From a virus (lineage: Duplodnaviria > Heunggongvirae > Uroviricota > Caudoviricetes), in IMG/VR virus record IMGVR_UViG_3300032213_000610, positions 1 through 64,000 of that record: a stretch of 64,000 nt of DNA; one strand, 5' to 3'. The notes beneath the pieces were generated by a model. The model saw only the letters and a program-made list of their open reading frames with translations. It made no database searches and was not told the DNA's origin. This document shows positions 1-64,000 of this stretch, one piece after another. How positions within the stretch are numbered: the first letter of the stretch is position 1; every line of letters starts with the position of its first letter. Made by a program: the position numbers and the translations under genes.

Positions 1-809
1 ATTTCTTTCTCTGTAGATTTACTGTGATAGGAAGGAATACCAAGTGTATCAGCTATTTTAGTAACACCACAAAATACCAAGATTCTATCTTGCTTATGTT
101 TAGCTAAGATTTCTCTTGTCTTCTCCATTTTAGCCACACTGTTCTGTATGATTCTCATTCTAGCTAGACGTAGGAACATTGTTGCTTTTCCTTGTCTTTC
201 TAGCTGATCAATCACCCAAGCATAGCTATCAAATTGTTTCTTCTCTGTACGCTTCTTCCCTTTATAATCGTTAATACGCTTATCATCCAAAGGAACCTTT
301 ATTACAGTGATTTCATAGTCTGTAATAACTCCTTCTGCAATAGCTTGTTCTATTGGATAGGTAGCTAATACATTCATTCCAAGCTCCTCATTGAGAGTCC
401 TTTCTGTAAAGCTAGATAATGTTCCTGTAAGACCAAGCACACTTATGCATTTTAGCTCCTTTACAGCCTCTATTTGTGCTTCTGACAGCAAATGTATCTC
501 ATCTAGTATTACTAGGTCAAATACACCTCCTGTGTGCTTTTTAATAGATAGGTGCGTAGTGTACGTTATATTGGGATTCTTGTATTTTCTAGTCTTGAAA
601 TCAGCTTCCCAAGCCTCCTTAATCTTAAGATCTGGATAGGCTATCAGGATGTTGATATCTTTGTCTAGTTTCTCTAATATGTTGATAGTTGTATAGATCT
701 TCCCAAATCTAGGACATAAGTTTAGAATACCAAACTCTCCATGTTTTAGGAACACCTCAGCAAACTCTTGTTGCCTCTTATCTCGTAGAGAGATTTCCTT
801 TTTTGCCAT
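1..809 (-). CDS. SF2 (DEAD/DEAH-like) helicase, 3'-truncated by window start
   Basis: Manual reverse translation from ATG (complement of 807-809) gives MAKKEISLRDKRQQEF…NLCPRFGKIYT (Walker A-like), LVILDEIHLLS (motif II DEIH), LGLTGTL (motif III). The ORF runs off the window start, so it is not in the ORF track. Confidence 0.65.
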   Translation of the reverse strand, partial: MAKKEISLRDKRQQEFAEVFLKHGEFGILNLCPRFGKIYTTINILEKLDKDINILIAYPDLKIKEAWEADFKTRKYKNPNITYTTHLSIKKHTGGVFDLVILDEIHLLSEAQIEAVKELKCISVLGLTGTLSSFTERTLNEELGMNVLATYPIEQAIAEGVITDYEITVIKVPLDDKRINDYKGKKRTEKKQFDSYAWVIDQLERQGKATMFLRLARMRIIQNSVAKMEKTREILAKHKQDRILVFCGVTKIADTLGIPSYHSKSTEKE

Positions 810-980
810 AGCTTAATATTGTAGTAAATGACCAAAATAACCATTCAAAATTGACAGCCACGTATGGATCATATTTTTGTATGTTGTTCATAATACTAAC
901 TGTAGGCAATACTACAATCTGCCACCAATGATCTTTTTTACTTGGTAGCGTGTTATATACGTTTGTTTTTATACTCATGT

Positions 981-2045
981 TTATTTGTTTAGGAAAAATG
1001 ATTTATTCACGACTGCTGTATAGTCCGCTTCTGTAATGTCTTTCACTCTAGGCAGTTCTTTGAACATACCAATGCTTCCTAAGAAGCCTAAGCCTATTCT
1101 AACATCATCTTCACCATAGCTATTCTTAATTAGCCTGAGAGATCTAAAATACTTGGCACCATAGTTATCCTTCAGTTTATCTAATTCATAGCCTGATGGA
1201 TCAGCCACTTTATATCTCATTGGGTCAAACAATCCTAGTACAACATCAGCATCATTCTGCGTGCTTGAACTCTCTGCAAAGTCTTCTAGTTGTGGTTCTA
1301 CATCACCACTCTTTAATCTTGCCATGTTAGAAATAGATCTATTGAACTGACTAACAACAACAGGACTATATCCATAGAAGTCTCTAGCATATCTGAGCTC
1401 ATCACTCATCTTATCAATAGCATCTTTCTTTGTAGGCTGGGCTTGTGTAGTTTTTAATAAGCCTATATGATCGATAACAACCATAGTGATTTCATTCTCA
1501 TTTGTGGGAACATACTTCTTATTGTATTCATCCACCTGCTCAATGGTTCCATTCTGTAAAGCATGTGCTTTTAGTTCTTTAGCAATACCAACAGCATTCT
1601 CTGGACCATCAATGATTGTAATCACTTCGCTCATCTCTCCTATATAGTCTTCATACATTAGAAATAGATCATGTTCATCTTTGGTCATTTTATCATTCCA
1701 GCCCAACAGTTTGTTAACTGTGATAGTCACACCATGATCGATGAATATTCTTCTACCTACCCATTTAGCCATCTTATAGGTTCTGCTTCTCTCCATGGAT
1801 CTGTATATAATCCTTAGCTTGATGTTTGTTTTATTCTCTTTGCTTATATACCAATCAAATGGATTAAGCACGTACGCATCATCAATAAAGCTAGTTTTAC
1901 CAGAACCAGTGAGACCACCTATAAGCGTATATATGGACTTTCTAATACCAATATATCTATTAAGTCTATCAAACCCCATAGGTATACCACCATTCCTACC
2001 CTCTAAGCCTGCCTGTACCTGTTTTTTTAAGTCTTCAAAACTCAT
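981..2045 (-). CDS. DnaB-family / RecA-fold replicative helicase ATPase
   Basis: 354 aa. Walker A GGLTGSGKTSF, Walker B-like MVVIDHIGLL. DnaB C-terminal-domain-like layout. Sits beside the polymerase and helicase in the replication block. Confidence 0.65.
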   Translation of the reverse strand: MSFEDLKKQVQAGLEGRNGGIPMGFDRLNRYIGIRKSIYTLIGGLTGSGKTSFIDDAYVLNPFDWYISKENKTNIKLRIIYRSMERSRTYKMAKWVGRRIFIDHGVTITVNKLLGWNDKMTKDEHDLFLMYEDYIGEMSEVITIIDGPENAVGIAKELKAHALQNGTIEQVDEYNKKYVPTNENEITMVVIDHIGLLKTTQAQPTKKDAIDKMSDELRYARDFYGYSPVVVSQFNRSISNMARLKSGDVEPQLEDFAESSSTQNDADVVLGLFDPMRYKVADPSGYELDKLKDNYGAKYFRSLRLIKNSYGEDDVRIGLGFLGSIGMFKELPRVKDITEADYTAVVNKSFFLNK

Positions 2046-2281
2046 AATAGTTCTATTTCTTTTTTAACATCTTCCCAATACTTATAGGGTATTACTGCTA
2101 CTATATTTGATGGTAACTCATATCTAACAACATCCATAATATCATCGTGATATTTAATTAGTTCATCTACTGCTATTAATGCACATTGTTTAGCTACATA
2201 ATATGTATAATGATGATATTCATCACCATTATTTGTAGACATTTTATCAAATAATTCTTCTGCCTTATGTTTTGGTGTCAT
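2042..2281 (-). CDS. hypothetical protein (79 aa)
   Basis: ORF tightly packed (4-nt overlap with the upstream gene). No recognisable motif. Confidence 0.4.
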   Translation of the reverse strand: MTPKHKAEELFDKMSTNNGDEYHHYTYYVAKQCALIAVDELIKYHDDIMDVVRYELPSNIVAVIPYKYWEDVKKEIELL

Positions 2282-2387
2282 ATTAATAAATAAATAAAGT
2301 GTATAAAATAATTAGACTAATAATAAAATATAACGCCTCGTTAATTAAATCAATTATTACCATTGCTTTTTCTTTAGGTGTCATAGA

Positions 2388-2573
2388 TTACTTTTTTTCA
2401 TATTCTTCTTTTGCTATAAAACTAACATGTTCTTCGCAATCTTCACACCATGCATTATCTCTGTCCTCTATACAGTCAGCTGCAAACTCACCAGAGTTTA
2501 CATACTGCCAAACTTTAATTTGAATAGAATCTGCTGATCCACATTCTTTACATACCAAAATTTCATTTTTCAT
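2388..2573 (-). CDS. small zinc-ribbon-like protein (61 aa)
   Basis: Cys pairs CKECGS … CEDCEEH suggest a 4-Cys Zn ribbon. Overlaps the start of the next gene by 4 nt. Confidence 0.45.
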   Translation of the reverse strand: MKNEILVCKECGSADSIQIKVWQYVNSGEFAADCIEDRDNAWCEDCEEHVSFIAKEEYEKK

Positions 2574-3193
2574 ATATCTGTGCTTCCATTTGTAGGTGCT
2601 TTATCTTCCACAACATAGCCCTCTTTTAATAGGTCTATAAAGGGTTCAAAAGAACGCTGGTTTAAATAAGTGAGACTATTCTGCATGTATGTTAGCTTAT
2701 TAGTCCCTGTCTTTACAGAATTCTCTTTCTTTTGTAACACATCTAGATTCAATGAATCTATTAGGTCTTTTGCTGTATATTCTCCTTCCTCTAATATCTT
2801 ATCAAATTTCAACTGACAGTCTTCCTTGGTTTTTCTTAACGTTCTATCACCTGAGAACTTCTTCCCTTTGTGCGTAAAGTTGTCTGTACCTGGAAAAGCT
2901 TTCCACCACTCTTCAAACTCTGATGTGATGTCCACCTTCTTTTGTATCCTGACAGTTGGTTCTTTGATGTTAATAAATTTTAGAAGCTCTTTACCTGTGA
3001 GCGTTAGTCCCTTTTCTGTTATTAATCCTTTCCTAACTAACGTCTGATAAAGAGCTTCTATCTTAATGTTATCATCTCTCAATGCACGAACATCATAATT
3101 CTCCTCTATAAGCTTTAATAGGAATACAACATCTAAGCTGTATCCTTTTTTGAGTAGTTCCTCAAAATGGAAGTACGTTATGTCTAACTTCAT
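2570..3193 (-). CDS. hypothetical protein (207 aa)
   Basis: Long ORF in the minus-strand operon. No conserved motif recognised. Confidence 0.5.
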   Translation of the reverse strand: MKLDITYFHFEELLKKGYSLDVVFLLKLIEENYDVRALRDDNIKIEALYQTLVRKGLITEKGLTLTGKELLKFINIKEPTVRIQKKVDITSEFEEWWKAFPGTDNFTHKGKKFSGDRTLRKTKEDCQLKFDKILEEGEYTAKDLIDSLNLDVLQKKENSVKTGTNKLTYMQNSLTYLNQRSFEPFIDLLKEGYVVEDKAPTNGSTDI

Positions 3194-3443
3194 CTCTCTC
3201 TAAGATTTTATCTGTATCCACAATAAATATAGCTGCGGGCTCCCTAAACTTATTTAACTCCTTCTGGATTTGTTTATCAAGCTCATAGCTCTCTTCTTGC
3301 AAATATACTAAATCTTTAAGAAATTCTCTCTCGAAATCTTCGTTAATTTTCAAGGTTTGGTCTCTCATTTTTAAAGTCTTGATTGTTCCAAAAGAATGGG
3401 CATGCTGTTGTGACAACACCAAGATTATCAAGGTTTTCGTCAA
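3162..3443 (-). CDS. hypothetical protein (93 aa; true start possibly the internal Met near 3368)
   Basis: ORF in the minus-strand early block. Its first 100 nt overlap the upstream ORF in another frame. Confidence 0.35.
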   Translation of the reverse strand: MTKTLIILVLSQQHAHSFGTIKTLKMRDQTLKINEDFEREFLKDLVYLQEESYELDKQIQKELNKFREPAAIFIVDTDKILERDEVRHNVLPF

Positions 3444-3570
3444 ACATAAAACTCATTTTAAATGGAGGGTCTTGAAAATAAGATTGTCCTAATTCTTCTT
3501 TAGGACAAGTGTATCTGTGGCAGTTTAATCTTAATAGACAACTACCACCATTGCATGCTGATATATCCAT
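3343..3570 (-). CDS. Cys-rich hypothetical protein (75 aa)
   Basis: CNGGSC…CHRYTC motif. Small ORF in the operon. Confidence 0.35.
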   Translation of the reverse strand: MDISACNGGSCLLRLNCHRYTCPKEELGQSYFQDPPFKMSFMFDENLDNLGVVTTACPFFWNNQDFKNERPNLEN

Positions 3571-3573
3571 AGT

Positions 3574-4290
3574 TTATAATTTAAATATATTACCAAATGA
3601 TGTTAATCCATAAGCAAACTTTCCATCTTCTACGCATGATGCATTAGAAAACTTTGTGTTTGGTAGCCTATGGTAAGTGCTAACTCCCTGATTTTCAATA
3701 TCCTTAAAGTTATGTATGTGTCCAAATAGCACTAGCTTTGGTTTCACTCTCATCACAGCTGTTGCAAGAGCTTTATCACCACACATTTCAAGTTTGTTTT
3801 CTCTATTGTATGTAAGATCACGTACACCTTTAGGTGGTCCATGTACAACTAATATATCTGTATCATCTGGAATAGTATCCCATACAAAATGTGTTTTGTC
3901 TCTAGCCTTCATAAAAGACCATTCACCAAACGTTGGTGTGATAGGGCTTCCCCATATCTTCAGACCTTCTATCTCAATAGATTCATTCTCTAAGTAGATG
4001 ATATCTTTTAATATCATATCAGAATATTCTATTTGTTTTCTATCAATAGCTGTATCATGGTTACCTGCTACAAATATCTTATACTTGACAGGCACCTTTT
4101 CATACCATTCTAAAAACTCTGTTATCTCTCTTTTAGAAGATGCTAAGAATGGACTATTAGAGCAATCACCACTATGTATCACCATATCTATTCCTTCAAA
4201 TCTTTTTTCAGGGAATTGATCATGCATACAATGGGTATCACTGATGTGTAATATGTTCATATGTATTGTTTTATTCTGCAGCCCAACCAA
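3574..4290 (-). CDS. calcineurin-like metallophosphoesterase
   Basis: Motifs in canonical order: ILHISDTHC (DxH), HSGDCSNS (GDxxD), FVAGNHD (GNHD/E), VVHGPP, FGHIHNF (GHxH). Confidence 0.85.
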   Translation of the reverse strand: MVGLQNKTIHMNILHISDTHCMHDQFPEKRFEGIDMVIHSGDCSNSPFLASSKREITEFLEWYEKVPVKYKIFVAGNHDTAIDRKQIEYSDMILKDIIYLENESIEIEGLKIWGSPITPTFGEWSFMKARDKTHFVWDTIPDDTDILVVHGPPKGVRDLTYNRENKLEMCGDKALATAVMRVKPKLVLFGHIHNFKDIENQGVSTYHRLPNTKFSNASCVEDGKFAYGLTSFGNIFKL

Positions 4291-4873
4291 AGAACATCCA
4301 TTTACCTGGTTTTTCTGTTGGTGCTTTCTTGTATGTAATCTTAGCTACTGTTCTATTACCTTTCTCAAGGCTCTTCTCCATACATATATTTGTAGGAGTT
4401 GTAGTTTTCTCTGTATAAGCTCTAGCTTTAGTAACAGCTTCACCTTTTGTATTACAAGAAGCTATCATTCTATCATTATGTGAATCGTACACTACATATT
4501 TAAGAACCCATTTCTTTGTACCAGGTGTAAATATATGCTCCACTTGAGACTTGGTTTTGTTCTTATTTCCAACAGGCTCCTGTAAGCAAATCGAACAACA
4601 GTCTCTTTTATTTAACATTTCCACCTTAGAACGTACAAATGGTTCTAAGTCTAGTTTACTTCTCTTATACTCCTCTGTAATGTCTCTAACACTATGTGTA
4701 GTGCTGATTGTACCATTATATCCTTCTTGATGTCCATACTCAACTTCTGCTTCTTCACAAGCACTCTTGTATGCATCGTCTAATGTTTTACCATATCCCG
4801 TTTGTTGAAACCAACTTGCTCCCATAATTTTAGTTTTTAATACGTAATCCAAATTGTAAATCAAAAAAGTCAA
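4271..4873 (-). CDS. hypothetical protein (200 aa)
   Basis: ORF with codon usage consistent with its neighbours. No motif recognised. Confidence 0.5.
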   Translation of the reverse strand: MTFLIYNLDYVLKTKIMGASWFQQTGYGKTLDDAYKSACEEAEVEYGHQEGYNGTISTTHSVRDITEEYKRSKLDLEPFVRSKVEMLNKRDCCSICLQEPVGNKNKTKSQVEHIFTPGTKKWVLKYVVYDSHNDRMIASCNTKGEAVTKARAYTEKTTTPTNICMEKSLEKGNRTVAKITYKKAPTEKPGKWMFFGWAAE

Positions 4874-5081
4874 ATGTGCTTTCAGCTCTTGACTTATTAC
4901 ATTTAAACACTTTCTTTAATAGTGGTAATGCATAAGCTTTGAATGCATCATGTTGCTCTTGTGTCATGGTCCATTTGTCGTACCATTCTCTTGTCATATG
5001 TGCTTCTTGTATTGATTTACCAATCATATCTAATTGATAATCAAGCAAATGCTCTGAAATATTTTCTCTATTAATCTTCAT
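4830..5081 (-). CDS. hypothetical protein (83 aa)
   Basis: Small ORF overlapping the upstream gene by about 44 nt. Confidence 0.35.
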   Translation of the reverse strand: MKINRENISEHLLDYQLDMIGKSIQEAHMTREWYDKWTMTQEQHDAFKAYALPLLKKVFKCNKSRAESTFDFFDLQFGLRIKN

Positions 5082-5256
5082 TAGATTCTCTTTATTATGT
5101 AATCGTTGAACTTGTCTAGATCAAACTTACTATCAATCTCTTTAAAAAATCTTATATAAGCCCAGTAGTAATCTGATGCTGAAGGATATGTATATCCATT
5201 CTTTTTGCAGTCTTCTATTACTAAGTCTGCTGCAATTTTAAATTGTGATTTTCCCA

Positions 5257-7251
5257 TTAGAATAAACTTAATTGGTTCTTGTCAATATTAACTTTTCTTC
5301 TCTTACCCTCAAACTGTATCTTATGTATAATACGTTCAGCACGTTCTATGTAATAAGCATAATTGATGTTATCAAGAGGATGATCTGGTGGTAGATAATT
5401 ACATACATGCATCACCCATTCACCTGCTTCCACCTGACTAACATCAGCAGCATTAGTTGTACAATCAGGGTTCTTCACCTTTAACAGCTTTTCACCCTTA
5501 TTAGACACATAATATCTGATTAACTTATTGTACACTGTTTTTTTACCATTGGCTACTCCTTCATAATGGAAATCTTTGCTCGCTTTCTGCCTGAGACAAA
5601 AATCATATATGTTTGTATGATTATGAATGGTATCAGCCACAGGGATATCATTAACAAAATAACGCTCGAGAGCAATAGGTACAATCCTAGCTGACTTATT
5701 CTTGTGAAGCTCAAAGTCAGTGAGGAAATCACCTTTCTTTTTAATTTCTCCATTGGTTTTAATTGCTAAATAGTCATTTACTGTAGAGAATATAATCTTC
5801 TGATAATCAGTACGCTCTAATTCATACTGAGTTACATCCATCCACCACTTATTAATAGCAGTCATAGTATCAAAACTTGCATTTTTTACAAGTATTGTCA
5901 CTCCGTCTGTATTAGCAGATATTACATTAATGCCAGCTAGTTCATATGCCTCAATAAGCATTAGTAAGCTTAGCTCACCTGTAATAGTGGTGAACATAGT
6001 TAGTTGTCTATCATAGAGCCAGGATAGCATATCAGAGCTTTTACCATACACAGAGTTAACTGCAAGCTTCAATGCTCCAACAATACCTGCTATCTTCTTA
6101 TCCTTCTTAGCCAAGGGTTTAAGTTCTAGTCTCTTCTCAAACATCTGTTTGTATCCTCTAAGAAACTCTTTACCCAAATGCTGCGGATATTTACCATTGT
6201 TAATGATGATAGCTGGATAGTAAGAACTAACGTCCCAATCTATAATGAGTGTATCATCATCAGCTTCAAATATCTTGGGCTTATTCTCTGTGTGTAGCCC
6301 ACCCTTGGCAAATGTATAAGTGTTATCCTTAAACACTAATGACTCTTTAAAATCATCAGTGAGTGTGAATATCTGCTTTCTTACATGCTTTAGGAAGTCT
6401 TTTAGCTCTGGTGTCTGGAAATCCACATAATGAGCAATACAATCTTTGGCTCTCACTTGCTTTCTGAAATATCCCTTCTTTGGTAAATCACCATAGGACA
6501 TATTCTTTTCTTGGCAGTAATACTTCTTAATCATCTCATCACCTATCTTACTGTCAGAATAGTTTAAGCAAGGAATACCAAACTCGTTGTATATATCCTG
6601 TCTGAGCTCTATTTGGTTATTGCCCTTGTATAAAGGATGGTCTGTTTGACCAGTGGTAACTAAATAGAATTCATATGTGGCATATATATCATTACGACAA
6701 TAGTCAATAGTGAGCTGTATTTCCTCATCTGTCATATCAGTTTTAGTATGATGGATAGGCATTTCTTCAATGTTTGGAAGATCCATCTCAAACTCCAACC
6801 TCTTCAAGCTAACTCTACGATTCTTATTATCATAGTGATTCACTCTGAATAGGTCTATTTGTTTGAGTGTGAGCCATTCTTCTCTATACTCAGGAAATAC
6901 ATCATAGTTAGCATCATGTATTACATCAGCAGCTTTCTGTGCTATTTTAGCACACACTTCTAATGCACTTAAATCATACCAATCACCATGATTGCGTAAC
7001 ACCCACTCAACCACCTGACTATCGAAGCGTAGATTGTTATATCCCACCCAATAGTAATCAGCGTGCTCCTCTGTAAACCTGTGAAATGCATCTAATTGGT
7101 TAAAGTTTCTACTCACCTGGAATTCATACCACTGCTGTGTATCAGGATTGTATATACCTATTAGAAACAGCTCTTGCATGGTTTCTATGTCATGAACTAG
7201 TATTTTCATTATTCTCTTTTTGTTGCTCGTTAAACTTCTTCTGCTCATCAA
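5257..7251 (-). CDS. family B DNA polymerase with N-terminal 3'-5' exonuclease (664 aa; alternative start at Met-15, about 7209)
   Basis: Exo I ILVHDIET. Exo III-like YCRNDIYATYEFY. PolB motif A DWDVSSYYPAII (cf. DxxSLYPS). Motif B KLAVNSVYGK (KxxxNSxYG). Motif C region ISANTDGVTI. KxY-like KKKGDF. Confidence 0.8.
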   Translation of the reverse strand: MMSRRSLTSNKKRIMKILVHDIETMQELFLIGIYNPDTQQWYEFQVSRNFNQLDAFHRFTEEHADYYWVGYNNLRFDSQVVEWVLRNHGDWYDLSALEVCAKIAQKAADVIHDANYDVFPEYREEWLTLKQIDLFRVNHYDNKNRRVSLKRLEFEMDLPNIEEMPIHHTKTDMTDEEIQLTIDYCRNDIYATYEFYLVTTGQTDHPLYKGNNQIELRQDIYNEFGIPCLNYSDSKIGDEMIKKYYCQEKNMSYGDLPKKGYFRKQVRAKDCIAHYVDFQTPELKDFLKHVRKQIFTLTDDFKESLVFKDNTYTFAKGGLHTENKPKIFEADDDTLIIDWDVSSYYPAIIINNGKYPQHLGKEFLRGYKQMFEKRLELKPLAKKDKKIAGIVGALKLAVNSVYGKSSDMLSWLYDRQLTMFTTITGELSLLMLIEAYELAGINVISANTDGVTILVKNASFDTMTAINKWWMDVTQYELERTDYQKIIFSTVNDYLAIKTNGEIKKKGDFLTDFELHKNKSARIVPIALERYFVNDIPVADTIHNHTNIYDFCLRQKASKDFHYEGVANGKKTVYNKLIRYYVSNKGEKLLKVKNPDCTTNAADVSQVEAGEWVMHVCNYLPPDHPLDNINYAYYIERAERIIHKIQFEGKRRKVNIDKNQLSLF

Positions 7252-7345
7252 TCAAATGCACCCAAATTATTGATATAATTGCTGCAAATGCAAAAGATAT
7301 TGCAGAAGCTACTAAAAATGATTCCATATTATTATTGTTACTATG

Positions 7346-7549
7346 TTAAAATACTATTGAAGGTGTAACAAATCCAAATGAAATAGGTCTAGGCATCTCA
7401 TAAATATCAATATCTTTGTAATTGTCCATGTATGTACTAGGACACTCCTCAAAGTCATTAATAATGTCTTGTCTTGTGCCAAATGCCCATAAGTCTTGTC
7501 CTTTATATACTACCATGTATATTTTTTCTTCTTGTTTCTTTGATTTCAT
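7346..7549 (-). CDS. hypothetical early protein (67 aa)
   Basis: ORF in a tightly packed minus-strand array. Confidence 0.4.
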   Translation of the reverse strand: MKSKKQEEKIYMVVYKGQDLWAFGTRQDIINDFEECPSTYMDNYKDIDIYEMPRPISFGFVTPSIVF

Positions 7550-7550
7550 A

Positions 7551-7748
7551 TTAATCCTTTTTAAATAGTTCTACAATCTTTTGAAATACACCCATTACAA
7601 ACAATCCTATGTATGCTATAATACCAAGGGTGAAGAAAGCTATTTTCATCTTCCGTTCATGTACCACAGGATTAACCTTCCTACTAGTCTTCTTAGTATC
7701 TCCCACACTATGATTGTTAATATTATTGTTTTCATTTGATTTTGTCAT
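7551..7748 (-). CDS. small membrane protein (65 aa)
   Basis: Hydrophobic helix IAFFTLGIIAYIGLFVMGVF. Confidence 0.4.
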   Translation of the reverse strand: MTKSNENNNINNHSVGDTKKTSRKVNPVVHERKMKIAFFTLGIIAYIGLFVMGVFQKIVELFKKD

Positions 7749-7977
7749 AATATTTGTTAATTACATCATGTTTCCATGTGCCTGTGTGTCCATCTTCATC
7801 AAAAGCGTACATCATAGCATCTGTTAACATTTGTTTCTCTTCATCAAATAATATATCTAAATTCTCTAATATCCATGTATCAAAATCATTCTGATTCATT
7901 ATGGATCGTTGCTTAATTATTTTACCTATAACTGTCATAACTAAATTAGTTAATGGTGTCAATAAACTCTTGACCAC
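7732..7977 (-). CDS. hypothetical early protein (81 aa)
   Basis: ORF in the array, small overlaps with neighbours. Confidence 0.4.
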   Translation of the reverse strand: MVKSLLTPLTNLVMTVIGKIIKQRSIMNQNDFDTWILENLDILFDEEKQMLTDAMMYAFDEDGHTGTWKHDVINKYYDKIK

Positions 7978-8134
7978 GACTAATCAAATCAATTAGAACA
8001 TGTATTTCTTTTGATTTTAATACACCTTCTACATCATCGTTAGTCCAATAGTCTAAATATTTTGCTCTTGGTATTGCATGCCATAAACCTTGGTAATGGT
8101 TAAAATGGAATAGGTAGTCATATAGTGGATCCAT
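7946..8134 (-). CDS. hypothetical early protein (62 aa)
   Basis: ORF in the array. Confidence 0.35.
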   Translation of the reverse strand: MDPLYDYLFHFNHYQGLWHAIPRAKYLDYWTNDDVEGVLKSKEIHVLIDLISRGQEFIDTIN

Positions 8135-8136
8135 GG

Positions 8137-8325
8137 CTATTGTTTTTTTATCTTTTCAACTTCACTGTCTGCTAATTCAAATGCTGATATAAGTAGGTCT
8201 CTAAACTGATTACCTTCCTCTGATAGTAATACAGAAGCTAAGCCTGCTATTAATGCTGTGTTTTCTCCTTCAACATCAAGTGTAACCTTGGTGTCTGTAA
8301 CGTTTATTAGTATTTTACCTTCCAT
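8137..8325 (-). CDS. hypothetical early protein (62 aa)
   Basis: ORF in the array. Confidence 0.35.
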   Translation of the reverse strand: MEGKILINVTDTKVTLDVEGENTALIAGLASVLLSEEGNQFRDLLISAFELADSEVEKIKKQ

Positions 8326-8334
8326 ATTATTTAT

Positions 8335-8571
8335 TTATTCTGTTTCGTTAAATGCTTTTATTACCTCTGGATTTGTGCTTAACTGGTCATAAATGTACTC
8401 ATATCTCATATTTTGGTACTTTAATGGCACAATCTCATCATATAAACTATCTGATTTTGATTGTATTGCAGACATTTCAAGCTCCATATTATTCTTTTGC
8501 TTCATTAATAAAGCCATAAGAATAACTAATACACTTATAACTCCTGATAAGGCTATGATTATATTTCTCAT
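8335..8571 (-). CDS. small membrane protein (78 aa)
   Basis: N-terminal TM helix IIIALSGVISVLVILMALLM. Confidence 0.4.
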   Translation of the reverse strand: MRNIIIALSGVISVLVILMALLMKQKNNMELEMSAIQSKSDSLYDEIVPLKYQNMRYEYIYDQLSTNPEVIKAFNETE

Positions 8572-8759
8572 AGGTTATGGGTTTCGTTGTAGTATTTTTC
8601 TGAACTAAAGTTCCAATTCCAACCACTTTCAAAAGCAGTTTTTATCTGCTCTTTTTCTTTTTCTAGAAATTGAATTTTATCTTCGTCAAAATTTGTCAAC
8701 TCGTTAATGTAATAAGCCTTTTCTAAATACTCAATAAATTCTTGCATTGCTGTTTTCAT
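8568..8759 (-). CDS. hypothetical early protein (63 aa)
   Basis: ORF, 4-nt overlap with the downstream gene. Confidence 0.35.
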   Translation of the reverse strand: MKTAMQEFIEYLEKAYYINELTNFDEDKIQFLEKEKEQIKTAFESGWNWNFSSEKYYNETHNL

Positions 8760-8762
8760 AGG

Positions 8763-8948
8763 TTATTTGTTTTGGTTGTCTATTTTTGGCTCACTTCTAA
8801 ACATATGTTCTGACAATTTATTTAACTCCTCAATAACTTCATCAGGTGTTTTATTGGTTCTACATTCAGTAGTAATAATTGCCAATGCTGCCATTAATAA
8901 TCTACCCTCATTAATTGAGTAATTAATTTCATTTAGGTCTTGTATCAT
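8763..8948 (-). CDS. hypothetical early protein (61 aa)
   Basis: ORF in the array. Confidence 0.35.
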   Translation of the reverse strand: MIQDLNEINYSINEGRLLMAALAIITTECRTNKTPDEVIEELNKLSEHMFRSEPKIDNQNK

Positions 8949-8959
8949 AGGTTATTTGT

Positions 8960-9271
8960 TTATGCTTCAACAAGCTCTGTTTGTTTCAATAGCTCATCCA
9001 TTGAGAATGTTATATCAGAACAATCTTTAATTAATTCAATTAGTTTCTTTAATGCTTCCTCTGTAAATGCAAATCTATTGGCTAAGAAATATTCATATGG
9101 TAATTCTCTGTCTGTTAGCTCTATTTCAGCTAGCTGTACACCTAATTCCTTCTGTGGTAATACAGTGACAGTGAATATCACTGTGTATGTGTTACCCTTC
9201 TTAACCCATTTGTTTGCTGGTATTTCTTTTGGCTTACCACCGTCATTTATGCAGATTGCTTCTACGCTCAT
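8960..9271 (-). CDS. hypothetical early protein (103 aa)
   Basis: ORF. The antisense +ORF 8940..9323 is judged spurious. Confidence 0.45.
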   Translation of the reverse strand: MSVEAICINDGGKPKEIPANKWVKKGNTYTVIFTVTVLPQKELGVQLAEIELTDRELPYEYFLANRFAFTEEALKKLIELIKDCSDITFSMDELLKQTELVEA

Positions 9272-9279
9272 ATTAGTTT

Positions 9280-9327
9280 ATTTAATGTTAAAAATAAGCC
9301 CCATGTACAAAGATAGTACATAGGGCT
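9280..9327 (-). terminator. minus-strand intrinsic terminator after gene 9339..9542
   Basis: 11-12 bp stem (AGCCCcATGTAC / GTACATaGGGCT) followed on the minus strand by TTATTTTTAAC. Confidence 0.45.
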
Positions 9328-9338
9328 CATTGTTTTAC

Positions 9339-9542
9339 TTACTGCCCAACATTTTTTTTGCGTACAATCTTACCCATAAATACAAATGTATTATTCTTGG
9401 GAACAACTCTACGTTGTTTTGATGCAGCTATAATAGCATCAATAAGCTTTGTAGCATTCCAGTTTGTACTATTGGCATAATACACTGTAATGTGATTTCT
9501 TGGATGTAGTCTTGATGAATAGACTAATGTAGCGTTTGGCAT
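9339..9542 (-). CDS. hypothetical early protein (67 aa)
   Basis: ORF followed downstream (minus sense) by a hairpin-plus-T-run terminator at 9280-9327. Confidence 0.4.
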   Translation of the reverse strand: MPNATLVYSSRLHPRNHITVYYANSTNWNATKLIDAIIAASKQRRVVPKNNTFVFMGKIVRKKNVGQ

Positions 9543-9561
9543 ATGTATTGGTTTTTGGTGA

Positions 9562-9867
9562 CTAGAAATAAAGTCTAACGTGATCTTGGAACACCTCTGT
9601 TTTCTTTGGTGTGAAGTTCAATACAAAATCCTTTGTTGTCTTAACAGCTGGTTTTGCTGGTTGTGCAACAATTGGAGCTGTTGTTGTAGCAACAGGTTTG
9701 TACATCTTACGGAACTTTCTCACCTGGATGTAAACACCAATCTCTGAGCGTTTTAATTGTTTAGAAACTCTTCTAGCTATTCTTTTAGCTGTTCCTTTTG
9801 ATTGAGAAGCTGTTTCAATCAAGTCTAATTCTGCCTGTGTGTAGTTTTTACAGTTTACAGTTTTCAT
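9562..9867 (-). CDS. basic, possibly DNA-binding protein (101 aa)
   Basis: K/R-rich (AKRIARRVSKQLKRSEIGVYIQVRKFRK). An HTH-like role is speculative. Confidence 0.4.
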   Translation of the reverse strand: MKTVNCKNYTQAELDLIETASQSKGTAKRIARRVSKQLKRSEIGVYIQVRKFRKMYKPVATTTAPIVAQPAKPAVKTTKDFVLNFTPKKTEVFQDHVRLYF

Positions 9868-9894
9868 TTGTTTGTTTTTTATAATGAGTAAATA

Positions 9895-9939
9895 ATTGAC
9901 AATAAATAAAAAGAGCCCTCAAACTTAATTGAGAGCTCT
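9895..9939 (-). terminator. minus-strand intrinsic terminator after small gene 9958..10131
   Basis: Stem AGAGCcCTCAA / TTGAGaGCTCT with a 6-nt loop. Minus-strand downstream TTTTTATTTATT. Confidence 0.45.
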
Positions 9940-9957
9940 CTTATCCACCACATAACA

Positions 9958-10131
9958 CTAACCAAGATGGACCGCAGAGCGATCCCAAAGCATTCCAACA
10001 TTGTATTCCTGACACCATTCTTCAAATTGTGGTCTGGTGTCTGGTTCTACTGTTTTAAATTTGATTTCAATCTTTGGTGGCTGTTCTTGGTTTTTAACCA
10101 CCTCTGATAATAAGTTTAGTAATTCTTGCAT
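9958..10131 (-). CDS. small hypothetical protein (57 aa; not in ORF track, below its size cutoff)
   Basis: Manually translated: MQELLNLLSEVVKNQEQPPKIEIKFKTVEPDTRPQFEEWCQEYNVGMLWDRSAVHLG. Fills an otherwise empty gap and is followed by a terminator hairpin. Confidence 0.3.
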   Translation of the reverse strand: MQELLNLLSEVVKNQEQPPKIEIKFKTVEPDTRPQFEEWCQEYNVGMLWDRSAVHLG

Positions 10132-10155
10132 GTTCGTGTGTGTTGGTTAATAATA

Positions 10156-10716
10156 TTATTCTGTATTATGGTCCTCAGGATCCCATACATCATCATCTCC
10201 ATCATCTAAATAGTCTTCATCATCATCCTCATCCCATTCATCCTCATCAATCCACTCATCACTGTCCACTGTATGTACATCTCTGAGTGTCACCTTATCA
10301 TTGTATAATATTGGAATTGGTGTACCATCTTCTTCATCCTCCTCATCATCCATAATCTCCATTTGTACCATTGAATTATCCCACTCCAATATATTATTAA
10401 TGTCTTTCACTGTTATATCCCTTAGATCATCTACATGTTCACCTTCATCCCACCAACCTATCTGTTCAGGAGTAGCGGCTACTACCTCTGTATCATCAGG
10501 ATTAATCATTGGATATACAAGATATGGCTTAACAGGATAGCCATATTGTACGAGATATGAATCCATATCCCTAGGAACTAATGCTAGTTCAGATACATAG
10601 AGATATTCTTGTTTATTCCCATATATCACTTCTGTTTTAACTCTTACAAACCACATACCCTTTTCTAATTTCTCAGGGATGTAGGATTTAAGTACGAGTT
10701 TACAATCTATAAACAT
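10156..10716 (-). CDS. highly acidic early protein (186 aa; candidate DNA-mimic)
   Basis: C-terminal third is almost entirely D/E (…DEEDEEDGTP…DEDEWDEDDDEDYLDDGDDDVWDPED). Confidence 0.5.
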   Translation of the reverse strand: MFIDCKLVLKSYIPEKLEKGMWFVRVKTEVIYGNKQEYLYVSELALVPRDMDSYLVQYGYPVKPYLVYPMINPDDTEVVAATPEQIGWWDEGEHVDDLRDITVKDINNILEWDNSMVQMEIMDDEEDEEDGTPIPILYNDKVTLRDVHTVDSDEWIDEDEWDEDDDEDYLDDGDDDVWDPEDHNTE

Positions 10717-10902
10717 AATATAATAGTTTAATATGAAAGAAAGCCTAGGTTTAATAGCCTAGACTTTCTAAATGTTTTATATCAGCTCTAATAAAGACTT
10801 GTTGTCCTTTAATAAGCTCAATTACATAGTCAAATGTAACCACTTGCTTGAATAAATAGAATTCTCTTGGTGTTAATTGAATTAGTTTCATGTGTATGTG
10901 TT

Positions 10903-11217
10903 TTATCGTCTGTAATATAATGATTTAACTGATTGTTGTTTGTAGAAGAAGTTTGGATCATTTGTAGGACACGAATGCTTACTAGAAGCACATGAGCCCA
11001 ATGATAGCATTACAGCTACAAATATAAATGTTTTAGTTCTCTTCCAAAAATCTATTTCTTTTCTAAGGTCCTTAATAATAAGGAACAATAGACATACAAT
11101 AGCTGCAAGGATAAAAATAACACCTAACATTACGTGTGACATTGTTGGTGCTGTAAGTAATAGATAACTACCTGATGTTGATGTGGTTAAAAAGATTAAT
11201 GCGAATAAAAATTTCAT
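10903..11217 (-). CDS. membrane protein (104 aa)
   Basis: Signal/TM segments (MKFLFALIFLTTSTSG…, GVIFILAAIVCLLFLII). Confidence 0.4.
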   Translation of the reverse strand: MKFLFALIFLTTSTSGSYLLLTAPTMSHVMLGVIFILAAIVCLLFLIIKDLRKEIDFWKRTKTFIFVAVMLSLGSCASSKHSCPTNDPNFFYKQQSVKSLYYRR

Positions 11218-11249
11218 GTGATTGTGTTTAAGTGTTTGATAATGTGTGT

Positions 11250-11309
11250 GTTATGAAAAAACATATCCTTTACCTTTTGTCCGTAGAAGGCTAATCCAAA
11301 AGGATATGT
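11250..11309 (-). terminator. minus-strand intrinsic terminator after gene 11315..11857
   Basis: Perfect 11-bp inverted repeat ACATATCCTTT … AAAGGATATGT. On the minus strand a TTTTTT run follows immediately. Confidence 0.55.
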
Positions 11310-11314
11310 GTTTG

Positions 11315-11857
11315 TTATATTACAACTGCATCTGATGTATCAATTCTCCTGAATAGATTATGAACGTTATTACCACTATAAATACTTCTTACATAAATGT
11401 ATTTGTATTCATCAGTGTTTAATTCAGCAACAGCTGAAAATGCATCTTCCCAATCATAACGACCATATCTTAATGCAACACAGTTCAAATCAGTATAATC
11501 TGTAATATGTCCATCAGCGTTAGAAGGAAACACCATTGTCTCTTCCATCATCTCGCTTGTAGAAGCAATAACATACTCTGTACTGATTTCAGGCTCATTA
11601 TAATCCTGTTCATCATACTCCTGATTTATCTTATCATTATAATCATCCCAAGGATAATCTGTATCAGGAGATAAGAATGAAGCATTATAGTCTTTCCATT
11701 CCCAACAATCATTCTCCATATAAGGAGTTTTAATTGTATTAGAATAAAGACTAACAACAATGATGTCTTCACCATTGGTTAATTGTTCATTGAGACTGGG
11801 CCAATCTCCAAAATGTGTTGTTGTTTGGTTGGTTGTTCTGTTGATAATGTAATACAT
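11315..11857 (-). CDS. acidic hypothetical protein (180 aa)
   Basis: ORF. First gene of the minus-strand block next to the divergent control region. A strong terminator lies downstream. Confidence 0.5.
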   Translation of the reverse strand: MYYIINRTTNQTTTHFGDWPSLNEQLTNGEDIIVVSLYSNTIKTPYMENDCWEWKDYNASFLSPDTDYPWDDYNDKINQEYDEQDYNEPEISTEYVIASTSEMMEETMVFPSNADGHITDYTDLNCVALRYGRYDWEDAFSAVAELNTDEYKYIYVRSIYSGNNVHNLFRRIDTSDAVVI

Positions 11858-12487
11858 ATGTTTGTTTTTTAGTGTATGTGTGTGTAAAAAGCGAATATAT
11901 AGCCTAATGTTGCCTCAGCTATATATTCTATTAGGTTCCATGTGCAACAAATCCCTCTGTACTCAGATGTAATGTATTCTACGGTTGTTTCAACCTGGTC
12001 AAAATGACGTTAGTTTTAATACGTACATTACATCTGTCAGCCCTGGGGAAGCTGAAATGGTACATTAATACGTTCTGTTAACCCACAGTCCGTCAAACAA
12101 GGGATTTCTAACAACCGCTAGAAACAAATGAGCCATATTACAGGCTCTTATGAAAAATACTCACAATCATCTAACTTATATGTAGAAGATAATTTTAAAT
12201 ACATACTATATGCTTCTTTATCTGTAAGAGAAACATCTACTAATGTAAGTACTTGTTGTCCTTGTCTAAATCCTACGAATGTAAATAGTTCTTTCATGTT
12301 ATTTGTATTTAATGCTATATGTATTGTATTATGTTTTACATACAACGGTTTGTAAAAATGTGCTATTTATCTGTCTATGGTCACACAGCTTCTCACATAT
12401 ATTCATAGAATATATTGAGAATCAATGAGTTAAAAGGATTTTATTCCCCACCCAAAGCATTGTTAATGCCCACCCTTATATATGAAT

Positions 12488-12520
12488 AAGAAAGAGAGCC
12501 CAATTAAGAGCTCTCTTTCA
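12488..12520 (-). terminator. minus-strand hairpin terminator after gene 12527..13069
   Basis: 9-bp stem AAAGAGAGC / GCTCTCTTT with a 10-nt loop. T-rich tract downstream on the minus strand. Its GAGCTCTCTT arm resembles the 9931-9942 hairpin. Confidence 0.4.
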
Positions 12521-12526
12521 TTATCA

Positions 12527-13069
12527 TTAAGCAGTGATTGCATCCATAATGCTATCAGTAACAGGAGCAGCATCTACTTCCTTGTAGATTTTATTCAATG
12601 TAGCTTCTGTTTGAGCCATAAAGACTTCTTGGTCAATGTTAGTGCAGCTTAACAATTGTAATGCAGCAACCTTTGCATCATTACCTTCGCTATCTTTGCC
12701 ATCACGTAAACCTTGGTCAAACTTAACGCTGTACAATCTACCCGCATCTTTCCAATTAACAAATTCATCATCAGTACCAACAGTAAACACAGTGCCATCG
12801 TATTGATAAACATTGTAAGTCTTACCGTAGAACTTGTGGTCTTTGTCTACATTGTAAGGATTTTTTGTGCTAATAGTTTTGATGCCCAAAACTTGTCTGC
12901 CTTTGATTTCAAGAGGATTAGTACCCATAGTGTTTGTTGCAGTGTTTATAGTGTCGCACGCACTTTTGATTATGAATTGCAATGACTGGGGACTGCCCCC
13001 AACCACTGCAAGATGTGGAGGGGTTTCAAATAGAAGTACCCTCCCCTCCCATACATATGAGACCCCCAT
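12527..13069 (-). CDS. hypothetical protein (180 aa)
   Basis: Isolated minus-strand ORF inside the control region with its own downstream hairpin terminator. Confidence 0.45.
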   Translation of the reverse strand: MGVSYVWEGRVLLFETPPHLAVVGGSPQSLQFIIKSACDTINTATNTMGTNPLEIKGRQVLGIKTISTKNPYNVDKDHKFYGKTYNVYQYDGTVFTVGTDDEFVNWKDAGRLYSVKFDQGLRDGKDSEGNDAKVAALQLLSCTNIDQEVFMAQTEATLNKIYKEVDAAPVTDSIMDAITA

Positions 13070-13652
13070 AGGTTTAGAAAAATTTTTTTGTCTGGTAGAA
13101 ATGACGTATCTTTGTATTAAATAAAAATGTAATATATGTATGGCATGATGCTACAGCTCAATCCCACAATACCCGTTTGGTGTAAAGCACATGGGGAAGG
13201 GGAAGCTATGTTCATTATGGACTATGGGCTAAACGTGAATACGGTGTGGCTGGTTAGATTACCTGGAGGGGTTATTAAACATTTCTACTCTGATGATATT
13301 AGGGTGTATGACAATCCCATGAATGGTAAGGGGGATGATGTGGAGTTTATTTAGACACTTCTGGGTTTGGCTGTGTTTTACTTCCTAGATTGTCAAGTTA
13401 TAGCTTGACACTTATTTACATTTTGTAAAGGTATAGCTTTACATAATATGTATTATAAGGGACATGCTCAGCTTGACAATGTTGCTTTTATAACACATTA
13501 TGATATGTTATGGCATATAGTGATGGATATTTCCAACAGATTATATGTATTATAATATAATGCTGTACCAGAATTATAACATCCTGCTATAGAAGTTATC
13601 CACAATTTGAAAATAAATTTGTTAATATGAATTCCCTCCCCTTACCTTTGGG

Positions 13653-13922
13653 GTGGAGGGTGGGTTAAAAACAAACAACATGATATATATAATAGCAACA
13701 CTACTGATTGTCACTTCCTTAGTACATGGTTTCTCCAGGTATAACGAAATAGATTTTGCATTGGAGATTAACCTGTTTAGAAGTCCTTATTTCCTTATAG
13801 GCTTATCGTATACAGAATTCACATTAGATGATGGTAATGTAGAGAGAGAATTACGTATAGGTTTCTTTTTCGTAAACATTAGTGTTCTGTTCTGGATAGA
13901 TAACCAAGGAAATGATGCATAA
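13653..13922 (+). CDS. hypothetical small protein (89 aa), uncertain
   Basis: ORF in the control region with an N-terminal hydrophobic segment. Weak support. Confidence 0.25.
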   Translation: MEGGLKTNNMIYIIATLLIVTSLVHGFSRYNEIDFALEINLFRSPYFLIGLSYTEFTLDDGNVERELRIGFFFVNISVLFWIDNQGNDA

Positions 13923-14001
13923 TATAGCATTAGGTGTTATAAATAACTAATTAAGTTATTTGTAGATGATTGTAAATCAATTACCTTTGCCCTAATTAAA
14001 T

Positions 14002-14364
14002 ATGGAACAACCAACAACCAAGAAGACAATAGTTCAGAAGCTTAGAAAACCTGTAGAAGATCAATTTGCTACAGCTGAGAAGTATTATTCCCTATTGTCA
14101 GCATTGAATGGGTTGAAGCTTACACAGAGGGAGATACAGCTCGTGGCATTTACAGCCATAAAGGGGAACATTAGTTATGCTAATATAAGAACAGAGTTCT
14201 GTGAGAAATACGACAGTACAGCTCCTACAATAAACAACATTATTAGTAAGCTTAAAAAGCTAGGTGTGTTTGTAAAGGATGGGACAAAGGTGAAGGTTAA
14301 TCCTCTCATCATCCTTAACTTCGAGAACGATATAGTTTTACAAATAACCCTTAGCCATGGATAA
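14002..14364 (+). CDS. putative winged-helix DNA-binding regulator (120 aa)
   Basis: First gene of the plus-strand block. Segment LTQREIQLVAFTAIKGNISYANI…ISKLKKLGVFVKDGTKV resembles a wHTH. Inference only. Confidence 0.4.
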   Translation: MEQPTTKKTIVQKLRKPVEDQFATAEKYYSLLSALNGLKLTQREIQLVAFTAIKGNISYANIRTEFCEKYDSTAPTINNIISKLKKLGVFVKDGTKVKVNPLIILNFENDIVLQITLSHG

Positions 14365-14707
14365 GCCAATAAGCATGTCCGTCAAGGACTATTTGATTAG
14401 GACGCTAGCTGTTAAGATGCTCACAAGTGAGAAGACAATTGAGGCTGTTGTCAACCATCAGTTCCAATCAGCTAACGAGGCTCTTGAAACAAACCACAGT
14501 GTAGAGATATCTGGATTTGGTAAGTTCATGTTTAACAACAAAAAGGCCATTAAGAAGCTAGAAGCCTTACATGCTAAGGTGGGAGCCATGGAAAAAATAC
14601 TGGCTGATGACACAATTACAGAGCAGAGAAGAAATGCTGCTACAGTGACTCTAGCCAACACACACATAACAATCAATCAACTAAAACCAAAGCTCAGATA
14701 TGATTGA
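14357..14707 (+). CDS. HU/IHF-family DNA-binding protein
   Basis: Signature beta-arm motif VEISGFGKFMFNNKKA (cf. HU ...GFGxF...). About 116 aa, typical of Bacteroidota HU-like proteins. Confidence 0.6.
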   Translation: MDKPISMSVKDYLIRTLAVKMLTSEKTIEAVVNHQFQSANEALETNHSVEISGFGKFMFNNKKAIKKLEALHAKVGAMEKILADDTITEQRRNAATVTLANTHITINQLKPKLRYD

Positions 14708-14993
14708 TCTATCAAAGGTTTATGAAGGATGGAGAAACAAGCTGTTTCCTCCAGCTAAAATGAAAGCTTTAATCGCTAATGTTAGTGAGGAAAGAATGGC
14801 CATTTGTAATGCCTGTGAGAACATATCTACAAAGCATAAGTCTATTAGACCAGATGTACATTGTATAGATTGTGGATGTACACTATCAGCTAAAACAAGT
14901 TGTCTGTCATGTGCTTGCCCTATTGGTAAGTGGAAAGAGATGATGACAGATGACGAATATGATGAAATAAAACAAGCTATCGATGGAAAATAA
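14700..14993 (+). CDS. Cys-rich (zinc-binding?) protein (97 aa)
   Basis: CNACE…CIDCGC…CLSCAC clusters. Confidence 0.4.
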   Translation: MIDLSKVYEGWRNKLFPPAKMKALIANVSEERMAICNACENISTKHKSIRPDVHCIDCGCTLSAKTSCLSCACPIGKWKEMMTDDEYDEIKQAIDGK

Positions 14994-15231
14994 TCATGAT
15001 GTCATATTAAGAAAGATTCCTTTATCAGTCTTATTGGACCACTTAACAGAAATATACAATTCTGGTGTGGATTACATTGATATTCTTGGTGTTAATGGTG
15101 TAGAACAGGATAAGATAGGTATTGCCTTTAACACATCATATATGTCTCCTGAGGAAGATACAAATCTAGACCCAGACGAGTCACAAATAAATATAAAATT
15201 GTCCGACGAGGACTTAAACCAATTATTATAA
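14983..15231 (+). CDS. hypothetical protein (82 aa)
   Basis: ORF in the operon, acidic. Confidence 0.35.
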   Translation: MENNHDVILRKIPLSVLLDHLTEIYNSGVDYIDILGVNGVEQDKIGIAFNTSYMSPEEDTNLDPDESQINIKLSDEDLNQLL

Positions 15232-15236
15232 ATACA

Positions 15237-15527
15237 GTGAGTAAGAAGAATTATTACAACAGTGTAATTCATACGCTTCAAGAACTACATAAGGGATTCC
15301 CAGAGTATAATATGGGAAGACACATAGCTACAGCTCTTGATGAATATGGAGATATATGGGGAATGACAGATAAGGAATTAGCCTTTGCCATGGACAAGTA
15401 TAAAACAAAGCTTGAAATGGATGTCCCTCATACAGATGAGTCTGAGCTTGATAAGATTATTAAGGAAGGAATGGATCTGGACAATATTTTAAAAGAAGAA
15501 GACGAAGATTATGGCGACAACTATTAA
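15237..15527 (+). CDS. hypothetical protein (96 aa)
   Basis: ORF in the operon. Confidence 0.35.
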   Translation: MSKKNYYNSVIHTLQELHKGFPEYNMGRHIATALDEYGDIWGMTDKELAFAMDKYKTKLEMDVPHTDESELDKIIKEGMDLDNILKEEDEDYGDNY

Positions 15528-15846
15528 AAAAACTACATTTATAAATACAGAGCTTGAGTGGGCTGAAGCACAACTTACATCTTGGAAACAATATGTAGAT
15601 GCAAACCCTCTTCATGAACTAAAAGATAGGATTGAGTGGAAACCTACAGCTAAGGGAGGCATGTTACCAATGGTGATAGCTTCTATTGAGGCACAAGGTA
15701 AGTTTGTACAAGAGACAATGAAGAACTACCTAGCTCTTATTGAGGTGGTAGACAAGCTAAGAAGTGTTGAAGAGGCTAAGGTGGAAGTGAGAGGTAAAGG
15801 GGAATTATCTGGTGCTGCAGAAGAGTTCCTTAAGAACAGAAGATAA
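15511..15846 (+). CDS. hypothetical protein; possible small terminase subunit by position only
   Basis: 111-aa ORF translationally coupled (ATAATG overlap) to the large terminase gene. Confidence 0.25.
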   Translation: MATTIKKTTFINTELEWAEAQLTSWKQYVDANPLHELKDRIEWKPTAKGGMLPMVIASIEAQGKFVQETMKNYLALIEVVDKLRSVEEAKVEVRGKGELSGAAEEFLKNRR

Positions 15847-17876
15847 TGAGTAGTGTACACATACAGAGTATAGATTACAAAGACTGGTTTATCAATCAGA
15901 AGCGTCTGCCAGACAGAGCATCTGATGAATATAAACCGTTTTATGATTTTCATAAAGACCTATGTTTAAATGGCTGTATGATGGGGGGTGTATATATCAA
16001 CCCCTTTTTATATTGGCACCTAAACATCTGGCATACAGAGGTGGATGTTATTGATGAGTATGGAAGGATTGCACAGAAATATGCTAATCCTTTATTACGT
16101 GATAACGAGTGGCTGGTAACAAACGAAATTGACAGAGCCCAAAAAGAAAGAAAGGGTTTAGTTATTCTAGGTATTAGACGTTTTGCTAAGTCCGTTATTG
16201 AGGCATCTTATATTGCATGGGGTGCAACATTTGATGAAAACTCACAAAACATTATTGCTGGTTTGAATGCTCCAGATATTAAGCTTATCACAGATAAGAT
16301 TGATAAGGGGCTTAACTTCATTCCAGAATATTGGAGATGGCAGAGAATTGAGGATAACTGGAAAAACCAAGTGACCCTTGGTATCAAGACTAAGTCTGGA
16401 GAACGTATCCCCTTTTCTTCCATCTTAATTCGTAACCTTGATGAAGGTAATAATGAGGAAGCTATTGCAGGTACAAAACCACGTAAATTAATTATAGATG
16501 AGATTGGTAAAGGGAATTTTCTTAGAGGTTTACAGGCAGCTATTCCTGGCTTCACTACACCCTATGGCTGGGGATGTTCTCCTATTCTTACTGGGACGGG
16601 TGGTGATATGAAGAAATTTATGGATGCAAAGAGCTTAATGTTCGATGTAGACAACTTCAATTTCCTTACATATAATAATGAGAAAGACACAGCTCGCATA
16701 CATGGACTCTTTATATCTAATAAATATAGAATGGAGGCCAAAGATAAAAGCTCTCTTGGAGCTTTCCTAAATGAACCTTACACATCTGATTTACATAAGA
16801 TTGAGATGCTTGTAAGTGACCAAGAGAAAGCTGACCAAATCACTGTGCAAAACTTAGAAAGACTTAAGAAAGCTGGTGATAGAGTTGCCTATCTAAAAGA
16901 AAAGATGTACTACCCACAGGAAGTGGATGACATATTCCTCAATGAAGATACAAACATCTTTGATATTGAGGCTGCTAAAAGACAGAAGAGTAAGCTATTA
17001 CAACAAGAAAGAACAGGTACACCTATTATATTATTCAATGATGGAGAGAAGATAAGTCACGAGTTTACAGATACACTTCCTATATCTAACTTCCCCCTTA
17101 AGAATAGTGATCAAAAGAATGCTCCTGTTGTTATATATGAATTCCCTATTGATAATCCTCCTTATGGATTATATGTAGCAGGAGTCGATCCTTATAGACA
17201 AGGACAATCTGCATATTCAAGCTCATTAGGATCTGTGTATGTTTATAAAAGAATGCATGACCTAACAGGTGAGAAATATCAAGATATGTTCGTAGCTTCG
17301 TATTGTGCTAGACCTGAAAAGAAGGAAACTTGGGAAGAACAAGCTAGACTTCTTATCAAGTATTACAATGCTAGAACGCTTTGTGAGAATGATGATATAT
17401 CATTTATAGAATATATGAAAGCTAAAGGAGATGCTCACTATTTAGAAAAGCAACCTCAATGGCTTATGGAGATTGTTCCAAATACAACAGTGAGACGTGA
17501 ATATGGAATACATCGTTCAAGTCAGAAGATAATTGATTATCTTCACAACTGTTTAAAGAAGTATTTGGAAGGAACGATATACAAAGAGACAAATGAAGCT
17601 GGTGAAGTTGTAAGAGAAGTGTTGGGTGTGAGTAAGATATTTGATCCTGTATTGCTTGAAGAAGTTATTCAGTACAATGACCAGGGAAACTTTGACCGTA
17701 TCATTGCTGCAGAACTAGCTATCGCTCAAGCACTTAAGATGGATCCTATATTTGGAAAGATTGGTGGATCTAGTGATGATAGAGTGAAAGCAATGCATTC
17801 AGGATCACCAAAGAACCCTTTATTTTCTACATCAAGAGGAATATTTAATAAAAGAAAACGTAAACTTTTTACATAA
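15846..17876 (+). CDS. terL: terminase large subunit
   Basis: 676 aa. ATPase Walker A-like LVILGIRRFAKS. Later D/E-rich nuclease-type segments. Immediately precedes and is coupled to the portal gene (TAATG overlap). Confidence 0.7.
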   Translation: MSSVHIQSIDYKDWFINQKRLPDRASDEYKPFYDFHKDLCLNGCMMGGVYINPFLYWHLNIWHTEVDVIDEYGRIAQKYANPLLRDNEWLVTNEIDRAQKERKGLVILGIRRFAKSVIEASYIAWGATFDENSQNIIAGLNAPDIKLITDKIDKGLNFIPEYWRWQRIEDNWKNQVTLGIKTKSGERIPFSSILIRNLDEGNNEEAIAGTKPRKLIIDEIGKGNFLRGLQAAIPGFTTPYGWGCSPILTGTGGDMKKFMDAKSLMFDVDNFNFLTYNNEKDTARIHGLFISNKYRMEAKDKSSLGAFLNEPYTSDLHKIEMLVSDQEKADQITVQNLERLKKAGDRVAYLKEKMYYPQEVDDIFLNEDTNIFDIEAAKRQKSKLLQQERTGTPIILFNDGEKISHEFTDTLPISNFPLKNSDQKNAPVVIYEFPIDNPPYGLYVAGVDPYRQGQSAYSSSLGSVYVYKRMHDLTGEKYQDMFVASYCARPEKKETWEEQARLLIKYYNARTLCENDDISFIEYMKAKGDAHYLEKQPQWLMEIVPNTTVRREYGIHRSSQKIIDYLHNCLKKYLEGTIYKETNEAGEVVREVLGVSKIFDPVLLEEVIQYNDQGNFDRIIAAELAIAQALKMDPIFGKIGGSSDDRVKAMHSGSPKNPLFSTSRGIFNKRKRKLFT

Positions 17877-20461
17877 TGGCAATTATACGGTATACAAAAG
17901 ATGCTACGATTAGGTATGCATATTTAAATATATTTCCAGATCAGTTCAAAACTGAGAAGGAGAAGCAAGATGAGAGTTGGATTAAAAACACAATGGATTA
18001 TTTTGCCAACAAATCATACGCTGAGTATGTGAAGAACAGAGACACCTTTGTCAAGAACTATGATCTTGTCAAGGGTATTTTGCGTATGGAGGACTTCTAT
18101 CAAGAGCCTGTTGTAAGTAGCTTTACACAAACATTAGAAGCTAACTTAAATCTTCCTTCGTATGTGAAGATGTATTCTATCATTACCACTCCTCTTAATG
18201 AGTTGGTTGGAGAGATTTCTAAAAGACCAGATGCTTTCCGTGTGAAGGCATTTGATGATGATAGCCAAGCTGAAGAACTAGAATTCAAAACTGGTATTCT
18301 ACAGGAATACATTATTAATCAAGCTAAACAAAAGATATTACAGAAAGCTGATTTACAAGGAGCTGAATTAGAAGAAGAAGAGCTTGAGCAAATGACAATG
18401 GAACAAGTGAAAGATGAGCTTGATAGCTATACATCTATCGCTGAGAAGTGGGCTAACCATATTCTTACATGTCAGAAGGCAGAGTTTAATCTTAAGGAGA
18501 AATCAGAAGATGCCTTCAGAGATATGTTGATTTCAGCTAGAGAGTTCTATCATATATATGAGGACAACTCAAAGCTTGGATTTAACATTGAGGTGGCTAA
18601 CCCTAAGAACACTTGGTTCCTAACTACACCAGATAGAAAGTATGTTTCAGATCCTACAGGTAGAGCACAAGGAGCATACGCTGCTGGTATTGTACAGGTG
18701 ATGGAACTATCTGAGATAATTGAGGCTATCCCTGATTTAACTAAAGATGAAATAGATCACTTACGTAGTTCTTTACAAGACTATGGTTTGATCAATGTAC
18801 GTGAATCAAATCTTGGTAATCCAAATGCGACACCTGGTATTGATTCAGTACAATATGATACATATGATCCATTAGTTCTACAAACTAGAATGATCATTGA
18901 ATCAGAGATGAAAGAGAACGATGATGGACTTAAAGACTTCTTGGGTCTTACATCTAATGTAAGCTCATTTGGTTATAAGTATGTGGTGGTTAGAGCTTAT
19001 TGGATCTCTAAGAAGAAGATTGGTAAGTTAATCTATACAGATGAAATGGGCAATGAGCAATCTATGCTTGTTGATGAAAACTATAAGAGTAAGACAATCC
19101 CTACAGAGATTTCTCTAGAATGGGGTTGGATTAACCAATGGTATCAGGGTATTAAGATTGGTCCAGACATATACCACATTAAACCATACAAATTATTAAG
19201 CTATTGCCCTATCATTGGATTAGTTCATGAGGTTAAGAATACAGAAGCTAAAAGCTTAGTAGACTTAATGAAACCATTCCAAGTGTTATATAATGTATGT
19301 ATGAACCAGCTTTACACACTTCTTGAGAAGGAAGTTGGTAAGGTGTATCTAACATCCATCAGACATATTCCTGTTCCTAAGGACGGTGATGCTCAAGATG
19401 CTTTAGATATTTGGGAACTAGAAGCTCGTAACAGAGGGGTTGTATTTATTGATGACTCTCCTGAAAACTTAAAGAGCCCTTCTAGCTTCAACCAGTTTAG
19501 AGATATTGACCTTACACGTACGCAGGAGATTCAATCTCGTTACACATTAGCTATGCAACTTAAGCAAGAGTGTTGGGAACTTGTAGGTATGTCTAAACAA
19601 AGAATGGGATCTATATCAGCTAGTGAGAGTGCTACAGGTACAAACACAGCTATTACACAGTCTTATTCTCAAACAGAACCTTTATTCGTAGCTCATGAGT
19701 ATGTTCTTGGTCAATTGTACCAAGCTATCATTGATGCTGCTTTATATGTAGAATCTAGTAAACCACAATCCACCCTATCATACATTACATCTGATGGAGA
19801 GTCTGCTTTCGTACAGGTGAATGGAACTGATCTCAGATTCCGTGACCTTAAGGTGTTCTTAACCAATCGTCCTGAAGATCAGAAAATGTTTAACGAATTG
19901 CGTGGATTGTCTCAAGCTGTTATACAAAATGGTGGTTCATTACATGACATCATTGAACTTTACAGCACTGATTCTGTACGTAAGATGAAGAAGGTGTTCA
20001 AGAGTCTTAAGGATAAGCAAGATGCTATGCAACAACAACAGTTGGATATGCAACAGCAACAACAAGAGCAACAACAAGAACAAGTTATGGCTCAATTACA
20101 ACAGGCTCAAGAAATTCAAGATAAGCAATTGGCTAATGATAACTACCAAGCTGAGCTTGATAGAATCAATAAGAAAGAGATTGCTCTTATTGCTGCTGAA
20201 TCAAAGTCAGGTCCTCTATCTGATATGGATACATCAGGAGTTCCAGATGTATTGGAAATCAGCAAGTTAGCGTTTGAGCAATCAAAAGCTGCTAAGGATT
20301 ACCAAGCAAAGATTAACGATATTCAATCTAAAAATACATTAGCTGCCCAGAAACTAAAAATTGAAAAGGAGAAAAATCAAATAGCTAGAGAGAATATGGC
20401 AAATGATTTAGCTGTTGCTAAAGTGAATGCTAAGAACAGAGCAAGTAAGAAAACTAAGTAA
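17876..20461 (+). CDS. portal protein with C-terminal Q-rich coiled-coil extension
   Basis: 861 aa, directly downstream of terL. C-terminus …QQQQLDMQQQQQEQQQEQVMAQLQQAQ… Assigned by position and size only. Confidence 0.5.
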   Translation: MAIIRYTKDATIRYAYLNIFPDQFKTEKEKQDESWIKNTMDYFANKSYAEYVKNRDTFVKNYDLVKGILRMEDFYQEPVVSSFTQTLEANLNLPSYVKMYSIITTPLNELVGEISKRPDAFRVKAFDDDSQAEELEFKTGILQEYIINQAKQKILQKADLQGAELEEEELEQMTMEQVKDELDSYTSIAEKWANHILTCQKAEFNLKEKSEDAFRDMLISAREFYHIYEDNSKLGFNIEVANPKNTWFLTTPDRKYVSDPTGRAQGAYAAGIVQVMELSEIIEAIPDLTKDEIDHLRSSLQDYGLINVRESNLGNPNATPGIDSVQYDTYDPLVLQTRMIIESEMKENDDGLKDFLGLTSNVSSFGYKYVVVRAYWISKKKIGKLIYTDEMGNEQSMLVDENYKSKTIPTEISLEWGWINQWYQGIKIGPDIYHIKPYKLLSYCPIIGLVHEVKNTEAKSLVDLMKPFQVLYNVCMNQLYTLLEKEVGKVYLTSIRHIPVPKDGDAQDALDIWELEARNRGVVFIDDSPENLKSPSSFNQFRDIDLTRTQEIQSRYTLAMQLKQECWELVGMSKQRMGSISASESATGTNTAITQSYSQTEPLFVAHEYVLGQLYQAIIDAALYVESSKPQSTLSYITSDGESAFVQVNGTDLRFRDLKVFLTNRPEDQKMFNELRGLSQAVIQNGGSLHDIIELYSTDSVRKMKKVFKSLKDKQDAMQQQQLDMQQQQQEQQQEQVMAQLQQAQEIQDKQLANDNYQAELDRINKKEIALIAAESKSGPLSDMDTSGVPDVLEISKLAFEQSKAAKDYQAKINDIQSKNTLAAQKLKIEKEKNQIARENMANDLAVAKVNAKNRASKKTK
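20020..20100 (+). repeat. CAA/CAG repeat encoding a poly-Gln coiled-coil in the portal C-terminus
   Basis: caacaacaacagttggatatgcaacagcaacaacaagagcaacaacaagaacaa. Confidence 0.7.
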
Positions 20462-20463
20462 TT

Positions 20464-20994
20464 ATGTTAGATAGGCTGATTGACGTTGTGTTACAATTTG
20501 GCTCAGACGTACTCCCTGGTATTATTATTAGGGATTACGAGGAGGCTGTACTTCTAAGATTTGGTAAATTTAAAAAGGTGTTAAAACCTGGATTCCATCC
20601 AAAGATACCATTTGTAGATGAAGTGATTGAGCAACATGTCGTTGTGACAACATTAAGTCTTCCAGCACAATCTTTGTATACTAGTGATAGACAGAACATT
20701 GTTGTCAAGGGTGTAATCAAATACAAGATATCAGATGTTAAAACATTCCTGTTAGAAGTGTTTGATGCCCAAGATGCAATAGCTGACATGTCACAAAGTG
20801 TCATAAAAAATGTAATCATGTCTATGTCCCTGGAAGAATGTACGGATGCGGAACTTGATAACACATTAACCAAGAAGGTAAGGGTTGAAGCAAGGAAGTG
20901 GGGTGTTGAAATTCAACAAGTTACGCTCACTGATCTAGCTCCAATTAAGAGTTATAGGCTAATAAATGACACAATTACAAACAATCTTGATTAG
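20464..20994 (+). CDS. SPFH / band-7 (stomatin/prohibitin-like) domain protein
   Basis: EEAVLLRFGKFKKVLKPGFHPKIPFVDEV…VTTLSL…NIVVKGVIKYKI matches the SPFH-domain pattern. Confidence 0.6.
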   Translation: MLDRLIDVVLQFGSDVLPGIIIRDYEEAVLLRFGKFKKVLKPGFHPKIPFVDEVIEQHVVVTTLSLPAQSLYTSDRQNIVVKGVIKYKISDVKTFLLEVFDAQDAIADMSQSVIKNVIMSMSLEECTDAELDNTLTKKVRVEARKWGVEIQQVTLTDLAPIKSYRLINDTITNNLD

Positions 20995-21115
20995 AGTGAA
21001 TTACATTAATGCTATATTATCGTGAATAATGAGCCTTATAGTGCACTACCTCTTTGGTATTAAATTAGAATAATATACTTTTACATCTGAAAACCAATAA
21101 TAAAACAAACTACAT

Positions 21116-22381
21116 ATGGCTGAAAATCTAGAAAACCCATCAATGGGAAACTTTAGTATTCAAGATACTATGGAAATGGGTATGGGAAACCAAGAGCTTT
21201 TAAGTGATTTATTTGCTCCTGAAACTTCTACCAGCAATCCTGATGATATCCAAGATATTAAAGATGAACCTGCTCCTGCACCTAAACCTGCAAAGAAGAC
21301 AGTAGCTCCTGTTACTACAGAAGAGAATGATGAGGAAAAGAAAGAAGATGATAAAAAATCTTTACAGGACTTTTTACTAGGTGGAGATGATGAAGAGGAT
21401 GAGGATGAAGATAATTCTCCTGCTCCAACTCCCAAAGCAAAAGCTCCTGTAGATACAAATGATGATGATGATGATGAAGCAGATGGTGATGAGCCAGCTA
21501 GTGCATTTACATCTTTATCTAAAGACCTTTTCAAACTTGGTGTATTCACCAATGATGAAGATGAAGAAGAAGCTGCAATCTCTACTCCTGAAGAATTTCT
21601 TGAGCGTTTCCAAGCTGAGAAGAAGAAAGGAGCTATTGAAGTGGTAAATAACTTCATTGGTCAATTTGGAGAAGATTATCAACAAGCGTTTGATGCCATA
21701 TTTGTAAAAGGAGTAGATCCAAAAGAGTATTTCGGTACTTATAATAATATAAAGAGTTTTGCTGAGATGGACTTAGCAGACGAATCTAACCAAGTTGCAG
21801 TAATTAAACAAGCCCTCAACGATCAAGGATTTGATCCTGAGGATGTTGTAACAGAAGTTGAAAGACTTAAGAATTATGGTGATTTGGAAACTGTTGCTAC
21901 TAAACACCACAAAGTGTTGGTTAAGAAAGAAGCTGCAAAGCTTCAAGAAATGGAGCAAGAGAATGAAAGAAGATTACAACAGCAAGCTGCTGTTAAACAA
22001 CAATACTTTCAAAACGTTCAGTCAGTATTACAAGATAAACTAAAAACAAAAGAGTTTGACGGTATTCCTCTGAACCCTAAATTGGCTGGTGAACTACAAG
22101 ATTTCCTGTTAGTAGATAAGTATAAGACAGCATCTGGTGAGACTCTCACAGATTTTGATCGCACTATTCTAGAACTTAAACGTCCTGAAAACCATGCAAC
22201 AAAGGTTAAGATTGGACTTTTATTAAAGATTTTAGAAAAGGACCCTACTCTATCTACAATACAAAAGACTGGTATCACCAAAAAGTCAAATGAATTGTTT
22301 GGTGAAGTTGCTAGACAAGTTAGCAAAAGTTCTACAAAAACAGGAAATAAGCCTAAGCCTACAACTTCATGGTTTCAATAA
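21116..22381 (+). CDS. acidic coiled-coil protein, putative scaffolding protein
   Basis: 421 aa. Long D/E runs (DDEEDEDEDNSP…DDDDDEADGDE). Sits between portal and capsid genes. The antisense ORF 21160..21657 is spurious. Confidence 0.45.
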   Translation: MAENLENPSMGNFSIQDTMEMGMGNQELLSDLFAPETSTSNPDDIQDIKDEPAPAPKPAKKTVAPVTTEENDEEKKEDDKKSLQDFLLGGDDEEDEDEDNSPAPTPKAKAPVDTNDDDDDEADGDEPASAFTSLSKDLFKLGVFTNDEDEEEAAISTPEEFLERFQAEKKKGAIEVVNNFIGQFGEDYQQAFDAIFVKGVDPKEYFGTYNNIKSFAEMDLADESNQVAVIKQALNDQGFDPEDVVTEVERLKNYGDLETVATKHHKVLVKKEAAKLQEMEQENERRLQQQAAVKQQYFQNVQSVLQDKLKTKEFDGIPLNPKLAGELQDFLLVDKYKTASGETLTDFDRTILELKRPENHATKVKIGLLLKILEKDPTLSTIQKTGITKKSNELFGEVARQVSKSSTKTGNKPKPTTSWFQ

Positions 22382-22415
22382 ACAATTTATAAACATTAAT
22401 TAAAAAAATAACAAA

Positions 22416-23969
22416 ATGGCAATTCAAACAATTCCAGGTTTAACTGGCTTTACGTATGCTCGCGTTGCGTCTATGGACAAGCGTGCAGTGGGTAAGTTGA
22501 CAGATTCTAACCACTTGGAAAGCTTTCACTCAACTGAGCCAGCAGATTATGATAAGAAAATTATCAGTTTGTATACTCAGAGTTCTCTTTACAGTAATGA
22601 CTTCTTGGATATGATTAACAAGAGCACTCCTTACTATATCGATAATAACAGTGATGCTTGGAAGTGGCAAGTACAAGTTCCTTACAAGTTTCCAAAAATC
22701 ATTGACATCCCTGATACCACTCTAGCTTTAGATAAGCCAGGTATCGATGGTCAAGAGTTTTCTCTTGTAATTGACACAAATGAGTTCTCTAAGAACGCTA
22801 TTGTTTCTGTAGGTACTCGTCAGTATGGTCCTCGTTTCTACGTTATCAAAGATCCTCAACCTTGGAACGCTGGTTTCTTGTACACATTCACTCTTGTGAC
22901 TGACAACCCTCAAGTAGATTACGTAAGTGCTACTTTCTTACAAACTGGTATCGAACTAGAATTAGTTGATGCTGCTATCGGTGAATTCGATCAAGACTTA
23001 TTAGGTCTTCCTCGTTTAGGTGAGCAAATCACTATGTTTGAATCTTTAGGTTCTGCATATGGTTATGAGCACAAAATCACTGAGTGGGCTGATGACAAAA
23101 TGATGCGTGATGCTTCTGGTAAGCCTCTTGACATCTTAGTATATGCTCCACAAAGACGTAACCAATTACCTTTAACTCGTAACGATGTTAAGTGGGAACC
23201 ATTTATTGAGTTCTGGATGCGTAAGTCTATGTTAGAATTAAAAGTTAAGCGTATGATCTGGGCTAAGCCTGGTACCGTGAAGACTAATGGTTCTAAGCAA
23301 GAATTAAAGCGTACATCTGCTGGTGTATACCACAGAATGCGTAACAACGGTAACTTAGTACAATACAACCGTGGTGAGTTCACTGCAAACTTGATTCGTT
23401 CAGTGTTTGGTGACTTATTCTACAGACGTGTTGATGTTAAGGATCGTAGAGTTAAAATGTACACTAACGAAGCTGGTTTCGATGTGTTCCAACAAGCTCT
23501 TAAAAATGATGCACTTAATTCTGGTTTAACTTTCATGGCTGATTCTGGTAATCGCTACATGCAAGGAGAAGGTCAACACATCACTTACAACTTTGCATTC
23601 GATGCAATGGTTACACGTGAAACAGGTCGTGTTGAACTAATTCACTTAAAAGAATTAGACCTTCCTCAAACTAACTTAGAATTCGGTCAGAACAAAAAAT
23701 CTACTCCTGTATTCATGGTGTTTGATGTATCTCCAATGAGCGATGGTTCAATGGTAAACAACATCCGTGAAGTACGTATGAAGGGTGCTCCTTCAATGAC
23801 TTGGGGTTATATCGATGGAACTCGTCACCACTTAGGTTTTGCTAAGTCTCAAGGTATGAGTTCTGCGAACAAATTCCCTGGTTATGAGATTTGGATGAAA
23901 GACCGTTGTGATGTATTCATTGAAGATTTATCACGTACAGTATTAATCGAAGAAATACCACAATTCTAA
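22416..23969 (+). CDS. major capsid protein (putative)
   Basis: 517 aa directly after the scaffold-like gene. Marked bias for highly-expressed codons (cgt, ggt, tct, gct, aac, ttc). Followed by a GC-rich hairpin. Confidence 0.55.
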   Translation: MAIQTIPGLTGFTYARVASMDKRAVGKLTDSNHLESFHSTEPADYDKKIISLYTQSSLYSNDFLDMINKSTPYYIDNNSDAWKWQVQVPYKFPKIIDIPDTTLALDKPGIDGQEFSLVIDTNEFSKNAIVSVGTRQYGPRFYVIKDPQPWNAGFLYTFTLVTDNPQVDYVSATFLQTGIELELVDAAIGEFDQDLLGLPRLGEQITMFESLGSAYGYEHKITEWADDKMMRDASGKPLDILVYAPQRRNQLPLTRNDVKWEPFIEFWMRKSMLELKVKRMIWAKPGTVKTNGSKQELKRTSAGVYHRMRNNGNLVQYNRGEFTANLIRSVFGDLFYRRVDVKDRRVKMYTNEAGFDVFQQALKNDALNSGLTFMADSGNRYMQGEGQHITYNFAFDAMVTRETGRVELIHLKELDLPQTNLEFGQNKKSTPVFMVFDVSPMSDGSMVNNIREVRMKGAPSMTWGYIDGTRHHLGFAKSQGMSSANKFPGYEIWMKDRCDVFIEDLSRTVLIEEIPQF

Positions 23970-24129
23970 TCTAACGATTAGGCATAACCTACCGAGAAGA
24001 ATTCCCCCCCACTACTCCACGTGGGGGAGTCTTCTCACACAGATGGATGGATACAGATTACATGTTTGTATTGCACTCTCTTCGCTGAGAACCCATCTGC
24101 AAAAATAAACCAAACAAAAACAACTACAT

Positions 24130-25098
24130 ATGGGTAAGATAGGAAAAATCTCTACATTAAAGAAAGATTACAACAACTCTCAGTTACAAACTATGCAGGG
24201 TGGACTTGCACAGAAAGGCTTAACTAGAATCCCTGGAACAGGTGTATTTAAGTATCCTTACAAGGAACTTGATGGACAGTACAGAACTGGTTTAGATCCT
24301 AATGCTACATACATCCGTAGGATGGGTGATAGTCTTGAAAGAGAAATGGAAGTTGAAAGAGTTACAGCACTTAAAAAGAAACTTGAAGCTTCTTTGGGTG
24401 ATGTTGATTTAGGTCCTCGTTCTAGTTTCTGGAACTATGGATTGTCTACATCTACAGATGATACATTACATGTACAAGCTGTTAAGTTGATGGATGGTGA
24501 TAACTACTTTGATTTCTCTAATCCTTTTCAAGAATTAGCTTTTGCATGGTTAAGAGTTCATCCAACAATTGCCTCTAGCTATCAGGCTTGGGAACGTGGT
24601 GAAGTTCCTGCAGATACACAATTTTACGTTGCTGATGATGAAATTGAAAATGCAGTGATATTCAAGAAGAAACAATTGATCAACAAGGCTATTGTCAAGT
24701 TTGATTCAATGAGTCCTGAGAAGAAGCGTAAGGTGGCAAGATTGTTAGGATTACCTGTTACAGAAGACACTAAAGAAGATTCTGTATACAACCAGGTAGA
24801 TAACCTATTAAAACAAACAGAATTCAAGAATGGTAAACATGCTGGTTTAAACCCTGTAGAGGTGTTCAGCAGATTTGCAGATATGAAGGAAAACTTACTC
24901 CATATTAAAGACTTGGTTAAGCAAGCCATTGCTCACTCAGTATATCGTTTAAAACCTAATGGTAAGGTGTACGAAGGTGAATTTGAGATTGCTAAGGATG
25001 AAGATGATTTAGTTAAATTCCTTGCTGATGAAGATAACCAAGACGAATTATTAACCTTGGAAGGAAAATTAAAAACTAAGAAAATAGCTTCTGTATGA
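24130..25098 (+). CDS. virion structural protein (322 aa)
   Basis: ORF in the late block. Shares the upstream motif ACAAACTACATATGG with the gene at 21116. Confidence 0.45.
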   Translation: MGKIGKISTLKKDYNNSQLQTMQGGLAQKGLTRIPGTGVFKYPYKELDGQYRTGLDPNATYIRRMGDSLEREMEVERVTALKKKLEASLGDVDLGPRSSFWNYGLSTSTDDTLHVQAVKLMDGDNYFDFSNPFQELAFAWLRVHPTIASSYQAWERGEVPADTQFYVADDEIENAVIFKKKQLINKAIVKFDSMSPEKKRKVARLLGLPVTEDTKEDSVYNQVDNLLKQTEFKNGKHAGLNPVEVFSRFADMKENLLHIKDLVKQAIAHSVYRLKPNGKVYEGEFEIAKDEDDLVKFLADEDNQDELLTLEGKLKTKKIASV

Positions 25099-25826
25099 TA
25101 CCCGTAGATAGTTTATTATATAAAATTGACCAGAAACTAAATAAACTATCGACTAACGAGCATCAACAAATTCAATTGGAAGATAAGATTTTAGCTTTGA
25201 ATGAAGCTCAGATCAAGTTGATTAAACAGAAGGTTGACGGTCAAAACACAGTTTCTGGTTTAGGTCTAGATGCTTTTAAAAAGCGTTATGAAGACCTACA
25301 AAGTTTGGTGGTAAATTATAACCATCAACCCCTAGATTTAACATTGCTAAATGCTGAGTTAAATCAATGGAAAGCAAACATACACTTACTCACTCCAAAA
25401 TACATGTTCTATATAGATAGTTATGTACTTGCAGATAAGGGTAGATGTACAGATAGAAAAATATGGATTAATAGAGATCTTGCTAAGCATGGCGATTTGC
25501 AATTTTGCTTAACTAACACTCACTATAGACCATCATTTGAATATCAAGAAACGTTTAATTCTATATCTTCTGATGAGATTTCTGTATTTACTGATGGTAC
25601 ATTTACACCTAAGCAAATATACGTATCATACATGAGATACCCAGTGTATATTAATAAGACTGGATATGTTATGTTAGATGGACAGGATTCTTACGATCAA
25701 AACTGTGAACTAGAAACATACCTGGAAGATGAGTTGTTAGACTTAACAGTTCAAAATCTAGCAATGTATACAGAGAATCAATCTGCAGTTCAAAGTGCTC
25801 AGTTTAGAATTCAGACAAACGAATAG
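25095..25826 (+). CDS. virion structural protein (243 aa)
   Basis: ORF with a 4-nt overlap with the upstream gene. Confidence 0.45.
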   Translation: MIPVDSLLYKIDQKLNKLSTNEHQQIQLEDKILALNEAQIKLIKQKVDGQNTVSGLGLDAFKKRYEDLQSLVVNYNHQPLDLTLLNAELNQWKANIHLLTPKYMFYIDSYVLADKGRCTDRKIWINRDLAKHGDLQFCLTNTHYRPSFEYQETFNSISSDEISVFTDGTFTPKQIYVSYMRYPVYINKTGYVMLDGQDSYDQNCELETYLEDELLDLTVQNLAMYTENQSAVQSAQFRIQTNE

Positions 25827-25853
25827 TTATTTTCACAATTTAAATAAAACAAA

Positions 25854-27020
25854 ATGGCTGATTTTTCATTAACTACCCTCTTCGTGGTACCAGTAGGAAA
25901 CACTCTACCTAGTCCTGGTACTTCTACGCAAAACTTGACCGCAGGTCAGTTTGGCATCTTTAGAAGCGATTACTCTGTAGCTACTGCAGGTAACATTGCT
26001 GCTAAACCGTATTTCTATTTGGCTCAAGGTAGAGTTAACACTTATTTACAAGGATCTAAGCGTTCAGACAAAATTTCTGGATGTCCTACAGGTTCTTCTT
26101 GCAAATCTAACGTTACAGAATGGTACAAGGTGACTGGTAATCCAGTTGCTGCTAACCAAGTAACTCAGATTGGTAACTTTAACGTTAAAGCTGGTGAAGT
26201 TGTAACATTCACATTACGTGCTCATTCTTCTTACATTGACACATTGTATTTCAACGGTTTTACCCGTTCTATTACAGTTGTTGCTCCTTGTTTAGAGTGT
26301 GGTGGCGATCCTTGTGCAGATGTTGATGTTCCTGCTTTTATTGATCAAGCTATCTTAAAGTTTGAACAAGCTGCTCCAGGTAACAACCCTGACAACATTA
26401 GCTTCAACACTTTCTATCAATTCCAAAGAGTTGGTAACGATCAGAACGCTAAGTTAGTTATCTCTGGTAAACCATTAACTAAATATGGTCAACCATGTGA
26501 TGTTGCTGCTTTCCCTTGGGAATACGATCGTATGTACTTCCGTACTTTCGTGTACAGTGGACCAGCTACAACTGCTGACTTCATCGTTGCTGACAATTGT
26601 AACATCGTTGCTGAGGCTGTAGTTACTCAACGTGCTTCTTATGTATCTGGTACTTCAGATGAGATCAAGCAATTAGAGAAAAACTTCTATAGCTACCAAG
26701 CTGGTTACCTTAAGCATTTGTACAGAATGGTTGGTTACAACGAGAACTTTGAGTCTTGGGTAACTGATGGTACTACTTATGACACTTATTACATTAAGTT
26801 TAATGAGTATAACAGATCTGAGTATCAGTGGGGTGATTACATCTATGAAGATAGTACAGTTATTCTTGCTATCCCTAGTGGTGCAACTGCTGCAATCGAG
26901 GCAATCTTAGTTGCTGGTTTAGGTCCTGTTACTGATGATAGCGGTCCTATCACAAGTACAACTTCTACTACAACTACTGTTTGGCCTAGTACTTCAACAA
27001 CAACTACTTTGATTCCTTAA
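25854..27020 (+). CDS. structural protein with C-terminal poly-Thr tail (388 aa)
   Basis: Ends …GPITSTTSTTTTVWPSTSTTTTLIP. Followed by a rho-independent terminator. Confidence 0.5.
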   Translation: MADFSLTTLFVVPVGNTLPSPGTSTQNLTAGQFGIFRSDYSVATAGNIAAKPYFYLAQGRVNTYLQGSKRSDKISGCPTGSSCKSNVTEWYKVTGNPVAANQVTQIGNFNVKAGEVVTFTLRAHSSYIDTLYFNGFTRSITVVAPCLECGGDPCADVDVPAFIDQAILKFEQAAPGNNPDNISFNTFYQFQRVGNDQNAKLVISGKPLTKYGQPCDVAAFPWEYDRMYFRTFVYSGPATTADFIVADNCNIVAEAVVTQRASYVSGTSDEIKQLEKNFYSYQAGYLKHLYRMVGYNENFESWVTDGTTYDTYYIKFNEYNRSEYQWGDYIYEDSTVILAIPSGATAAIEAILVAGLGPVTDDSGPITSTTSTTTTVWPSTSTTTTLIP

Positions 27021-27047
27021 TAGAATACAAGTAGAATCATATAACCT

Positions 27048-27100
27048 ATGCCAGAGGGTGAGAGGATATTTCTCAAGTCCTCTGGCATATTTATTTTAAT
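27048..27100 (+). terminator. rho-independent terminator after gene 25854..27020
   Basis: Perfect 10-bp stem ATGCCAGAGG / CCTCTGGCAT with a 21-nt loop, then ATTTATTTT. Confidence 0.6.
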
Positions 27101-27103
27101 GAC

Positions 27104-27661
27104 ATGATATTAGATATACTAGTAATACCAACTTATAATACATTAACACTAGGTGTGGCTGATGCATCAATTTATGATACAGATCCTCCTGTTGTTTCTT
27201 CTCCAACTATTGAAATAACAATGCCTGGATTTGCACCTGTATTTCTACCATTTAATGTTAATGACTTTAATATATTTAATTCAGCCTCATTAGGACTTAG
27301 TGTTGTAGGAGCTCCTTTGATTCCTTTACCTGATGGAATCTATACATTAACATATTCTGTTGCTCCTGCGTACGATAACTTTGTTACTAAAACCATCATT
27401 CGTGTTGAACAACTACAAGAGAAATTTGACAATGCTTTTATGAAGCTTGATATGATGGAATGTGATCTTGCTATCAAGACACAAGCTAAGGTGGATTTAA
27501 ATAGTGTATATTACATGATTCAGGGTTCTATTGCTGCAGCTAATAACTGTGCTGTAGACACTTCTAACAAACTGTATATACAAGCAGATAGAATGCTTAA
27601 CAACTTTATTAAAACCAATTGTGGTTGTTCAGGAAATAACTACATAATTAATTTCCAATAA
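27104..27661 (+). CDS. hypothetical structural protein (185 aa)
   Basis: ORF after the terminator. Nothing recognised. Confidence 0.45.
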   Translation: MILDILVIPTYNTLTLGVADASIYDTDPPVVSSPTIEITMPGFAPVFLPFNVNDFNIFNSASLGLSVVGAPLIPLPDGIYTLTYSVAPAYDNFVTKTIIRVEQLQEKFDNAFMKLDMMECDLAIKTQAKVDLNSVYYMIQGSIAAANNCAVDTSNKLYIQADRMLNNFIKTNCGCSGNNYIINFQ

Positions 27662-27662
27662 A

Positions 27663-27806
27663 ATGGCAAACTGTAGAGACTGTGGCGTCAAAGTAGGATG
27701 TGGATGTCAATTAATTAATGGCTTATGTTCAGCATGTAACTACAAGCTGAAGCAAGCAACTCAAAGAATAAAAAATGTTATCACCAAGGCTTACAAACTG
27801 TATTGA
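27663..27806 (+). CDS. small Cys-rich protein (47 aa; not in ORF track)
   Basis: MANCRDCGVKVGCGCQLINGLCSACNYK… Three CxxC-like pairs. Fills a gap. Confidence 0.3.
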   Translation: MANCRDCGVKVGCGCQLINGLCSACNYKLKQATQRIKNVITKAYKLY

Positions 27807-28041
27807 TTGTACAACTATACCTGTACTATTAGCTGATATTGATTGCAAGTTAACAAGCTTAGCTAACAATCAATATAACAATATCGTATTCTCTTTAAAC
27901 TATCCTGTGCCAGGAGTTGTAATTGGTGATTTACTAAATTATAAAAGGATCTTGACTTACAAGTTCTGTAACCCTGACTATTGTAGTCAATTTACCGTAA
28001 AGATGATAGCGAGTAAAGTAAAAATCTTAATTCATAAATAA
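27775..28041 (+). CDS. hypothetical protein (88 aa)
   Basis: ORF. Cys-containing. Confidence 0.35.
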   Translation: MLSPRLTNCIDCTTIPVLLADIDCKLTSLANNQYNNIVFSLNYPVPGVVIGDLLNYKRILTYKFCNPDYCSQFTVKMIASKVKILIHK

Positions 28042-28049
28042 TTTATAAA

Positions 28050-29171
28050 ATGTCTTGTACAAATTGTTATAACGGTTGTGTAGAGATTGTTTCTGATAAA
28101 TGTGTTAGATACACAGGAGAATCTGTTCCTTCTTTAGAAATAGAATCTGGTGATAATCTTCTTGTTGTAGAACAATCTCTTATTAATAAAGTGGTTAGTT
28201 TCCTAGATGGAACAGGAATCTCTATCACTATAGATTTGGACGATTATTGTGAACTAGTTACACAATATCTTCCTCCTTGTTTTCCAGAGTGTGGAGATCC
28301 TTCTGCTTTAGATTTATTTACAGCTTTAGTAAAAGCTGCATGTGATTTACAGGTACAAGTTGATGCTGTAGAAGCTGATATTGCTGTATTGAATGCTGAT
28401 TACAATGTAGGTTGTCTTACAGGTGTAACAGCCTCTTCTGATACACATGCTGTTGTTCAGGCTGTTATTACAAAGCTTTGTCAATTAGGTGTAGACCTAG
28501 CTGCATTAGCTCTTGATCTAGATACTAACTATGTAAAGCTTTCTGATTTAAACACTTTAATTCAAGCTTACTTAGATAGTCTTGCTCCTACACAGAACTA
28601 TACAAAGATGATTCCTTATACAGCTGTAGAATACTATGGTCCGTTAAGTTACTTTGATATCACTGGAGCAGGTATTGCTGCTGATGGGTTTGACAAAATC
28701 TACCTATGTAATGGTTTAAATGGAACTCCTGATAAAAGAGGACGTGTTCCTGTAGGTGCTATTGTTGGTATGGGTGGTGGAGCTCTAGATGCTGCTGTTA
28801 ATCCTATTAATGTTGGTAACCCTAACTATGCTCTTGGAGATGGTGGTGGTGCTAACACTGTAATATTAAATGCTACACAAATCCCTGCACACTCACATAC
28901 TGCAACTGTTGTTGACCCAGGTCATTATACAGCAATTAAAACAGCTGTATCAAATGTTGCTGAGTGGGATTACAATAGTACAAGAGATGGTAACCCTATC
29001 ACTAGAATTGAAAATATTGCAGGTAATATGGTGGGCACTGAACAAGTAGCTACTACAACAACTAGAGCCTACACAGGTGTAACTGTAACTAATGGTAACA
29101 CAGGTGGTGGATTAGGTCATGCTAATATTCAACCTGTACGTGCTTGCTACTACATCATGTACATTCCTTAA
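28050..29171 (+). CDS. tail fibre / receptor-binding protein with collar-type C-terminal domain
   Basis: Gly-rich …GMGGGALDAAVNPINVGNPNYALGDGGGANTVILNATQIPAHSHTA. The N-x-x-Q-x-P-x-H-x-H motif is typical of the phage tail-collar (MdpB/gp12-like) domain. Confidence 0.55.
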   Translation: MSCTNCYNGCVEIVSDKCVRYTGESVPSLEIESGDNLLVVEQSLINKVVSFLDGTGISITIDLDDYCELVTQYLPPCFPECGDPSALDLFTALVKAACDLQVQVDAVEADIAVLNADYNVGCLTGVTASSDTHAVVQAVITKLCQLGVDLAALALDLDTNYVKLSDLNTLIQAYLDSLAPTQNYTKMIPYTAVEYYGPLSYFDITGAGIAADGFDKIYLCNGLNGTPDKRGRVPVGAIVGMGGGALDAAVNPINVGNPNYALGDGGGANTVILNATQIPAHSHTATVVDPGHYTAIKTAVSNVAEWDYNSTRDGNPITRIENIAGNMVGTEQVATTTTRAYTGVTVTNGNTGGGLGHANIQPVRACYYIMYIP

Positions 29172-29190
29172 TCGATTAAACTAACTTATA

Positions 29191-30039
29191 ATGGCTTGCG
29201 TACCTGGTACCCCTTGCTTTGAAAATACAGTGAATGCTTATTATCCACAGCAATGTGATAATGGGTGGTTTGCTGGTTATCCTATTCCTACATCATCTAT
29301 TCAATACAATGGTCCTAATCTTCCTAATTCAGGAGTTGATACAGGAGATGGTATGAACGTAGCTATGCAGAAATTAGATAATGCACTTGATCCTATAGAG
29401 CTAGTACAAACCCTTATCACTGTAATCAATCAGAACCCATCTTTAAAGGTGATGTTCTGTACATTGGTAAACTCTTGTATTTATAGCACCACTACAACAA
29501 CTACTACAGTAACACCAACAACAACTAGTACAACATCTAGTTCTACCTCAACAACAACTAGTACATCTACATCTACTACTTCCACTTCTACTAGTACATC
29601 TACTACTAGTACAAGTACTACAACTACCACAACTACTGCTACACCAACTACCACTACTACTACAACATCTGCAATAGCTTATCCTGTAAGTTTCCGTCCT
29701 AGAAGTGCTTCTTCAACTTCTCAACAATTTAAAATTTGGTTTAGTACTAATTTTGGAGGAACATGGACATTGTGGACTACATCAACTTTACCTCTAGCTG
29801 TATATCCTTCTTGGGATGCTTATGGAGGGTTATCATTCAATGGTGGTCAAACTATATATTTTGGATTAACTGATTTGTCTGATAATGATATTGAATTTGG
29901 TATAGGTGTAGGCAACTTAGATAATGATTTTACAAGTTTGTGCGGTCGTTCTAATCCTTACATTATAAATAATATTAATAGTAGTATAATTACTTACTTG
30001 AATGTAAATGTAAATGCAGCAGCACTTGTAACGTGTTAA
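29191..30039 (+). CDS. tail-associated protein with about 80-aa Thr/Ser mucin-like linker
   Basis: …STTTTTTTVTPTTTSTTSSSTSTTTSTSTSTTSTSTSTSTTSTSTTTTTTTATPTTTTTTTS…. Confidence 0.5.
   Translation: MACVPGTPCFENTVNAYYPQQCDNGWFAGYPIPTSSIQYNGPNLPNSGVDTGDGMNVAMQKLDNALDPIELVQTLITVINQNPSLKVMFCTLVNSCIYSTTTTTTTVTPTTTSTTSSSTSTTTSTSTSTTSTSTSTSTTSTSTTTTTTTATPTTTTTTTSAIAYPVSFRPRSASSTSQQFKIWFSTNFGGTWTLWTTSTLPLAVYPSWDAYGGLSFNGGQTIYFGLTDLSDNDIEFGIGVGNLDNDFTSLCGRSNPYIINNINSSIITYLNVNVNAAALVTC
29493..29670 (+). repeat. low-complexity ACN/TCN codon repeat encoding a Thr/Ser linker
   Basis: Runs of act/aca/acc/tct/agt codons. Similar shorter tracts at 26950-27010, 30287-30345, 38521-38550, 38690-38760 and 39085-39115. 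Confidence 0.7.
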
Positions 30040-30063
30040 ACTAATTTTCAATAAACTTATAAT

Positions 30064-30546
30064 ATGACAGTATTAATTACATTAACAACAGCTGGTTCTT
30101 CAACAGGACCATTTAGTCTATATTCAAATGTAGACTCATACTCTGTTCCTTTTGAAACAGGTGTATCAAGATCTAGTCTATTGGCTGGATACACATCTAC
30201 ATTAGTTCCTAACGGTACAACAATCGTTCGTGTTATGTCTACAGGAATATGTACAAACTATACAGATATATCTATAGTACCATGTACTACAACCACTACA
30301 ACTAGTACTAGTTCATCTACAACTACAACTACCACCACTATAAGTCCGTTATCTGTGTGGTATCAAATAACAAATTGTGAAGATAGTTCTGTAGAATATT
30401 CTGAAGAGTATCCGTTTGGAACTTTTTCAATCAATGATAGAGTAACCTCTCCAGGAAATGTATGGGTAGTTACAGGATCTGTAACAGTTAATCCAGGCGG
30501 TATACTATATGCAATATTTTCAACAGGATTTACTAACTGTCCTTAA
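30064..30546 (+). CDS. small tail/fibre-associated protein with poly-Thr linker (160 aa)
   Basis: CTTTTTTSTSSSTTTTTTTIS linker. Shares the AACTTATAAT(ATG) start context with the gene at 29191. Followed by a terminator. Confidence 0.45.
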   Translation: MTVLITLTTAGSSTGPFSLYSNVDSYSVPFETGVSRSSLLAGYTSTLVPNGTTIVRVMSTGICTNYTDISIVPCTTTTTTSTSSSTTTTTTTISPLSVWYQITNCEDSSVEYSEEYPFGTFSINDRVTSPGNVWVVTGSVTVNPGGILYAIFSTGFTNCP

Positions 30547-30584
30547 AATATCAAAAACCTTGTTTTGTTGGTTTTACAAGGTAT

Positions 30585-30616
30585 CCCCTGGCCTTTCTAG
30601 GCTGGGGGTTTTTGTT
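30585..30616 (+). terminator. rho-independent terminator after gene 30064..30546
   Basis: CCCCTGGCC-TTTCTA-GGCTGGGGG followed by TTTTTGTTT. Confidence 0.6.
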
Positions 30617-30727
30617 TAAACTCTAATCAAATTGATTAATGTATATAATTAAATTGGTTAATTAAATTTTGTAAATGTCAAAATTAGTTCGTACCTTTAC
30701 ACTAATTTTAACTAAATTAAACCATAT

Positions 30728-31978
30728 ATGTCTGAAAACCAGTCATTGCTACAACAGCTAGAAGAGATTCTACATTGGAAAAAGAGTAAACAATTCTATG
30801 CTGATAAGCTTGGAATTACAGAGTTTGAGGTGGATGAGTTATTAAAAGAATTAAGAAATCAAGAGAAGAGTGAGGAAGATGCTGAGGTTGGAAATTACAT
30901 TGCTGAGCTAGAGAATGTAATAGTTAAGTTTACAGAGGACATCAGTAAGGGTGTTGGTGAGGTGGTAGCTAACTTTAGCGAAGAAGTTAAGAGTTTAGAC
31001 GAACTAATTGAGAAGTGTCACATAGACACAGATAAATGGGAAATAACTAAATATGTACAGAACTTCTGGGGGAATGGTGGAAATCCCCATTGGCAGGTTA
31101 AAGCCTGGCTAGCAAAGAAGTCTGCAGAGCAAGTTTTTCAAGATAGCTTTGTGGACTTTTTAGCTTCATATCAGCCTGTTAGTCAGGAAGTTATGAGTCC
31201 TAAGTTTGACCCAGAGAGGCCAAATGGTATGTTAGTTATCAACAAACAAGACTCTCATTTGAACAAATGGGATGTAGATGGTAATAACAATATAGTAGAT
31301 AGACTAGCTAAGATTATGTATAAGGTGGAAGTGATTGCTGCACAAGCTCAACTTTCAAACAACCTAGAAGAAATCACATACATTATTGGCTCAGATGAGT
31401 TTAATAGTGAGTACACCAATGCAACTACAAAAGGAACCCCTCAACAGAATACACATACATATCAAACTTCATTTGAGTATATATGTGACCATGAGGTGTT
31501 AATGATTACAATGTTATTACAATATGCTAAACATGTTAATGTAGTGTATGTAGCTGGTAATCACGATGAGTTTGTAGGATGGCATATGGTTAATTGGTTA
31601 CAAACGTATTTTAGAAATACAAACAGACTTACAATTGACAGCTCTCCTAAGTATAGAAAGTATGTAAGTTATGGCAATTCAGCATTAATGTTCAATCATG
31701 GAGATGCAATTAAGCCAGCTAAACTTGCAGGACTGTTCCCAATAGAATATAGAGACCAATGGTCATTCCACCATAACTTCTATATATTCACAGGAGATAA
31801 GCACCATGAAGTGAGTCATGATTTTAACGGTATTAAATTTTACCAAATTCCAGCTTTCTCAAATGCTAAGAGCCTTTGGGATGATAAGAATGGTCACACA
31901 ATGTCTAAAGCTGAGGTGACAGCATTCTTAATCGATCAAGCTGAGGGAATGACAAATATATTCAAACAGTATTTATAA
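30728..31978 (+). CDS. metallophosphoesterase-domain protein with N-terminal coiled-coil (416 aa)
   Basis: QDSHL, IGSDEF, VVYVAGNHDEF, MFNHGD, FTGDKHHE in canonical phosphoesterase order. First gene after the terminator. Confidence 0.5.
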   Translation: MSENQSLLQQLEEILHWKKSKQFYADKLGITEFEVDELLKELRNQEKSEEDAEVGNYIAELENVIVKFTEDISKGVGEVVANFSEEVKSLDELIEKCHIDTDKWEITKYVQNFWGNGGNPHWQVKAWLAKKSAEQVFQDSFVDFLASYQPVSQEVMSPKFDPERPNGMLVINKQDSHLNKWDVDGNNNIVDRLAKIMYKVEVIAAQAQLSNNLEEITYIIGSDEFNSEYTNATTKGTPQQNTHTYQTSFEYICDHEVLMITMLLQYAKHVNVVYVAGNHDEFVGWHMVNWLQTYFRNTNRLTIDSSPKYRKYVSYGNSALMFNHGDAIKPAKLAGLFPIEYRDQWSFHHNFYIFTGDKHHEVSHDFNGIKFYQIPAFSNAKSLWDDKNGHTMSKAEVTAFLIDQAEGMTNIFKQYL

Positions 31979-32706
31979 TGGCAACTTTAAGGAAATTAGT
32001 TTCAGATGTACGTGCAATGCACAAATTGTTATCAACAGATAACCTCATCACTGATAGAGTGGTGGCATCTGAGATTAAGAACAACACACTTTTATTAGTA
32101 AAACGTGAAACAAATCTCAGAAAGCTTTGGGCTACTGATACTTTGTTTACTACCATTCCTTGTTTGGAATTGGTAGAAGTTCCTATTTCTGAATGTTGTG
32201 ATTATGTGGATCCTTGTACTGTAGCTAGAACAAAATTTAAACTTCCTCGTATATGCGAGGGTAATTATCAATACCTCATTCAAGGTGTTTATTCAATAAA
32301 CGCTATGAGTGGGCAAGGCAAAAAGTTAAAAGAGGTTACTATCAATAGATATTTAAATCTCTTAAAACTTCCAATCGTCAAGAATGAGCAATACTACTGG
32401 ATTGCTAATGGAGGATATTTATATGTAAATAATCCTTTATTACAAGCTGTTAGAATTTCTGCTTTCTTTGAAGAAGATGTTCCTAATGAGATCATGTTTG
32501 CTGAATGCTGTTGCAGTGATAATGTTAATCTAGAAGACTATTGTAAAAACCCTCTAGATAAAGAATATGGCTGCCCTGGTTATTTAGAAAAGCAAGTGCT
32601 AGAACTGACATCTCAAAAGCTGTTATCGACCTATTTCAGATTGAAAACAGATCAAACATCAGATGGGGTGGATGGTCAAGCACCAAACACAACCAATGCA
32701 AACTAA
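31978..32706 (+). CDS. hypothetical structural protein (242 aa)
   Basis: ORF coupled (ATAATG) to the upstream gene. Cys-rich centre. Confidence 0.4.
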   Translation: MATLRKLVSDVRAMHKLLSTDNLITDRVVASEIKNNTLLLVKRETNLRKLWATDTLFTTIPCLELVEVPISECCDYVDPCTVARTKFKLPRICEGNYQYLIQGVYSINAMSGQGKKLKEVTINRYLNLLKLPIVKNEQYYWIANGGYLYVNNPLLQAVRISAFFEEDVPNEIMFAECCCSDNVNLEDYCKNPLDKEYGCPGYLEKQVLELTSQKLLSTYFRLKTDQTSDGVDGQAPNTTNAN

Positions 32707-33182
32707 TGCGAACAAAAGTTGATTGGAGAAGCTCCAGCAAAGAAAACTACAATAATTTCTGTAAAAAGAACCCTTCCGTAAAAATCTCATTTGACCAATG
32801 GAGAAACATCATCTATTTGTATAATGAGAGCTTCAAGAACTATATTCTAGAAACTGGAGAGAAAGCTAAACTTCCTTTTGGATTTGGTGACTTCTCAATC
32901 AATAAGAAGAAGAGGAAGAAGATGAAACTAATCGATGGTAAGGAATATGTTAACCTACCAGTTGATTGGAAAAGATCTAAAGAGAAGGGTAAAATAATCT
33001 ACAATTTTAATTACCATACTGAAGGATATTTCTTTGGATGGATGTGGTTTAGAGAATCAGCCAGATTCAAGAACATGAAACTCTGGTATTTCAAACCATC
33101 TCGTACAACCTCTAGGTTACTATCTCACTATCTAAAAACCAACGATCAATATCAACATATTTATCGTGAATGGAAAAAATAA
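32706..33182 (+). CDS. hypothetical basic protein (158 aa)
   Basis: ORF. Start overlaps the upstream stop. Confidence 0.4.
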   Translation: MRTKVDWRSSSKENYNNFCKKNPSVKISFDQWRNIIYLYNESFKNYILETGEKAKLPFGFGDFSINKKKRKKMKLIDGKEYVNLPVDWKRSKEKGKIIYNFNYHTEGYFFGWMWFRESARFKNMKLWYFKPSRTTSRLLSHYLKTNDQYQHIYREWKK

Positions 33183-33187
33183 AATAA

Positions 33188-34111
33188 ATGTCATATTACT
33201 ACAAGTATAACTTCATCTCCCCTGAGCCTGTCTATTCGACTGTGAAAGAAGAGTTTAAAAGCTACTTCGATACAGGTGCTGTAGATGATTTGTTATTCCC
33301 TACATACCTGGATAAATGTCTTAGGAAACTAGGAAGGTCTTCTTATGTTATTAGCGAACAGCTTCTATATATTGAGGACTTTGAAGCTAGGCTTCCTGAT
33401 AACTTCTTTGCTGTAAGAGAAGCTTGGTTATGTACATCAATCCCTGGCTATCCTTATCAAACAGCTAATTCATTCTATTCTCAAGCTGCTTCTCAAACAA
33501 CAATACAGGTTAGTCCTGTTATTTCTGGAGGAGCTCCTTGTACCAATCTAGAATGTACAACAGGTTGTCCTACGTGCATGCCTGAGCTTATTCAAGCTGT
33601 ATATAAGACCAATCAACAAGTGGCTGTAGAATATCATAGACAATACTTATTGAAACCAGGTAACATCTCTGTACAAGCTCATTGTACATTAGACTGTGCA
33701 AACTTTGGTAGCTCTGCTGCAGATTCATTTGACATTAGAGATAACAAGTTTGTAACCAACTTTAGAAATGGCGTAGTTCATTTGATATTCTATTCTACAG
33801 CTTATGATGGAATAGGTAATCAATTGATTCCAGATAACTATCGTGTTAGAGAGTTTGTTGAGGCTTTCATCAAATACAAAATGATGGAAACACTTACTAA
33901 CCAAACTAACGATGAGACATACAATCAGCTAGAGAGGAAGATGATGAACTATAAACAGATGGCTGATGAAGCATTTATCATGGCTGATATTGAGGTGAAG
34001 AAGCAAGATGCTTGGGCTAAGCAAAGAAGAATCATCCAAGACTTAAACAGATTTAACAGATACGAACTACCAAATAGAAGTTACAGATATGGCTGGAGAA
34101 GAAACAACTAA
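33188..34111 (+). CDS. hypothetical structural protein (307 aa)
   Basis: ORF. Overlaps the next gene by 23 nt. Confidence 0.45.
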   Translation: MSYYYKYNFISPEPVYSTVKEEFKSYFDTGAVDDLLFPTYLDKCLRKLGRSSYVISEQLLYIEDFEARLPDNFFAVREAWLCTSIPGYPYQTANSFYSQAASQTTIQVSPVISGGAPCTNLECTTGCPTCMPELIQAVYKTNQQVAVEYHRQYLLKPGNISVQAHCTLDCANFGSSAADSFDIRDNKFVTNFRNGVVHLIFYSTAYDGIGNQLIPDNYRVREFVEAFIKYKMMETLTNQTNDETYNQLERKMMNYKQMADEAFIMADIEVKKQDAWAKQRRIIQDLNRFNRYELPNRSYRYGWRRNN

Positions 34112-37100
34112 TATTAAGCAGGAGTACAACAGTGCTATATCTGGCTTAAACATGGATCAATCTGTAAATCAGGTTGAGAAGGGTAAGCTTACGTATGCAT
34201 TGAATGCTAGTGTTGAGAACTTTGACTCAGATTCTGTAAACTATCAGAATGAGCCAGGTAATGAGTTATGTCTAGACTTTCCTACAGGGTATCATTTAAT
34301 AGGAACTCATTTCATTGTTGAACAAAATAAACATGTATTCTTTCTAACTAATCCTGAAACAGAAGATAGTCAGATTGGATATATGGATAACAATGATTGT
34401 GTATATCGTATATACGTAAGTGCTAAATGTTTAGGCTTTGATGTAAAATATCCTATCCTTAAAGCTGTTCATAAGATTACCAATTGCACTACAGAAGTGT
34501 ATTGGACAGATGGTCTTAATCCTAGAAGATACATAGACCTAAATAATATTCCATATAAGTTAGCTCCTAATGCTGATTTATGTGATCCTATTTATACCAA
34601 TGAACTTGATTGTAATCAATTAAACGTTCAACCTAATTTTAACATTCCTTCATTAGAAGTAACTGATGTTACAACTGGTGGTGACTTAACTTCTGGCACA
34701 TATCAGTTTGCTATTCAGTATTGTGATGCAAGTGGTAATGCTTATTCATCTTTCTACTCTGTTACCAACCCTACACCTATTGCTAATACCAATGTCACTA
34801 CACCAGAGTTCTCTTATCAAGTTGGTAAGTCTATTGTAGTTAGTGTTGGTAATCTAGATACCACTGGATATTTCCAGTATTTTAATCTTGCTGTAATTAA
34901 GACAATAAATGCAATAGCTTCTGTTGAGCTTGTTGGTACATATTTTATTGAAGATGACACTAGAACCATAACTTATACAGGACAGAACGTTACACAGATT
35001 CGTCTTGCTATTGCTGATATATTTGAGAAATATCCATATTACGAGATAGCTCAAGACTTAACCACTGCCCAAGATGTTCTTATCTGGGATAACCTAACCG
35101 TTATTGATAGAATTAACTATCAATCAATTGCTAGTCAAATTGATCTTAAATGGGAAACTTATAGAATCCCTAGTACAGAAACCTATGCTGATGAACTAAA
35201 CGCTACAAATTTTAGAGGTTATCTAAGAGATGAAGTGTATGCATTTGAGATAGTGTTCTTGCTTAAGAACGGTAAGCAAACAGATGGTTTCCATATTCCT
35301 GGTAGAATGATTAGTGCTAATGAAGGTTCTCAACCAGATGTACCAAGCAGTAATCCTGACTTTATTGGAGAGGGTGCAAGTGCACCATATTGGAAGATTT
35401 ACAACACAGGTTCTGTAACAGGGTTTTCTCCTGGATATTCACCAAGTCAATCTTATAAAGGACCTTACCAATATGGTGAGTTTGCTTATTGGGAATCAAC
35501 AGACACCTATCCATGTAACATAGATTTATGGGGTGATCTTGCTAGTCAACCTATCAGACACCATAAGTTTCCTGATGTTCTTGTAAGTCCTATATACGAA
35601 AGTCCTACATACACATTGGGAGGAGCATTTGCACCAGTGATGCAAAATGATGCTGTATTCCCAATGGGTGTACAGATTGATGTTCAACAAGTTGCATACT
35701 TAGTGTATGCATCTAATCTTACACAGGCACAGAAAGAAAGCGTTGCAGGATTTAAGATTGTAAGAGGGGACAGAAGTACAAATAGATCTATTGTAGGTAA
35801 AGGTATTCTTAGAAACGTAGGTAAGTATAAGAGAGAAGAAACAGAATTCTACTTCCCTAACTATCCATATAACGATCTTAATAAGGATGAATTCCTTCTT
35901 GATAATAATAATGGTTATTGTGATGAATGTATCACGTACAAACTTGCTACCACAGGATCTACTATTGTAGAATATACAGACTGTTTTTCAAATACACTAG
36001 TAACTGAAACACTTGTTTCATCTCCAACTAATATATTTTCTCTAAGTACACCTATCATTACTTCTGGTACAGCAGTAGTTACTATAGTTCCTTATGATAC
36101 TTATAGACTAACTAGTAATAGCACTACAACATTTGAATCTAAAGATCCACTAACAGGTAACACTGTTGTCACTATAGTTAATGTTGGAGCTGTTCAATTT
36201 GTTAATTCTACAACTGTTCCAACAATCATTGGTGGTACATCAGATGCTACTATCACTAAACTATCAACTAGAAGATCATTAAAATATCCTAATAAACTAG
36301 ATGCATTTGCTACAGATGAATCTAAATACAGAATGGTATTTAACTCACCTGAAACATCTTTCGGACAACCTTTCTTAGGAACTGTCATGAAACTTGAGAA
36401 CGTTATGTTTGGTGGTGGTATAGCTCATTTTGTAGAGGTTAAGAGGAATGCTATGTATAAGCTTCTCACAGCAGAGGCTCAACGTGATGCTCTTAAATCT
36501 AGTGAGGACATTGGTCATATTACTGTAGACTTTAATGCATCAGCTATGTTTGCTGCATATCAAGCCTATCTGACCATCTACATAAATGGAATCACTAGAA
36601 GAAACTATGGGTATTCATTTAACTCAATAGCTAGTTATGATTACAGTGGAGCTATTGATAACAATCTAGGTATCAAGCAAAGACAATTAGACAATGCTCA
36701 ATATGTATTCCCTGGAGTGCAGTCTGTAAGTGACTTACATGATTTCAACAACTTCAATAGAGAATCATCTATATATGTAAAGACAGTTGATACTAGAGAT
36801 GGTTCATCAGTGATACCTTTACCATTCCCTAATCAAACTCCTAGTTTATTAGTTGGTGGTGTAAGTGGTATCTCTGATACATCAAGATTTACTATATCAC
36901 AAAAGAACAACTGTTCTGTACCTAATAAGAATGAAGCAATTAATGTAGTTTCTTATTATGGATCATTAAAGAACATCTTTATCAATCAGTGGGGTCAAAT
37001 ATATTCTTACGATACAATTGATACAGGTTTCCAAGAAAGCATTGACATTAACAGTTTAATGTTCTCTACACCTAACTCAGCTACTATATTTGGTGGAGAT

Positions 37101-39122
37101 ACATTTATTAGCAGATTTGCATTCAAGACTAAGCTTCCATTCTTTATTGATAATAGAGTGAATTCTCCTGATGATAGTGATGTATTCTATGATGAGATTG
37201 GTAATGTGGCTTATCCACAATACTGGCACTCAGCTAGATCTGTATTAGAAGACTATTCTTTAAATAATGGTGCTGGTCCAGTGCTAAAGAATATGATTTC
37301 TTATAAGGCACACAATTTTGATTGTCCTAACAACCAAAACCCTGCACCTAACTCAGCAACAAATCCCCCTATAGTAAATCCTAACAGAACATTCTACGAT
37401 GGTAAGATGTATATGTTTGCTTATGGTATTCCTTCTTTCTATTGTGAAAGTTCATATAATGTGGATTTACGTCAAGCATTCAATAATCTAGAAGGTGACT
37501 TCTTCCCACACGTGAGCTCAGGTATTCCTGATAACTGGTTACAAGAGTCTGTGGTTCCTATTGTATTTGATAATACATATTATTATAATGTAACATTCTC
37601 AAAGCAAAACAGAGAGAATGTATTTACTCACTTGCCTGCAGATTGGACTGAACAACTTTGTTACACTAAGTATCCGTTTAGAGCTGTTTATTCAGATCCT
37701 CAGGATGCATTTGCTGACAATAGAGTGAATAGCTGGTTAAGCTATGGTGCTACAGCATTCTTTGATTTCCCTCAAAACTTTGGTGGTCTTGTATCACTAG
37801 ATGGTATTCAGAACAAGGCTATATTGGCTAGGTTTGAGAACAAGTCATTGTTATACAATACAATGCTTACAGTTCAAACTAGTAATCCACAAGCTGCTTA
37901 TCTAGGTAATGACACATTATTTAAGAGTGCTCCCCCAATTGACTTTGCTGAAACAGACCTTGGATATGTAGGAAGTCAGAATAAGTTCTTATTAAAGATT
38001 CCTAATGGACAGATTACAGTAGATGCTAAGAGAGGACAAGTGTTTTTAATTGAAGGTTTACAAGCTACTGACTTATCTGCATTTGGTTCAGGACTTAATA
38101 AGTTCTTTACAGACCATTTAGCATTTGAACTATTACGTTACTATCCTGAGGCAAACACGGATAACCACTATAACGGTATTGGATTACATGGAGTGTTTGA
38201 TAGTAAGTATGATAGGGTGATTATATCTAAGCTTGACTATATTCCTAACAGTAAAGATATTAAATACGATGTTGCTACTAGAGAGTTTTATATAGAAAGA
38301 ACATTAGGTGAGAGTATAATAAGAACGGTGGTAAGTGTTTATGATTCAGAATACTTCTGTAACAAGTCATGGACTCTTTCATTTAGTATGAATACTAAGA
38401 GTTGGATTAGCTTCCATAGCTATATTCCTAACTTCTACATAGCAGAGAATAACTTCTTCTATTCTGGATTGAATGGTGGATGTGACCTAGAAGCTATTAC
38501 TTTCTCTGAGATTCCTTGTACCACTACCACAACCACATCAACAACAAAAGATTGTAGAATAATAGGCACAGCAATTGATCTATGTATAGACTGTACACTG
38601 ATAGGAACAGCTTGTGTAGATTGTACAATAATTGGTACGGCTTGTGTAGATTGTACAATAGTTGGAACAGCTGTAGAACAATGTCCAACTACTACCACTA
38701 CAACATCTAGTAGTACAAGTACAACAACTACCAGTACAAGTACCACTACCACTACCACCACTATATGTACTAGTAGACCTGAAGGATTATCAGATTGGCA
38801 ATACTTCTTTACATATACACCTACAGAAGGAGCTGAACCTATTAACTACACTGCAACATTAGAAAGTGCTTGCGATGCTTGTAATTGGTTAAATAATAAT
38901 ACTGCATGGGGTGAAGGAGCTTGGACTGGTCAAAGTTTTACATTTAGTGTCGGAAGTTATGTTTATCTTGGAACATATACTAATTGTGATGGATTATATG
39001 ATGGATTTTATATAACAAACCACGCAACTTGTGAAATAACACAAATAGTTGATGGGTATATTGTAGCTATTACAAATTGTACTATAACTCCAACTACCAC
39101 AACAACAACTATTGCTCCGTAA
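34089..39122 (+). CDS. giant tail fibre / host-recognition protein (1677 aa) with poly-Thr linkers and Cys-rich tandem repeat
   Basis: Long beta-rich sequence. 10-aa Cys repeat CIDCTLIGTA / CVDCTIIGTA / CVDCTIVGTA flanked by TTTTTSTT and SSSTSTTTTSTSTTTTTTT. Ends TPTTTTTTIAP. Confidence 0.55.
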   Translation: MAGEETTNIKQEYNSAISGLNMDQSVNQVEKGKLTYALNASVENFDSDSVNYQNEPGNELCLDFPTGYHLIGTHFIVEQNKHVFFLTNPETEDSQIGYMDNNDCVYRIYVSAKCLGFDVKYPILKAVHKITNCTTEVYWTDGLNPRRYIDLNNIPYKLAPNADLCDPIYTNELDCNQLNVQPNFNIPSLEVTDVTTGGDLTSGTYQFAIQYCDASGNAYSSFYSVTNPTPIANTNVTTPEFSYQVGKSIVVSVGNLDTTGYFQYFNLAVIKTINAIASVELVGTYFIEDDTRTITYTGQNVTQIRLAIADIFEKYPYYEIAQDLTTAQDVLIWDNLTVIDRINYQSIASQIDLKWETYRIPSTETYADELNATNFRGYLRDEVYAFEIVFLLKNGKQTDGFHIPGRMISANEGSQPDVPSSNPDFIGEGASAPYWKIYNTGSVTGFSPGYSPSQSYKGPYQYGEFAYWESTDTYPCNIDLWGDLASQPIRHHKFPDVLVSPIYESPTYTLGGAFAPVMQNDAVFPMGVQIDVQQVAYLVYASNLTQAQKESVAGFKIVRGDRSTNRSIVGKGILRNVGKYKREETEFYFPNYPYNDLNKDEFLLDNNNGYCDECITYKLATTGSTIVEYTDCFSNTLVTETLVSSPTNIFSLSTPIITSGTAVVTIVPYDTYRLTSNSTTTFESKDPLTGNTVVTIVNVGAVQFVNSTTVPTIIGGTSDATITKLSTRRSLKYPNKLDAFATDESKYRMVFNSPETSFGQPFLGTVMKLENVMFGGGIAHFVEVKRNAMYKLLTAEAQRDALKSSEDIGHITVDFNASAMFAAYQAYLTIYINGITRRNYGYSFNSIASYDYSGAIDNNLGIKQRQLDNAQYVFPGVQSVSDLHDFNNFNRESSIYVKTVDTRDGSSVIPLPFPNQTPSLLVGGVSGISDTSRFTISQKNNCSVPNKNEAINVVSYYGSLKNIFINQWGQIYSYDTIDTGFQESIDINSLMFSTPNSATIFGGDTFISRFAFKTKLPFFIDNRVNSPDDSDVFYDEIGNVAYPQYWHSARSVLEDYSLNNGAGPVLKNMISYKAHNFDCPNNQNPAPNSATNPPIVNPNRTFYDGKMYMFAYGIPSFYCESSYNVDLRQAFNNLEGDFFPHVSSGIPDNWLQESVVPIVFDNTYYYNVTFSKQNRENVFTHLPADWTEQLCYTKYPFRAVYSDPQDAFADNRVNSWLSYGATAFFDFPQNFGGLVSLDGIQNKAILARFENKSLLYNTMLTVQTSNPQAAYLGNDTLFKSAPPIDFAETDLGYVGSQNKFLLKIPNGQITVDAKRGQVFLIEGLQATDLSAFGSGLNKFFTDHLAFELLRYYPEANTDNHYNGIGLHGVFDSKYDRVIISKLDYIPNSKDIKYDVATREFYIERTLGESIIRTVVSVYDSEYFCNKSWTLSFSMNTKSWISFHSYIPNFYIAENNFFYSGLNGGCDLEAITFSEIPCTTTTTTSTTKDCRIIGTAIDLCIDCTLIGTACVDCTIIGTACVDCTIVGTAVEQCPTTTTTTSSSTSTTTTSTSTTTTTTTICTSRPEGLSDWQYFFTYTPTEGAEPINYTATLESACDACNWLNNNTAWGEGAWTGQSFTFSVGSYVYLGTYTNCDGLYDGFYITNHATCEITQIVDGYIVAITNCTITPTTTTTTIAP
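38545..38700 (+). repeat. tandem 30-nt coding repeat (3-4 copies) encoding CxDCTxxGTA units
   Basis: …tgtatagactgtacactgataggaacagct tgtgtagattgtacaataattggtacggct tgtgtagattgtacaatagttggaacagct…. Confidence 0.7.
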
Positions 39123-39133
39123 TTAATTAAGAT

Positions 39134-40000
39134 ATGTCTAAAGTAATAACAATAAGATTAACAAAGGCTGGCATTAGAACTGGACCGTTTAAGATTTCTG
39201 ATAACTACGGAAATGTCTTAGGAACTAATATTCCTAAGAGCCAAGTTATTTCTGGAATCACCTATTCGGTTAGTGATGATGTCACTGTTATTATTATTGA
39301 ATCTATAGGGAAATGTAAAACAAGATTACAAATGCCTATAGAGGAACTATGTATTGCAGATGTGGCAGCTATCAAGTTTGTCCCTACAGATACAGCATCT
39401 TTATGGAGACACTTAACTAACACAACAATTTACAATATATTCTACGGAAACATAGAACCTTATATTATAGAATATCCATTTGCCTATCAGTATTATGATG
39501 AGATCTTACAGAATGTAAAAGATTACACAAAGGCATATAGATACCTCCCTATACCAGATGGTGTGTTCAATGATAACGCTAAGATAGAAACAAACACAGT
39601 TTATTTCAACAAAGCTGTCCTATACAATGGACAACAGTCTTCTGGTGTACTAGAACTAGTTCCTAAACCAATTAACAACTTAAAGGAATACTTGAAGTAT
39701 CCTATGTATAACGCTGATAGTAAGACGATTATGTTTACTAAATCAGATAATTTTTATCAATATAATACATTTTGGTCATTAGTTAAAGATAAATCCTTAC
39801 CTTTGTTTGTAACAGGTTGTGACTCATTGTCTATAGATAAGGTTGTAAATCAACCAAATATGGATTATGGAAAGAGATCATTTAAGAAAGAACCTCTACG
39901 TGCGAAAGATTTAAAGGTGAGACACGTCCTAGATAATAGATCAGATGCCCATTTGATAAGTCAATTCATTATCACACCATCTCAAATCTCTTACAAATAA
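39134..40000 (+). CDS. tail-associated protein (288 aa)
   Basis: ORF coupled (TAATG) to the next gene. Confidence 0.45.
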   Translation: MSKVITIRLTKAGIRTGPFKISDNYGNVLGTNIPKSQVISGITYSVSDDVTVIIIESIGKCKTRLQMPIEELCIADVAAIKFVPTDTASLWRHLTNTTIYNIFYGNIEPYIIEYPFAYQYYDEILQNVKDYTKAYRYLPIPDGVFNDNAKIETNTVYFNKAVLYNGQQSSGVLELVPKPINNLKEYLKYPMYNADSKTIMFTKSDNFYQYNTFWSLVKDKSLPLFVTGCDSLSIDKVVNQPNMDYGKRSFKKEPLRAKDLKVRHVLDNRSDAHLISQFIITPSQISYK

Positions 40001-43000
40001 TGGCTAACAACATTAACTGTACATGTGGACATTCTTGGAGCAAGGCAAGCTCTAGCAAGAAAGACATGTATGTATGTCATATATGTGGAAAGGATAACAC
40101 CATGGAAGACGGTGGATGGCTAAGTAAGTTTGAGCAAGGAGGAATGACCTTAGAACAAAAGGGTGATAACTATGGTACAAAACCTAATCCTAATGAGGTG
40201 GATGTGTCTGTAAGTCCTGATTTTGTAGGACTTTCTTATGATACAACAGGTAGAAACTATTCTCCTGCATGGGGTGGGCAATTTCAGAATGGTGGTAATT
40301 TATGGAATACAAATAAGACAGCATGGGTAGATAGTATTCATAATGCTAGAAAAGGTGATTTAAACTTTGTACAAAGAATGTTTGACCAACGTGCAGGATC
40401 AATACAAATACCTGGACAACCTGGTACATCTACACATTACATGGAATCAGGAGATGGAAAAGCATATCCTACTGTAGTACAAATGCCAAACGGAAAACTT
40501 CAGTACTTAAATCAAAATGATAAAGATGCTGCTTGGAACTATGCTAATAAAACAGGACAATTTATAAAGTTTCCTAATGATGAACAAGCTGAATGGTATG
40601 CAAATAATGGATATAAGAAAGGAACAAATGTATTAAAGAAAGCAATGGGTGGTAGCTTACCAGGTGCTGTAGGATTCACGTACGCACGTACAATCAATCC
40701 TGCTCCTAGTAATGGTAAGTATGCTAAGAAGACAAAAGCTTCTGCACAGAATGGTAAGGAGATGAAGTTTTACCAAGAAGGCTTGGATTTCAAACCTAAC
40801 AGTATTGCTCAGGATGGTGCTATTGTAGACCCAATGGGACAATGGGCACACCCAGGAGAAGTAACTATCATACCAGCTACAGACATAACAATGGAAGGGG
40901 TAGATTATCCCGTACTAGGAATATCTGATACAGGGGATACACAGATGATGTACCCTGGAGAAGACTATGATTTTGATGGTGAATATGTTACAGAGTATCC
41001 AATAATGAAAGAGGGTGGTTGGTTAAGTAAGTATCAATCTGGAGGTCCTTTATCTAGATCTAATCTAGAAACAATGGCAGCTCTTGAAAAGGACATTAAG
41101 AATCAGAAAGCTAGAAATGCTCAAGAAACTGTTTCTCAATACACTCCAAAACCTGGAGACCAACAGAGAATGAATGCAGCTAAAGATGCATATAGAGCAG
41201 AGGAAGCAAAACCTTTAAATAGAGCAGCTAGTTCAAGAGTGGCAGCTAAAGCTATGGAGAACATAGTAGAACCTATGTTAGTAATGGAAGGTGTGGCATC
41301 TGGCCTTAGTGGTGTACGTAGTCTAATGACTAAACCAAAATCTATTTCTCCTTCTTATGTTTCTAATCCTTATGAGAAGTCAGGATTCAATCCACTTGGT
41401 TTAGTAGATGATATAGCACCGAGAATAGATCCTATAAAAGCAATGGGTGTAGAGATGGATATAATGGACATGAGTCCTTTAAATCTTATACCTGGATACG
41501 GCAGAAAACTATCTGGTAAAAACCAGACGTTTAGAAAGTTTGGTAACTCTCTAGATGATGTTATACAAAGACAGGCATTAAGTCCTGCTGGTGGTTCTAA
41601 ATTCAGAATGGGCAGAGATCAGATAGTTAGTGAAGGAAACTGGGCAGCTAGAAATCAACCATCTGAAAATTATCCAGGTGTGTTTGAAGCCACCTTTGAT
41701 ATGAACAACCCTGATGCAAACTTATCTACACTTCAGGTACCTGATAGAAATGGTGTACTTATGGTTGATAAGGCAGGAAGAAGACTTTCTGAAATACCAC
41801 TTACAGAACCAGGTATGTCTTTTAACAGAAGGCTTCCTTTTTCTACAAGATATGTTCCTATTGACAAACAGAAGCTGATGAATAACGAGTTTCAGTTTGC
41901 TACCATGGCTCCACATTTACAAAGTCTTGCTGAGAAGTATACACTTGGACTAGGAGCTGCTAGTGTTTTAGGTAAAGAAACAAGAGATACTTATAACAAG
42001 TATACTATAGATCCAGTTATTGACATGGCTAAGAAGCTTGAAATTGAAAAACTTGGACTGAACGTTGACAAACGCAAAGATGGTGGCTGGTTAAGTAAAT
42101 TTGATACAGCTCAAAAAGGTAAGACTATTCCTAAACCTGAGCTTACTTCATCTAATATACCATATACACCAATAACCTTATCTACAAATGTTAAAGCTGG
42201 AACAAAAAAGCCAACCGTTACACTTTCATCTCAAGAGGAAATATTAGATGAACAACAGCAAAAGGAGAATGAAAATAAACCCATTGTTGAAAAGAAGTAT
42301 GAAAATATAGAGACTGTTAAACAAGATAATAGAACAGATTGGCAAAAAGGATTTGCTCAAAAACAGTTAGCAAATCTTATAGTACAAGAAGCTCAAGGAA
42401 CTTCTCCTTTTGCTCAAACATTAAGTTCTTTTACACCAACAGGATATAATCCAGAGGCTGGTAAGATAGCCGCTGAAAACATAGGACAAATGACTCCTAT
42501 GATGGGAACCACTAGATTATTTAACACTGTAAGAGATCCTGAAAATAATCCTTATGGTATTGGTCAAGGGAATGGATTTCTAGCAAATACATTAGGTACA
42601 TTAGGATTACTTGGAGATATTTTTGATGTAGGTGCTGTAAATGCCCCTGCTATAAAATCTGCAGGTAAATACCTTACCGAACAAACACCTTTAAAAAATA
42701 CTTATAAGTTAAATCCTTTTGCTTTCAAACCTACAGAAGAAATGATGTATAGAGGACTTGGAGTAGAGGGAATGGAAGATGCTTTTCAGTCTGGTGTATT
42801 TAGAGCTAAGCAAGATGTAGAACCTTCTATGGTAGGTAACTTTGATCTGTCTAAACGATTTGACAAAGCTTACTTTAGTCCAAAGTTTGATGTAGCAGAT
42901 CAATATGGACAAGGATATATTGCTGAGGTACCAAGAACAGCTTCTGATTGGGGAAAAAGATATAGTAAAAAAGAATGGAGTCAAATAGCTCAAAGAGACA

Positions 43001-44568
43001 TACCTATAACTGAAGGTAAGATATTACAGAAAGATTGGTTAAGAGGGTATAAAGAAGTTCCTCAACCAAGTGGTGTAGCAACCCCTAATTTAGGATCAGC
43101 AATTGAGCAATCAACTCCGTTAAAAAACATATCTGAAATAGAAGCAACATCTCCTAATGTAAAATCATCTTGGGAACCACAAGAACTTCCAGGATTACAC
43201 TTATCCTCTACAATGGAAGGAGGTCCAATTAGTAAGATAGTAGAACCTAAAACAGGACTTGTAAATGTAGAACAAGCGTTAGGTATTATAGCAAAAGAAT
43301 CAGGTGGTGCTAACAAAGCAAGTATTATAAAAAAGGCATTAGGAAAAGAACTTCCTAAGAAGATGGATTATAATGATTTTAGAAAAATAGTGCAGGATCA
43401 ACTTATTCCTTTAGATAAACAACTTGTTAATCATTCTTCTAACTATGGATTAGGTAGAGTTGGTTATCCTGGTCCAAAAAGAAGTAGTTTTGAAATGGCT
43501 ATTGAAAATAATAAAAAAGCAATTGCAGATTTAGAACAACAAATAACTTTAAAAAAATCATTAAACAGTCAAGATGATCTTGTTTTAAAAGATATTAAAC
43601 GATTAGAAGATGAACTGGCTGAAAGTAATAATCAAATAAATATTTCATTAAATGAGTTAAATAGATTACCAATAGAAAATCAAACACTTGTATTATCTAA
43701 TGTAGATAAATTTGGTAGAGGTTCTTCTGCTCATGGTAATCCTATGGAAACTCTTGGTCATGTTCATTTTATAAGAGACGCTGAATCACCAGATGTTCTT
43801 ACAATAACACAAATGCAATCTGATGCTTTTCAAGGCACACATAGATCAATGCCTAAAAGTTTAGAACATGCAGAGTTTTCTTTACAAAGTTTGGAAAATA
43901 TAGTGACTCAGCGTAATAGTATTCTTGAAAGTTTAAAAAAACAAAAAGAAGAACTACTTATAAATAAAGCAGATAAAGAAAGTATTAATCGGGTGAGTGA
44001 GCAAATTGATAATTTTACAAGACTTATAAAAGACCAAACTGGTTTTAATAAACTTAATAAAGTAGAGGTAGAAAACTTTGCACAGAAGTCATTATTAGAT
44101 AAAAATCATCAAGAAAGATATTTACAAGAGCTAGTGGATTATGCTGGTAAACGAGGTGATATAAATAAGATAAGAGTACCTACATCAGAAACTGCAGCAA
44201 AGGTCCAAGGTTATGAGGGTATTGAAGCTGAAGAAATTATAAAAAAATATAATGAGGCAATGGCAGCAAATCCAAACTACACTAAAGAAATTGCTGAAAA
44301 ATCGAATGAGAATGAAATAAAATTAATTAATGATGTTTTAAATGGAAAGTTAAAAGGTAAGATATATGAACCAGCTGCTACAACTATTCTTAAAAAATAT
44401 ACAGAACAACCTAAAGTTATTAAAAAATTATTTGGTGTAGAACCTAAGATGGTAACAGATAGTAAAGGTAACACCTGGTATGAGTTTGATATACCTAATA
44501 AGTTCAAAGGTGGTAAAGGGGAAATTAAAGCATTTAAAGATGGTGGTTGGTTAACCAAATATAAATAA
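40000..44568 (+). CDS. giant internal/ejected-type virion protein (1522 aa) with N-terminal zinc ribbon and four DGGWLSK[FY] motifs
   Basis: N-terminus CTCGHSW…CHICGKD. Motifs EDGGWLSKFEQGG, KEGGWLSKYQSGG, KDGGWLSKFDTAQ, KDGGWLTKYK at the C-terminus. Role inferred from size and position only. Confidence 0.45.
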   Translation: MANNINCTCGHSWSKASSSKKDMYVCHICGKDNTMEDGGWLSKFEQGGMTLEQKGDNYGTKPNPNEVDVSVSPDFVGLSYDTTGRNYSPAWGGQFQNGGNLWNTNKTAWVDSIHNARKGDLNFVQRMFDQRAGSIQIPGQPGTSTHYMESGDGKAYPTVVQMPNGKLQYLNQNDKDAAWNYANKTGQFIKFPNDEQAEWYANNGYKKGTNVLKKAMGGSLPGAVGFTYARTINPAPSNGKYAKKTKASAQNGKEMKFYQEGLDFKPNSIAQDGAIVDPMGQWAHPGEVTIIPATDITMEGVDYPVLGISDTGDTQMMYPGEDYDFDGEYVTEYPIMKEGGWLSKYQSGGPLSRSNLETMAALEKDIKNQKARNAQETVSQYTPKPGDQQRMNAAKDAYRAEEAKPLNRAASSRVAAKAMENIVEPMLVMEGVASGLSGVRSLMTKPKSISPSYVSNPYEKSGFNPLGLVDDIAPRIDPIKAMGVEMDIMDMSPLNLIPGYGRKLSGKNQTFRKFGNSLDDVIQRQALSPAGGSKFRMGRDQIVSEGNWAARNQPSENYPGVFEATFDMNNPDANLSTLQVPDRNGVLMVDKAGRRLSEIPLTEPGMSFNRRLPFSTRYVPIDKQKLMNNEFQFATMAPHLQSLAEKYTLGLGAASVLGKETRDTYNKYTIDPVIDMAKKLEIEKLGLNVDKRKDGGWLSKFDTAQKGKTIPKPELTSSNIPYTPITLSTNVKAGTKKPTVTLSSQEEILDEQQQKENENKPIVEKKYENIETVKQDNRTDWQKGFAQKQLANLIVQEAQGTSPFAQTLSSFTPTGYNPEAGKIAAENIGQMTPMMGTTRLFNTVRDPENNPYGIGQGNGFLANTLGTLGLLGDIFDVGAVNAPAIKSAGKYLTEQTPLKNTYKLNPFAFKPTEEMMYRGLGVEGMEDAFQSGVFRAKQDVEPSMVGNFDLSKRFDKAYFSPKFDVADQYGQGYIAEVPRTASDWGKRYSKKEWSQIAQRDIPITEGKILQKDWLRGYKEVPQPSGVATPNLGSAIEQSTPLKNISEIEATSPNVKSSWEPQELPGLHLSSTMEGGPISKIVEPKTGLVNVEQALGIIAKESGGANKASIIKKALGKELPKKMDYNDFRKIVQDQLIPLDKQLVNHSSNYGLGRVGYPGPKRSSFEMAIENNKKAIADLEQQITLKKSLNSQDDLVLKDIKRLEDELAESNNQINISLNELNRLPIENQTLVLSNVDKFGRGSSAHGNPMETLGHVHFIRDAESPDVLTITQMQSDAFQGTHRSMPKSLEHAEFSLQSLENIVTQRNSILESLKKQKEELLINKADKESINRVSEQIDNFTRLIKDQTGFNKLNKVEVENFAQKSLLDKNHQERYLQELVDYAGKRGDINKIRVPTSETAAKVQGYEGIEAEEIIKKYNEAMAANPNYTKEIAEKSNENEIKLINDVLNGKLKGKIYEPAATTILKKYTEQPKVIKKLFGVEPKMVTDSKGNTWYEFDIPNKFKGGKGEIKAFKDGGWLTKYK

Positions 44569-44586
44569 AACACACAAACGTTCAAT

Positions 44587-47500
44587 ATGAAAGATCAAAT
44601 CTTAAAGATCGCAAAAGTAAAGTCTGAAAAGGAATTCTATAAGAAGTATCCTACAGAAGAAGCATTCATGAAAGCTCATGGTAAAGCATTTAAGAAAGCT
44701 GCTATGGGTAAGACTATGGTTGCTAAACAGTTAACACAACTAACTGACTTTGCTAATCCTCCACAGGCTAATGTTGGTGCATACATAGGTGGTGACACTT
44801 ACCAAAATGCTGCTTTTAAATATGGTGACTTTGCTGATGAAGCAGATGCTAATGTTACAGGTAATGCTGCTCCAATGAGAGTGCAGAACGTTCAACCTCC
44901 TATGGGCGGTGCAAAACAAAACCCTTATGCTTTTAATGCAGGTACTACAGGAATGAGAAACATAGATTGGGAGAATGTAGGTGCTGATATACTTCCACAA
45001 CTAATGCAAATGCAAGGAGGTGGTATTATTTCTGCACAAGGAGGAGTAAGAATTCCTGCTTTTGCATCAACTATACCTACATCAACACGTCCTACTAAAG
45101 CACCTGCTGCTAACATGACCAACATTGGAAACATGTTAAGTAACCCAGCGTTTCAACAAGGTAAGATTAATCAAGCTAAAGGTTTAAAGATGTCTCCGTC
45201 TATGAAACCAACATCGTTAAGTAGCAAGATTGGTTCTGGTGTAATAAACAATGCTGGCAATATCCTACAGGGTATTAACATGCTTAGTGATGAGAGAAGA
45301 CAAAAGAAAATGGCAAAACAATCAGTTGCAGTAACTGATGTAGTGGGTAAGGCTGCTGGTACAAGACCTGAAATAAGTAAACGTAGATACGTTACTCAAT
45401 ATGATACTGCTATTCAACCAGGAGAATTAGGTAACCCTTATGGTGAAGGAACAACTCCTTTAGTGATGCAAGATGGTGGTGGTATTGGAGGTAATCCAAC
45501 TGAGATTCAAAATACATTTGATCCAAATACAATATATACAAACCTTGAATACGAACCATTGAATGATCGTAATATTAAACAATACAATAAAGGTGGTAAG
45601 TTAAAGAAAGCTCAAGTTGGTGCTGGTATTTCTGGTCAACTAGGTGGTGGTTTAGGTAGTGTTATTGGTGGTGGTAGATTTAGTCAAGCTGGTGGAGCTG
45701 GTAAGATTGGTTCTACACTTGGTGGTATTGCAGGAAGTGTTATCCCTGGTGTAGGTACAGTTATTGGGTCTGCAGTTGGTGGATTAATTGGTGGTGCTAT
45801 TGGTGGTAAGAATGCAAGAGAAACTGCAGATCTTGAAGAACAAGCACAGAACAACATCATGGGCTCAGCATTACAACAAGGTGCTCGATCAATCCAATCT
45901 AACTATAGTGGATTTATGCAAGATGGAGGATACATTGAATATCCACAAGCTCAAGCTGGTACAATTGCAGATAGATCTGTAGGTCAGTTCTGTGGTATTC
46001 AACGTGGTATCAATAAAGAAAATGCAAGAATGAACGCAGAGGCTGCTAAACAAATGAAAGGATTAGAAAGACAAGCTACTAGAGATGAGAAACAAGCTGC
46101 AAAAGAGGCAGCTGCTGCACTAGCTGGTCAGACAGAACTTACACATGAATTTGATGATACTCCTTTAGACAAAAAGGTGGTAAAACAATTGAATGCTATT
46201 AGAGATCAGTACTTGCAAACTAATCCTAATGTATTTGTAGCAGATGATACATCTGGATATACTCCTCAACAGAAGTATGCTCTAGCAATTAAATTGATGG
46301 ATAAAGGAAGTCGTCACACTTTTGGTCAGGCATTTCAAAATCAGTTTGGTGTTCCTTCTAAAGGAATAGGTAGTTTAGAACGTGTTCATTCAGAATTAGT
46401 ACCTAAGATGGGTGGATGGGAAGGTGTAAAAAACTGGTTATTCAATCCTATACCACTTAAGTATTATAACATGAAAGAAGATGGTGGATGGGTAAGTAAT
46501 GATTGGCAGCCACAGGTGATTGCTAGCTTTGGTGAACATAAAATGAAAGACTTATTAAAACCTCCTCATGATGCACCAATGTTAAGAGCTGGTGGTCATT
46601 TAAAAGAATACACTGCTCCTAGTGAAAGAGCTATGGAAACATATGATATGGGTGGTGAACTTGAAACACATTGGGGTGGATATATGGAACCTATTTCTCA
46701 AAACCCTTACCTACCAGACGGTGGGGTTACAGTGATGCCTAGAGGACAATCTCATTCAGAGAGTGATGGCAAAGGTAACACAGGTATTGGTATTACATTT
46801 GGTGATAATCCTGTAGAAGTAGAAAGAGGTGAACCTATGGTTAAACTTAAAGATGGTGGTACAGGGGAAGACAATCTAGTGGTGTTTGGTAACATGAAGA
46901 TACCTAACTACGGTTTAGAAGATTTCGATAAGAAAGCTAAGGGTAAGAAGTTTAAAACTTATGCAGCTGATTTAACTGAAACAGAAGCTAAACAAAATAA
47001 GCTAATAAATAAATCAACTGAGAAACTAGATGATCTAGACATGCTTACAGAATTTGACAAACTAGAGTTAAACTCATTACAAGCAAATATTATGGGTGGT
47101 AATATGAAACTAAAAGATATTGCTGACAAGAAACAAAAACTTGGTGACTTACAACAGTCTATACATGCCACTGCTCCTGAGTTTGGATATGAGGATGTAG
47201 ACAAGTTTAATAAAGATGTTATGAAAGGAAAGGTTAAAGCTAAGAAAGGAAAGGTTAATTCTGATATGCCAGAAGCTCAATATGGTTTCAATATAAACAA
47301 AATTGTTCCTCAAGTTAATGTGCCTGGTAAAACACCTCTACCTGATCCAAATGCATCATACCCAGCAAATAGTGCTGTACAAAAATTAATAAAAAGTATT
47401 GTACCTCAACAACCAGTTGCTAACTTCCCGTTAAGACCAGGGTTTATGTACAATCCTCCTGCTTATTTATATCAAAACGTTCCAGCTGTTAATTACAATG

Positions 47501-48426
47501 TTGGTGCAGGGATTCCTACAGTGACAGCACTTAATGCTCCCACTGCTTTAAATATGTATAATCCTGGTTCTCCTGGTTTCCAACCAACTGGAAGTAGATT
47601 ACAAGCTCCTGCAAAAGGACCAGGTGGTAGAGGTATATTTGGTACTATTGGTGATTTCATAAATGAGAATCTTGAAGACAATGGTTCTACATTAGTTAAT
47701 CAATTACTACCTTATTTAAGACCTACAAATCAGACTCCTTTAGATCCTATACAATTGGCTGGAGAGATGTATGCTTTGGCTAACAATCAGGTGGAACCAG
47801 TGTATGCTCAAACTCTACAACCTAGATTAGGCTCACCAATTGATATATCATTACAGAGTGCACTCAATGCTAATCAGGCAGATTACAATGCTTTGCTTAA
47901 GAATGTAGGATATAACCCTGCTGCTCAGTCTTTGTTAGCTGCTCAGAAGTATGAGGCTAATTCTGAGATTAAAGGAAAAGAAGCTCAAATGAACAAGGAA
48001 GAAAGAGCAAGAGTGTTTAATGAAAACAGACAATTGTTGAATGAATATGACTTTAAGAATGCAGGTATCTTGGATCAACAAATGGTAAGACAATCACAAG
48101 CTAGGTCTAATACTAAAGCTCAAACACAAGAAGCTCTTAACTCTATTGGTAATAAATACCTTCAGAATAAGAGAGAGAATAGAGAGGTGGGCATGAATGA
48201 GAACCTTTACAACTTCAGATATGATAGTAGAGGTAGACTTATTAACATGAATCCTCTAGCTCAATTTGCTATTCCAAACATAGCTAATCAACCACTAGCT
48301 CAACAAACAACAGCAACTGCTAACAAAGACTACATTCCTGTATACGATAAAGATCGCAAGAATATAGTTGAGTATGTTAAGAAGGCAAAGAATGGCAATA
48401 TTGTTAAAGCTATCAAAAATCTATAA
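44587..48426 (+). CDS. giant glycine-zipper virion protein (1279 aa), candidate ejection/pore-forming or tape-measure-like protein
   Basis: Gly-zipper stretch GAGISGQLGGGLGSVIGGGRFSQAGGAGKIGSTLGGIAGSVIPGVGTVIGSAVGGLIGGAIGG. [DE]GG[WY] motifs recur (EDGGWVSNDW, QDGGYIEY, KDGGTGED). Confidence 0.45.
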   Translation: MKDQILKIAKVKSEKEFYKKYPTEEAFMKAHGKAFKKAAMGKTMVAKQLTQLTDFANPPQANVGAYIGGDTYQNAAFKYGDFADEADANVTGNAAPMRVQNVQPPMGGAKQNPYAFNAGTTGMRNIDWENVGADILPQLMQMQGGGIISAQGGVRIPAFASTIPTSTRPTKAPAANMTNIGNMLSNPAFQQGKINQAKGLKMSPSMKPTSLSSKIGSGVINNAGNILQGINMLSDERRQKKMAKQSVAVTDVVGKAAGTRPEISKRRYVTQYDTAIQPGELGNPYGEGTTPLVMQDGGGIGGNPTEIQNTFDPNTIYTNLEYEPLNDRNIKQYNKGGKLKKAQVGAGISGQLGGGLGSVIGGGRFSQAGGAGKIGSTLGGIAGSVIPGVGTVIGSAVGGLIGGAIGGKNARETADLEEQAQNNIMGSALQQGARSIQSNYSGFMQDGGYIEYPQAQAGTIADRSVGQFCGIQRGINKENARMNAEAAKQMKGLERQATRDEKQAAKEAAAALAGQTELTHEFDDTPLDKKVVKQLNAIRDQYLQTNPNVFVADDTSGYTPQQKYALAIKLMDKGSRHTFGQAFQNQFGVPSKGIGSLERVHSELVPKMGGWEGVKNWLFNPIPLKYYNMKEDGGWVSNDWQPQVIASFGEHKMKDLLKPPHDAPMLRAGGHLKEYTAPSERAMETYDMGGELETHWGGYMEPISQNPYLPDGGVTVMPRGQSHSESDGKGNTGIGITFGDNPVEVERGEPMVKLKDGGTGEDNLVVFGNMKIPNYGLEDFDKKAKGKKFKTYAADLTETEAKQNKLINKSTEKLDDLDMLTEFDKLELNSLQANIMGGNMKLKDIADKKQKLGDLQQSIHATAPEFGYEDVDKFNKDVMKGKVKAKKGKVNSDMPEAQYGFNINKIVPQVNVPGKTPLPDPNASYPANSAVQKLIKSIVPQQPVANFPLRPGFMYNPPAYLYQNVPAVNYNVGAGIPTVTALNAPTALNMYNPGSPGFQPTGSRLQAPAKGPGGRGIFGTIGDFINENLEDNGSTLVNQLLPYLRPTNQTPLDPIQLAGEMYALANNQVEPVYAQTLQPRLGSPIDISLQSALNANQADYNALLKNVGYNPAAQSLLAAQKYEANSEIKGKEAQMNKEERARVFNENRQLLNEYDFKNAGILDQQMVRQSQARSNTKAQTQEALNSIGNKYLQNKRENREVGMNENLYNFRYDSRGRLINMNPLAQFAIPNIANQPLAQQTTATANKDYIPVYDKDRKNIVEYVKKAKNGNIVKAIKNL

Positions 48427-48512
48427 CCAATTTAATTATACCAGATTAACAAAAATCATTAGAACTCTTGGTATATATAATAATTTAAATTACATTTGCT
48501 AATCATATTATC

Positions 48513-51086
48513 ATGGCATCATTTACCGACCAAATATCAAAATTTAATCCTTACGTAGAACAGCTTCCCGTTGAAACGATGAAGCAGGTGGGTCTGTATA
48601 AACAGCAGAAGTATGATGAGGGTGTTGAGAAAATCCAGGGATATATAGATACTATTGCTGGACTTGACGTTATGCATGACTCAGATAAGGAATATTTGCA
48701 ATCTAAGCTTAATGCTTTGGGTAACAACCTTAAAGGTGTTGCTGCTGGAGACTTCTCTAACCAACAACTTGTTACTTCTGTAGGAGGTATGGCTACACAA
48801 ATTAGTAAAGATTATAATGTTCAGAATGCTGTATCTTCCACCAGTTGGTATAGAAAACAAACTGAAGCTATTGAGGCAGCTAGAAAGGAAGGTAAAACTG
48901 CAGCATCTAATATTGATGATTGGGAAGAACAAGTGAAAGGATGGCTTGGTAAGAAAGAAGCTGGACAAGTGTTCAGAGGACAATATAGTCCTTACAGAGA
49001 TGTAAACAAAAAGATATTTGAAGCAATCAAACTTGTACACTCTGATGCTCAAAGTCTTGATACAGCCTATGGTCTTGATAAAGATGGTAAGGTGGACATG
49101 AATAATGTACTAGCTGCATTAAAAAGACAGGGGATTGAAACTGTAGATGAAGGAAAACTTCGTACAGCTATTGGTGCTGCATTAGATTCAGAAGATTACC
49201 ATCAGTTATACATTGATGGTAAATACCAATTAAAATCTACCACTCCTGAACAGCTTATGAACTATGCTACTAAGGATTATCAAAGATCAAAAGATTACGC
49301 TAAGGCACAAATTGAAAGAATCAATAAAGACCTATTAACTGCATCTACAGCAACTGGTCAAGCTAGACTATTAGAAAGTAGAAAACATTTTGAAGAAGTG
49401 TTAGGTGATCCAGCTAAGGGTATAAAAGGAACATTAGATCAAAACTTTGAAGCTACATTGCAGTCTATTAAAGATAATCCTAATGCTGCTAGAGGTAAGA
49501 TATATACAAAGAATTATATAGATCAGTTTGCTAATGGGTATGCTTGGGCTAATGTTAAAGATGAATTGCTTAATAATCCAGTTAGAGAAGACTATTGGAA
49601 AGCTAAAAATTATAACCTTGCGGTAATTAGTGAAGATCGTGATTGGGTAAAAGCACGATTTGATATGTCTATTGCTGCACGTACAGCTGATAGAGAAGAT
49701 AGAAAAGAGGCTAGAGAAGAACAAGAAAGACTTGGCAGTTCTCCTTTCTTTATAAGAAGTGGTGATCCAACCACTGATACTAATACAGCATATGCAAACT
49801 ACACTGCTAGTAATGCTAAACTAGAAGATCAAAACAATGGTATTCTAAATGATTTAGCAGGCAAGTCTAGCACATTAACAACTAAAGTTTTACCAGCAGA
49901 TATTCTTAAAAATATTAATAATTATCAAGACGGTAAATATAAACCTAAAACAAGGTATGAAGCTCAACAAATGGAGGCTTATATAGATAATCAAAATAAG
50001 CTAGCTAATCAAAAGGCAATCCATGATGAACTTCAAAATCAAGCTACAAAAGAAATTACAGGAACAACGTATGATGGATACTTAAAAGGTATTATAGGAA
50101 ACAGAAGACCTATTACACTTACAGATAAGAATGGACAGAAAGTTACATTTAGTGCAAATGAAGTTTATAATTATCTTTCTAAAGAAAAAGCTACAACAGA
50201 TGTTGCTGGTGATACTCCTGTATCTACAATTAAAATTACAGAACCATTAACCCCTAAAGAAAAATTATTACAGGAGAAACTAAAGAATAGATACTTAGGG
50301 TTACCTGGAGGAGATAAAGTGTTAAATGCTTACATTTCTGATTTTGATAAAGTTAAATCTCAACAGTTTAAAACTGATAAACAAATTGCATTAAAGACTG
50401 CTGAGAAGTTAGCTCCTATAACTGGAGGTTTTGCAACTGAACAAGCTGGTATAGTGTTTGCTAAAGCAGATGATAAAGCTAAACTTGTAACAGATTTAAC
50501 AAATATTGCTCAAGCAGATCTTCAACAAAAAACTGGTGCTCTTGGTTATGTACCTAAAAATTTCATTGCATATCTTACTAAAAAACCTTTAGAAAATGTT
50601 GATTTCCAAACAGTTAGAAAAGGTGATGAATATTTTATAAAAGCTGTAGATAAAACTAATCCAGATGATGTTGAATTAATGCCAGTGACTAAATCTTTTG
50701 TGGCTCAAAATCCACAGCTAGGAAATAAATATCTAAATCAAAATACTGACTTAGCTGATATATTGCTTAGAAACAGTGGATCAACTAATGCATTTAAAGA
50801 TTACAAACACGCTAGCTATCAAAATGGTAAGCTTGGTAATTATGATGTAAATGGAAAGAAGACAGTAAATATACCTGTAGTGGCAGATCTAGAATATATG
50901 GGTGGTCAGTTATATCCTGTTTTCCGTTTTAGAACAAAAGATGGTAACTTTATTAACGTGACATCTTTTGAACCAACAAGTAGAAAAGCTTTTGAAGAAC
51001 AGTATTTACCATCTTTAACAGATGAGAAACTTATGAATTTATTTAAGTCTGCAAATCCTAATGCAGATCAATTAATACAAAGATAA
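48513..51086 (+). CDS. large virion protein (857 aa)
   Basis: Long ORF immediately upstream of the giant gene. Spurious antisense ORFs overlie it. Confidence 0.45.
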   Translation: MASFTDQISKFNPYVEQLPVETMKQVGLYKQQKYDEGVEKIQGYIDTIAGLDVMHDSDKEYLQSKLNALGNNLKGVAAGDFSNQQLVTSVGGMATQISKDYNVQNAVSSTSWYRKQTEAIEAARKEGKTAASNIDDWEEQVKGWLGKKEAGQVFRGQYSPYRDVNKKIFEAIKLVHSDAQSLDTAYGLDKDGKVDMNNVLAALKRQGIETVDEGKLRTAIGAALDSEDYHQLYIDGKYQLKSTTPEQLMNYATKDYQRSKDYAKAQIERINKDLLTASTATGQARLLESRKHFEEVLGDPAKGIKGTLDQNFEATLQSIKDNPNAARGKIYTKNYIDQFANGYAWANVKDELLNNPVREDYWKAKNYNLAVISEDRDWVKARFDMSIAARTADREDRKEAREEQERLGSSPFFIRSGDPTTDTNTAYANYTASNAKLEDQNNGILNDLAGKSSTLTTKVLPADILKNINNYQDGKYKPKTRYEAQQMEAYIDNQNKLANQKAIHDELQNQATKEITGTTYDGYLKGIIGNRRPITLTDKNGQKVTFSANEVYNYLSKEKATTDVAGDTPVSTIKITEPLTPKEKLLQEKLKNRYLGLPGGDKVLNAYISDFDKVKSQQFKTDKQIALKTAEKLAPITGGFATEQAGIVFAKADDKAKLVTDLTNIAQADLQQKTGALGYVPKNFIAYLTKKPLENVDFQTVRKGDEYFIKAVDKTNPDDVELMPVTKSFVAQNPQLGNKYLNQNTDLADILLRNSGSTNAFKDYKHASYQNGKLGNYDVNGKKTVNIPVVADLEYMGGQLYPVFRFRTKDGNFINVTSFEPTSRKAFEEQYLPSLTDEKLMNLFKSANPNADQLIQR

Positions 51087-51088
51087 CA

Positions 51089-54000
51089 ATGCCAGGAACC
51101 GATTTATATTCTACGCAAGATAACGTACTGCCTACCAATAAGATAATGGAAGTTGGATCCCCTAAGGTATCTGGCCCTATGAATCTATTTGTTGAATCTG
51201 GTGAAAGAAGAGCAGACTATCTGCCTCCATTACCTGAACAGATTGCTCCTACAGTTACTACAAAAGAATTGTATGACAATAGGAAGTTTGGATTATACAA
51301 TCCAAATAAGACAGAGGAAGATTATGCTTATGGTCAATCTGCTTTAGATAAAGCTGGTAATGGTATAGCTAAACTTGCTGGTACTACAGCATCAACTATT
51401 GTTAATAACACAGTTGGTCTATTATATGGAATAGGTGCTGCAACGGTTAACCAAAGGTTCTCATCGTTATATGATAATGAGTTCTTTAAAAGAATGGACG
51501 CTGCTTCTGAGGAGATGAGAAATATGTTTCCTCACTATTACACAGAAGCAGAAAAGAAAGATCCTCTTGCATTAAAGTCTGTATTTACAGGTAACTTTTT
51601 ATGGGATAAGATTGTTAGCAATCTAGGATATGCAGCTGGTGCTGCTGTAACTGCTTATGGAGCAACTGCTGCATTAGAAGCATTACAACTATCAAAAGGA
51701 TTGGTAGCTGCTGGTAGAGGATTACAAGCATTAGAAGCTACAGAAGCTGGAATAGCTGAAGGTAGAGGTATGGCTGGTATAGTTCAAGCATTAAAGAATC
51801 CAAGATCTGTTGCAAGTAAACTTGGTCAAGGATTAGAATCATTAGGTACAATAGAAGCAGGGGCACAAGCTTCTAAAGCCACCCAATTACTATCTTCCTA
51901 TTTAGGTATATCTGGAGAAGCTGGTATGGAAGGTTTTCAGAATGCTAAACAGTTCAGAGAAAATGCTATTGCTAAATTTAAGAAAGAGAACGGTGGTCTA
52001 GAACCAACTGGTCAAGACTTACAGAATATTCAAGATGCAGCAACAAGTGTTGGTAACTGGAGTTATGGTTTAAACGTAGCCCTACTTACAGGAACTCAAT
52101 ATGTACAGTTACCAAAGATATTTGGTTCTACATATGCTGGTGAGAAGAAGATATTAAACAATGTTATATTTAAAGATAACTTATGGAAATCTTCTCTTCC
52201 AGAGAAAGGTTTTGGTAAGTTCTTATATAAGACTGGTAAGGTGGGGTCTTTATTCTTTAATACAGCAGAAGGTTTTGAAGAAGGTGCACAATTTGCTATT
52301 GGAGAAGGAACACAAAACTTCTTTAATAAGAAATATAGAAGTGGTGACCAAACAAGCTTCTGGAACTCTCTTGGTGGTTTATTAATGCCAGGTGGAGAAG
52401 GTGTATTAGGTTATGGTACAGGTCAAGCATTAACAACTGACGAAGGATTAGAAAACATATTAATAGGTGGTTTGTCTGGAGCATTAATGACTTCAGGTGT
52501 TGTAGGTACCAAAAGAACAGAATCTGGTGCTACAGTTCCTACCATGTTCCAAACTGGTAAGATTGGAGAAAGAGGTTTCACTGGATATGGTGGAGAAAGA
52601 GGTAGATTTACAGAGGAAGCTACAAAAGCATTAAACTCAGCGAAGGTTACAGACTTAATTGATTCTGTAAACAGAGCAATGACCATCAATGAAGATAGAG
52701 AGAAAACATTAAGACAAGGTGATATTCTACAGAGTAAAGATCTTGAAACTGATTACATGTTAAACTATCTTCTACCAAGAATTAAGTATGGTGGAGAAAC
52801 TATATTTGAAACAGAACTAGATGCCATTAGACAAAAGGCAGCAACAGATGCTGGTTTTGGGGAACTTAAGTCTGCAGGTACAGCAAATGAAAATGACACT
52901 CAAGAAGCATTCATAGCTAGAGCAAATAACATTCAAGCTATGGCTAAGACTGTAACTGAGAACTATGATAAGTTCAAGACCAAGTATGCTGGCTTAGCTA
53001 AGACTAAAGAAGATGGTACTCCTGAGCTAGATGCAGATGGTAACTTACAAAGGAAGTATGACGATGCTACAGTGGACAAGATGGTATACACTGCATCTAA
53101 GATATTTGACTATAACACTAGAATCCCTGCACTAACTACTAAACTATCTACTAGTAATGTAGATGTAACCACTATATTAGGTGAGATTAATTTCACTGGT
53201 AAACCAACTGTAGAATCAGTTGAAGAAGCATTGAAGACAATCAATGATTTAAATGAAACTGATTCTAATAAGACTGAATTAAAAACTTCTCTACAGGATG
53301 TTATTGAATTAGCATTACGTAGAAACAAGTTTATTGATGAGTTCAATAACATTGAAAAGAATCCAGAGAAGTATAAAGAGGGTGTTGATGAAACTATCAC
53401 TAAAGGTGATACGGTTAAGATTAAGCAGTTTGATACTGGCGATAAAGGAAAGATTGTAAGTAAAGAGATTGAGATAGGTAAAGAGTATTCTTTAGCTAAT
53501 CCTCTAGCTAACGTAGGTGGTAAGTTACAATTTGCTCCTAAGTTAACTGTCCTTTCTAAGACATTGAGAGGTGAGTTTGAAGTGAGACTTCCTAATGGTG
53601 AGAGAGCTTTCTTATCTCCTTCAGACTTCAAGAACTACCAATTGTTTGGTGCTTCAGAAGATACCAGTACACTAGAAGATATATTAGACAAGGCTATTAA
53701 TAAGGTGTTGTCTAAGAGTAAATATAATGATGTAGTTAAACCTACAGAAAATAAATTAGAATATATTAACTCATTGAATAACAGTGAGTTAGTAGATGAG
53801 ATTGAAAACGAATTTAGAGCTCAGTCTGAAGAATACTTAAATGAAAGTGCTAAGGAACAAGAAGCTATTGAATCTGCAAACCTTGAAAAAGAGTTAGTAG
53901 AAACTCAAGATGTAGATAATGTTCCAACAGCAGACTTTGATTCTGGTTCATTTGATCCTAGTCCTAAAAAGACAGATCAACAAGTAGTTGATAGTACTAG

Positions 54001-57000
54001 TGCTCCTGTAGAAGGTTTCTCTCAAGATGTACTAGCTCCTCATCATATACGTGCTAATAAGTTTGGTGCTAACTTCTATGATCTTCCTGGGAAAGATAAC
54101 TTCCGTGGTGTTATTGTAACATCAACTAATGAAGCTAAGATTGGCTTACCTGGATTAACACAATGGTTAAAGACTCAGGGAACTAATGCTGCTAGTATCA
54201 AACCAGAAGAAACTATTGCTTTAGTTATAATGGGAACTGATCCTATTACTAATGAAAGATTCTTTGTAGGTGTTAATGGTGAAAGACTAGAAAACCCTAC
54301 ATTAGAAAACACTATATATCAAGTGTTCCCTAAGACTCTTACACAGTCAAATGGTGACTCTATGTTTAGAGTTGATAATGATACAACAGAACAATACACT
54401 AAAGAATATAAAGCTTGGAGAGAAAGCACATTAAAGAATCCTTCAATTGACTTATATAAAATAGGAGCATCGTTTGGTGTTCCTGATAGAATTCCTTCAG
54501 CTTCTATACCTGTAGTTAGTTCTGGTTTAATATCAGCTGATGATTTAAATACTAGAAAAGTTATTGGTATTCCTACAACTGATGGTGCTGTTGTATATGG
54601 TTCTTCTACATTTGAAGGTGCTAAGGGTGTTCCTTTATTATATACATCTAATGGATTAATTAGACTTAATAATAGAAAGAATACTAAAAAAGAAGCTGAG
54701 CTTATATTTGATGTTATTGAGAGATTGGCAAGCAATCTTATTAAAGATAAAAACCTTAAGTCTGGTGAGTCTCAAGCATTATACAATTGGTTAAAATCAG
54801 TTGTATACTGGGGAACTCCTCAAGATGCTAATGGTAATAGAAAGCCTGCAGCTTATAGTAGCATATTCTTTGAGAACATGCAACTATTAATTGGTAAGGA
54901 AGAAACTAAGTTTTCTATCAAGCCTTCTGACCTCAAGCAAAACAGAGAAGCTATCGTTGATAAGTTACAGGAAATGTACAACAACGTTAACTCTACACTT
55001 ATTACTGGTGGTCAAACAAAGCAATGGAATAAGCCATACACTGAAATTACAGGTATTGAGGGAGATAACATATTAACAAGAGATTGGAAGAACTATCAAA
55101 CCTACTTGCTATCTAGTGAGTCACTTCCTCTTTCAACAAGTGTTAGACCTCTTAACAATGAAGAAGATGTTAATAGAAAGGGTATCTACTTCACTGTATA
55201 TGATAAGAAGGGTAATACATCTAATGAGGTTCCTGCTGCAAAACCAGTTAAGAAGGAAACAGCTCCTGCAGCTCCTACAGCTACAGCTGCCCCAAAAGGA
55301 TATGTTATAGATGGAAAAACAGAAAATACTATTTCAGTTCCTAAACTGGGAGATGTATCTTTTATTGTTGACCCTAAAGCATTTGAAGAGTCTAATGGTA
55401 CAAAGGGTGTTGCATTAAGCGTTCCTGAAGTAACATTAGAAATCACAATAGGTAAGTTATTAAGTGTTCCTAACTCTGGCATTACAGAGGAAACCTCTGA
55501 TGAAGAAGCAACAAAGATTGCTGAGAACGTATTAAGGAACATTATTATTAAAGAGATTAAAGCTCAATTAGCTCCTGCTGCTCCAGTTGTTCAACCAACT
55601 GCTGCCCCTGTTTCTACAGATGGTGCTAAAGCTACATTTGATAGTGCCATAGATCAAATCAATAAATCTTTAGGTAATAAAATAGGAACAGGGATATATG
55701 AAAATTCTCCAAGAATCATTTTTGAATTTGATGGTAAAGAACCATCATCTCCTAGTTTCTTGACAGAACCTATAACTAAAGAAGGAACCCTTTACAGAGT
55801 TAAAACTTCTAGATATAATGTTTTAATAGATGACACATTTAATATTAAACAAGTAGTAAGTGATAAAGGGAAAGTGTATACTGTTAAAGAGGATGAACTA
55901 TCTACAGTTGATATACAATCTCCACTATTTGATCAACCAAAAACAACAACTGTTTCTACAGAGTCTGTAGATAAGAAAGCTGATATAGAAAAGAGAAGAC
56001 AAGAAGAGTTAGAACCTATTGGTGATAAAAAGTTTTTAGATTCTAAAACTGAAGTATCAAGAATAACTTATAATGTAGAGAACGCTACCACTGATACTAG
56101 TGCTAGTGGTAATATAAAAGTAACTGTTATTACTTATAAAGATGGTAGTAAAAGAACAATAACTACTGTTGAAGATGGTTCTAAAACTCCATTAAGTGAT
56201 ACGTATGATGGTTCATTATCAGATGAAAAAATTGTACAAACTGCTTCTGGTAATGGAACCATTGTTGGAAATGGAGTAAAAGAAGATACAGTAAAATCTG
56301 CTCAAGAGAATAAAATAGATAAAATCAATGCTAAGTATGATGCAGAGTTAGCTGCTTTAGAAGGACAACCTGCAGTTGCTGTACCTGCTTTAATATCTCC
56401 TGTTATACAGTCTAGTTTAGATATGCTTTCTAAAGCACAGGAGTTGTTAGATGCCCAATCTAAAAAGTTTGAAAAGTACATACCTGCTGTACAGAAGTAT
56501 TTAGATACTAAAAAACAGCAGCTACAAGATCCAAAGCTTACAGTTGAACAACGTGAAAAAATAGCTAAGACTATTGAGATGGATATGAAGATACCGATTG
56601 TATCTTTAAACAACTTAGTTCTTGAATTTGCTCCAAATGGTCGTCCAGAAAAAATATATATCAACAATCCTGAAACTAAAAAGAATTATTACTTTACTGC
56701 TTTCTTTCAGGAAAATGGAGAAAGAAACTTTGAAAACAATCCAAACTATGCTTTTAATCAAAATGAAAGGTTAGGACAGGGAAGTGATTATAAATATAAT
56801 ATTGTTTCTAAAAACTCTATCATACCTGTAGAAGGTCTTAATCTGAGAGAAGCTGAAACCCTAAGACATTTTTTATCTGGAGCTGATTCAGGGGCTACTC
56901 AGTATGCAGCTCATGATACTGATAATCTTGGTCAAGGTCTTTTAATGGGTGTAATTAAACACTACTTTATAGAGAAGGCTGCTGGTAGAATGCAACGTGA

Positions 57001-60000
57001 CTATTGGGATTATCTACAAGATCCTCGTAAAGAGATGCGTGAGCAAATTGAAGCTATGGAAGCCCAACCAGTTGCTGCTCCTGTTGCTCCTACACCAAAT
57101 GTATCTGCTAACTTACAAGCTAAAATTAATGCTAGAAAGAAAGCTGGTCCAACTAAGAGAGGTAGTGAATATAGACTTAAAGTTGAAGATCAATTAAAGA
57201 AGTTCCAATCAGAAAACTGGAGTAAGGTTGAGAAGTTTTTAGCTAAAGCTTTACCAAACGTTCCTGTATATAGAGTGAAGAATCTTATTCAAGCTACTAA
57301 TGGCAAACAAGCTTGGGGTATGCTTAAGGATGGTGCAATCTATCTATATGAGAATGCTGAGGTGGGTACAGTGTATCACGAGGTGTTTGAGTCTGTATGG
57401 AAAATGTTTACAACAGCAGAAGAAAAAGCTTCTATAATCAATGAGTTCAAAGGTAGAAAAGGAAGCTATACAGATGTATTCACAGGTAGAGATATCAAAT
57501 ACTCTGAGGCTACAGATCAAGATATTAAAGAGAAACTTGCTGAAGAGTTCAGAGATCAAATGTTATCTAAAGAAGCTAAGAAAGATAAGTCATTGATTTC
57601 CAGAATATTCTCACAAATCATAGACTTCATCAATAAATTCTTTATTGGAGATGGTGCACAAGAGAATACAGATAAGCTATTCGAGAACATTGGTTCTGGC
57701 TATTATGCACAATACTCTCCATTACATGGAGCCCTATCTTATGCTAAACAAGGAATCATAGATATTGAGGATGCTGTAGGTAACGATGATGCTGAATATA
57801 GAATCACTGGATTCACAGGTACTCAGTTACATGATGTCATCCAACACATGACCTATACAGTGGTTAAGGATTTGTTTGAAACAAACGAAGGTTTGTTTAA
57901 CATCCCTAATCTAAACAAGACTCAAGTCTACTCAAGACTCCAAGATGAGATGGGTGATTTGATTGCTGATAATGTTACTGAGCTAGAGAAAATGACAGAT
58001 GTTTCTGATGAAGAAAGAAGTGTTGCTATTGAGGCACAGAATACATTATATGCTAACATCCTAAACAACTGGGAATCTATTGTAAACAAACACGAAGAAT
58101 ACCTTAAATCTTATTCTATTGAGTTTGATGAGAACGATGAGTTGTCTTTAGGAGATGAAAAAAGCAAAGATGATCCTTATGGTGATCCTTCTAAGATAGA
58201 CCACATGAAGAAGGCTAATGCTGCTATTAAATTATTGTTAGCTAGTCTTCCTGCTGTATACAACGATGGTTCAGAAAGATTATCATCTATTGGTGGCTAT
58301 ACATTAGTACCAATGAGTGAAGCTTACATAGGAGTGATGAACAACGTAAGTAGTTCAAAGACTATTGATGACATGGTTAGTAAGCTAAAACAAATGTCTG
58401 ATAATGATCCTAAGTATACAAAGCTTTACAATCGTTTAACTAAGTTAAAGGAAATCAGTCAGTTAGATAATCAGAATGACATTAAGTTATTATCTGCATT
58501 CTGGAGAACATTCAAGAAGCAATCTCCTACAGTTAAGAACGTATATGTTCTAGAGAATGGTGATGTGCAGGTGGGTGATTCTAACTTTACAGCTGCTGCT
58601 AGACAAGTGGAAGAAGGATTTGCTAATAACATTATTAATGCTGTTAACAACGGAAACAAATATATTACATATTCAGCCACTAGTAACTCATACATAGGTA
58701 ATGAAGATTCTATTAAGGACGCAAAGCTTGATAGTTTACTAGCTCAAGTGAACTTCTTAAAAGAGTTTGGTATTGAGTTTGACTATGATAGACTAGTTAA
58801 AATGCGTGAGAAGACTACATTCTCAGAAGCAGTTAATGGTATTAGAACAAGTATTGCTGGTGGTAAACGTTTAATGACTGTAAGTGGTAGAACTCTTGAC
58901 ATCAACAAACGTCTATATCAACTATCTGAGATTAAGGCTATTATGGATAACCCAGAGTTCAGCAGTACATTCTATAATGTTAATGGTGAACTTACACAAA
59001 CATTTATTGGTACAAACGCAGCTAGTGATCTATTTGATGTCCTATCACAGATTAATAATATCAATGAGTTACAGGGTACACAATACGAATATTTATTAAC
59101 GGATACATTTGCTAAGAATTCAAACATGCTTTATAGAATGTTTGATCGTACAAGTGGTAATCGTATTGCAGATACAGAAGACTTAATGCAAACAGCTTAT
59201 GCTGATGGTACTGTTGATGAAGATAGTGGTAAGCAAAAGCAGTCTTCTAAATTAAACTATAAAGAAAGATTATTACAAGAACTTAACCTTAACCTTTCTG
59301 GTTACTACTTAAACCTAATCCCTGGAGATGCAACTCTTGAGTGGATGATGAATATGGGTAATCCTATTTCTAAAGATGACATTCTCCTTAATCTCAATCG
59401 TGTATATGATATATTCAAAGGATATTTCATAGATGAGATGAACCTAGCTAGAGAAAATCGTAATGTAGCAAAAGATAGAGATGCTTTAGAGTTACGTTTC
59501 TTCAAATCTATTCTTGGTGAGAAGTTGCATAACAATATAATGGCTGAGGAAGGTGAGGTGTTTACAGCAGAAGAGATTTACAATGATAACAAAAAAGCTA
59601 TCGATGATGCTGTTGCTAAATACATCACACTTCAAAAGGACAGATTAGCAACCTCTCTAGAAGATTATGGTATTATGTCTGAAGTGGGTAATGGTTATAT
59701 GGTGGAAGGTTTATCTTTTGCTAAAGAAGATGTAGTTCCATTTGATGAAATGGACAGACAGTTAAAAGTGTTATCTATCAATTACATGATTAATAACATT
59801 GAACTTCATAAGATATTATACTCAGATCCTTACCAATACTCAGATGAGCTTAAACGTATTAAAAGCTTTAACTCACCTAGACAATCTATTGTAAGTGGAT
59901 CTGATTCATTTAATAGTGCTGCAAATAAGATTTGGAATAAGGGTGTGGCTGAAGATAGTATTGGATACACAGACTTCAACAAAGACTTCTTTAGATCTGT

Positions 60001-63000
60001 TACATTAGGAGATGTTATTGCAACTTCTGACCTACCTGATTATGGTTCTTTTGAAGAGACTGATGGTGGTGGTATGATTACCATGAAAGCTTATCGCAAC
60101 TTCTTAATACGTGCTGGTGAGTGGGATGGTAATAAAGAAAGACAATATAAGTATGATATTGCTTATGAGAAAAAGGTTAAGGGTATTAAGTTATCATCTG
60201 TTGATAGGAATGCTTTAAAGAAGGGTAACCCTGGAATTAAGAGTGCTTACACTCCAATCAAACCTATTGTATCTGGAAACAAAGCTAATGGTAGAAACTT
60301 TAATGATATTGTATTAGATAAGTTTGCCCTTTTCCCATTGAGTTTCAGAGTGTTACATGAAATGAATCCTGAATCTAATGCTGTCAAGTTGTATAACAAG
60401 ATGCAAGAAGAGAATGTGGATTATGCTGTATATAATAGTGGTAGAAAGGTGGGAGCTGAGGCTGTTCATGAGTTATATAAGAATGGTAAGTTTAATGAGG
60501 CTCCTTTCCAAACAGAGAAGCAAACAGAAAATAAAGACTTAAAGCAAGGGATTATTAATATTCCATTTAGCATCATGAGCATTCAGTCTGAGGTTCCTTC
60601 TAAAGATGATGGTATTGTTACTAGAGGTTCTCAAATGACTAAGCTTGTTACATTAGACTTCATGGATGCTGGTGTACCTATTGACTACAATCCAACTGGT
60701 ACATTCACAGAACGTTATATGGAATGGTTTGGTCTTTCTGAATCAGAAAAAGAAGCAAAATCTCCTCTATATAAAGAGATTAAGAACAACCAACAAATCC
60801 TAGAGGATATGATGGAGGTTGGTATAGATTCTCTACTTAAGACATTTGGTATTACTAAAGTTGATGGTGGATATAAGATTGATGATTTTGAAAAGGTTGT
60901 AGAAACTTTACGTAAAGAGTTTACAAAGAGAGAAGTTAGTGATAATTTAAGTGCTGCTCTTAGAGGATATTCTACTGGTAATGTAGTGGCTGAAGCAACT
61001 CCTGCATACAAACAAATTAGAAACATTCTATATTCTATTGCTGATAGAGAAGTTATTAGCCCTAAGGTTAGTGGTGGTATGAAGGTACAAATCCCTTCTA
61101 CACTATTAGAATCTGAAAGAATCAAGTCTAAAAAAGGAGCATACACATCTGATGTATTGAAGTTCTATGTAGATAAAGATGGTCAGCGTGTGTGTGAGAT
61201 TATGGTGGGTAGATGGTTTGAATCAGACTTATCTGATGAAGATCTTCTTAAGAAATTAAACAGCACTTCTGAAGGACAAAGAATATTAGAAGGTGTTGCC
61301 TTCCGTATTCCTACACAAAAACAAAACTCTATTGATGTATTCAGAGTGGCTAAGTTCCTTCCTAAGGAGTTCGGTGATTCTGTTGTGATTCCTTCTGCTT
61401 TAGTGAAGAAGGTTGGATCTGACTTTGATATAGATAAATTATCAATCTACCTTAAGAACGTAGATGATAGTTCTAGAGGACTACCTAGACTTATATCTGT
61501 TAATGGTAAGGGTAAGTCAAACCTAGAGAATGCATACATTGAATCTTTAGAAAGGCTTATATCACATCCTTTAAACTTTAAGAACCTAGTTAAACCTAAC
61601 TCTGCAGATCAATTAAAGAAGTTGTCTGGTGAGATAACTGAGAAGTTAGGATTTGGTACATTTGATTATAAGGATCCAGGTAACATGTTAGATAGACGCT
61701 TTATGTCTAGACTTAGACATGCGTTTGTATCTGGTAAGTATGCAATTGGTATTGCTGCTGTTAACCAAACAAACAACTCCTTGAACCAAAGACAACCTAT
61801 CTATATTGACTTTGAAGGAAGATCTGGACTATTAGATGATGGTGATTTAAAATGGCTAGGTGATGGTAAGATTAACTTCCCTGAATACAATAAGATTGAG
61901 ATACCTGGAAAAGGTGTATTCCCTACATTATCAATGACTAGAAATGCTGAGAGAAGTGAAAAATTCCCTCAAGGTGAATACATCTCTGATATTCTTGGTC
62001 AGATGATTGATGGTTATGTGGATATCTCTAAGGGTCCATGGATCATGGAATTAGGTGCTACACCAAACGTAGCTTCTACATGGATGTTCTTAACTAAGGT
62101 GGGTGTGCCTATTGAAACTGTTGCTTATTTCATGAACCAACCAATCATTCGTGACTACTTACGTACGTTAGAAAAGAATGGTCAAAGCTGGTTGTTTAAT
62201 GATAGAACAAACAACAGTATAAAAAGAAAGTACAAAAGTAATAAGATTACTGTTAAAGAGATGCCTTCTCTTGAGAAGTTACAAAACACTGTAGGTAAGA
62301 AAGAACTAACTCAAGTTGAAAAAGCTGAACAAACATTCATATTAAAAGAGTTCTTGAAATACGCTAAGATGGCTGAACAGTCATTCAACGTTACCCAAGG
62401 AACTAACTTTGATACAGCTTCTTTCAATGATCCATTCTTGGTATTCAAGAAGTTGAAACAACTAATGAAAGCTAGAAACACAATCTTCACTTCTGTGGAT
62501 GATATGTTAGACAATGCTTTCATTGGTAAGTTGAAAGATACAATTGTTGAACTAAGAGATGCTTTAGCTACTATTCTTAGAGCAGACCAAGGTAATGTAA
62601 GAGAAGTTATCCAAAAAGTACTCACTCCATACGTAGGTATGAATGATAGAGACTTTGTTAAGACCTCTCAAAGAGTTGTAGCTACATTATTTGACTGGGC
62701 TGTTCAAACACAGAATGGATTAAATGCTGAAATTACAGACATCCTTCTTAACAAGGATACTAATGTGGCTAAGGAAATCAGTGAGTTTGTTAAACCTATA
62801 TTGGATCCTGCAAATGAAAATCATCCTTTACATAACAATCAGGTATTAAGAATATTACAACCTTTGTTTGGTAAGCCAGGTGAGGTGAATAACATTAAGA
62901 TTAAGAACAAAGCTAATAAGGTGTATGACCAAAATCAAATCACATATGCTTTTGTTGAATTAAAAGAATACTTAAAGGGTGAGGGTAAGATTGATTTGTA

Positions 63001-64000
63001 TGACAGATTAGTAACATTGTCTATTCTACAGTCTGGTTTAAATGAGTCTAATATATCATTTACATCTCAGCTTCCTTATGAAGATATTGTAACACAATAT
63101 AATAATGTAATTGCTGACCTACCTGCAAACGCAAACTTAGATACATTTGCTAGCTTGAATGTGTTTGAAAGAAACTTCTGGAACTTTGATGATGTGGTTC
63201 CACATCACAAGGCTACTTACAGATTTGATTTCTATACACAACAAACCTATTACAATGAAGAGATGAAATTTGGAAGTGGTATCTATGATGCAATGAGAAA
63301 AAAAGATCTTCCTTTATTATTGAAGGTGAGATCAGGTAGCAAAGAAGCAAACTATGATGTAATTGTACATACGTGGGAAAAAGAAATCTCTACTTCTGAG
63401 AAGAGAAAAATGAGAAAGGATGGTGACTACTCATATAAGAAAAAAGGTTTATTCAAGTATGTAGGAATCATTCCTAGTGCTGATGGCTTATCTGAAACAT
63501 ATTTATACAAGCTTATCAATGCTTGGGGTGATGGTACAAAAGCTAATGAGTTCTACACAGATAACAGAGAGTCTGTTATAAACAATGGTTTTGAAAAAGC
63601 TGATGAGTCTATACCAGATGATGTTATTCTACAATACTTCGGTGTTACTAAAGAGGAAATGGTTTCTCCATTACCAGAAGAAGTAGCTGTGTCTCCTGAG
63701 ATACAAACCTCAAACGTAGTGGTTAATGCTGTTCCTAAGGAGAATGAAATCATAGGTAACCTTGCTATGCAGAGTGACAATGTAACTAGAATCAAGGCTG
63801 GTACTAAGACTATCACCAACAGAACTGAGAACTACAGAGATGGTGTATATGCTCTTCCTGATGGTTCAAGAGTTGAGTTAACTAACCTTGGTCAGTTCCA
63901 AGTGGTGGGTGATAGGGTGATAAGTGATAGAGTGGTAGATGGTGAAACTAGTTACTCCCTAGATGAGTTTGCTAAGAAGGAAGGATTTCAAGACTGGCGT
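51089..64000 (+). CDS. giant ORF (at least 4304 codons, 3' end beyond window) with beta-prime-like double-psi beta-barrel motif; candidate virion-packaged RNA polymerase polyprotein
   Basis: Manual codon-by-codon reading from ATG 51089 to 64000 meets no in-frame stop. Length 12,912 nt is a multiple of 3. No other ORF of 60 aa or more occurs on either strand here except short antisense or out-of-frame ones. Contains …GVAFRIPTQKQNSIDVFRVAKFLPKEFGDSVVIPSALVKKVGSDFDIDKLSIYL… at 61291-61440, plus coiled-coil and A/P-rich linkers. Confidence 0.7.
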   Translation, partial: MPGTDLYSTQDNVLPTNKIMEVGSPKVSGPMNLFVESGERRADYLPPLPEQIAPTVTTKELYDNRKFGLYNPNKTEEDYAYGQSALDKAGNGIAKLAGTTASTIVNNTVGLLYGIGAATVNQRFSSLYDNEFFKRMDAASEEMRNMFPHYYTEAEKKDPLALKSVFTGNFLWDKIVSNLGYAAGAAVTAYGATAALEALQLSKGLVAAGRGLQALEATEAGIAEGRGMAGIVQALKNPRSVASKLGQGLESLGTIEAGAQASKATQLLSSYLGISGEAGMEGFQNAKQFRENAIAKFKKENGGLEPTGQDLQNIQDAATSVGNWSYGLNVALLTGTQYVQLPKIFGSTYAGEKKILNNVIFKDNLWKSSLPEKGFGKFLYKTGKVGSLFFNTAEGFEEGAQFAIGEGTQNFFNKKYRSGDQTSFWNSLGGLLMPGGEGVLGYGTGQALTTDEGLENILIGGLSGALMTSGVVGTKRTESGATVPTMFQTGKIGERGFTGYGGERGRFTEEATKALNSAKVTDLIDSVNRAMTINEDREKTLRQGDILQSKDLETDYMLNYLLPRIKYGGETIFETELDAIRQKAATDAGFGELKSAGTANENDTQEAFIARANNIQAMAKTVTENYDKFKTKYAGLAKTKEDGTPELDADGNLQRKYDDATVDKMVYTASKIFDYNTRIPALTTKLSTSNVDVTTILGEINFTGKPTVESVEEALKTINDLNETDSNKTELKTSLQDVIELALRRNKFIDEFNNIEKNPEKYKEGVDETITKGDTVKIKQFDTGDKGKIVSKEIEIGKEYSLANPLANVGGKLQFAPKLTVLSKTLRGEFEVRLPNGERAFLSPSDFKNYQLFGASEDTSTLEDILDKAINKVLSKSKYNDVVKPTENKLEYINSLNNSELVDEIENEFRAQSEEYLNESAKEQEAIESANLEKELVETQDVDNVPTADFDSGSFDPSPKKTDQQVVDSTSAPVEGFSQDVLAPHHIRANKFGANFYDLPGKDNFRGVIVTSTNEAKIGLPGLTQWLKTQGTNAASIKPEETIALVIMGTDPITNERFFVGVNGERLENPTLENTIYQVFPKTLTQSNGDSMFRVDNDTTEQYTKEYKAWRESTLKNPSIDLYKIGASFGVPDRIPSASIPVVSSGLISADDLNTRKVIGIPTTDGAVVYGSSTFEGAKGVPLLYTSNGLIRLNNRKNTKKEAELIFDVIERLASNLIKDKNLKSGESQALYNWLKSVVYWGTPQDANGNRKPAAYSSIFFENMQLLIGKEETKFSIKPSDLKQNREAIVDKLQEMYNNVNSTLITGGQTKQWNKPYTEITGIEGDNILTRDWKNYQTYLLSSESLPLSTSVRPLNNEEDVNRKGIYFTVYDKKGNTSNEVPAAKPVKKETAPAAPTATAAPKGYVIDGKTENTISVPKLGDVSFIVDPKAFEESNGTKGVALSVPEVTLEITIGKLLSVPNSGITEETSDEEATKIAENVLRNIIIKEIKAQLAPAAPVVQPTAAPVSTDGAKATFDSAIDQINKSLGNKIGTGIYENSPRIIFEFDGKEPSSPSFLTEPITKEGTLYRVKTSRYNVLIDDTFNIKQVVSDKGKVYTVKEDELSTVDIQSPLFDQPKTTTVSTESVDKKADIEKRRQEELEPIGDKKFLDSKTEVSRITYNVENATTDTSASGNIKVTVITYKDGSKRTITTVEDGSKTPLSDTYDGSLSDEKIVQTASGNGTIVGNGVKEDTVKSAQENKIDKINAKYDAELAALEGQPAVAVPALISPVIQSSLDMLSKAQELLDAQSKKFEKYIPAVQKYLDTKKQQLQDPKLTVEQREKIAKTIEMDMKIPIVSLNNLVLEFAPNGRPEKIYINNPETKKNYYFTAFFQENGERNFENNPNYAFNQNERLGQGSDYKYNIVSKNSIIPVEGLNLREAETLRHFLSGADSGATQYAAHDTDNLGQGLLMGVIKHYFIEKAAGRMQRDYWDYLQDPRKEMREQIEAMEAQPVAAPVAPTPNVSANLQAKINARKKAGPTKRGSEYRLKVEDQLKKFQSENWSKVEKFLAKALPNVPVYRVKNLIQATNGKQAWGMLKDGAIYLYENAEVGTVYHEVFESVWKMFTTAEEKASIINEFKGRKGSYTDVFTGRDIKYSEATDQDIKEKLAEEFRDQMLSKEAKKDKSLISRIFSQIIDFINKFFIGDGAQENTDKLFENIGSGYYAQYSPLHGALSYAKQGIIDIEDAVGNDDAEYRITGFTGTQLHDVIQHMTYTVVKDLFETNEGLFNIPNLNKTQVYSRLQDEMGDLIADNVTELEKMTDVSDEERSVAIEAQNTLYANILNNWESIVNKHEEYLKSYSIEFDENDELSLGDEKSKDDPYGDPSKIDHMKKANAAIKLLLASLPAVYNDGSERLSSIGGYTLVPMSEAYIGVMNNVSSSKTIDDMVSKLKQMSDNDPKYTKLYNRLTKLKEISQLDNQNDIKLLSAFWRTFKKQSPTVKNVYVLENGDVQVGDSNFTAAARQVEEGFANNIINAVNNGNKYITYSATSNSYIGNEDSIKDAKLDSLLAQVNFLKEFGIEFDYDRLVKMREKTTFSEAVNGIRTSIAGGKRLMTVSGRTLDINKRLYQLSEIKAIMDNPEFSSTFYNVNGELTQTFIGTNAASDLFDVLSQINNINELQGTQYEYLLTDTFAKNSNMLYRMFDRTSGNRIADTEDLMQTAYADGTVDEDSGKQKQSSKLNYKERLLQELNLNLSGYYLNLIPGDATLEWMMNMGNPISKDDILLNLNRVYDIFKGYFIDEMNLARENRNVAKDRDALELRFFKSILGEKLHNNIMAEEGEVFTAEEIYNDNKKAIDDAVAKYITLQKDRLATSLEDYGIMSEVGNGYMVEGLSFAKEDVVPFDEMDRQLKVLSINYMINNIELHKILYSDPYQYSDELKRIKSFNSPRQSIVSGSDSFNSAANKIWNKGVAEDSIGYTDFNKDFFRSVTLGDVIATSDLPDYGSFEETDGGGMITMKAYRNFLIRAGEWDGNKERQYKYDIAYEKKVKGIKLSSVDRNALKKGNPGIKSAYTPIKPIVSGNKANGRNFNDIVLDKFALFPLSFRVLHEMNPESNAVKLYNKMQEENVDYAVYNSGRKVGAEAVHELYKNGKFNEAPFQTEKQTENKDLKQGIINIPFSIMSIQSEVPSKDDGIVTRGSQMTKLVTLDFMDAGVPIDYNPTGTFTERYMEWFGLSESEKEAKSPLYKEIKNNQQILEDMMEVGIDSLLKTFGITKVDGGYKIDDFEKVVETLRKEFTKREVSDNLSAALRGYSTGNVVAEATPAYKQIRNILYSIADREVISPKVSGGMKVQIPSTLLESERIKSKKGAYTSDVLKFYVDKDGQRVCEIMVGRWFESDLSDEDLLKKLNSTSEGQRILEGVAFRIPTQKQNSIDVFRVAKFLPKEFGDSVVIPSALVKKVGSDFDIDKLSIYLKNVDDSSRGLPRLISVNGKGKSNLENAYIESLERLISHPLNFKNLVKPNSADQLKKLSGEITEKLGFGTFDYKDPGNMLDRRFMSRLRHAFVSGKYAIGIAAVNQTNNSLNQRQPIYIDFEGRSGLLDDGDLKWLGDGKINFPEYNKIEIPGKGVFPTLSMTRNAERSEKFPQGEYISDILGQMIDGYVDISKGPWIMELGATPNVASTWMFLTKVGVPIETVAYFMNQPIIRDYLRTLEKNGQSWLFNDRTNNSIKRKYKSNKITVKEMPSLEKLQNTVGKKELTQVEKAEQTFILKEFLKYAKMAEQSFNVTQGTNFDTASFNDPFLVFKKLKQLMKARNTIFTSVDDMLDNAFIGKLKDTIVELRDALATILRADQGNVREVIQKVLTPYVGMNDRDFVKTSQRVVATLFDWAVQTQNGLNAEITDILLNKDTNVAKEISEFVKPILDPANENHPLHNNQVLRILQPLFGKPGEVNNIKIKNKANKVYDQNQITYAFVELKEYLKGEGKIDLYDRLVTLSILQSGLNESNISFTSQLPYEDIVTQYNNVIADLPANANLDTFASLNVFERNFWNFDDVVPHHKATYRFDFYTQQTYYNEEMKFGSGIYDAMRKKDLPLLLKVRSGSKEANYDVIVHTWEKEISTSEKRKMRKDGDYSYKKKGLFKYVGIIPSADGLSETYLYKLINAWGDGTKANEFYTDNRESVINNGFEKADESIPDDVILQYFGVTKEEMVSPLPEEVAVSPEIQTSNVVVNAVPKENEIIGNLAMQSDNVTRIKAGTKTITNRTENYRDGVYALPDGSRVELTNLGQFQVVGDRVISDRVVDGETSYSLDEFAKKEGFQDWR

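Follow-up and report, generated by a model that had tools for sequence, protein, structure and literature searches.

The stretch of DNA analysed here (64,000 nucleotides, positions 1 to 64,000 of IMG/VR record IMGVR_UViG_3300032213_000610; hereafter the window) is divided into two divergent modules, with replication genes on the minus strand and virion-assembly genes on the plus strand. Its G+C content is 33-38%, in keeping with the AT-rich composition recorded in a first-pass annotation of the sequence, and neither tRNA genes nor Rfam families were detected in the window. According to near-identical IMG/VR contigs, the genome size is ~111-115 kb, of which the window represents ~57%, and the phage is very probably a lytic-type, short-tailed, crAss-like phage. 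Complete genomes assigned to its species include IMGVR_UViG_3300044716_000090 (111,328 bp) and IMGVR_UViG_3300044614_000224 (114,588 bp). A megablast search of 25 kb against GenBank phages gave no match, and an exact 60-mer from the window end was absent from IMG/VR. More than 450 IMG/VR stretches belong to the same clade as the window; their origin appears to be freshwater, and the source water of the phage itself was probably fresh.

The minus-strand block (1-13069) contains a family-B DNA polymerase (PolB) and two helicases, as the first-pass annotation had proposed. An SF2 (SNF2/ResIII-type) helicase gene (1..809, minus; ResIII E 1.6e-5, 25.3 bits against a cut-off of 22.5; phrog_16 E 3e-14) runs off the window start, with approximately the first 270 of roughly 362 aa lying inside. 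It is followed by genes for a DnaB-like replicative helicase (981..2045, minus; PF03796 DnaB_C E 2.6e-16; phrog_19 E 2.6e-17), a calcineurin-like metallophosphoesterase (3574..4290, minus; PF00149 E 1e-14; phrog_1649) and PolB (5257..7209, minus; phrog_1252 E 2e-145). PolB had no Pfam match; its translation contains the exonuclease motif VHDIET and the polymerase motifs DWDVSSYYP, KLAVNSVYG and NTDG, and its nearest phage homologues, ~32% identical, are spread over many unrelated phages. The DnaB and SNF2/SF2 helicases and the PolB of the crAss-type replication set are thus all in the window. The remainder of the block consists of about 20 small open reading frames (ORFs) of 45-186 aa (7346..13069, minus) that matched no family and are likely early or accessory genes. 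In a near-identical relative, L064, whose DnaB is 99% identical to that of the window, the region beyond the window encodes an AAA ATPase (AAA_24, 21.9 bits, under the cut-off of 27), a DnaG-type zinc-ribbon protein that may be the primase (a 340-aa ORF; Zn_ribbon_DnaG E 0.002, below cut-off), a UDG-like protein, and the full-length homologue of the SF2 helicase (362 aa), which also has a Helicase_C domain. Pfam and PHROGs revealed no PD-(D/E)XK nuclease in those ORFs of the window that were scanned, ~43% of the genome being outside the window.

The strand switch proper lies at 13070-13135. Directly upstream of the plus-strand block is a non-coding stretch (13355..14001) with a GC-rich hairpin and two TTTG-N17-21-TAnnTTTG sites. 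The plus-strand block that follows has the TerL-portal-capsid-tail arrangement described in the first-pass annotation. Upstream of the terminase large subunit (TerL) gene is a gene for an HU/IHF-like DNA-binding protein (14357..14707, plus; PF00216 E 1e-8, 35.7 bits against a cut-off of 22.4), positioned as is crAss001 gp14. A 111-aa ORF (15511..15846, plus) abuts terL and is by its position a candidate TerS, like crAssphage gene 86, which has been put forward as a TerS candidate (PMC7886860); csAssE-Sib has a 112-aa "putative terminase small subunit" at the matching position. TerL (15846..17876, plus; phrog_6681 E 3e-86) gave tblastn identities of 39.6% with Leptolyngbya phage Lbo-JY46, 33% with phi4:1 and 25-29% with Crassvirales. 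The portal protein is P22-like (17876..20461, plus; PF16510 49 bits; phrog_6547 E 1e-101). TerL matched 126 phage records and the portal 155, essentially all of them from crAss-like phages or unclassified relatives (Lbo-JY46, Lightbulbvirus), at identities of 25-40%. The portal gene is followed by genes for an SPFH/Band 7 domain protein (20464..20994, plus; PF01145 E 1e-27) and a 421-aa protein (21116..22381, plus; phrog_16294 E 7e-9) placed upstream of the capsid gene as are crAss001 gp31 and phi14:2 g092, with a weak tblastn match to gp31 (E 0.007).

The major capsid protein (22416..23969, plus) is of the crassvirus type. It matched PF23898 Crass_capsid at E 6e-29 (101.3 bits against a cut-off of 27), the alignment covering residues 25-509 of 517 aa, and phrog_11589, the PHROG of phi14:2 g091; BLAST alone gave no link between this capsid protein and classified Crassvirales. 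After it come a 322-aa protein (24130..25098, plus; phrog_16383), which had a tblastn match to the post-capsid gene of cr118_1 (E 2e-12) and is by position a candidate auxiliary capsid protein, the counterpart of crAss001 gp33, and a candidate tail ring protein 3/4 (25095..25826, plus; phrog_15924), aligned end to end with PF25710 CrAss_Ring_3_4 at 16.9 bits, the cut-off being 27. If crAssphage genes 74/75, which are conserved but uncharacterised, are the ring and post-capsid genes, then their counterparts are present here. Five virion or tail-fibre-like proteins of 388, 185, 373, 282 and 160 aa are encoded next (25854..30546, plus; phrog_31752, phrog_8763, phrog_8469). The poly-Thr linkers pointed out in the first-pass annotation were found as poly-Thr/Ser tracts in four ORFs, namely three of these five (25854, 29191, 30064) and the muzzle gene described below (34089).

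An Mre11/SbcD-like exonuclease gene is embedded in the structural block (30728..31978, plus; phrog_704 E 6e-46), at the position of the phi14:2 g075 metallophosphatase. It is followed by tail ring protein 2 (R2; 31978..32706, plus; PF25702 E 4e-17, 63 bits against a cut-off of 27; phrog_9863, the PHROG of phi14:2 g074), an IHF/HU-like protein (32706..33182, plus; phrog_12177, the PHROG of the phi14:2 g073 "IHF subunit"; tblastn E 1e-4 with crAss001 gp42) and tail ring protein 1 (R1, "tail tubular protein"; 33188..34111, plus; PF24228 E 7e-11, 42 bits against a cut-off of 27). The location of the IHF/HU-like gene between R2 and R1 is as in phi14:2 and crAss001, and the HU gene at 14357 is its paralogue. 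The muzzle protein ("tail stabilization protein"; 34089..39122, plus; 1677 aa; phrog_37948 E 1e-100) matched PF25731 crAss_MUZ at E 2e-36 (126 bits) over the N-terminal ~320 profile positions only, so that the crass-fold domain is outside the confirmed part; near its C-terminus are poly-Thr and Cys-rich repeats. The 288-aa ORF that comes next (39134..40000, plus) is homologous to the C-terminal end of the muzzle homologue of Lbo-JY46, which is a single ORF. Three large ORFs of 1522, 1279 and 857 aa (40000..51086, plus) then occupy the position of the crAss001 cargo proteins gp45/gp46, and are on that account candidates for ejected cargo proteins. None of the three had a Pfam or PDB match; PHROGs gave no match for the 1522- and 857-aa ORFs and weak matches only for the 1279-aa ORF, which carries a Gly-zipper hydrophobic segment. 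There were partial matches to Lbo-JY46 ORFs in equivalent positions.

These genes allow the kind of phage to be recognised. The features by which crAss-like membership was judged were taken from Yutin 2021 (PMC7886860) and Bayfield 2023 (PMC10172136); the latter describes a multi-ring tail barrel of paralogous R1, R2 and R3/4 proteins as a conserved, defining crassvirus feature. Four crassvirus-specific Pfam families, those of the capsid, R1, R2 and muzzle proteins, were found above their curated gathering cut-offs. The crAss-like architecture suggested in the first-pass annotation is favoured by these families, by the TerL and portal tblastn matches, and by the fold and motif of the polymerase described below; the marker proteins did not cluster with a different phage order. 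The closest phages, on the other hand, are Lbo-JY46 and, for TerL, Epsilon/Lightbulbvirus rather than the Cellulophaga/Flavobacterium crassviruses. On the evidence of its sequence, we consider with high confidence that the window is a large genome piece of a crAss-like tailed phage, with hallmark virion genes and a 4,518-residue putative virion RNA polymerase (RNAP). By reference to the structures of crAss001 and phi14:2, nearly every large ORF can be given a name.

The structural block ends in a giant ORF (51089..64000, plus), which is open to the window end and encodes 4,304 aa inside the window; with the 1677-, 1522-, 1279- and 857-aa ORFs before it, it bears out the several giant proteins listed in the first-pass annotation. 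Its full length is 4,518 aa, as seen on an ENA/JGI contig encoding an identical upstream protein. Searches of PHROGs, Pfam and PDB with its sequence gave nothing useful, and homology was detectable only by tblastn, a family profile and fold comparison. A profile built from 24 giant ORFs matched crAss001 gp47, an RNAP-associated virion protein, at E 2e-68 over the N-terminal half (51089..57661, plus), and this match extends near both ends. The half contains Ala/Pro-rich linkers and a variable insert of ~355 aa (aa 1638-1992). An AF2 model of the N-terminal 800 aa, made from 13 sequences, was almost wholly alpha-helical (pLDDT 54, pTM 0.36), too low for a fold search. The profile showed no similarity to the 2,748-aa ORF of Lbo-JY46, to phi14:2 gp67/gp65 or to crAss001 gp49.

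The RNAP core occupies aa 2895-3689 (59771..62155, plus), with the catalytic DFDID at nt 61421-61435. The RNAP motif noticed in the first-pass annotation is real: GSDFDIDK at aa 3443-3450 is identical to the catalytic motif of phi14:2 gp66 and aligned with gp66 residues 1359-1366, and its three Asp residues are invariant in 24 relatives. BLASTP of the core against gp66 residues 863-1373 gave E 2e-18. With the C-terminal half as query, tblastn matched 123 phage records. Essentially all of these are from crAss-like phages, and the genes annotated as RNAP in phi14:2, crAss002 and cr111_1 are among them. An AF2 model of aa 2800-3900 (pLDDT 78.6, pTM 0.73) had 6VR4_A as its top PDB match in Foldseek (E 6.6e-28, TM 0.60), followed by eukaryotic RDR2 two-barrel polymerases; beyond 6VR4 and RDR2-type enzymes, nothing in this PDB fold search reached E 0.001. 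The giant ORF is thus a crAss001 gp47-like half fused to a gp50/gp66-like two-barrel polymerase, and as such it is a gene fusion of a familiar type and no oddity. What the analysis shows directly is which genes are present and what they are homologous to, how the polymerase core is folded, that the catalytic motif is there, and that relatives conserve the fused ORF.

Since the gp47-like and RNAP modules are separate genes in crAss001 and phi14:2, adjacent genes joined by an assembly or sequencing error might be taken to account for an ORF of 4,518 aa. A protein-database search with 1,000-aa queries, which returned fragments of at most 1,731 aa only, could be cited to the same effect; for that reason the lengths of the giant ORFs were read from IMG/VR loci. 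At those loci, 32/32 relatives keep a single junction-spanning ORF of 3,760-4,830 aa, even where identity falls to 24%; the ORFs on either side of it measure ~810-960 aa and ~1,390-1,860 aa. Moreover, the ORF is uninterrupted in the window, the giant gene follows an identical upstream protein on independent contigs (the ENA/JGI contig with 4,518 aa, and a Logan contig whose end cuts the gene), and RefSeq holds a collinear 4,400-aa gene in cr6_1. An artefact is therefore scarcely credible, and we treat the fused gene as genuine. The first-pass annotation had described the giant ORF as much larger than the characterised examples. It does exceed both experimentally studied polymerases, phi14:2 gp66 (2180 aa) and crAss001 gp50 (2412 aa), but it is not larger than genes annotated in classified Crassvirales, and crAss-like giant genes of this kind are reported to reach about 6000 aa (review, PMC10136315).

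Another reading would be that the crAss resemblance is superficial and that the phage is a podovirus of different descent with its own virion RNA polymerase, such as an N4-like member of the Schitoviridae. In favour of it are the large virion-type RNAP gene with which the structural block ends and the podovirus-like, P22-type portal. Against this, the polymerase core matches the two-barrel phi14:2 enzyme and then RDR2-type enzymes, the capsid, ring and muzzle proteins match crassvirus-specific families, and no N4-like phage is among the listed TerL, portal or RNAP matches. The probability that remains for such a podovirus is vanishingly small, and the genes of the window are best read as those of a crAss-like phage.

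The infection cycle of such a phage can be outlined by analogy with phi14:2 and crAss001. The virion is of the crassvirus type: its capsid protein is that of crassviruses, its portal is P22-like, and its tail has a barrel of several rings (R1, R2 and probably R3/4) and a muzzle at the tip. The giant protein would be packed in the capsid, threaded partly unfolded through the tail before or with the DNA, and refolded inside the cell, where it would transcribe early genes; replication and late expression would come afterwards. Packaging, ejection and early-gene specificity are what we infer from the two model phages, of which crAss001 has had gp47, gp49 and gp50 detected in its virions by mass spectrometry (PMC10172136).

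Marker comparisons place the phage far from the named families. TerL, portal and capsid proteins are 18-28% identical to those of classified Crassvirales, and the nearest cultured relative is Lbo-JY46 (27-39% identity). Neighbour-joining (NJ) trees were computed without an outgroup, and with Crevaviridae, Darmviridae and Zeta left out. In the TerL tree (unrooted, few taxa), the window clade groups with Lbo-JY46 and Epsilon, and a split with 100% bootstrap separates them from the three ICTV families sampled (Intestiviridae, Steigviridae and Suoliviridae). In the portal and capsid trees (likewise unrooted, with few taxa), the window clade forms a separate deep branch, and a clade of Lbo-JY46 and Epsilon excludes it at 91-100% bootstrap. 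NCBI/ICTV taxonomy does not include Epsilon/Lightbulbvirus in Crassvirales, and the window phage may accordingly lie inside or outside the order in the formal sense. Judged from sequence, the genome is of an expected kind, and the phage is a deep, so far unclassified branch of the extended crAss-like assemblage, outside the named families.

The TerL tree might be taken to mean that the phage is a member of the Epsilon crAss-like group (Lightbulbvirus phi4:1/phi17:2, crAssE-Sib) and does not represent a separate lineage, and after Lbo-JY46 its TerL is indeed closest to phi4:1 (33%) and csAssE-Sib (28-29%), the 100% bootstrap separating all of them from the ICTV families. Epsilon phages, however, are described as having genomes of 144-159 kb, no DNA polymerase, and an RNAP that was initially reported absent because of its strong divergence (PMC7886860, PMC11054128), whereas the window phage has PolB, a canonical DFDID RNAP and a genome of ~111-115 kb. 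The Epsilon capsid proteins, moreover, fall below the Crass_capsid Pfam cut-off (no match for phi4:1, 18.5 bits for csAssE-Sib), which that of the window phage passes, and the portal and capsid trees set Lbo-JY46 and Epsilon apart from the window clade. Membership of the Epsilon group is thus very unlikely, and a separate lineage is preferred. That this lineage keeps the canonical DFDID, PolB and a fused gp47-RNAP gene, and that the fusion also occurs in Suoliviridae, suggests that the 4,000+-aa fusion is ancestral or recurrent, in which case Epsilon and Lbo-JY46 would have lost or radically remodelled the polymerase. As a tentative proposal, to which we give somewhat less than an even chance, the window clade would form a new lineage at the level of a family, placed between the named families of Crassvirales and the branch of Epsilon and Lbo-JY46, with such a history of fusion and of loss or remodelling; if the host record of Lbo-JY46 is right, then crass-type virions would extend beyond the phages of Bacteroidota. 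In environmental viromes this unclassified lineage is abundant. Because it has kept all core crassvirus parts while its terminase groups with Epsilon, it should be useful for rooting and delimiting Crassvirales, and for timing the fusion, split and loss of the virion polymerase.

On indirect evidence, the host is probably one of the freshwater Bacteroidota, for example a member of the Chitinophagales or Cytophagales. The absence of Shine-Dalgarno (SD) sequences reported in the first-pass annotation is nearly complete: a 4-5-mer SD core precedes 1/49 starts, versus 10.7% of random positions, and A is enriched at -14 to -10 upstream of starts. Ten GTDB contigs carry a related TerL (47-85% identical), and 6/10 are in Bacteroidota/Kapaibacterium bins (two Sediminibacterium, two Cytophagales, one Bacteroidota and one Kapaibacterium); the other 4/10 bins are not Bacteroidota, and the binning of phage contigs is weak evidence. 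TTTG...TAnnTTTG sites numbered 7, versus 2.6 expected from shuffles. The Bacteroidota -7 motif TAnnTTTG by itself showed no clear enrichment in the gaps upstream of genes (8 sites in ~3.5 kb, versus 0.8 per kb overall), and for that reason the promoter evidence on the host is weak. A host other than Bacteroidota, such as the cyanobacterium recorded for Lbo-JY46, would agree with the identity of the nearest cultured relative and with the non-Bacteroidota bins of some related contigs; cyanobacteria, too, are sparing in their use of SD sequences. Such a host is nevertheless unlikely, since TerL is only 39% identical to that of Lbo-JY46, close relatives occur in Sediminibacterium, Cytophagales, Bacteroidota and Kapaibacterium bins, the excess of TTTG...TAnnTTTG sites is as stated above, the G+C content is 35%, and a near-total lack of SD sequences together with A-rich leaders fits Bacteroidota, the host that we favour.

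Among named phages, Lbo-JY46 (PP438436, unclassified Caudoviricetes; recorded host, a cyanobacterium) is the best match for TerL (39.6%), portal (about 29%) and capsid (about 27%). Its structural block is collinear with that of the window, R1, R2 and the muzzle homologue included, and it passes the crassvirus Pfam families for capsid, R1 and R2. It differs in having a large tRNA array and in the organisation of the polymerase region: the gp47-like module is a separate 1,552-aa ORF, and the next ORF (2,748 aa) has a GNAT domain, no detectable RNAP similarity and no internal DxDxD motif. A cultured cyanophage with crassvirus-type capsid and ring proteins is perhaps the more interesting taxonomy lead. 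The Epsilon/Lightbulbvirus phages (phi4:1, phi17:2, crAssE-Sib) have the TerL-portal-capsid order in common with the window, and one of the structural proteins of phi4:1 matches the giant ORF at its N-terminus.

The fused gene itself has a parallel in a classified member of the Suoliviridae, cr6_1 (Afonbuvirus faecalis, NC_055894). Its single 4,400-aa gene follows the giant-ORF profile collinearly between positions ~1,830 and ~4,300, contains GSDFDVDK at aa 3468 (the window motif being at aa 3443), and has a further ORF, of 1,561 aa, after it, as do the giant genes in the relatives of the window. On the other hand, the N-terminal third of the gene has no detectable similarity, TerL is 26% identical, and the gene has 57 in-frame stops under code 11 and needs stop-codon reassignment, whereas the window uses the standard code.

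Bacteroides phage crAss001 (Kehishuvirus primarius), a gut phage and the structurally solved crassvirus, matches the window in gene order from TerL to the polymerase, and shares the capsid, R1, R2 and muzzle proteins and two HU/IHF-like genes, one upstream of TerL and the other beside R1. Each half of the giant ORF has a homologue in crAss001, namely gp47 and gp50, but these are separate genes on opposite strands; in addition, crAss001 has a tRNA array, which the window lacks. Marine Cellulophaga phage phi14:2 (Akihdevirus balticus; Steigviridae, Crassvirales), which infects Cellulophaga, shares the framework of TerL, portal, pre-capsid gene, capsid, three or four small virion genes, fibres, metallophosphatase/exonuclease, R2, IHF, R1, muzzle, cargo and RNAP, the SPFH/Band 7 gene after the portal being extra in the window. 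The capsid, R2 and IHF-like genes agree with g091, g074 and g073 in both PHROGs and order, and the RNAP core is homologous, with an identical GSDFDIDK and the 6VR4 fold. Marker identity is only 18-25%, and the RNAP of phi14:2 is a separate 2,180-aa protein encoded after a separate 1,797-aa gene, whereas in the window both modules are in one 4,518-aa ORF. N4-like phages (Schitoviridae) package a very large RNA polymerase in the capsid and inject it into the cell, where it transcribes early genes, a strategy like that proposed for the window phage. The N4 virion RNAP, however, is a T7-like single-subunit polymerase, whereas the polymerase of the giant ORF is predicted to have the two-barrel fold of gp66.

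Among crAss-like phages, the window falls in a deep lineage that is abundant and as yet unclassified. Pfam families derived from the cryo-EM atlas of the Bacteroides phage crAss001, with a curated cut-off of 27 bits, provide the best available test of crAss-like status, and four of them were matched above this score on the plus strand: Crass_capsid at 22416-23969 (101 bits), CrAss_Ring_2 at 31978-32706 (63 bits), CrAss_Ring_1 at 33188-34111 (42 bits), and crAss_MUZ, the muzzle, at 34089-39122 (126 bits). CrAss_Ring_3_4 aligned end to end at 25095-25826 on the same strand with 16.9 bits, below the cut-off. Independent evidence agrees with these matches. In tblastn searches, TerL retrieved 126 and the portal 155 phage records, essentially all from crAss-like phages or unclassified relatives of these. 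Three PHROGs are common to the window and phi14:2, which is a Steigviridae phage of Cellulophaga, in the same order: the capsid protein, the ring protein R2 (g074), and a 158-aa ORF at 32706 (the "IHF subunit" g073). The gene order of phi14:2 and crAss001 likewise matches that of the window, from a pre-capsid gene, the capsid, three or four small virion genes, fibres and a phosphoesterase-type nuclease through R2, IHF, R1, the muzzle and cargo-sized ORFs to the polymerase.

Genes of the window, whose G+C content is 33-38%, form two divergent blocks, one on the minus strand at 1-13069 and the other on the plus strand from 13136 onward; no tRNA genes and no Rfam families were found in the 64 kb. 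The minus-strand block encodes an SF2 helicase cut by the window start (ResIII, phrog_16), a DnaB-like helicase (DnaB_C, E 3e-16), a metallophosphoesterase, a 650-aa DNA polymerase (phrog_1252, E 2e-145) and about 20 small ORFs without a family match. Pfam gave no match to the polymerase; family-B motifs can be read in its translation, namely VHDIET (exonuclease I), DWDVSSYYP (motif A), KLAVNSVYG (motif B) and NTDG (motif C). Its nearest homologues are about 32% identical and scattered across many unrelated phages, in keeping with the polymerase exchange known from crAss-like phages; as judged from these matches, PolB carries no lineage signal. In L064, an IMG/VR relative with a 99% identical DnaB, the genes just past the window edge complete the helicase and add an AAA ATPase, a zinc-ribbon protein of the DnaG type, a UDG-like protein and a GHKL-ATPase protein, several with matches below cut-off. 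The set predicted here is in line with the replication genes that Yutin et al. 2021 describe for crAss phages (PMC7886860). The GHKL/HATPase_c-domain protein of this near-identical genome has 771 aa (17490-19805) and lies in the replication block left of the window's edge. Three tandem small ORFs at 8335-8948 on the minus strand (78, 63 and 61 aa) have nearly the same sequence just 5' of their starts (..AACAAATAACCT ATG); paralogy or a common signal for translation may explain this.

The plus-strand block begins with small ORFs, including an HU-like gene, followed by TerL, portal, an SPFH/Band 7 protein, a 421-aa protein, the capsid and tail genes, then ORFs of 1677, 288, 1522, 1279 and 857 aa, and finally the giant ORF, which starts at 51089 and has not ended by 64000. 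An HU gene lies upstream of TerL and an IHF-like gene adjoins R1, as in crAss001. The first-pass annotation had proposed a crAss-like architecture, citing a replication block with PolB and two helicases, a TerL-portal-capsid-tail block with several giant proteins, an RNAP motif in the giant ORF, AT-rich composition, absent Shine-Dalgarno sequences and poly-Thr linkers; all of these are borne out, the linkers as poly-Thr/Ser tracts in four ORFs, and the crAss-like interpretation is supported.

Several details of this block deserve mention. Just 5' of it, about 650 nt (13355-14001) hold no listed ORF longer than 89 aa (GTG start, 13653-13922); on an identical contig, gene callers predicted an 80-aa gene in it. 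Also located here are a GC-rich hairpin (CCCTCCCC...GGGGTGGAGGG, about 13633-13662) and two promoter-like sites of the form TTTG-N-TACCTTTG, of which one ends 12 nt 5' of the ATG at 14002. The SPFH/Band 7 protein (PF01145, E 1e-27; 20464-20994) lies between the portal and pre-capsid genes, an unusual site for such a domain. The muzzle homologue is seemingly split into the 1677-aa ORF (34089-39122) and the 288-aa ORF in another frame (39134-40000), which jointly match one 1,654-aa ORF of the Leptolyngbya phage Lbo-JY46 and both ends of phrog_15100; before its stop, the 1677-aa ORF has poly-Thr tracts as well as a Cys-rich 10-aa repeat in three tandem copies (nt 38583-38672). Four copies of the motif (K/E)DGGWL(S/T)K(F/Y) are present in the 1522-aa ORF (40000-44568), at aa 36-44, 337-345, 693-701 and 1513-1521, the last copy one residue short of the C-terminus, and a related KEDGGWVSN is found in the next ORF (44587-48426). 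The motif may serve candidate cargo proteins as a signal for processing, docking or targeting.

The full giant gene, on an ENA/JGI contig encoding an identical upstream protein, has 4,518 aa. Plain sequence searches with it found nothing in PHROGs, Pfam or PDB. With its C-terminal half, tblastn retrieved 123 phage records, essentially all crAss-like, including RNAP genes annotated in phi14:2 (g066), crAss002 and cr111_1. BLASTP aligned residues 2895-3457 with 863-1373 of gp66, the phi14:2 virion RNA polymerase (E 2e-18), ending on an identical GSDFDIDK (residues 3443-3450), whose three aspartates are invariant across 24 related giant ORFs. An AlphaFold2 model of residues 2800-3900 (pLDDT 78.6, pTM 0.73) had a single strong fold match in the PDB, 6VR4_A, which is this same polymerase (E 6.6e-28, query TM 0.60); plant RDR2 two-barrel polymerases ranked next, a kinship of gp66 already in the literature (PMC7886860). 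Homology, fold, motif and conservation are what these results show for the giant protein. A PF08719 (NADAR/YbiA, DUF1768) domain occurs in some metagenomic homologues of the polymerase region (P0023, P0027 and P0037).

A profile of the 24 giant ORFs matched crAss001 gp47, a 262-kDa "RNA polymerase-associated" virion protein, over segments near both gp47 ends (E 2e-68), so that the N-terminal half is no unknown extension; the C-terminal half matched gp66 (E 5e-33) and crAss001 gp50 (E 2e-23). By these profile matches, the giant ORF fuses a gp47-like module with a polymerase of the gp50/gp66 type. An assembly artefact can be ruled out, because a single ORF of 3,760-4,830 aa spans the junction in all 32 IMG/VR relatives found with this region (24-82% identity), between ORFs of about 810-960 aa before and 1,390-1,860 aa after, and because the ICTV-classified Suoliviridae phage cr6_1 has a collinear 4,400-aa gene with GSDFDVDK at residue 3468. 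The fusion is real, conserved, and of a type already represented in the order. The initial claim that the ORF exceeds characterised examples holds against experimentally studied polymerases, but not against cr6_1 and the 32 relatives; its size is not exceptional, and a review puts crAss RNAP genes at up to about 6,000 aa (PMC10136315). The ORF has three Ala/Pro-rich linkers. The window has an insert of about 355 aa (aa 1638-1992; nt 56000-57064), bounded C-terminally by such a linker (aa 1992-2003), that is missing from IMGVR_UViG_3300044614_000224, whose giant ORF is 86% identical. Judging from this alignment, length varies within the clade via a linker-bounded insert, and the N-terminal half seems to gain and lose modules.

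Studies on crAss001 and phi14:2 offer a model of infection (PMC10172136, PMC7886860). By analogy, the capsid would contain DNA and cargo proteins, and the ring barrel and muzzle would make a long tail channel with a gate. Cargo proteins, here the putative 1522-, 1279- (with a glycine-zipper hydrophobic segment) and 857-aa products, would exit first, partly unfolded. The giant polymerase protein, presumably packaged and promoter-specific, would be ejected with a partner encoded just downstream, refold, and transcribe early genes, for which the small minus-strand ORFs are plausible candidates; next would come replication by PolB and the helicases, and late expression.

As to the host, TerL homologues with 47-85% identity to that of the window were found on ten GTDB contigs. 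Their MAG bins are Sediminibacterium (two), Cytophagales (two), Bacteroidota and Kapaibacterium, the others being Clostridium/Clostridiales, Aquiluna and Betaproteobacteria; several MAG names presumably denote lake metagenomes. A Shine-Dalgarno core precedes 1 of 49 start codons, versus 10.7% of random positions, and positions -14 to -10 are strongly A-rich. Both the scarcity of such cores and the A-rich leaders are consistent with a Bacteroidota host. TTTG-N17-21-TAnnTTTG sites numbered seven, versus 2.6 in shuffles; the -7 element alone was not clearly enriched upstream of genes in the window. Bins, leaders and promoter-like sites point indirectly to a probable Bacteroidota host, and the MAG names to a probable lake habitat. 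A different host, suggested by the cyanobacterial record of Lbo-JY46, appears improbable.

Compared with classified Crassvirales, TerL is 19-27% identical, the portal 18-28% and the capsid protein about 18-19%. The supposed likeness to Cellulophaga crAss-like phages stands for gene order, PHROGs and the RNAP of phi14:2, but the nearest cultured phage is Lbo-JY46 (PP438436; TerL 39.6%, portal about 29%, capsid about 27%), whose structural block is collinear with the window. This phage is filed only as Caudoviricetes with a cyanobacterium as host, and our literature search found no paper mentioning it. Three Pfam families score above their gathering cut-offs in it, Crass_capsid (119 bits), CrAss_Ring_1 (77) and CrAss_Ring_2 (49); its terminal 2,748-aa ORF has a GNAT domain, and neither RNAP similarity nor an internal DxDxD was detectable there. 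Should this host be correctly recorded, crass-type virions would also occur outside phages of Bacteroidota.

Neighbor-joining trees, midpoint-rooted without an outgroup, covered neither Crevaviridae, Darmviridae nor Zeta. For TerL, the window clade, Lbo-JY46, phi4:1 and csAssE-Sib were separated from Intestiviridae, Steigviridae and Suoliviridae (100% bootstrap). For portal and capsid, Lbo-JY46 joined the Epsilon group (91% and 100%), and the window clade lay outside as a separate deep branch. Lightbulbvirus (phi4:1 and phi17:2) stands outside Crassvirales in NCBI taxonomy; Yutin et al. 2021 counted phi17:2 in the Epsilon group of an extended assemblage (PMC7886860). A DNA polymerase is missing from Epsilon phages, whose genomes measure 144-159 kb and whose RNAP is highly divergent (PMC7886860, PMC11054128). 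Membership of the window phage in Epsilon was rejected, since it has PolB, a canonical RNAP and a genome of about 111-115 kb, and since Epsilon capsid proteins score below the Pfam cut-off, whereas the capsids of the window and Lbo-JY46 pass it.

Follow-up and report, generated by a model that had tools for sequence, protein, structure and literature searches.

In an uncultured crAss-like phage, the leftward (replication) and the rightward (packaging and structural) gene blocks meet head to head in the region between positions 11858 and 14001 of the window (the whole 64,000-nt stretch of viral DNA that was analysed). This region is densely filled with small genes and promoters and also has two conserved operator palindromes and a pseudoknotted RNA element; it is no iteron origin. 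It is probably an ordinary phage regulatory junction containing a structured RNA family, itself probably new. The overall explanation that we consider likely is a regulatory junction with a structured leftward RNA, called X, and rightward promoters that would be gated by tandem operators.

The phage type was assigned from PHROG matches for terminase (6681), portal (6547) and DNA polymerase (1252). The leftward block consists of small variable genes followed by replication genes, and the rightward block of small genes followed by those encoding a winged-helix (wHTH) protein, an HU-like protein, terminase and portal; these orientations agree with the divergent junction proposed in the initial annotation. 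The description of the region as having little coding had to be abandoned, since three internal ORFs have tblastn homologues in 27-70 loci and most of the region is either coding or transcribed. It contains at least three conserved protein genes, and the junction is crowded with short transcription units, which each have promoter-like and terminator-like signals of their own:

12130-12147, minus strand: terminator-like hairpin after the ORF 12148-12300
12148-12300, minus strand: small ORF of 50 aa; the protein is not conserved, the ATG position and the upstream region are
12490-12519, minus strand: strong intrinsic terminator (12-bp stem and T-run) that ends gene 12527-12928
12527-12928, minus strand: conserved gene for a protein of 133 aa (counted from the ATG at 12928), with homologues in 27 loci at identities as low as 25%
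13136-13354, plus strand: small conserved gene, 72 aa, homologues in 37 loci
13680-13922, plus strand: small conserved gene, 80 aa, homologues in 70 loci

The true divergence point is 12929-13135, where two back-to-back promoters have one A5T7 tract in common. The ORF of gene 12527-12928 is open to 13069, and by reading of the sequence the 80-aa protein has a hydrophobic N-terminus. A blastn search of INPHARED with the junction region gave no match. Since the nearest deposited phage by TerL (39.6% identical) infects a cyanobacterium, it is the promoter motifs alone that suggest a Bacteroidota host. Several contigs end inside G-tracts, and a genome terminus or terminal repeat was considered and rejected; since the first 39 nt of one 113.9-kb contig do not recur at the opposite end, these contig ends look like assembly breaks.

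The leftward side of the junction carries the following element:

11945-12077, minus strand (running from 12077 to 11945): structured RNA element X, matching covariance model R1 with 111.6 bits (E 3e-32)

X is a three-way junction with a loop-tail pseudoknot, in which P1 has 5 bp, P2 has 10 or more bp and a variable loop, P3 has 5 bp plus two U·G pairs with a loop reading CCCCA here (CCCAA in the consensus), and the 3' tail GAGGG pairs with the P3 loop. A perfect 13-nt inverted repeat (11964-11976 and 12024-12036) lies within it. Among 25 hand-anchored homologues, 96.6% of the cells were paired and 11 of 20 pairs had double changes; none of 500 shuffles reached the observed pairing, and slid controls gave 23-53%. 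A pattern-selected IMG/VR set supplied 77 further copies; in these, 98.1% of the cells were paired, double changes were found in 21 of 25 pairs with 156 compensatory cells, and none of 500 shuffles reached the observed values on any of the five measures (the A2 alignment had been fitted to the model and is to that extent biased towards the structure). The pseudoknot showed two separate compensatory changes, CAC/GUG and CCA/UGG, and both the junction bases and an unpaired UAA 5' of P1 were invariant. On the minus strand G·U outnumbered A·C by 16:3, and the two U·G pairs of P3, which would be C·A on the opposite strand, were nearly invariant. Together with the orientation that X shares with tRNA genes in four loci and the positions of downstream ORF starts, these observations favour the minus strand as that of the predicted RNA.

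Scans against Rfam 15 with the window and two other X loci, which took in hammerhead, twister, pistol, hatchet and HDV-like ribozymes, riboswitches and tRNA, gave miRNA and snoRNA models as best hits (12-26 bits, far below the thresholds), and ARAGORN found no tRNA within the window. By inspection, the hammerhead core sequences (CUGANGA and GAAA) are absent from the junctions on both strands. A short peptide gene was also rejected, since the junction indels are not multiples of three and the covariation tracks pairing and not codons. At least 127 covariance-model matches to X were found in related and pattern-selected IMG/VR contigs. Among the loci listed with the sequence pattern, the 80 viral ones gave 77 matches as compared to none in the 80 bacterial ones, and X hence appears confined to phage-derived contigs. 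Neither in the first 9 kb of Cellulophaga phage phi14:2 nor in Leptolyngbya phage Lbo-JY46 did the model find a match, INPHARED had none for the 5' half of X, and in the literature on structured RNAs in Crassvirales we found nothing relevant. X is an apparently undescribed pseudoknotted RNA and probably a new structured RNA family.

In HU-anchored loci, all 50 matches to X were on the strand opposite to HU, about 1.6-4.2 kb upstream of it where the full 6-kb flank was present. X usually lies just 5' of unrelated same-strand ORFs; a same-strand ORF started within 60 nt downstream in 21 of 58 copies, as compared to 3 of 58 for the opposite-strand control, and the start codons peaked 30-39 nt past the GGG tail, after A/U-rich spacers. 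This spacing suggests a link with the following ORF. The downstream proteins (53 unique, 40 of them singletons) belong to no common family. Unlike these copies, X of the window is followed by its next ATG only after about 90 nt, with a palindrome, (a), in between:

11893-11928, minus strand: palindrome (a), GAATATATAGC-N14-GCTATATATTC, then CGCTTTTT on the minus strand

The palindrome had been reported before and is real, although one base off in its coordinates (AATATATAGC at 11894-11903, a 14-nt loop and GCTATATATT at 11918-11927), and about 0.08 such repeats would be expected by chance in 2.1 kb by our own estimate. It is the core of conserved block A1 (about 11888-11950), which lies between X and the ATG at 11857, always about 20-45 nt upstream (in the minus sense) of a minus-strand ATG, and is conserved, including the loop, in 16 near-clade relatives. 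The palindrome itself is perfect in only 3 of 17 sequences, with T·G in 6 and a 1-nt bulge in 7; the plus-strand T·G corresponds to A·C on the minus strand and thus fits a minus-strand RNA hairpin poorly. With regard to an intrinsic terminator, the stem is A/T-rich with 2 G-C pairs of 11, the terminator scan made no call, the tail is CGCTTTTT in the window and only CGCTTT in several relatives, and the conserved loop sequence is unusual for terminators.

The rightward side carries two symmetric sites and their neighbours:

13357-13389, plus strand: conserved non-coding block B1, ACTTCC-N-GGTTTGGCTGTGTTT-ACTTCC, 95-100% identical
13390-13410 (op1) and 13423-13443 (op2): two tandem palindromic operator-like sites of 20-21 bp, consensus TTGTCAAGCTATAGCTTTACA
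13444-13500, plus strand: long imperfect palindrome H1 (TAATGTGTC, about 45 nt, GACACATTA in relatives)
14002-14707, plus strand: winged-helix gene (14002-14364) and HU/IHF-like gene (14357-14707), candidate binders

The initial annotation had noted the palindrome TTGTCAAG-N6-CTTGACA, which is present as op1, and had missed its second full copy, op2, 33 bp away from start to start. Its half-site at 13472-13479 stands with the reservation that it reads CTTAACAA in several relatives. An operator-pair search of the 64 kb gave 4 hits against 0.09 expected, with the pair unique in the window, and of 32 diverse loci sampled, about 18, for the most part those of nearer relatives, had the pair spaced by 32-33 bp (consensus TGTAAAGCTATAGCTTTACA). 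Block B1 keeps 95-100% identity in relatives with genes at about 70% identity. A direct repeat that had been proposed in this stretch is present (15 of 16 identical, 13443-13458 and 13540-13555) but at chance level; we estimate that about 0.4 exact 12-mer repeats would be expected in 2.1 kb, and close relatives are without 13447/13520-13592.

The wHTH assignment of 14002 was supported by its AlphaFold2 model (pLDDT 74), for which Foldseek hits were the T4 MotA N-terminal domain, MarR, Zur and ArsR, and the HU-like assignment of 14357 by Pfam Bac_DNA_binding (1e-8). Since the conserved two-fold-symmetric sites adjoin the winged-helix and HU/IHF-like genes, reading them as operators is reasonable, and the earlier idea of symmetric sites bound by a dimeric regulator can be kept for them, but not for the proposed iterons and hairpin (e). 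A dimeric phage DNA-binding protein may sit on each operator, with co-operative binding along one helix face, and would thereby gate rightward transcription; with its modelled fold, the adjacent winged-helix protein is the obvious candidate binder of op1 and op2. The putative operators resemble the tandem operators of the lambda OR/OL type in being two-fold sites of about 20 bp, whole helical turns apart and near a small helix-turn-helix-type gene. In contrast to lambda, there are two sites only, the window holds no lysogeny genes, and op1 and op2 overlap no recognised promoter; the nearest -7 boxes are at 13107 and 13643, the latter about 200-250 bp downstream of the operators.

The promoter-like signals and further conserved boxes of the junction are the following:

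12301-12489, minus strand: conserved non-coding block C, with box ATATAGCATTA (12320-12310) and palindrome CATTGATTCTCAATA
12482-12446, minus strand: part of block C with TATATAAG, then GGGTGGG, a short hairpin and TTTGGGTGGGG
13044-13057, minus strand: leftward -7-like box and G-tract, TATGTATG GGAGGGGAGGG
13078-13114, plus strand: rightward promoter, TTTG at 13087-13090, 16-nt spacer, TATCTTTG at 13107-13114, preceded by an A5T7 tract
13610-13664, plus strand: conserved promoter, AAAATAAATTTG (-33), 21-nt spacer, TACCTTTG (-7, 13643-13650), then G-tract GGGGTGGAGGGTGGG
13917-13932, plus strand: box GCATAATATAGCATTA, nearly invariant and placed about 70 nt before the start codon of the wHTH gene
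13959-13989, plus strand: wHTH-HU operon promoter, TTTG at 13959-13962, 19-nt spacer, TACCTTTG at 13982-13989

Bacteroidota sigma-A promoters have a -33 TTTG and a -7 TAnnTTTG, usually about 19-21 nt apart. Both boxes are present at three rightward sites (13087-13114, 13618-13650 and 13959-13989), with spacers of 16-21 nt, the 16 nt of the first being shorter than typical, and with 12-30 nt to the start codon. The boxes align in relatives with an HU gene as little as about 50% identical, and these three Bacteroidota-type promoters would drive ORF 13136, ORF 13680 and the wHTH-HU operon. The middle one covers what had been described as a hairpin, (e); its arms CCCTCCCC (13634-13641) and GGGGTGGAGGG (13650-13660) exist, but the hairpin is not conserved, the C-arm being absent in relatives L013 and L015, and the conserved part is the TTTG / TACCTTTG promoter with the G-tract. 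By its conserved sequence, hairpin (e) is a Bacteroidota-type promoter followed by a G-tract. In contrast to Bacteroidota sigma-A promoters, two of the local promoters run directly into G-tracts, and to our knowledge a G-tract directly after the promoter is not a feature of host promoters. The G runs at 13650-13664 are 4, 2, 3 and 3 nt long, and there are three runs at 13052-13041 on the minus strand, where the leftward -7-like box with its G-tract forms a pattern that is matched exactly at just one other place in the 64 kb. At 12475-12446 on the minus strand, GGG-T-GGG, a hairpin and GGG-T-GGGG make four G runs, with the covarying hairpin in the long loop. The junction-unique G-tracts might fold as G-quadruplexes, exposing the template to a virion RNA polymerase that prefers single strands. 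Block C (12294-12496) was also considered as a folded RNA and rejected, as RNAalifold found no consensus structure. The GCATAATATAGCATTA box occurs in essentially all aligned relatives, including those without the upstream ORF; GCATAATATAGCA as a general promoter was rejected, as it has one exact copy in the 64 kb and its 11-mer core three, one of them opposite to the flanking genes.

X would be transcribed with the early, leftward genes within a longer RNA, after two terminated mini-genes, and in the window it would be followed by the conserved hairpin (a) and the first long leftward gene. We infer that it is a cis-acting leader or intercistronic module, which may set processing, stability, read-through or translation of the next ORF. 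Alternatively, X could be a free-standing sRNA acting in trans, whether by mimicking a tRNA or by titrating, as decoy or sponge, a host RNA-binding protein, nuclease or defence system. The smallest copies have the size of a tRNA (73-84 nt), X is occasionally arranged in tandem arrays of two or three copies, it is near and co-oriented with tRNA genes in some loci, its distribution is apparently phage-only, and phi14:2 makes abundant stable early non-coding RNAs (bioRxiv 10.1101/2020.03.07.982082). However, no host-type -7 box was found within 90 nt upstream in 62 copies, a terminator-like site lies within 200 nt downstream in only 8 of 74, and the preferred spacing to the next start codon also speaks against this reading, which we regard as unlikely. 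More doubtful is that X is a new small catalytic or protein-independent RNA, of which a self-cleaving ribozyme cutting at the UAA 5' of P1 would be the favoured example; the tandem and intercistronic copies, the invariant unpaired UAA and the hairpin often present immediately 5' of X would be indirect hints of self-cleavage. If it were a ribozyme, X would punctuate the early transcripts of environmental crAss-like phages, with the upstream mRNA keeping a 3' hairpin and the downstream mRNA gaining a pseudoknotted 5' cap-like fold about 33 nt before the start. We find it very improbable that X works as DNA, in the form of an extruded single-strand structure such as a virion RNA polymerase promoter or priming site. 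X is at the head of the early block, its preserved pairing is a need of any folded single strand, and the virion RNA polymerase of phi14:2 transcribes, and prefers, single-stranded or denatured DNA, no early promoter motif having been found (bioRxiv 10.1101/2020.03.07.982082); yet the G·U excess and the U·G pairs of P3 favour RNA from one strand, folded RNAs typically have such features as a three-base pseudoknot and invariant bases at the junction, and X is often placed between ORFs at a fixed spacing to the next start codon, with tandem copies inside an apparent single transcript. The compact pseudoknotted junction with its invariant bases, and the order of aptamer-like fold, hairpin with T-run and ORF in the window, would suit a metabolite-sensing riboswitch with hairpin (a) as terminator expression platform, but the regulated genes are of no consistent class, hairpin (a) is limited to the near clade whereas X is much wider, no alternative pairing between X and the hairpin arms was seen by inspection, and most copies have no terminator downstream; we consider a riboswitch very unlikely.

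The junction as a whole could also be the phage replication origin, with palindromes, A/T tract and HU/IHF-like protein organising initiation and replication proceeding in both directions from about 13 kb; we consider this unlikely. The two conserved palindromes of protein-binding type with the adjacent HU-like gene and the 12-bp A5T7 tract at 13078-13092 would be in line with an origin, and cumulative GC skew, a check proposed in the initial annotation, indeed has its minimum near 12-13 kb, the sole support in sequence composition. The skew changes sign between 12001-13000 and 13001-14000, but this turn coincides exactly with the switch in gene orientation and is therefore not independent evidence on an origin. 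The supposed iterons did not hold up: TAATACGT and GTACAT occur twice in permuted order, but the TAATACGTACAT units are not conserved as repeats in relatives, and the first copy lies in helix P2 of X (in its variable loop and 3' arm), while the second overlaps the conserved 5' end of X and its flank. A repeat search of the region returned only two-copy families and no direct-repeat family with three or more copies, and no Rep-type replication-initiator match was obtained with Pfam or PHROG for the flanking ORFs tested. Hence, the junction resembles the iteron origins of plasmids and phages as an intergenic divergence point with an A/T tract and a nearby gene for a DNA-bending protein, but differs in having no array of three or more direct repeats (about 17-22 bp), no recognisable adjacent initiator and candidate iterons within or beside an RNA helix; an iteron-type origin was rejected. 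Moreover, most of the stretch is coding or accounted for by promoters.

The nearest positional parallel to X, read as a cis-acting module, is found in crAss-like phage phi14:2, where non-coding elements (g004-g006) likewise lie in the same direction among the first small early or replication genes. Where the early block of phi14:2 begins, intergenic regions give rise to abundant early non-coding transcripts, those of g004-g006 being reported as abundant already at the first time point, and IHF-gene homologues are preceded by host-type promoters; these RNAs were left unexplained and no structure was described for them (bioRxiv 10.1101/2020.03.07.982082). Since X, known here from sequence, has no sequence or structure match in the phi14:2 early region, the parallel is positional only. 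As with the RNase III hairpins of the T7 early genes, repeated structured RNA modules stand just 5' of successive unrelated early ORFs, and the hairpin preceding many copies of X could stay on the upstream mRNA. In T7, a host enzyme cuts irregular hairpins of simple form, whereas X combines a pseudoknot with a three-way junction whose bases are invariant, and cleavage of X is putative. X is also comparable to the put RNAs of HK022 as a cis-acting folded RNA near the start of an early operon, upstream of terminator-like hairpins. However, put consists of two stem-loops with protein-independent antitermination and no pseudoknot, and shows no sequence similarity to the pseudoknotted X.

The crAss-like phages are among the most abundant known viruses, and the transcription and control of their early genes are largely open. 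For an environmental branch of these phages, the junction offers concrete, conserved and testable cis elements, namely a covarying pseudoknotted RNA module before many unrelated early genes, an operator pair, a nearly invariant box of 14-16 bp and promoters with G-tracts following. The hypervariable early genes downstream of X are probably host-takeover genes. Should X turn out to be a module for processing, antitermination or stability, the catalogue of RNA families would gain a new member, and X would explain how hypervariable early genes can be swapped under a common expression cassette.

The window (35% G+C) has leftward genes as far as 11857 and rightward genes from 14002 on, and its terminase, portal and DNA polymerase belong to families characteristic of crAss-like phages. 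The region at this junction had no nucleotide match among 50,697 deposited phage records, and the closest deposited terminase, that of Leptolyngbya phage Lbo-JY46, is 39.6% identical. Many relatives are present in IMG/VR as contigs of about 105-118 kb, and 162 IMG/VR loci were collected with the HU-like gene or the terminase as anchor; L-numbers below denote these and other loci compared. In Lbo-JY46 (L405, 1640-6180), about 20 same-strand tRNA genes upstream of the terminase module replace the divergent junction of the window.

Features in and around the region:
5257-7251, minus strand: DNA polymerase (PHROG 1252)
12148-12300, minus strand: ORF of 50 codons, start position and 200 nt upstream conserved
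12519-12490, minus strand: terminator with a 12-bp stem, 3' of ORF 12527-12928
12527-12928, minus strand: ORF, homologues in 27 loci
13087-13114, plus strand: promoter match (-33/-7), 16-nt spacer
13136-13354, plus strand: ORF, homologues in 37 loci
13618-13650, plus strand: promoter match (-33/-7), conserved in relatives with HU genes down to about 50% identity
13680-13922, plus strand: ORF, homologues in 70 loci, identity down to about 25-30%
13959-13989, plus strand: promoter match (-33/-7), conserved to the same depth
15846-17876: terminase (PHROG 6681)
17876-20461: portal (PHROG 6547)

The initial annotation described the region as having little coding, which is contradicted by three internal ORFs with homologues in 27, 37 and 70 loci. 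Because the region holds conserved ORFs on both strands, the true divergence point is 12929-13135. Protein conservation of ORF 12148-12300 was not found among the fetched loci. The product of the first long leftward gene (11315-11857, minus strand), a very acidic protein of 180 aa with homologues in 33 loci and no Pfam or PHROG match, might be a DNA mimic or an anti-restriction protein. 3' of the HU-like gene lies a small zinc-ribbon-like ORF (14700-14993) that contains several CxxC motifs and has homologues in 16 pattern-derived loci. Comparison of 10000-16000 with the relatives' loci by blastn showed that non-coding blocks are more strongly conserved than genes: block 11855-12068 is 90-97% identical versus 70-86% for the flanking genes in the same relatives, and blocks 13357-13399 and 12292-12330 are 95-100% and about 90% identical, respectively.

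Bacteroidota promoters carry the consensus -33 TTTG / -7 TAnnTTTG, which the three plus-strand matches listed above fit; the spacer is typically longer than 16 nt. The sequence earlier taken for a GGAGGG…CCCTCC hairpin is present, but what stands there is the promoter match at 13618-13650 and a G-tract, the C-arm being absent in L013 and L015. A -7 box directly followed by G-runs occurs only twice in the 64 kb, at 13044-13057(-) and 13643-13656(+). A third, looser copy at 12482-12446(-) consists of TATATAAG followed by GGGTGGG, a 4-5-bp hairpin and TTTGGGTGGGG; this hairpin, flanked by two GGGTGGG runs, has a stem that covaries among relatives (GCAUU/AAUGC, GCAA/UUGC, GUGUU/AACAC, GUGUA/UACAC, GAAU/AUUC), and at this putative transcript start the element may form a hairpin-looped G-quadruplex. 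Related contigs start in or near the G-tract or -7 box equivalent to 13643-13664 (L037 1-20, L068 1-20, L134 1-12, L153 1-60), L134 at a C-tract. No terminal repeat was found in L037, the one contig checked, and the contig ends in G-tracts are read as assembly breaks.

The palindrome proposed as an operator, TTGTCAAGTTATAGCTTGACA at 13390-13410, is real and is repeated at 13423-13443; no other such pair occurs in the window (4 hits versus 0.09 expected). The pair recurs with 32-33 bp spacing and the consensus TTGTCAAGCTATAGCTTTACA in about 18 of 32 diverse loci sampled, mostly nearer relatives; a long imperfect palindrome comes next after it, and the sites at 13390-13443 overlap none of the recognised promoters. 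It is reasonable to regard these palindromes as candidate operators. The 120-aa protein encoded beside them is a predicted winged helix (pLDDT 74), best matched in structure by the N-terminal domain of T4 MotA (E 2.9e-3) and then by MarR, Zur and ArsR proteins; this protein and the HU/IHF-like product of the next gene are candidate operator binders. Upstream of the winged-helix gene, GCATAATATAGCATTA (13917-13932) is nearly invariant in aligned relatives, including those lacking the upstream ORF, and its core ATATAGCATTA has exactly three copies in the window (12310-12320(-), 13922-13932(+) and 21007-21017(-)), with about 0.16 expected by our own estimate. The third copy, ATAATATAGCATTA at 21007-21020(-), lies about 100 nt upstream of a 421-aa ORF at 21116 and has the opposite orientation to the copy that precedes the winged-helix gene. 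Between two TATGTATTATAA repeats (13447-13592), 73-146 bp are missing in the close relatives L004, L005, L016, L088 and L084, which suggests a local duplication or deletion.

The palindrome abutting the leftward genes also exists (arms 11894-11903 / 11918-11927). It sits in a block of about 60 nt, always about 20-45 nt ahead of a leftward start codon, in which loop and arms are equally conserved in 16 near-clade relatives, although just 3 of 17 sequences have perfect arms. This block was not found in the wider set of loci carrying the RNA element described below. Its candidate roles are leaky terminator or attenuator, processing hairpin, protein site and promoter component.

The initial observation holds in part: the operator reading was reasonable, and the iteron and origin reading found no support. 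The turn in cumulative GC skew, at 12-13 kb, falls exactly at the switch in gene orientation, no direct-repeat family with more than two copies was found in the region, and no initiator gene was recognised, leaving a replication origin here possible but unsupported. The putative iterons instead coincide in part with a structured RNA, element X (12077-11945, minus strand): the first unit falls inside helix P2, in its variable loop and its 3' arm, and the second overlaps the conserved 5' end of X and its flank.

Anchored extraction gave 33 distinct homologues of X with the minus-strand architecture UAAUG[Y]AC - CAYAA - P3 - P2 - A - GU[R]CA - GAGGGR. P2 holds a variable insert, and copies of X span 73 to about 240 nt overall. 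In a MAFFT alignment of 25 sequences, scored against the proposed structure, 96.6% of cells were paired (23-53% in slid controls), both-sided changes occurred in 11 of 20 pairs and 56 cells were compensatory; none of 500 shuffles equalled these data in pairing percentage, number of compensatory cells or covariation score. A second set, taken from an IMG/VR pattern scan and scored with a P3 extension and a pseudoknot added to the structure, gave 98.1% paired cells, double changes in 21/25 pairs and 0/500 shuffles attaining any of five measures, in an alignment fitted to the model and thus favouring the structure. P1 covaries (GCACC/GGUGC, GCGUC/GACGC, GCAUC/GAUGC), and compensatory changes arose in two separate forms in the three-base pseudoknot between loop CCC and tail GGG. 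In the window, L007 and L143, the upstream AAAUCCCU (12101-12108) could base-pair with the tail of X, AGGGAUUU (11951-11958), in competition with the pseudoknot, and different sequences complement the tail in L049 and L235. Very often (loci L164-L243) a hairpin of variable sequence, with or without a T-run, lies 5-12 nt upstream of X, directly 5' of UAAUG, and may either belong to the motif or form the 3' end of a preceding transcript.

Several observations favour the minus strand as the strand of X: read on that strand, G·U exceeds A·C by 16 to 3, the end of P3 is formed by two U·G pairs that hardly vary, X has the same orientation as tRNA genes where these occur, and an ORF starts within 60 nt downstream on the same strand in 21/58 copies versus 3/58 on the opposite strand. 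The covariance model found X once in the 64 kb (111.6 bits, E 3e-32). In the HU-anchored loci it detected 50 copies, every one on the other strand from HU and, in loci with a full 6-kb flank, roughly 1.6-4.2 kb upstream of it. The pattern scan added at least 120 loci, the first 80 of which yielded 77 covariance-model hits; seven loci carry two or three copies in tandem. Among the matches listed, none of 80 bacterial or archaeal pattern-matching loci gave a hit, and X had no match in Rfam 15. In two X-carrying phage contigs (L174 8424-8818, L171 71-403), ARAGORN predicted tmRNA genes that encode tag peptides.

Start codons cluster 30-39 nt past the GGG tail, behind A/U-rich spacers, and the proteins encoded downstream are unrelated to one another, 40 of the 53 unique ones being singletons. 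Terminator-like sites lie within 200 nt downstream in only 8 of 74 copies, and no TAnnTTTG box was found within 90 nt upstream of X copies. In L235, three successive copies precede the ORF that opens a long block of replication genes. We infer that X works in cis, as a leader or intercistronic module in early transcripts that would affect processing, stability, read-through or translation. An abundant early non-coding RNA has been reported for phi14:2 (bioRxiv 10.1101/2020.03.07.982082); it parallels X in position, although X has no match in the phi14:2 early region. The main interest of the region is X itself, which appears to be a previously undescribed family of structured RNAs.

Follow-up and report, generated by a model that had tools for sequence, protein, structure and literature searches.

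The C-terminal end of a large tail protein in this window (the whole stretch of 64,000 nt that was analysed) carries a Cys-rich tandem repeat between Thr-rich tracts, which raises the question of which tail protein bears the repeat, how old and how variable it is, and whether its Cys ladder would bind metal, close disulfides or serve some other function at the virion surface.

The repeat lies in a crassvirus muzzle protein

The open reading frame bearing the repeat matched the crAss_MUZ family PF25731 over aa 12–338 (E = 2.4e-36, 125.8 bits against a Pfam cut-off of 27), as well as phrog_37948 (E = 1e-100) and phrog_15100 (E = 7e-32), so that the preliminary description of a tail protein can be sharpened to a crassvirus muzzle protein. 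The genes for CrAss_Ring_1 (33188..34111) and CrAss_Ring_2 (31978..32706) lie alongside, both upstream, followed farther upstream by Crass_capsid (22416..23969) and P22_portal (17876..20461). The muzzle protein has 430 relatives in IMG/VR, while no match came from a megablast search of 50,697 phage records with the gene or from a phmmer search of PDB sequences with the complete protein, and nothing relevant was found in the literature on Thr-rich linkers in phage tails or on freshwater crAss-like muzzle proteins. A minus-strand open reading frame at 38459..38761 (100 aa, GTG start) was judged to be no gene, being the stop-free reverse complement of ACN-rich coding DNA. The features referred to below are the following:

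34089..39122, plus strand: crassvirus muzzle (tail-tip) protein gene, 1677 aa, identified by Pfam, PHROGs and synteny
aa 1 to ~1476, plus strand: muzzle conserved core
aa 1477–1677, plus strand: muzzle variable C-terminal extension
38475..38516, plus strand: core end GGCDLEAITFSEIP, aa 1463–1476, a degenerate unit-like segment (C-D-L-E-A-I)
38517..38546, plus strand: linker 1, C-TTTTTT-S-TT, aa 1477–1486, AF2 pLDDT <50
38550..38585, plus strand: unit 1, DCRIIGTAIDLC, aa 1488–1499, a Cys-bracketed C-x9-C putative loop
38586..38615, plus strand: unit 2, IDCTLIGTAC, aa 1500–1509, C-x6-C
38616..38645, plus strand: unit 3, VDCTIIGTAC, aa 1510–1519, C-x6-C
38646..38684, plus strand: unit 4, VDCTIVGTAVEQC, aa 1520–1532, C-x9-C
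38685..38762, plus strand: linker 2, P followed by 25 Thr/Ser, aa 1533–1558
38763..39089, plus strand: C-terminal globular module, aa 1559–1667, six Cys
39090..39119, plus strand: terminal linker stub PTTTTTTIAP, aa 1668–1677, with the TAA stop at 39120..39122
39134..40000, plus strand: split-off ancestral muzzle C-terminal domain, 288 aa, identified by homology to unsplit muzzle C-termini

The muzzle gene is split. The 288-aa open reading frame consists of an N-domain of ~89 aa followed by ~200 aa homologous to the unsplit muzzle C-terminus: its aa 88–288 are 31% identical to the muzzle C-terminus of Leptolyngbya phage Lbo-JY46 (E = 7e-29), it matches the Cellulophaga phi17:2 muzzle (E = 2e-9), and it aligns to positions 1588–1781 of phrog_15100. 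Its length is nearly constant (~288 aa) in the relatives. The homology of the upstream protein to the unsplit Lbo-JY46 and phi17:2 muzzles ends just before the unit-like core end, at a '..PN(Y/F)YI..NN.F.(T/S)G' anchor, and the core end itself is kept even in relatives that have no other unit. These alignments place the variable extension at the break point of the split gene. The units were absent from the muzzles of the cultured relatives examined, namely Lbo-JY46, Cellulophaga phi17:2 and csAssE-Sib.

Anatomy of the C-terminal arm

The peptide DCRIIGTAIDLCIDCTLIGTACVDCTIIGTACVDCTIVGTAVEQC was confirmed at aa 1488–1532 (nt 38550..38684). The array that had been described as three to four copies of a 10-residue repeat is real, and it comprises four units, of which one is 13 residues long and the other three 10 each, flanked as claimed by poly-Thr/Ser tracts at aa 1478–1486 and aa 1534–1558. 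The DNA coding for linker 2 belongs to a repeat family, D1, common to the poly-Thr tracts of three other genes (copies at 26950, 29477–29676, 30281 and 38683–38780; 62–77% identity), and modules of the muzzle tail recur both in the muzzle tails of relatives and in the window's open reading frames 29191..30039 and 30064..30546.

Two AlphaFold runs gave pLDDT values of 93–98 for the modules, 36–60 for the units and below 50 for the linkers. Structure prediction had been proposed as a check, and it did not bury the units inside a canonical fold; as modelled, they have no autonomous fold. The arm has the properties of a linker-connected modular appendage, that is, autonomously folding modules, low-complexity linkers and shuffling between proteins. 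Neither the unit array nor the C-terminal module nor the shuffled modules had a meaningful match in Pfam, NCBIfam or PHROGs, and no solved structural relative was found for the confidently folded C-terminal module. Beta-solenoid, antifreeze-type and pentapeptide repeats were considered and rejected, given arrays of only 1–4 units, a spacing of 10–14 residues, the low pLDDT and the lack of a Pfam repeat family.

A conserved unit specific to muzzle proteins

A unit of ~11 residues, phi-[DN]-C-x-[LI]-x-G-T-A-phi-x-phi, was found in 74 of 81 related muzzle tails. Within these 81 proteins the motif occurred 188 times in tails and three times in cores, a tail enrichment of ~500-fold. No match lay outside the muzzle tail in the six frames of the window, translation of the flanks in six frames (1.6 M residues) gave seven chance-like matches, and 219 other poly-Thr segments of open reading frames (74 k aa) contained no canonical linker-flanked unit. 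A chimeric query made only of units matched muzzle tails alone, and an exhaustive phmmer search with the 47-aa array returned two close muzzle tails together with unrelated decapeptide-repeat proteins whose E-values are inflated by repetition. The unit is undescribed as a peptide motif, and we found no counterpart for a conserved 11-residue Cys unit. Five lineages lack units.

In the unit profile, D or N occupies position −1 in 62% of cases, L or I position +2 in 92%, T position +5 in 58% and A position +6 in 73%, with hydrophobic residues at −2, +7 and +9. What is conserved is DCxLxGTA and not the Cys ladder, a point missed in the preliminary description, which also overlooked its position at the break in the muzzle gene. 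The motif is kept although the muzzle proteins are 57–92% identical to the query, with tails down to ~30% and differing codons. Among 14 close relatives, D, C, R, G, T, A, D and C of unit 1 are invariant and its codons at G, A, D and L vary synonymously, a codon pattern indicating that unit 1 is under purifying selection. The spacing of units is variable, about 10–14 residues, in arrays of one to four; units are often isolated, including lone units between two linkers or inserted in a core loop, and many relatives also carry them at the arm tip, far from the core and behind long linkers or modules.

Age of the repeat and variability of the tail

At the DNA level, TRF located the repeat at 38583..38672 (period 30, 3.0 copies, 83% matches, score 124), a 30-nt consensus allowing up to three mismatches was matched twice against 0.00 expected from 100 shuffles, and a repeat search recovered three copies with 77–80% identity to the first; overall the copies are 77–90% identical. 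The earlier claim that the copies are near-identical does not hold, and that of a recent amplification is weakened: paralogous units differ at 6–9 of 30 nt in the xDC..GTAx register (units 3 and 4 at 3 of 30 in the TRF register), whereas the orthologous units of relative L001 (86% amino acid identity) are only 1–2 of 30 nt away from those of the query. Because orthologous units are closer than paralogous ones, the amplification is older than the split between the query and L001, and not very recent.

The view of the array as a hypervariable, copy-number-variable region was upheld by the proposed comparison among relatives, in which copy number varied rather than being invariant. Relatives at 84–92% identity have two, three or four units through whole-unit in-frame indels (unit 3 is the copy absent from L005, a 30-nt indel), and in the wider clade the number lies between 0 and 8. 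One phage, 100% identical in the exonuclease gene that lies 3 kb upstream, carries three units and a different terminal module. Such a variable tail may bear on host range. A diversity-generating retroelement was rejected as the source of variation, with no template/variable repeat pair present in the window, and the only direct repeats in the window pairing with the muzzle tail were poly-Thr tracts and the 30-nt units.

Cys pairing and the question of metal

In the query's clade, the Cys of each segment are even in number, with two at the core end, two per unit and two in the terminal unit. Among 67 non-redundant tails, the non-module Cys were even in 45 and odd in 22 (for example nine in L039), compared with 33:34 for the core, in counts that are not phylogenetically independent. 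P0077 and P0073 have no unpartnered Cys apart from the two unit Cys, and P0053 and P0074 have lost both unit Cys together. The pattern C-x9-C-x2-C-x9-C-C-x8-C in L003, like the C-x9-C of the isolated terminal unit, reads naturally as serial loops. A disulfide-stapled mini-module, as suggested earlier, is plausible in light of the even counts and the paired losses, the bonds themselves being putative.

The other suggestion, a metal-binding CxDC...C ladder, for which Zn, Fe or Cu would be candidates, fared worse, and we consider it very improbable. The query does have three CxxC pairs six residues apart with Asp adjoining Cys, and even Cys counts are also compatible with metal sites. However, only the query's subclade has the CxxC spacing, most relatives having one Cys per unit, and since the second Cys occurs only in that subclade, disulfide-closed C-x6-10-C loops are favoured over a CxxC metal site. 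The C-x9-C-x2-C-x9-C and adjacent CC arrangements of close relatives and the lone C-x9-C of isolated terminal units are also unlike known zinc knuckles or ribbons, the units contain no His, no metal-binding Pfam family was matched, and the setting is an extracellular virion in oxic water. Zinc knuckle and zinc ribbon were likewise rejected as assignments, since the two CxxC knuckles are not conserved in homologues and no Pfam match was obtained.

Possible roles of the units

The explanation that we prefer, with a likelihood somewhat below an even chance, is that the query repeat represents a local variant, shortened and with its Cys doubled, of a muzzle-specific mini-unit found throughout the clade. 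The units would mark the base of a flexible poly-Thr-linked C-terminal arm, with further ones at its tip in many relatives, the arm having been added at the point where the ancestral gene for the muzzle broke in two. The crassvirus muzzle is a hexamer, and many inter-subunit disulfides occur in the crAss001 virion (PMC10172136). Because the muzzle is hexameric, the tail tip should carry six projecting arms, each bearing swappable globular modules, presumably for adhesion; the modules have no recognisable fold. Small loops or hairpins closed by disulfides are the most likely form of the units: in the query's subclade every unit lies between two Cys of its own (C-x9-C or C-x6-C), and elsewhere neighbouring one-Cys units would pair via a conserved L-C-L/A face. 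Such loops could act as covalent staples punctuating and organising an otherwise floppy stalk, and the 30-nt units, by slippage or unequal exchange, could generate the variation together with recombination in similar poly-Thr-coding tracts. Several observations speak against stapling. The parity bias is only ~2:1, shared ancestry included, one third of the tails being odd, and metal sites or reciprocal inter-chain bonds would yield the same parity. AlphaFold usually gives some confidence to genuine disulfide-rich mini-domains, and its confidence for the units is low. Five lineages cope without units, and stapling explains neither the strong conservation of the x-L-x-G-T-A loop interior nor the other poly-Thr-linked virion proteins that do without the unit.

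The conserved L-x-G-T-A interior, rather than Cys alone, is what one would expect if the units were ligand-binding, disulfide-constrained loops whose display on six arms provides avidity for a conserved host-surface component, with copy number tuning the affinity. A polymorphic copy number of 0–8 and the muzzle specificity would suit such a function in a tail-tip protein that is thought to touch the cell (PMC10172136), but conservation falls on hydrophobic or small residues (L, C, L, G, A), which resemble a packing face more than a recognition surface, the variable positions have no obvious hypervariability pattern, some lineages lack units, and the globular modules are more conventional candidates for binding; we regard this role as fairly unlikely. 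A 12-residue one-Cys unit standing between two linkers cannot bury its L-C-L/A-V-I side alone, and the units may instead cross-link or bundle the six arms by inter-chain strand pairing, with or without inter-chain disulfides. Collars, dimeric or trimeric stalks and a short multi-chain beta-helix can be envisaged. The unfolded state of the units in the AlphaFold monomer, the odd Cys left for inter-chain bonds in one third of tails, and the hexameric muzzle with its inter-subunit disulfides in crAss001 (PMC10172136) would fit such self-association, as would Cys-free decapeptide repeats of equal register in two long uncharacterised proteins, P0122 and P0124. This remains unlikely: the excess of even counts and the presence of two Cys per unit in the query's clade point towards closure within a chain, a continuous fibre is hard to reconcile with the long flexible linkers on either side, arrays run to only one to four units, and the resemblance to P0122 and P0124, both unannotated, is statistically inflated by repetition.

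The start of the units exactly at the split point, next to a core end that is itself unit-like, would also be compatible with docking motifs that hold the 288-aa C-terminal subunit, or some other tail protein, to the core of the muzzle. However, neither the downstream protein as a whole nor its N-domain changes between tails with 0 and with 8 units, lineages with 0 units stay split, and many units lie distant from the core behind long linkers and modules, which makes docking quite unlikely; co-variation of the N-domain with unit number was looked for in the relatives, and none was found. A functionless by-product of slippage is disfavoured as exceedingly improbable: the tandem repeat does adjoin low-complexity poly-Thr coding sequence and some lineages have no units, but the amino acid motif is conserved in diverged relatives through different codons, orthologous units are conserved between diverged genomes, and the tail enrichment is strong. 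A bolder proposal, to which we give only a small chance, is that DCxLxGTA constitutes a new self-pairing, disulfide-locking 'zipper' that closes the arms into a redox-sensitive collar or cage, or else a natural constrained-peptide receptor ligand. As a zipper, it would close the arms on themselves or each other so that the adhesion modules are caged around the tail tip, and reduction or rearrangement of the cage at the cell surface might form part of the ejection trigger.

Crassviruses are abundant and their host-recognition determinants are poorly known; to our knowledge, only one crassvirus virion structure has been solved. A split muzzle gene characterises a large environmental clade of 430 IMG/VR contigs, in which the tail tip varies most in a poly-Thr-linked arm; this arm starts with a conserved Cys unit specific to the muzzle and exchanges modules with other virion proteins. 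The muzzle tail, which differs between phages with identical neighbouring genes, is a concrete locus of strain-level diversification. If the units staple or cross-link the arms, they would be a new structural element of the crassvirus tail; if they bind the host, they would represent a rare natural case of constrained-peptide display.

Comparison with known systems

The N-terminal region of the query protein is homologous to the PhiCrAss001 muzzle gp44 (PF25731), and the two lie in a common gene neighbourhood with ring proteins 1 and 2, the portal and the crass capsid protein, which marks the query protein as the gatekeeper of the tail tip. Bayfield et al. 2023 (PMC10172136) attribute length variation of the muzzle to insertions in its crass and IG2 domains, and their account describes no split gene, poly-Thr-linked C-terminal arm or Cys unit. 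The decapeptide repeats of P0122 and P0124, x-N-A-T-[IV]-x-G-T-[AP]-x, share the period and register of V-D-C-T-I-I-G-T-A-C but contain no Cys, run to 10–25 contiguous copies and have no linkers; their E-values are inflated by repetition, equally good matches being plainly unrelated eukaryotic repeats. The Tenebrio molitor antifreeze protein is a Cys-rich beta-helix of 12-residue TCTxSxxCxxAx coils, and it resembles the query in having 10–12-residue tandem repeats with two Cys per repeat and fixed Thr and Ala. In contrast, the query has only four units, no TxT face and no AlphaFold solenoid, and its relatives mostly have one Cys per unit, spaced 10–14 residues apart and sometimes isolated.

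Antibody hinges contain Cys in Pro/Thr/Ser-rich segments, and phage display employs disulfide-constrained C-Xn-C peptides. Both are similar to the query by analogy, as short Cys elements in flexible Thr/Pro-rich segments, but they have no homology to it, and the loop interior of the query is conserved rather than variable. Known modular surface proteins use Thr/Pro-rich linkers to join carbohydrate-binding or Ig-like modules, and phages carry decoration or adhesion modules. The muzzle arm is like linker-connected modular surface proteins in its low-complexity linkers between autonomously folding modules that are shuffled between proteins, and differs from them in that its modules belong to no known family or fold and that the arm is punctuated by an 11-residue Cys unit.

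The muzzle gene and its repeat array

The virus is a crassvirus (Crassvirales-like): the window has a GC content of 35%, Pfam matches to Crass_capsid, P22_portal, CrAss_Ring_1 and CrAss_Ring_2, and a 1677-aa tail protein identified as the muzzle protein (crAss_MUZ in Pfam, E=2.4e-36; PHROGs in agreement), which serves as the query below. The muzzle protein of PhiCrAss001 is a hexameric gate of ~1 MDa at the tail tip, and many inter-subunit disulfides stabilise that virion (PMC10172136). No close DNA relative was found among 50,697 phage records, and the best protein relatives are those of Leptolyngbya phage Lbo-JY46 (33%) and Cellulophaga phages phi17:2 and phi4:1 (27%). For all three the homology stops at ~aa 1394-1470, so that the C-terminal extension lies outside it.

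Features of the muzzle gene and its 3' neighbour
34089..39122, + strand: muzzle ORF, 1677 aa
38550..38684, + strand: array of four units, aa 1488-1532
Unit 1 of the array: DCRIIGTAIDLC
Unit 2 of the array: IDCTLIGTAC
Unit 3 of the array: VDCTIIGTAC
Unit 4 of the array: VDCTIVGTAVEQC
aa 1478-1486 and aa 1534-1558: poly-Thr/Ser tracts either side of the array
39134..40000, + strand: split-off muzzle C-terminal domain, separate ORF, 288 aa

The preliminary description of a repeat between poly-Thr/Ser linkers in this protein thus holds at aa 1488-1532, with linkers at aa 1478-1486 and 1534-1558. Tandem Repeats Finder (TRF) reported a period of 30 nt at 38583..38672 (3.0 copies, 83% matches), and the 30-nt consensus has two matches at <=3 mismatches, for which shuffles expect 0. 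The copies had been called near-identical and recently amplified; at the DNA level they are just 77-90% identical to one another. A unit differs from its orthologue in locus L001 (86% aa identity) at 1-2 of 30 nt, against 6-9 of 30 nt between paralogous units within the query, and the amplification therefore predates the split of the two viruses. In unit 1, the residues D, C, R, G, T, A, D and C are invariant, with synonymous codon changes at G, A, D and L.

A 100-aa ORF with a GTG start (38459..38761, - strand) runs antisense to the repeat and linkers; as a gene it is most likely an artefact, because the reverse complement of ACN-rich coding sequence is stop-free. Elsewhere in the window, a 38-nt direct repeat (8735-8772 and 8924-8961, 74% identity, copies 189 nt apart among short ORFs) ends in CATAGGTTATTTGTTT and may be a repeated regulatory element.

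A muzzle-specific unit across the clade

IMG/VR holds 430 contigs encoding muzzle relatives, of which 80 loci (57-92% identity) were retrieved. The conserved core ends at '..IAENNFFYSGLNGGCDLEAI..' in all 80, followed by a variable extension of poly-Thr linkers, 0-8 short units and diverse globular modules.

Matches to the unit pattern C-x-[LIFMV]-x-G-[TENSVIDQ]-[AGVI]
Tails of 81 muzzle proteins: 188 matches, 12.2 per 1000 aa
Cores of the same 81 proteins: 3 matches, 0.025 per 1000 aa
Flanks of muzzle genes, 1.6 M six-frame residues: 7 matches, chance-like
Six-frame translation of the window outside the repeat: 0 matches

A further 219 poly-Thr ORF segments from 80 larger loci, 74 k aa in all, contained no linker-flanked unit, and the best 120 database matches to the query tail were all muzzle ends, the majority with units. 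These results show a conserved, muzzle-specific mini-unit of ~11 residues. Its profile, built on 328 distinct units, has a hydrophobic residue at -2, D/N at -1 (62%), C at 0, L/I at +2 (92%), G at +4, T at +5 (58%), A at +6 (73%) and hydrophobic residues at +7 and +9, and successive units are mostly 11 or 13 residues apart. The second Cys is confined to the query's subclade, where units are Cys-bracketed (C-x9-C), and the CxDC ladder is consequently peculiar to that subclade too; the query, L001 and L056 have the shorter form C-x6-C in their inner units. Some units stand alone with a linker on either side, or lie at the very C-terminus ahead of a poly-Pro end. Units are absent from the cultured relatives Lbo-JY46, phi17:2 and csAssE-Sib.

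In the relatives P0008 and P0090, units and a poly-Thr tract are inserted in a core loop, so the muzzle core has a second site that tolerates insertions. The insertion, two units plus poly-Thr in P0008, P0090 and P0028 and poly-Thr alone in L066, lies between '..EFYVE' and 'RTVV.LTD..YFCNKSW'.

Neither Pfam, NCBIfam nor PHROGs has a family for the unit. Run exhaustively on 1.84 billion representatives with the 47-aa array as query, phmmer gave 13 matches, only 2 of them muzzle tails; the remainder were rejected as unrelated decapeptide repeats with E-values inflated by repetition, and a chimeric query of units alone matched muzzle tails only. Two of the rejected matches, P0122 (426 aa) and P0124 (1021 aa), have with the query unit a common register, x-[DN]-[CA]-T-[IVL]-x-G-T-[AP]-x, but are Cys-free; they carry 10-25 tandem decapeptides ('AVNATVIGTA', 'GTPSVNATIT') and gained no annotation from Pfam, PHROG or PDB. 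Literature searches found no description of the unit, which is previously undescribed.

A split muzzle gene

The muzzle polypeptides of Lbo-JY46 and phi17:2 run ~200 aa past the anchor, a point just before the conserved end of the core where their homology with the query stops. The split-off ORF matches these ends over its aa 88-288 (Lbo-JY46 C-terminus, 31% identity, E=7e-29; phi17:2, E=2e-9; also the end of phrog_15100), and this part is the ancestral C-terminal domain, fused in both phages. Since the domain that followed the anchor is now a separate ORF, the extension was appended exactly at the break point. This split of a crassvirus muzzle gene is previously undescribed. In relatives with an identified downstream ORF, its length is constant at ~288 aa, ~89-aa N-domain included, for tails with 0 or 8 units, and the split is retained in unit-free lineages; the units are thus accessory to muzzle assembly.

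The N-domain (39134..39394, ~89 aa) contains '..ITIRLTKAGIRTGPFKIS..' and resembles that of ORF 30064..30546 (30064..30285; 33% over 61 aa, pairwise E=8e-8), so that the two ORFs share a small domain. The gap between muzzle stop and split-off ORF is 1-14 nt in most relatives and 250-540 nt in L015, L020, L035, L039 and L071, where there may be room for one more small ORF. In P0007, P0012, P0042, P0083 and P0091 (contigs of 90-126 kb), gene calls of 250-356 aa with a Met start just 5' of '..VDVTDP.YFCNKSW' suggest that the muzzle gene of other lineages is split once more or has a recoded stop codon, or else that the gene calling is at fault. In the gut crAss-like phage csAssE-Sib (locus L163, OR575929.1), a TnpB-family RNA-guided endonuclease gene directly precedes the muzzle gene, which encodes 2257 aa and has tRNA-Tyr and tRNA-Lys on its downstream side.

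Copy-number variation and module exchange

Among relatives of 84-92% identity, L006 has two units, L003-L005 and L007-L010 have three, and the query, L001, L002 and L056 have four; the range across retrieved loci is 0-8, and the region is hypervariable and copy-number-variable as first proposed. Unit-count differences are whole-unit in-frame indels (exactly 30 nt between query and L005). Locus L083, whose exonuclease is 100% identical to window 30728..31978, has three units and then a different module, of which 32 aa match part of window ORF 29191..30039 at 72% identity; copy number and modules are thus polymorphic even among near-identical phages. The C-terminal modules of the poly-Thr ORFs 29191..30039 (+) and 30064..30546 (+) recur in relatives' muzzle extensions, the latter in L003, L004, L008 and L010; L060 and L083 also take part in this sharing. 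Modules move among virion proteins across poly-Thr linkers.

Poly-Thr/Ser-coding tracts in four genes (one direct-repeat family, 62-77% identity)
26950-27014
29477-29676
30281-30345
38683-38780

This family is a plausible substrate for recombination and module exchange; the repeat search found no DGR-like repeat pair. The appendage that carries the units is hypervariable, is connected by linkers and starts where the muzzle gene was split, and the region may bear on host range, as had been suggested.

Predicted structure and cysteines

AlphaFold2 models of query aa 1400-1677 (45-sequence alignment) gave pLDDT 93-98 for the module (aa 1559-1669), 36-55 for the units, drawn as a single long hairpin, and <50 for the linkers. 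For P0077, with an architecture-matched 31-sequence alignment, the module reached 95-97, the units 47-60 without secondary structure, and the linkers were low. In these models, the units show no autonomous predicted fold.

The Cys count is even in every segment of the query's clade. Over 67 non-redundant tails, the ratio of even to odd counts was 45:22 for non-module Cys, 50:13 for module Cys and 33:34 for core Cys; these parity counts, not phylogenetically independent and odd in one third of tails, are suggestive only. P0077 and P0073 lack the core-end Cys and have two Cys in the module, so that their two unit Cys, 11 residues apart, have only each other as partners, and P0053 and P0074 have jointly lost both unit Cys. 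The pattern C-x9-C-x2-C-x9-C-C-x8-C in L003, together with isolated terminal C-x9-C units, is suggestive of serial closed loops rather than zinc knuckles.

Possible function of the units

Our leading, still tentative, reading is that the units are disulfide-closed loops or hairpins; closure would occur within each unit in the query's subclade and between adjacent units elsewhere. Such loops would staple the flexible stalks of six arms, which would display exchangeable, putative adhesion modules. Of the metal or disulfide mini-module first envisaged, the disulfide half is plausible on the Cys counts. Metal binding by the units is weakened by a CxxC that is not conserved, and we consider it highly improbable.

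It is unlikely, though worth bearing in mind, that the constrained loops themselves bind a receptor directly and multivalently, and rather less probable that they cross-link or bundle the arms. Docking of the units onto the split-off subunit is improbable, given that this ORF is unchanged whether the tail has 0 or 8 units and the split persists without them. Least credible is a functionless product of slippage, which the conservation of the unit contradicts. How the region is built and how it has evolved is clear, but its function in stapling stalks is a proposal. The whole belongs to a known kind of structure, the modular phage appendage joined by linkers.
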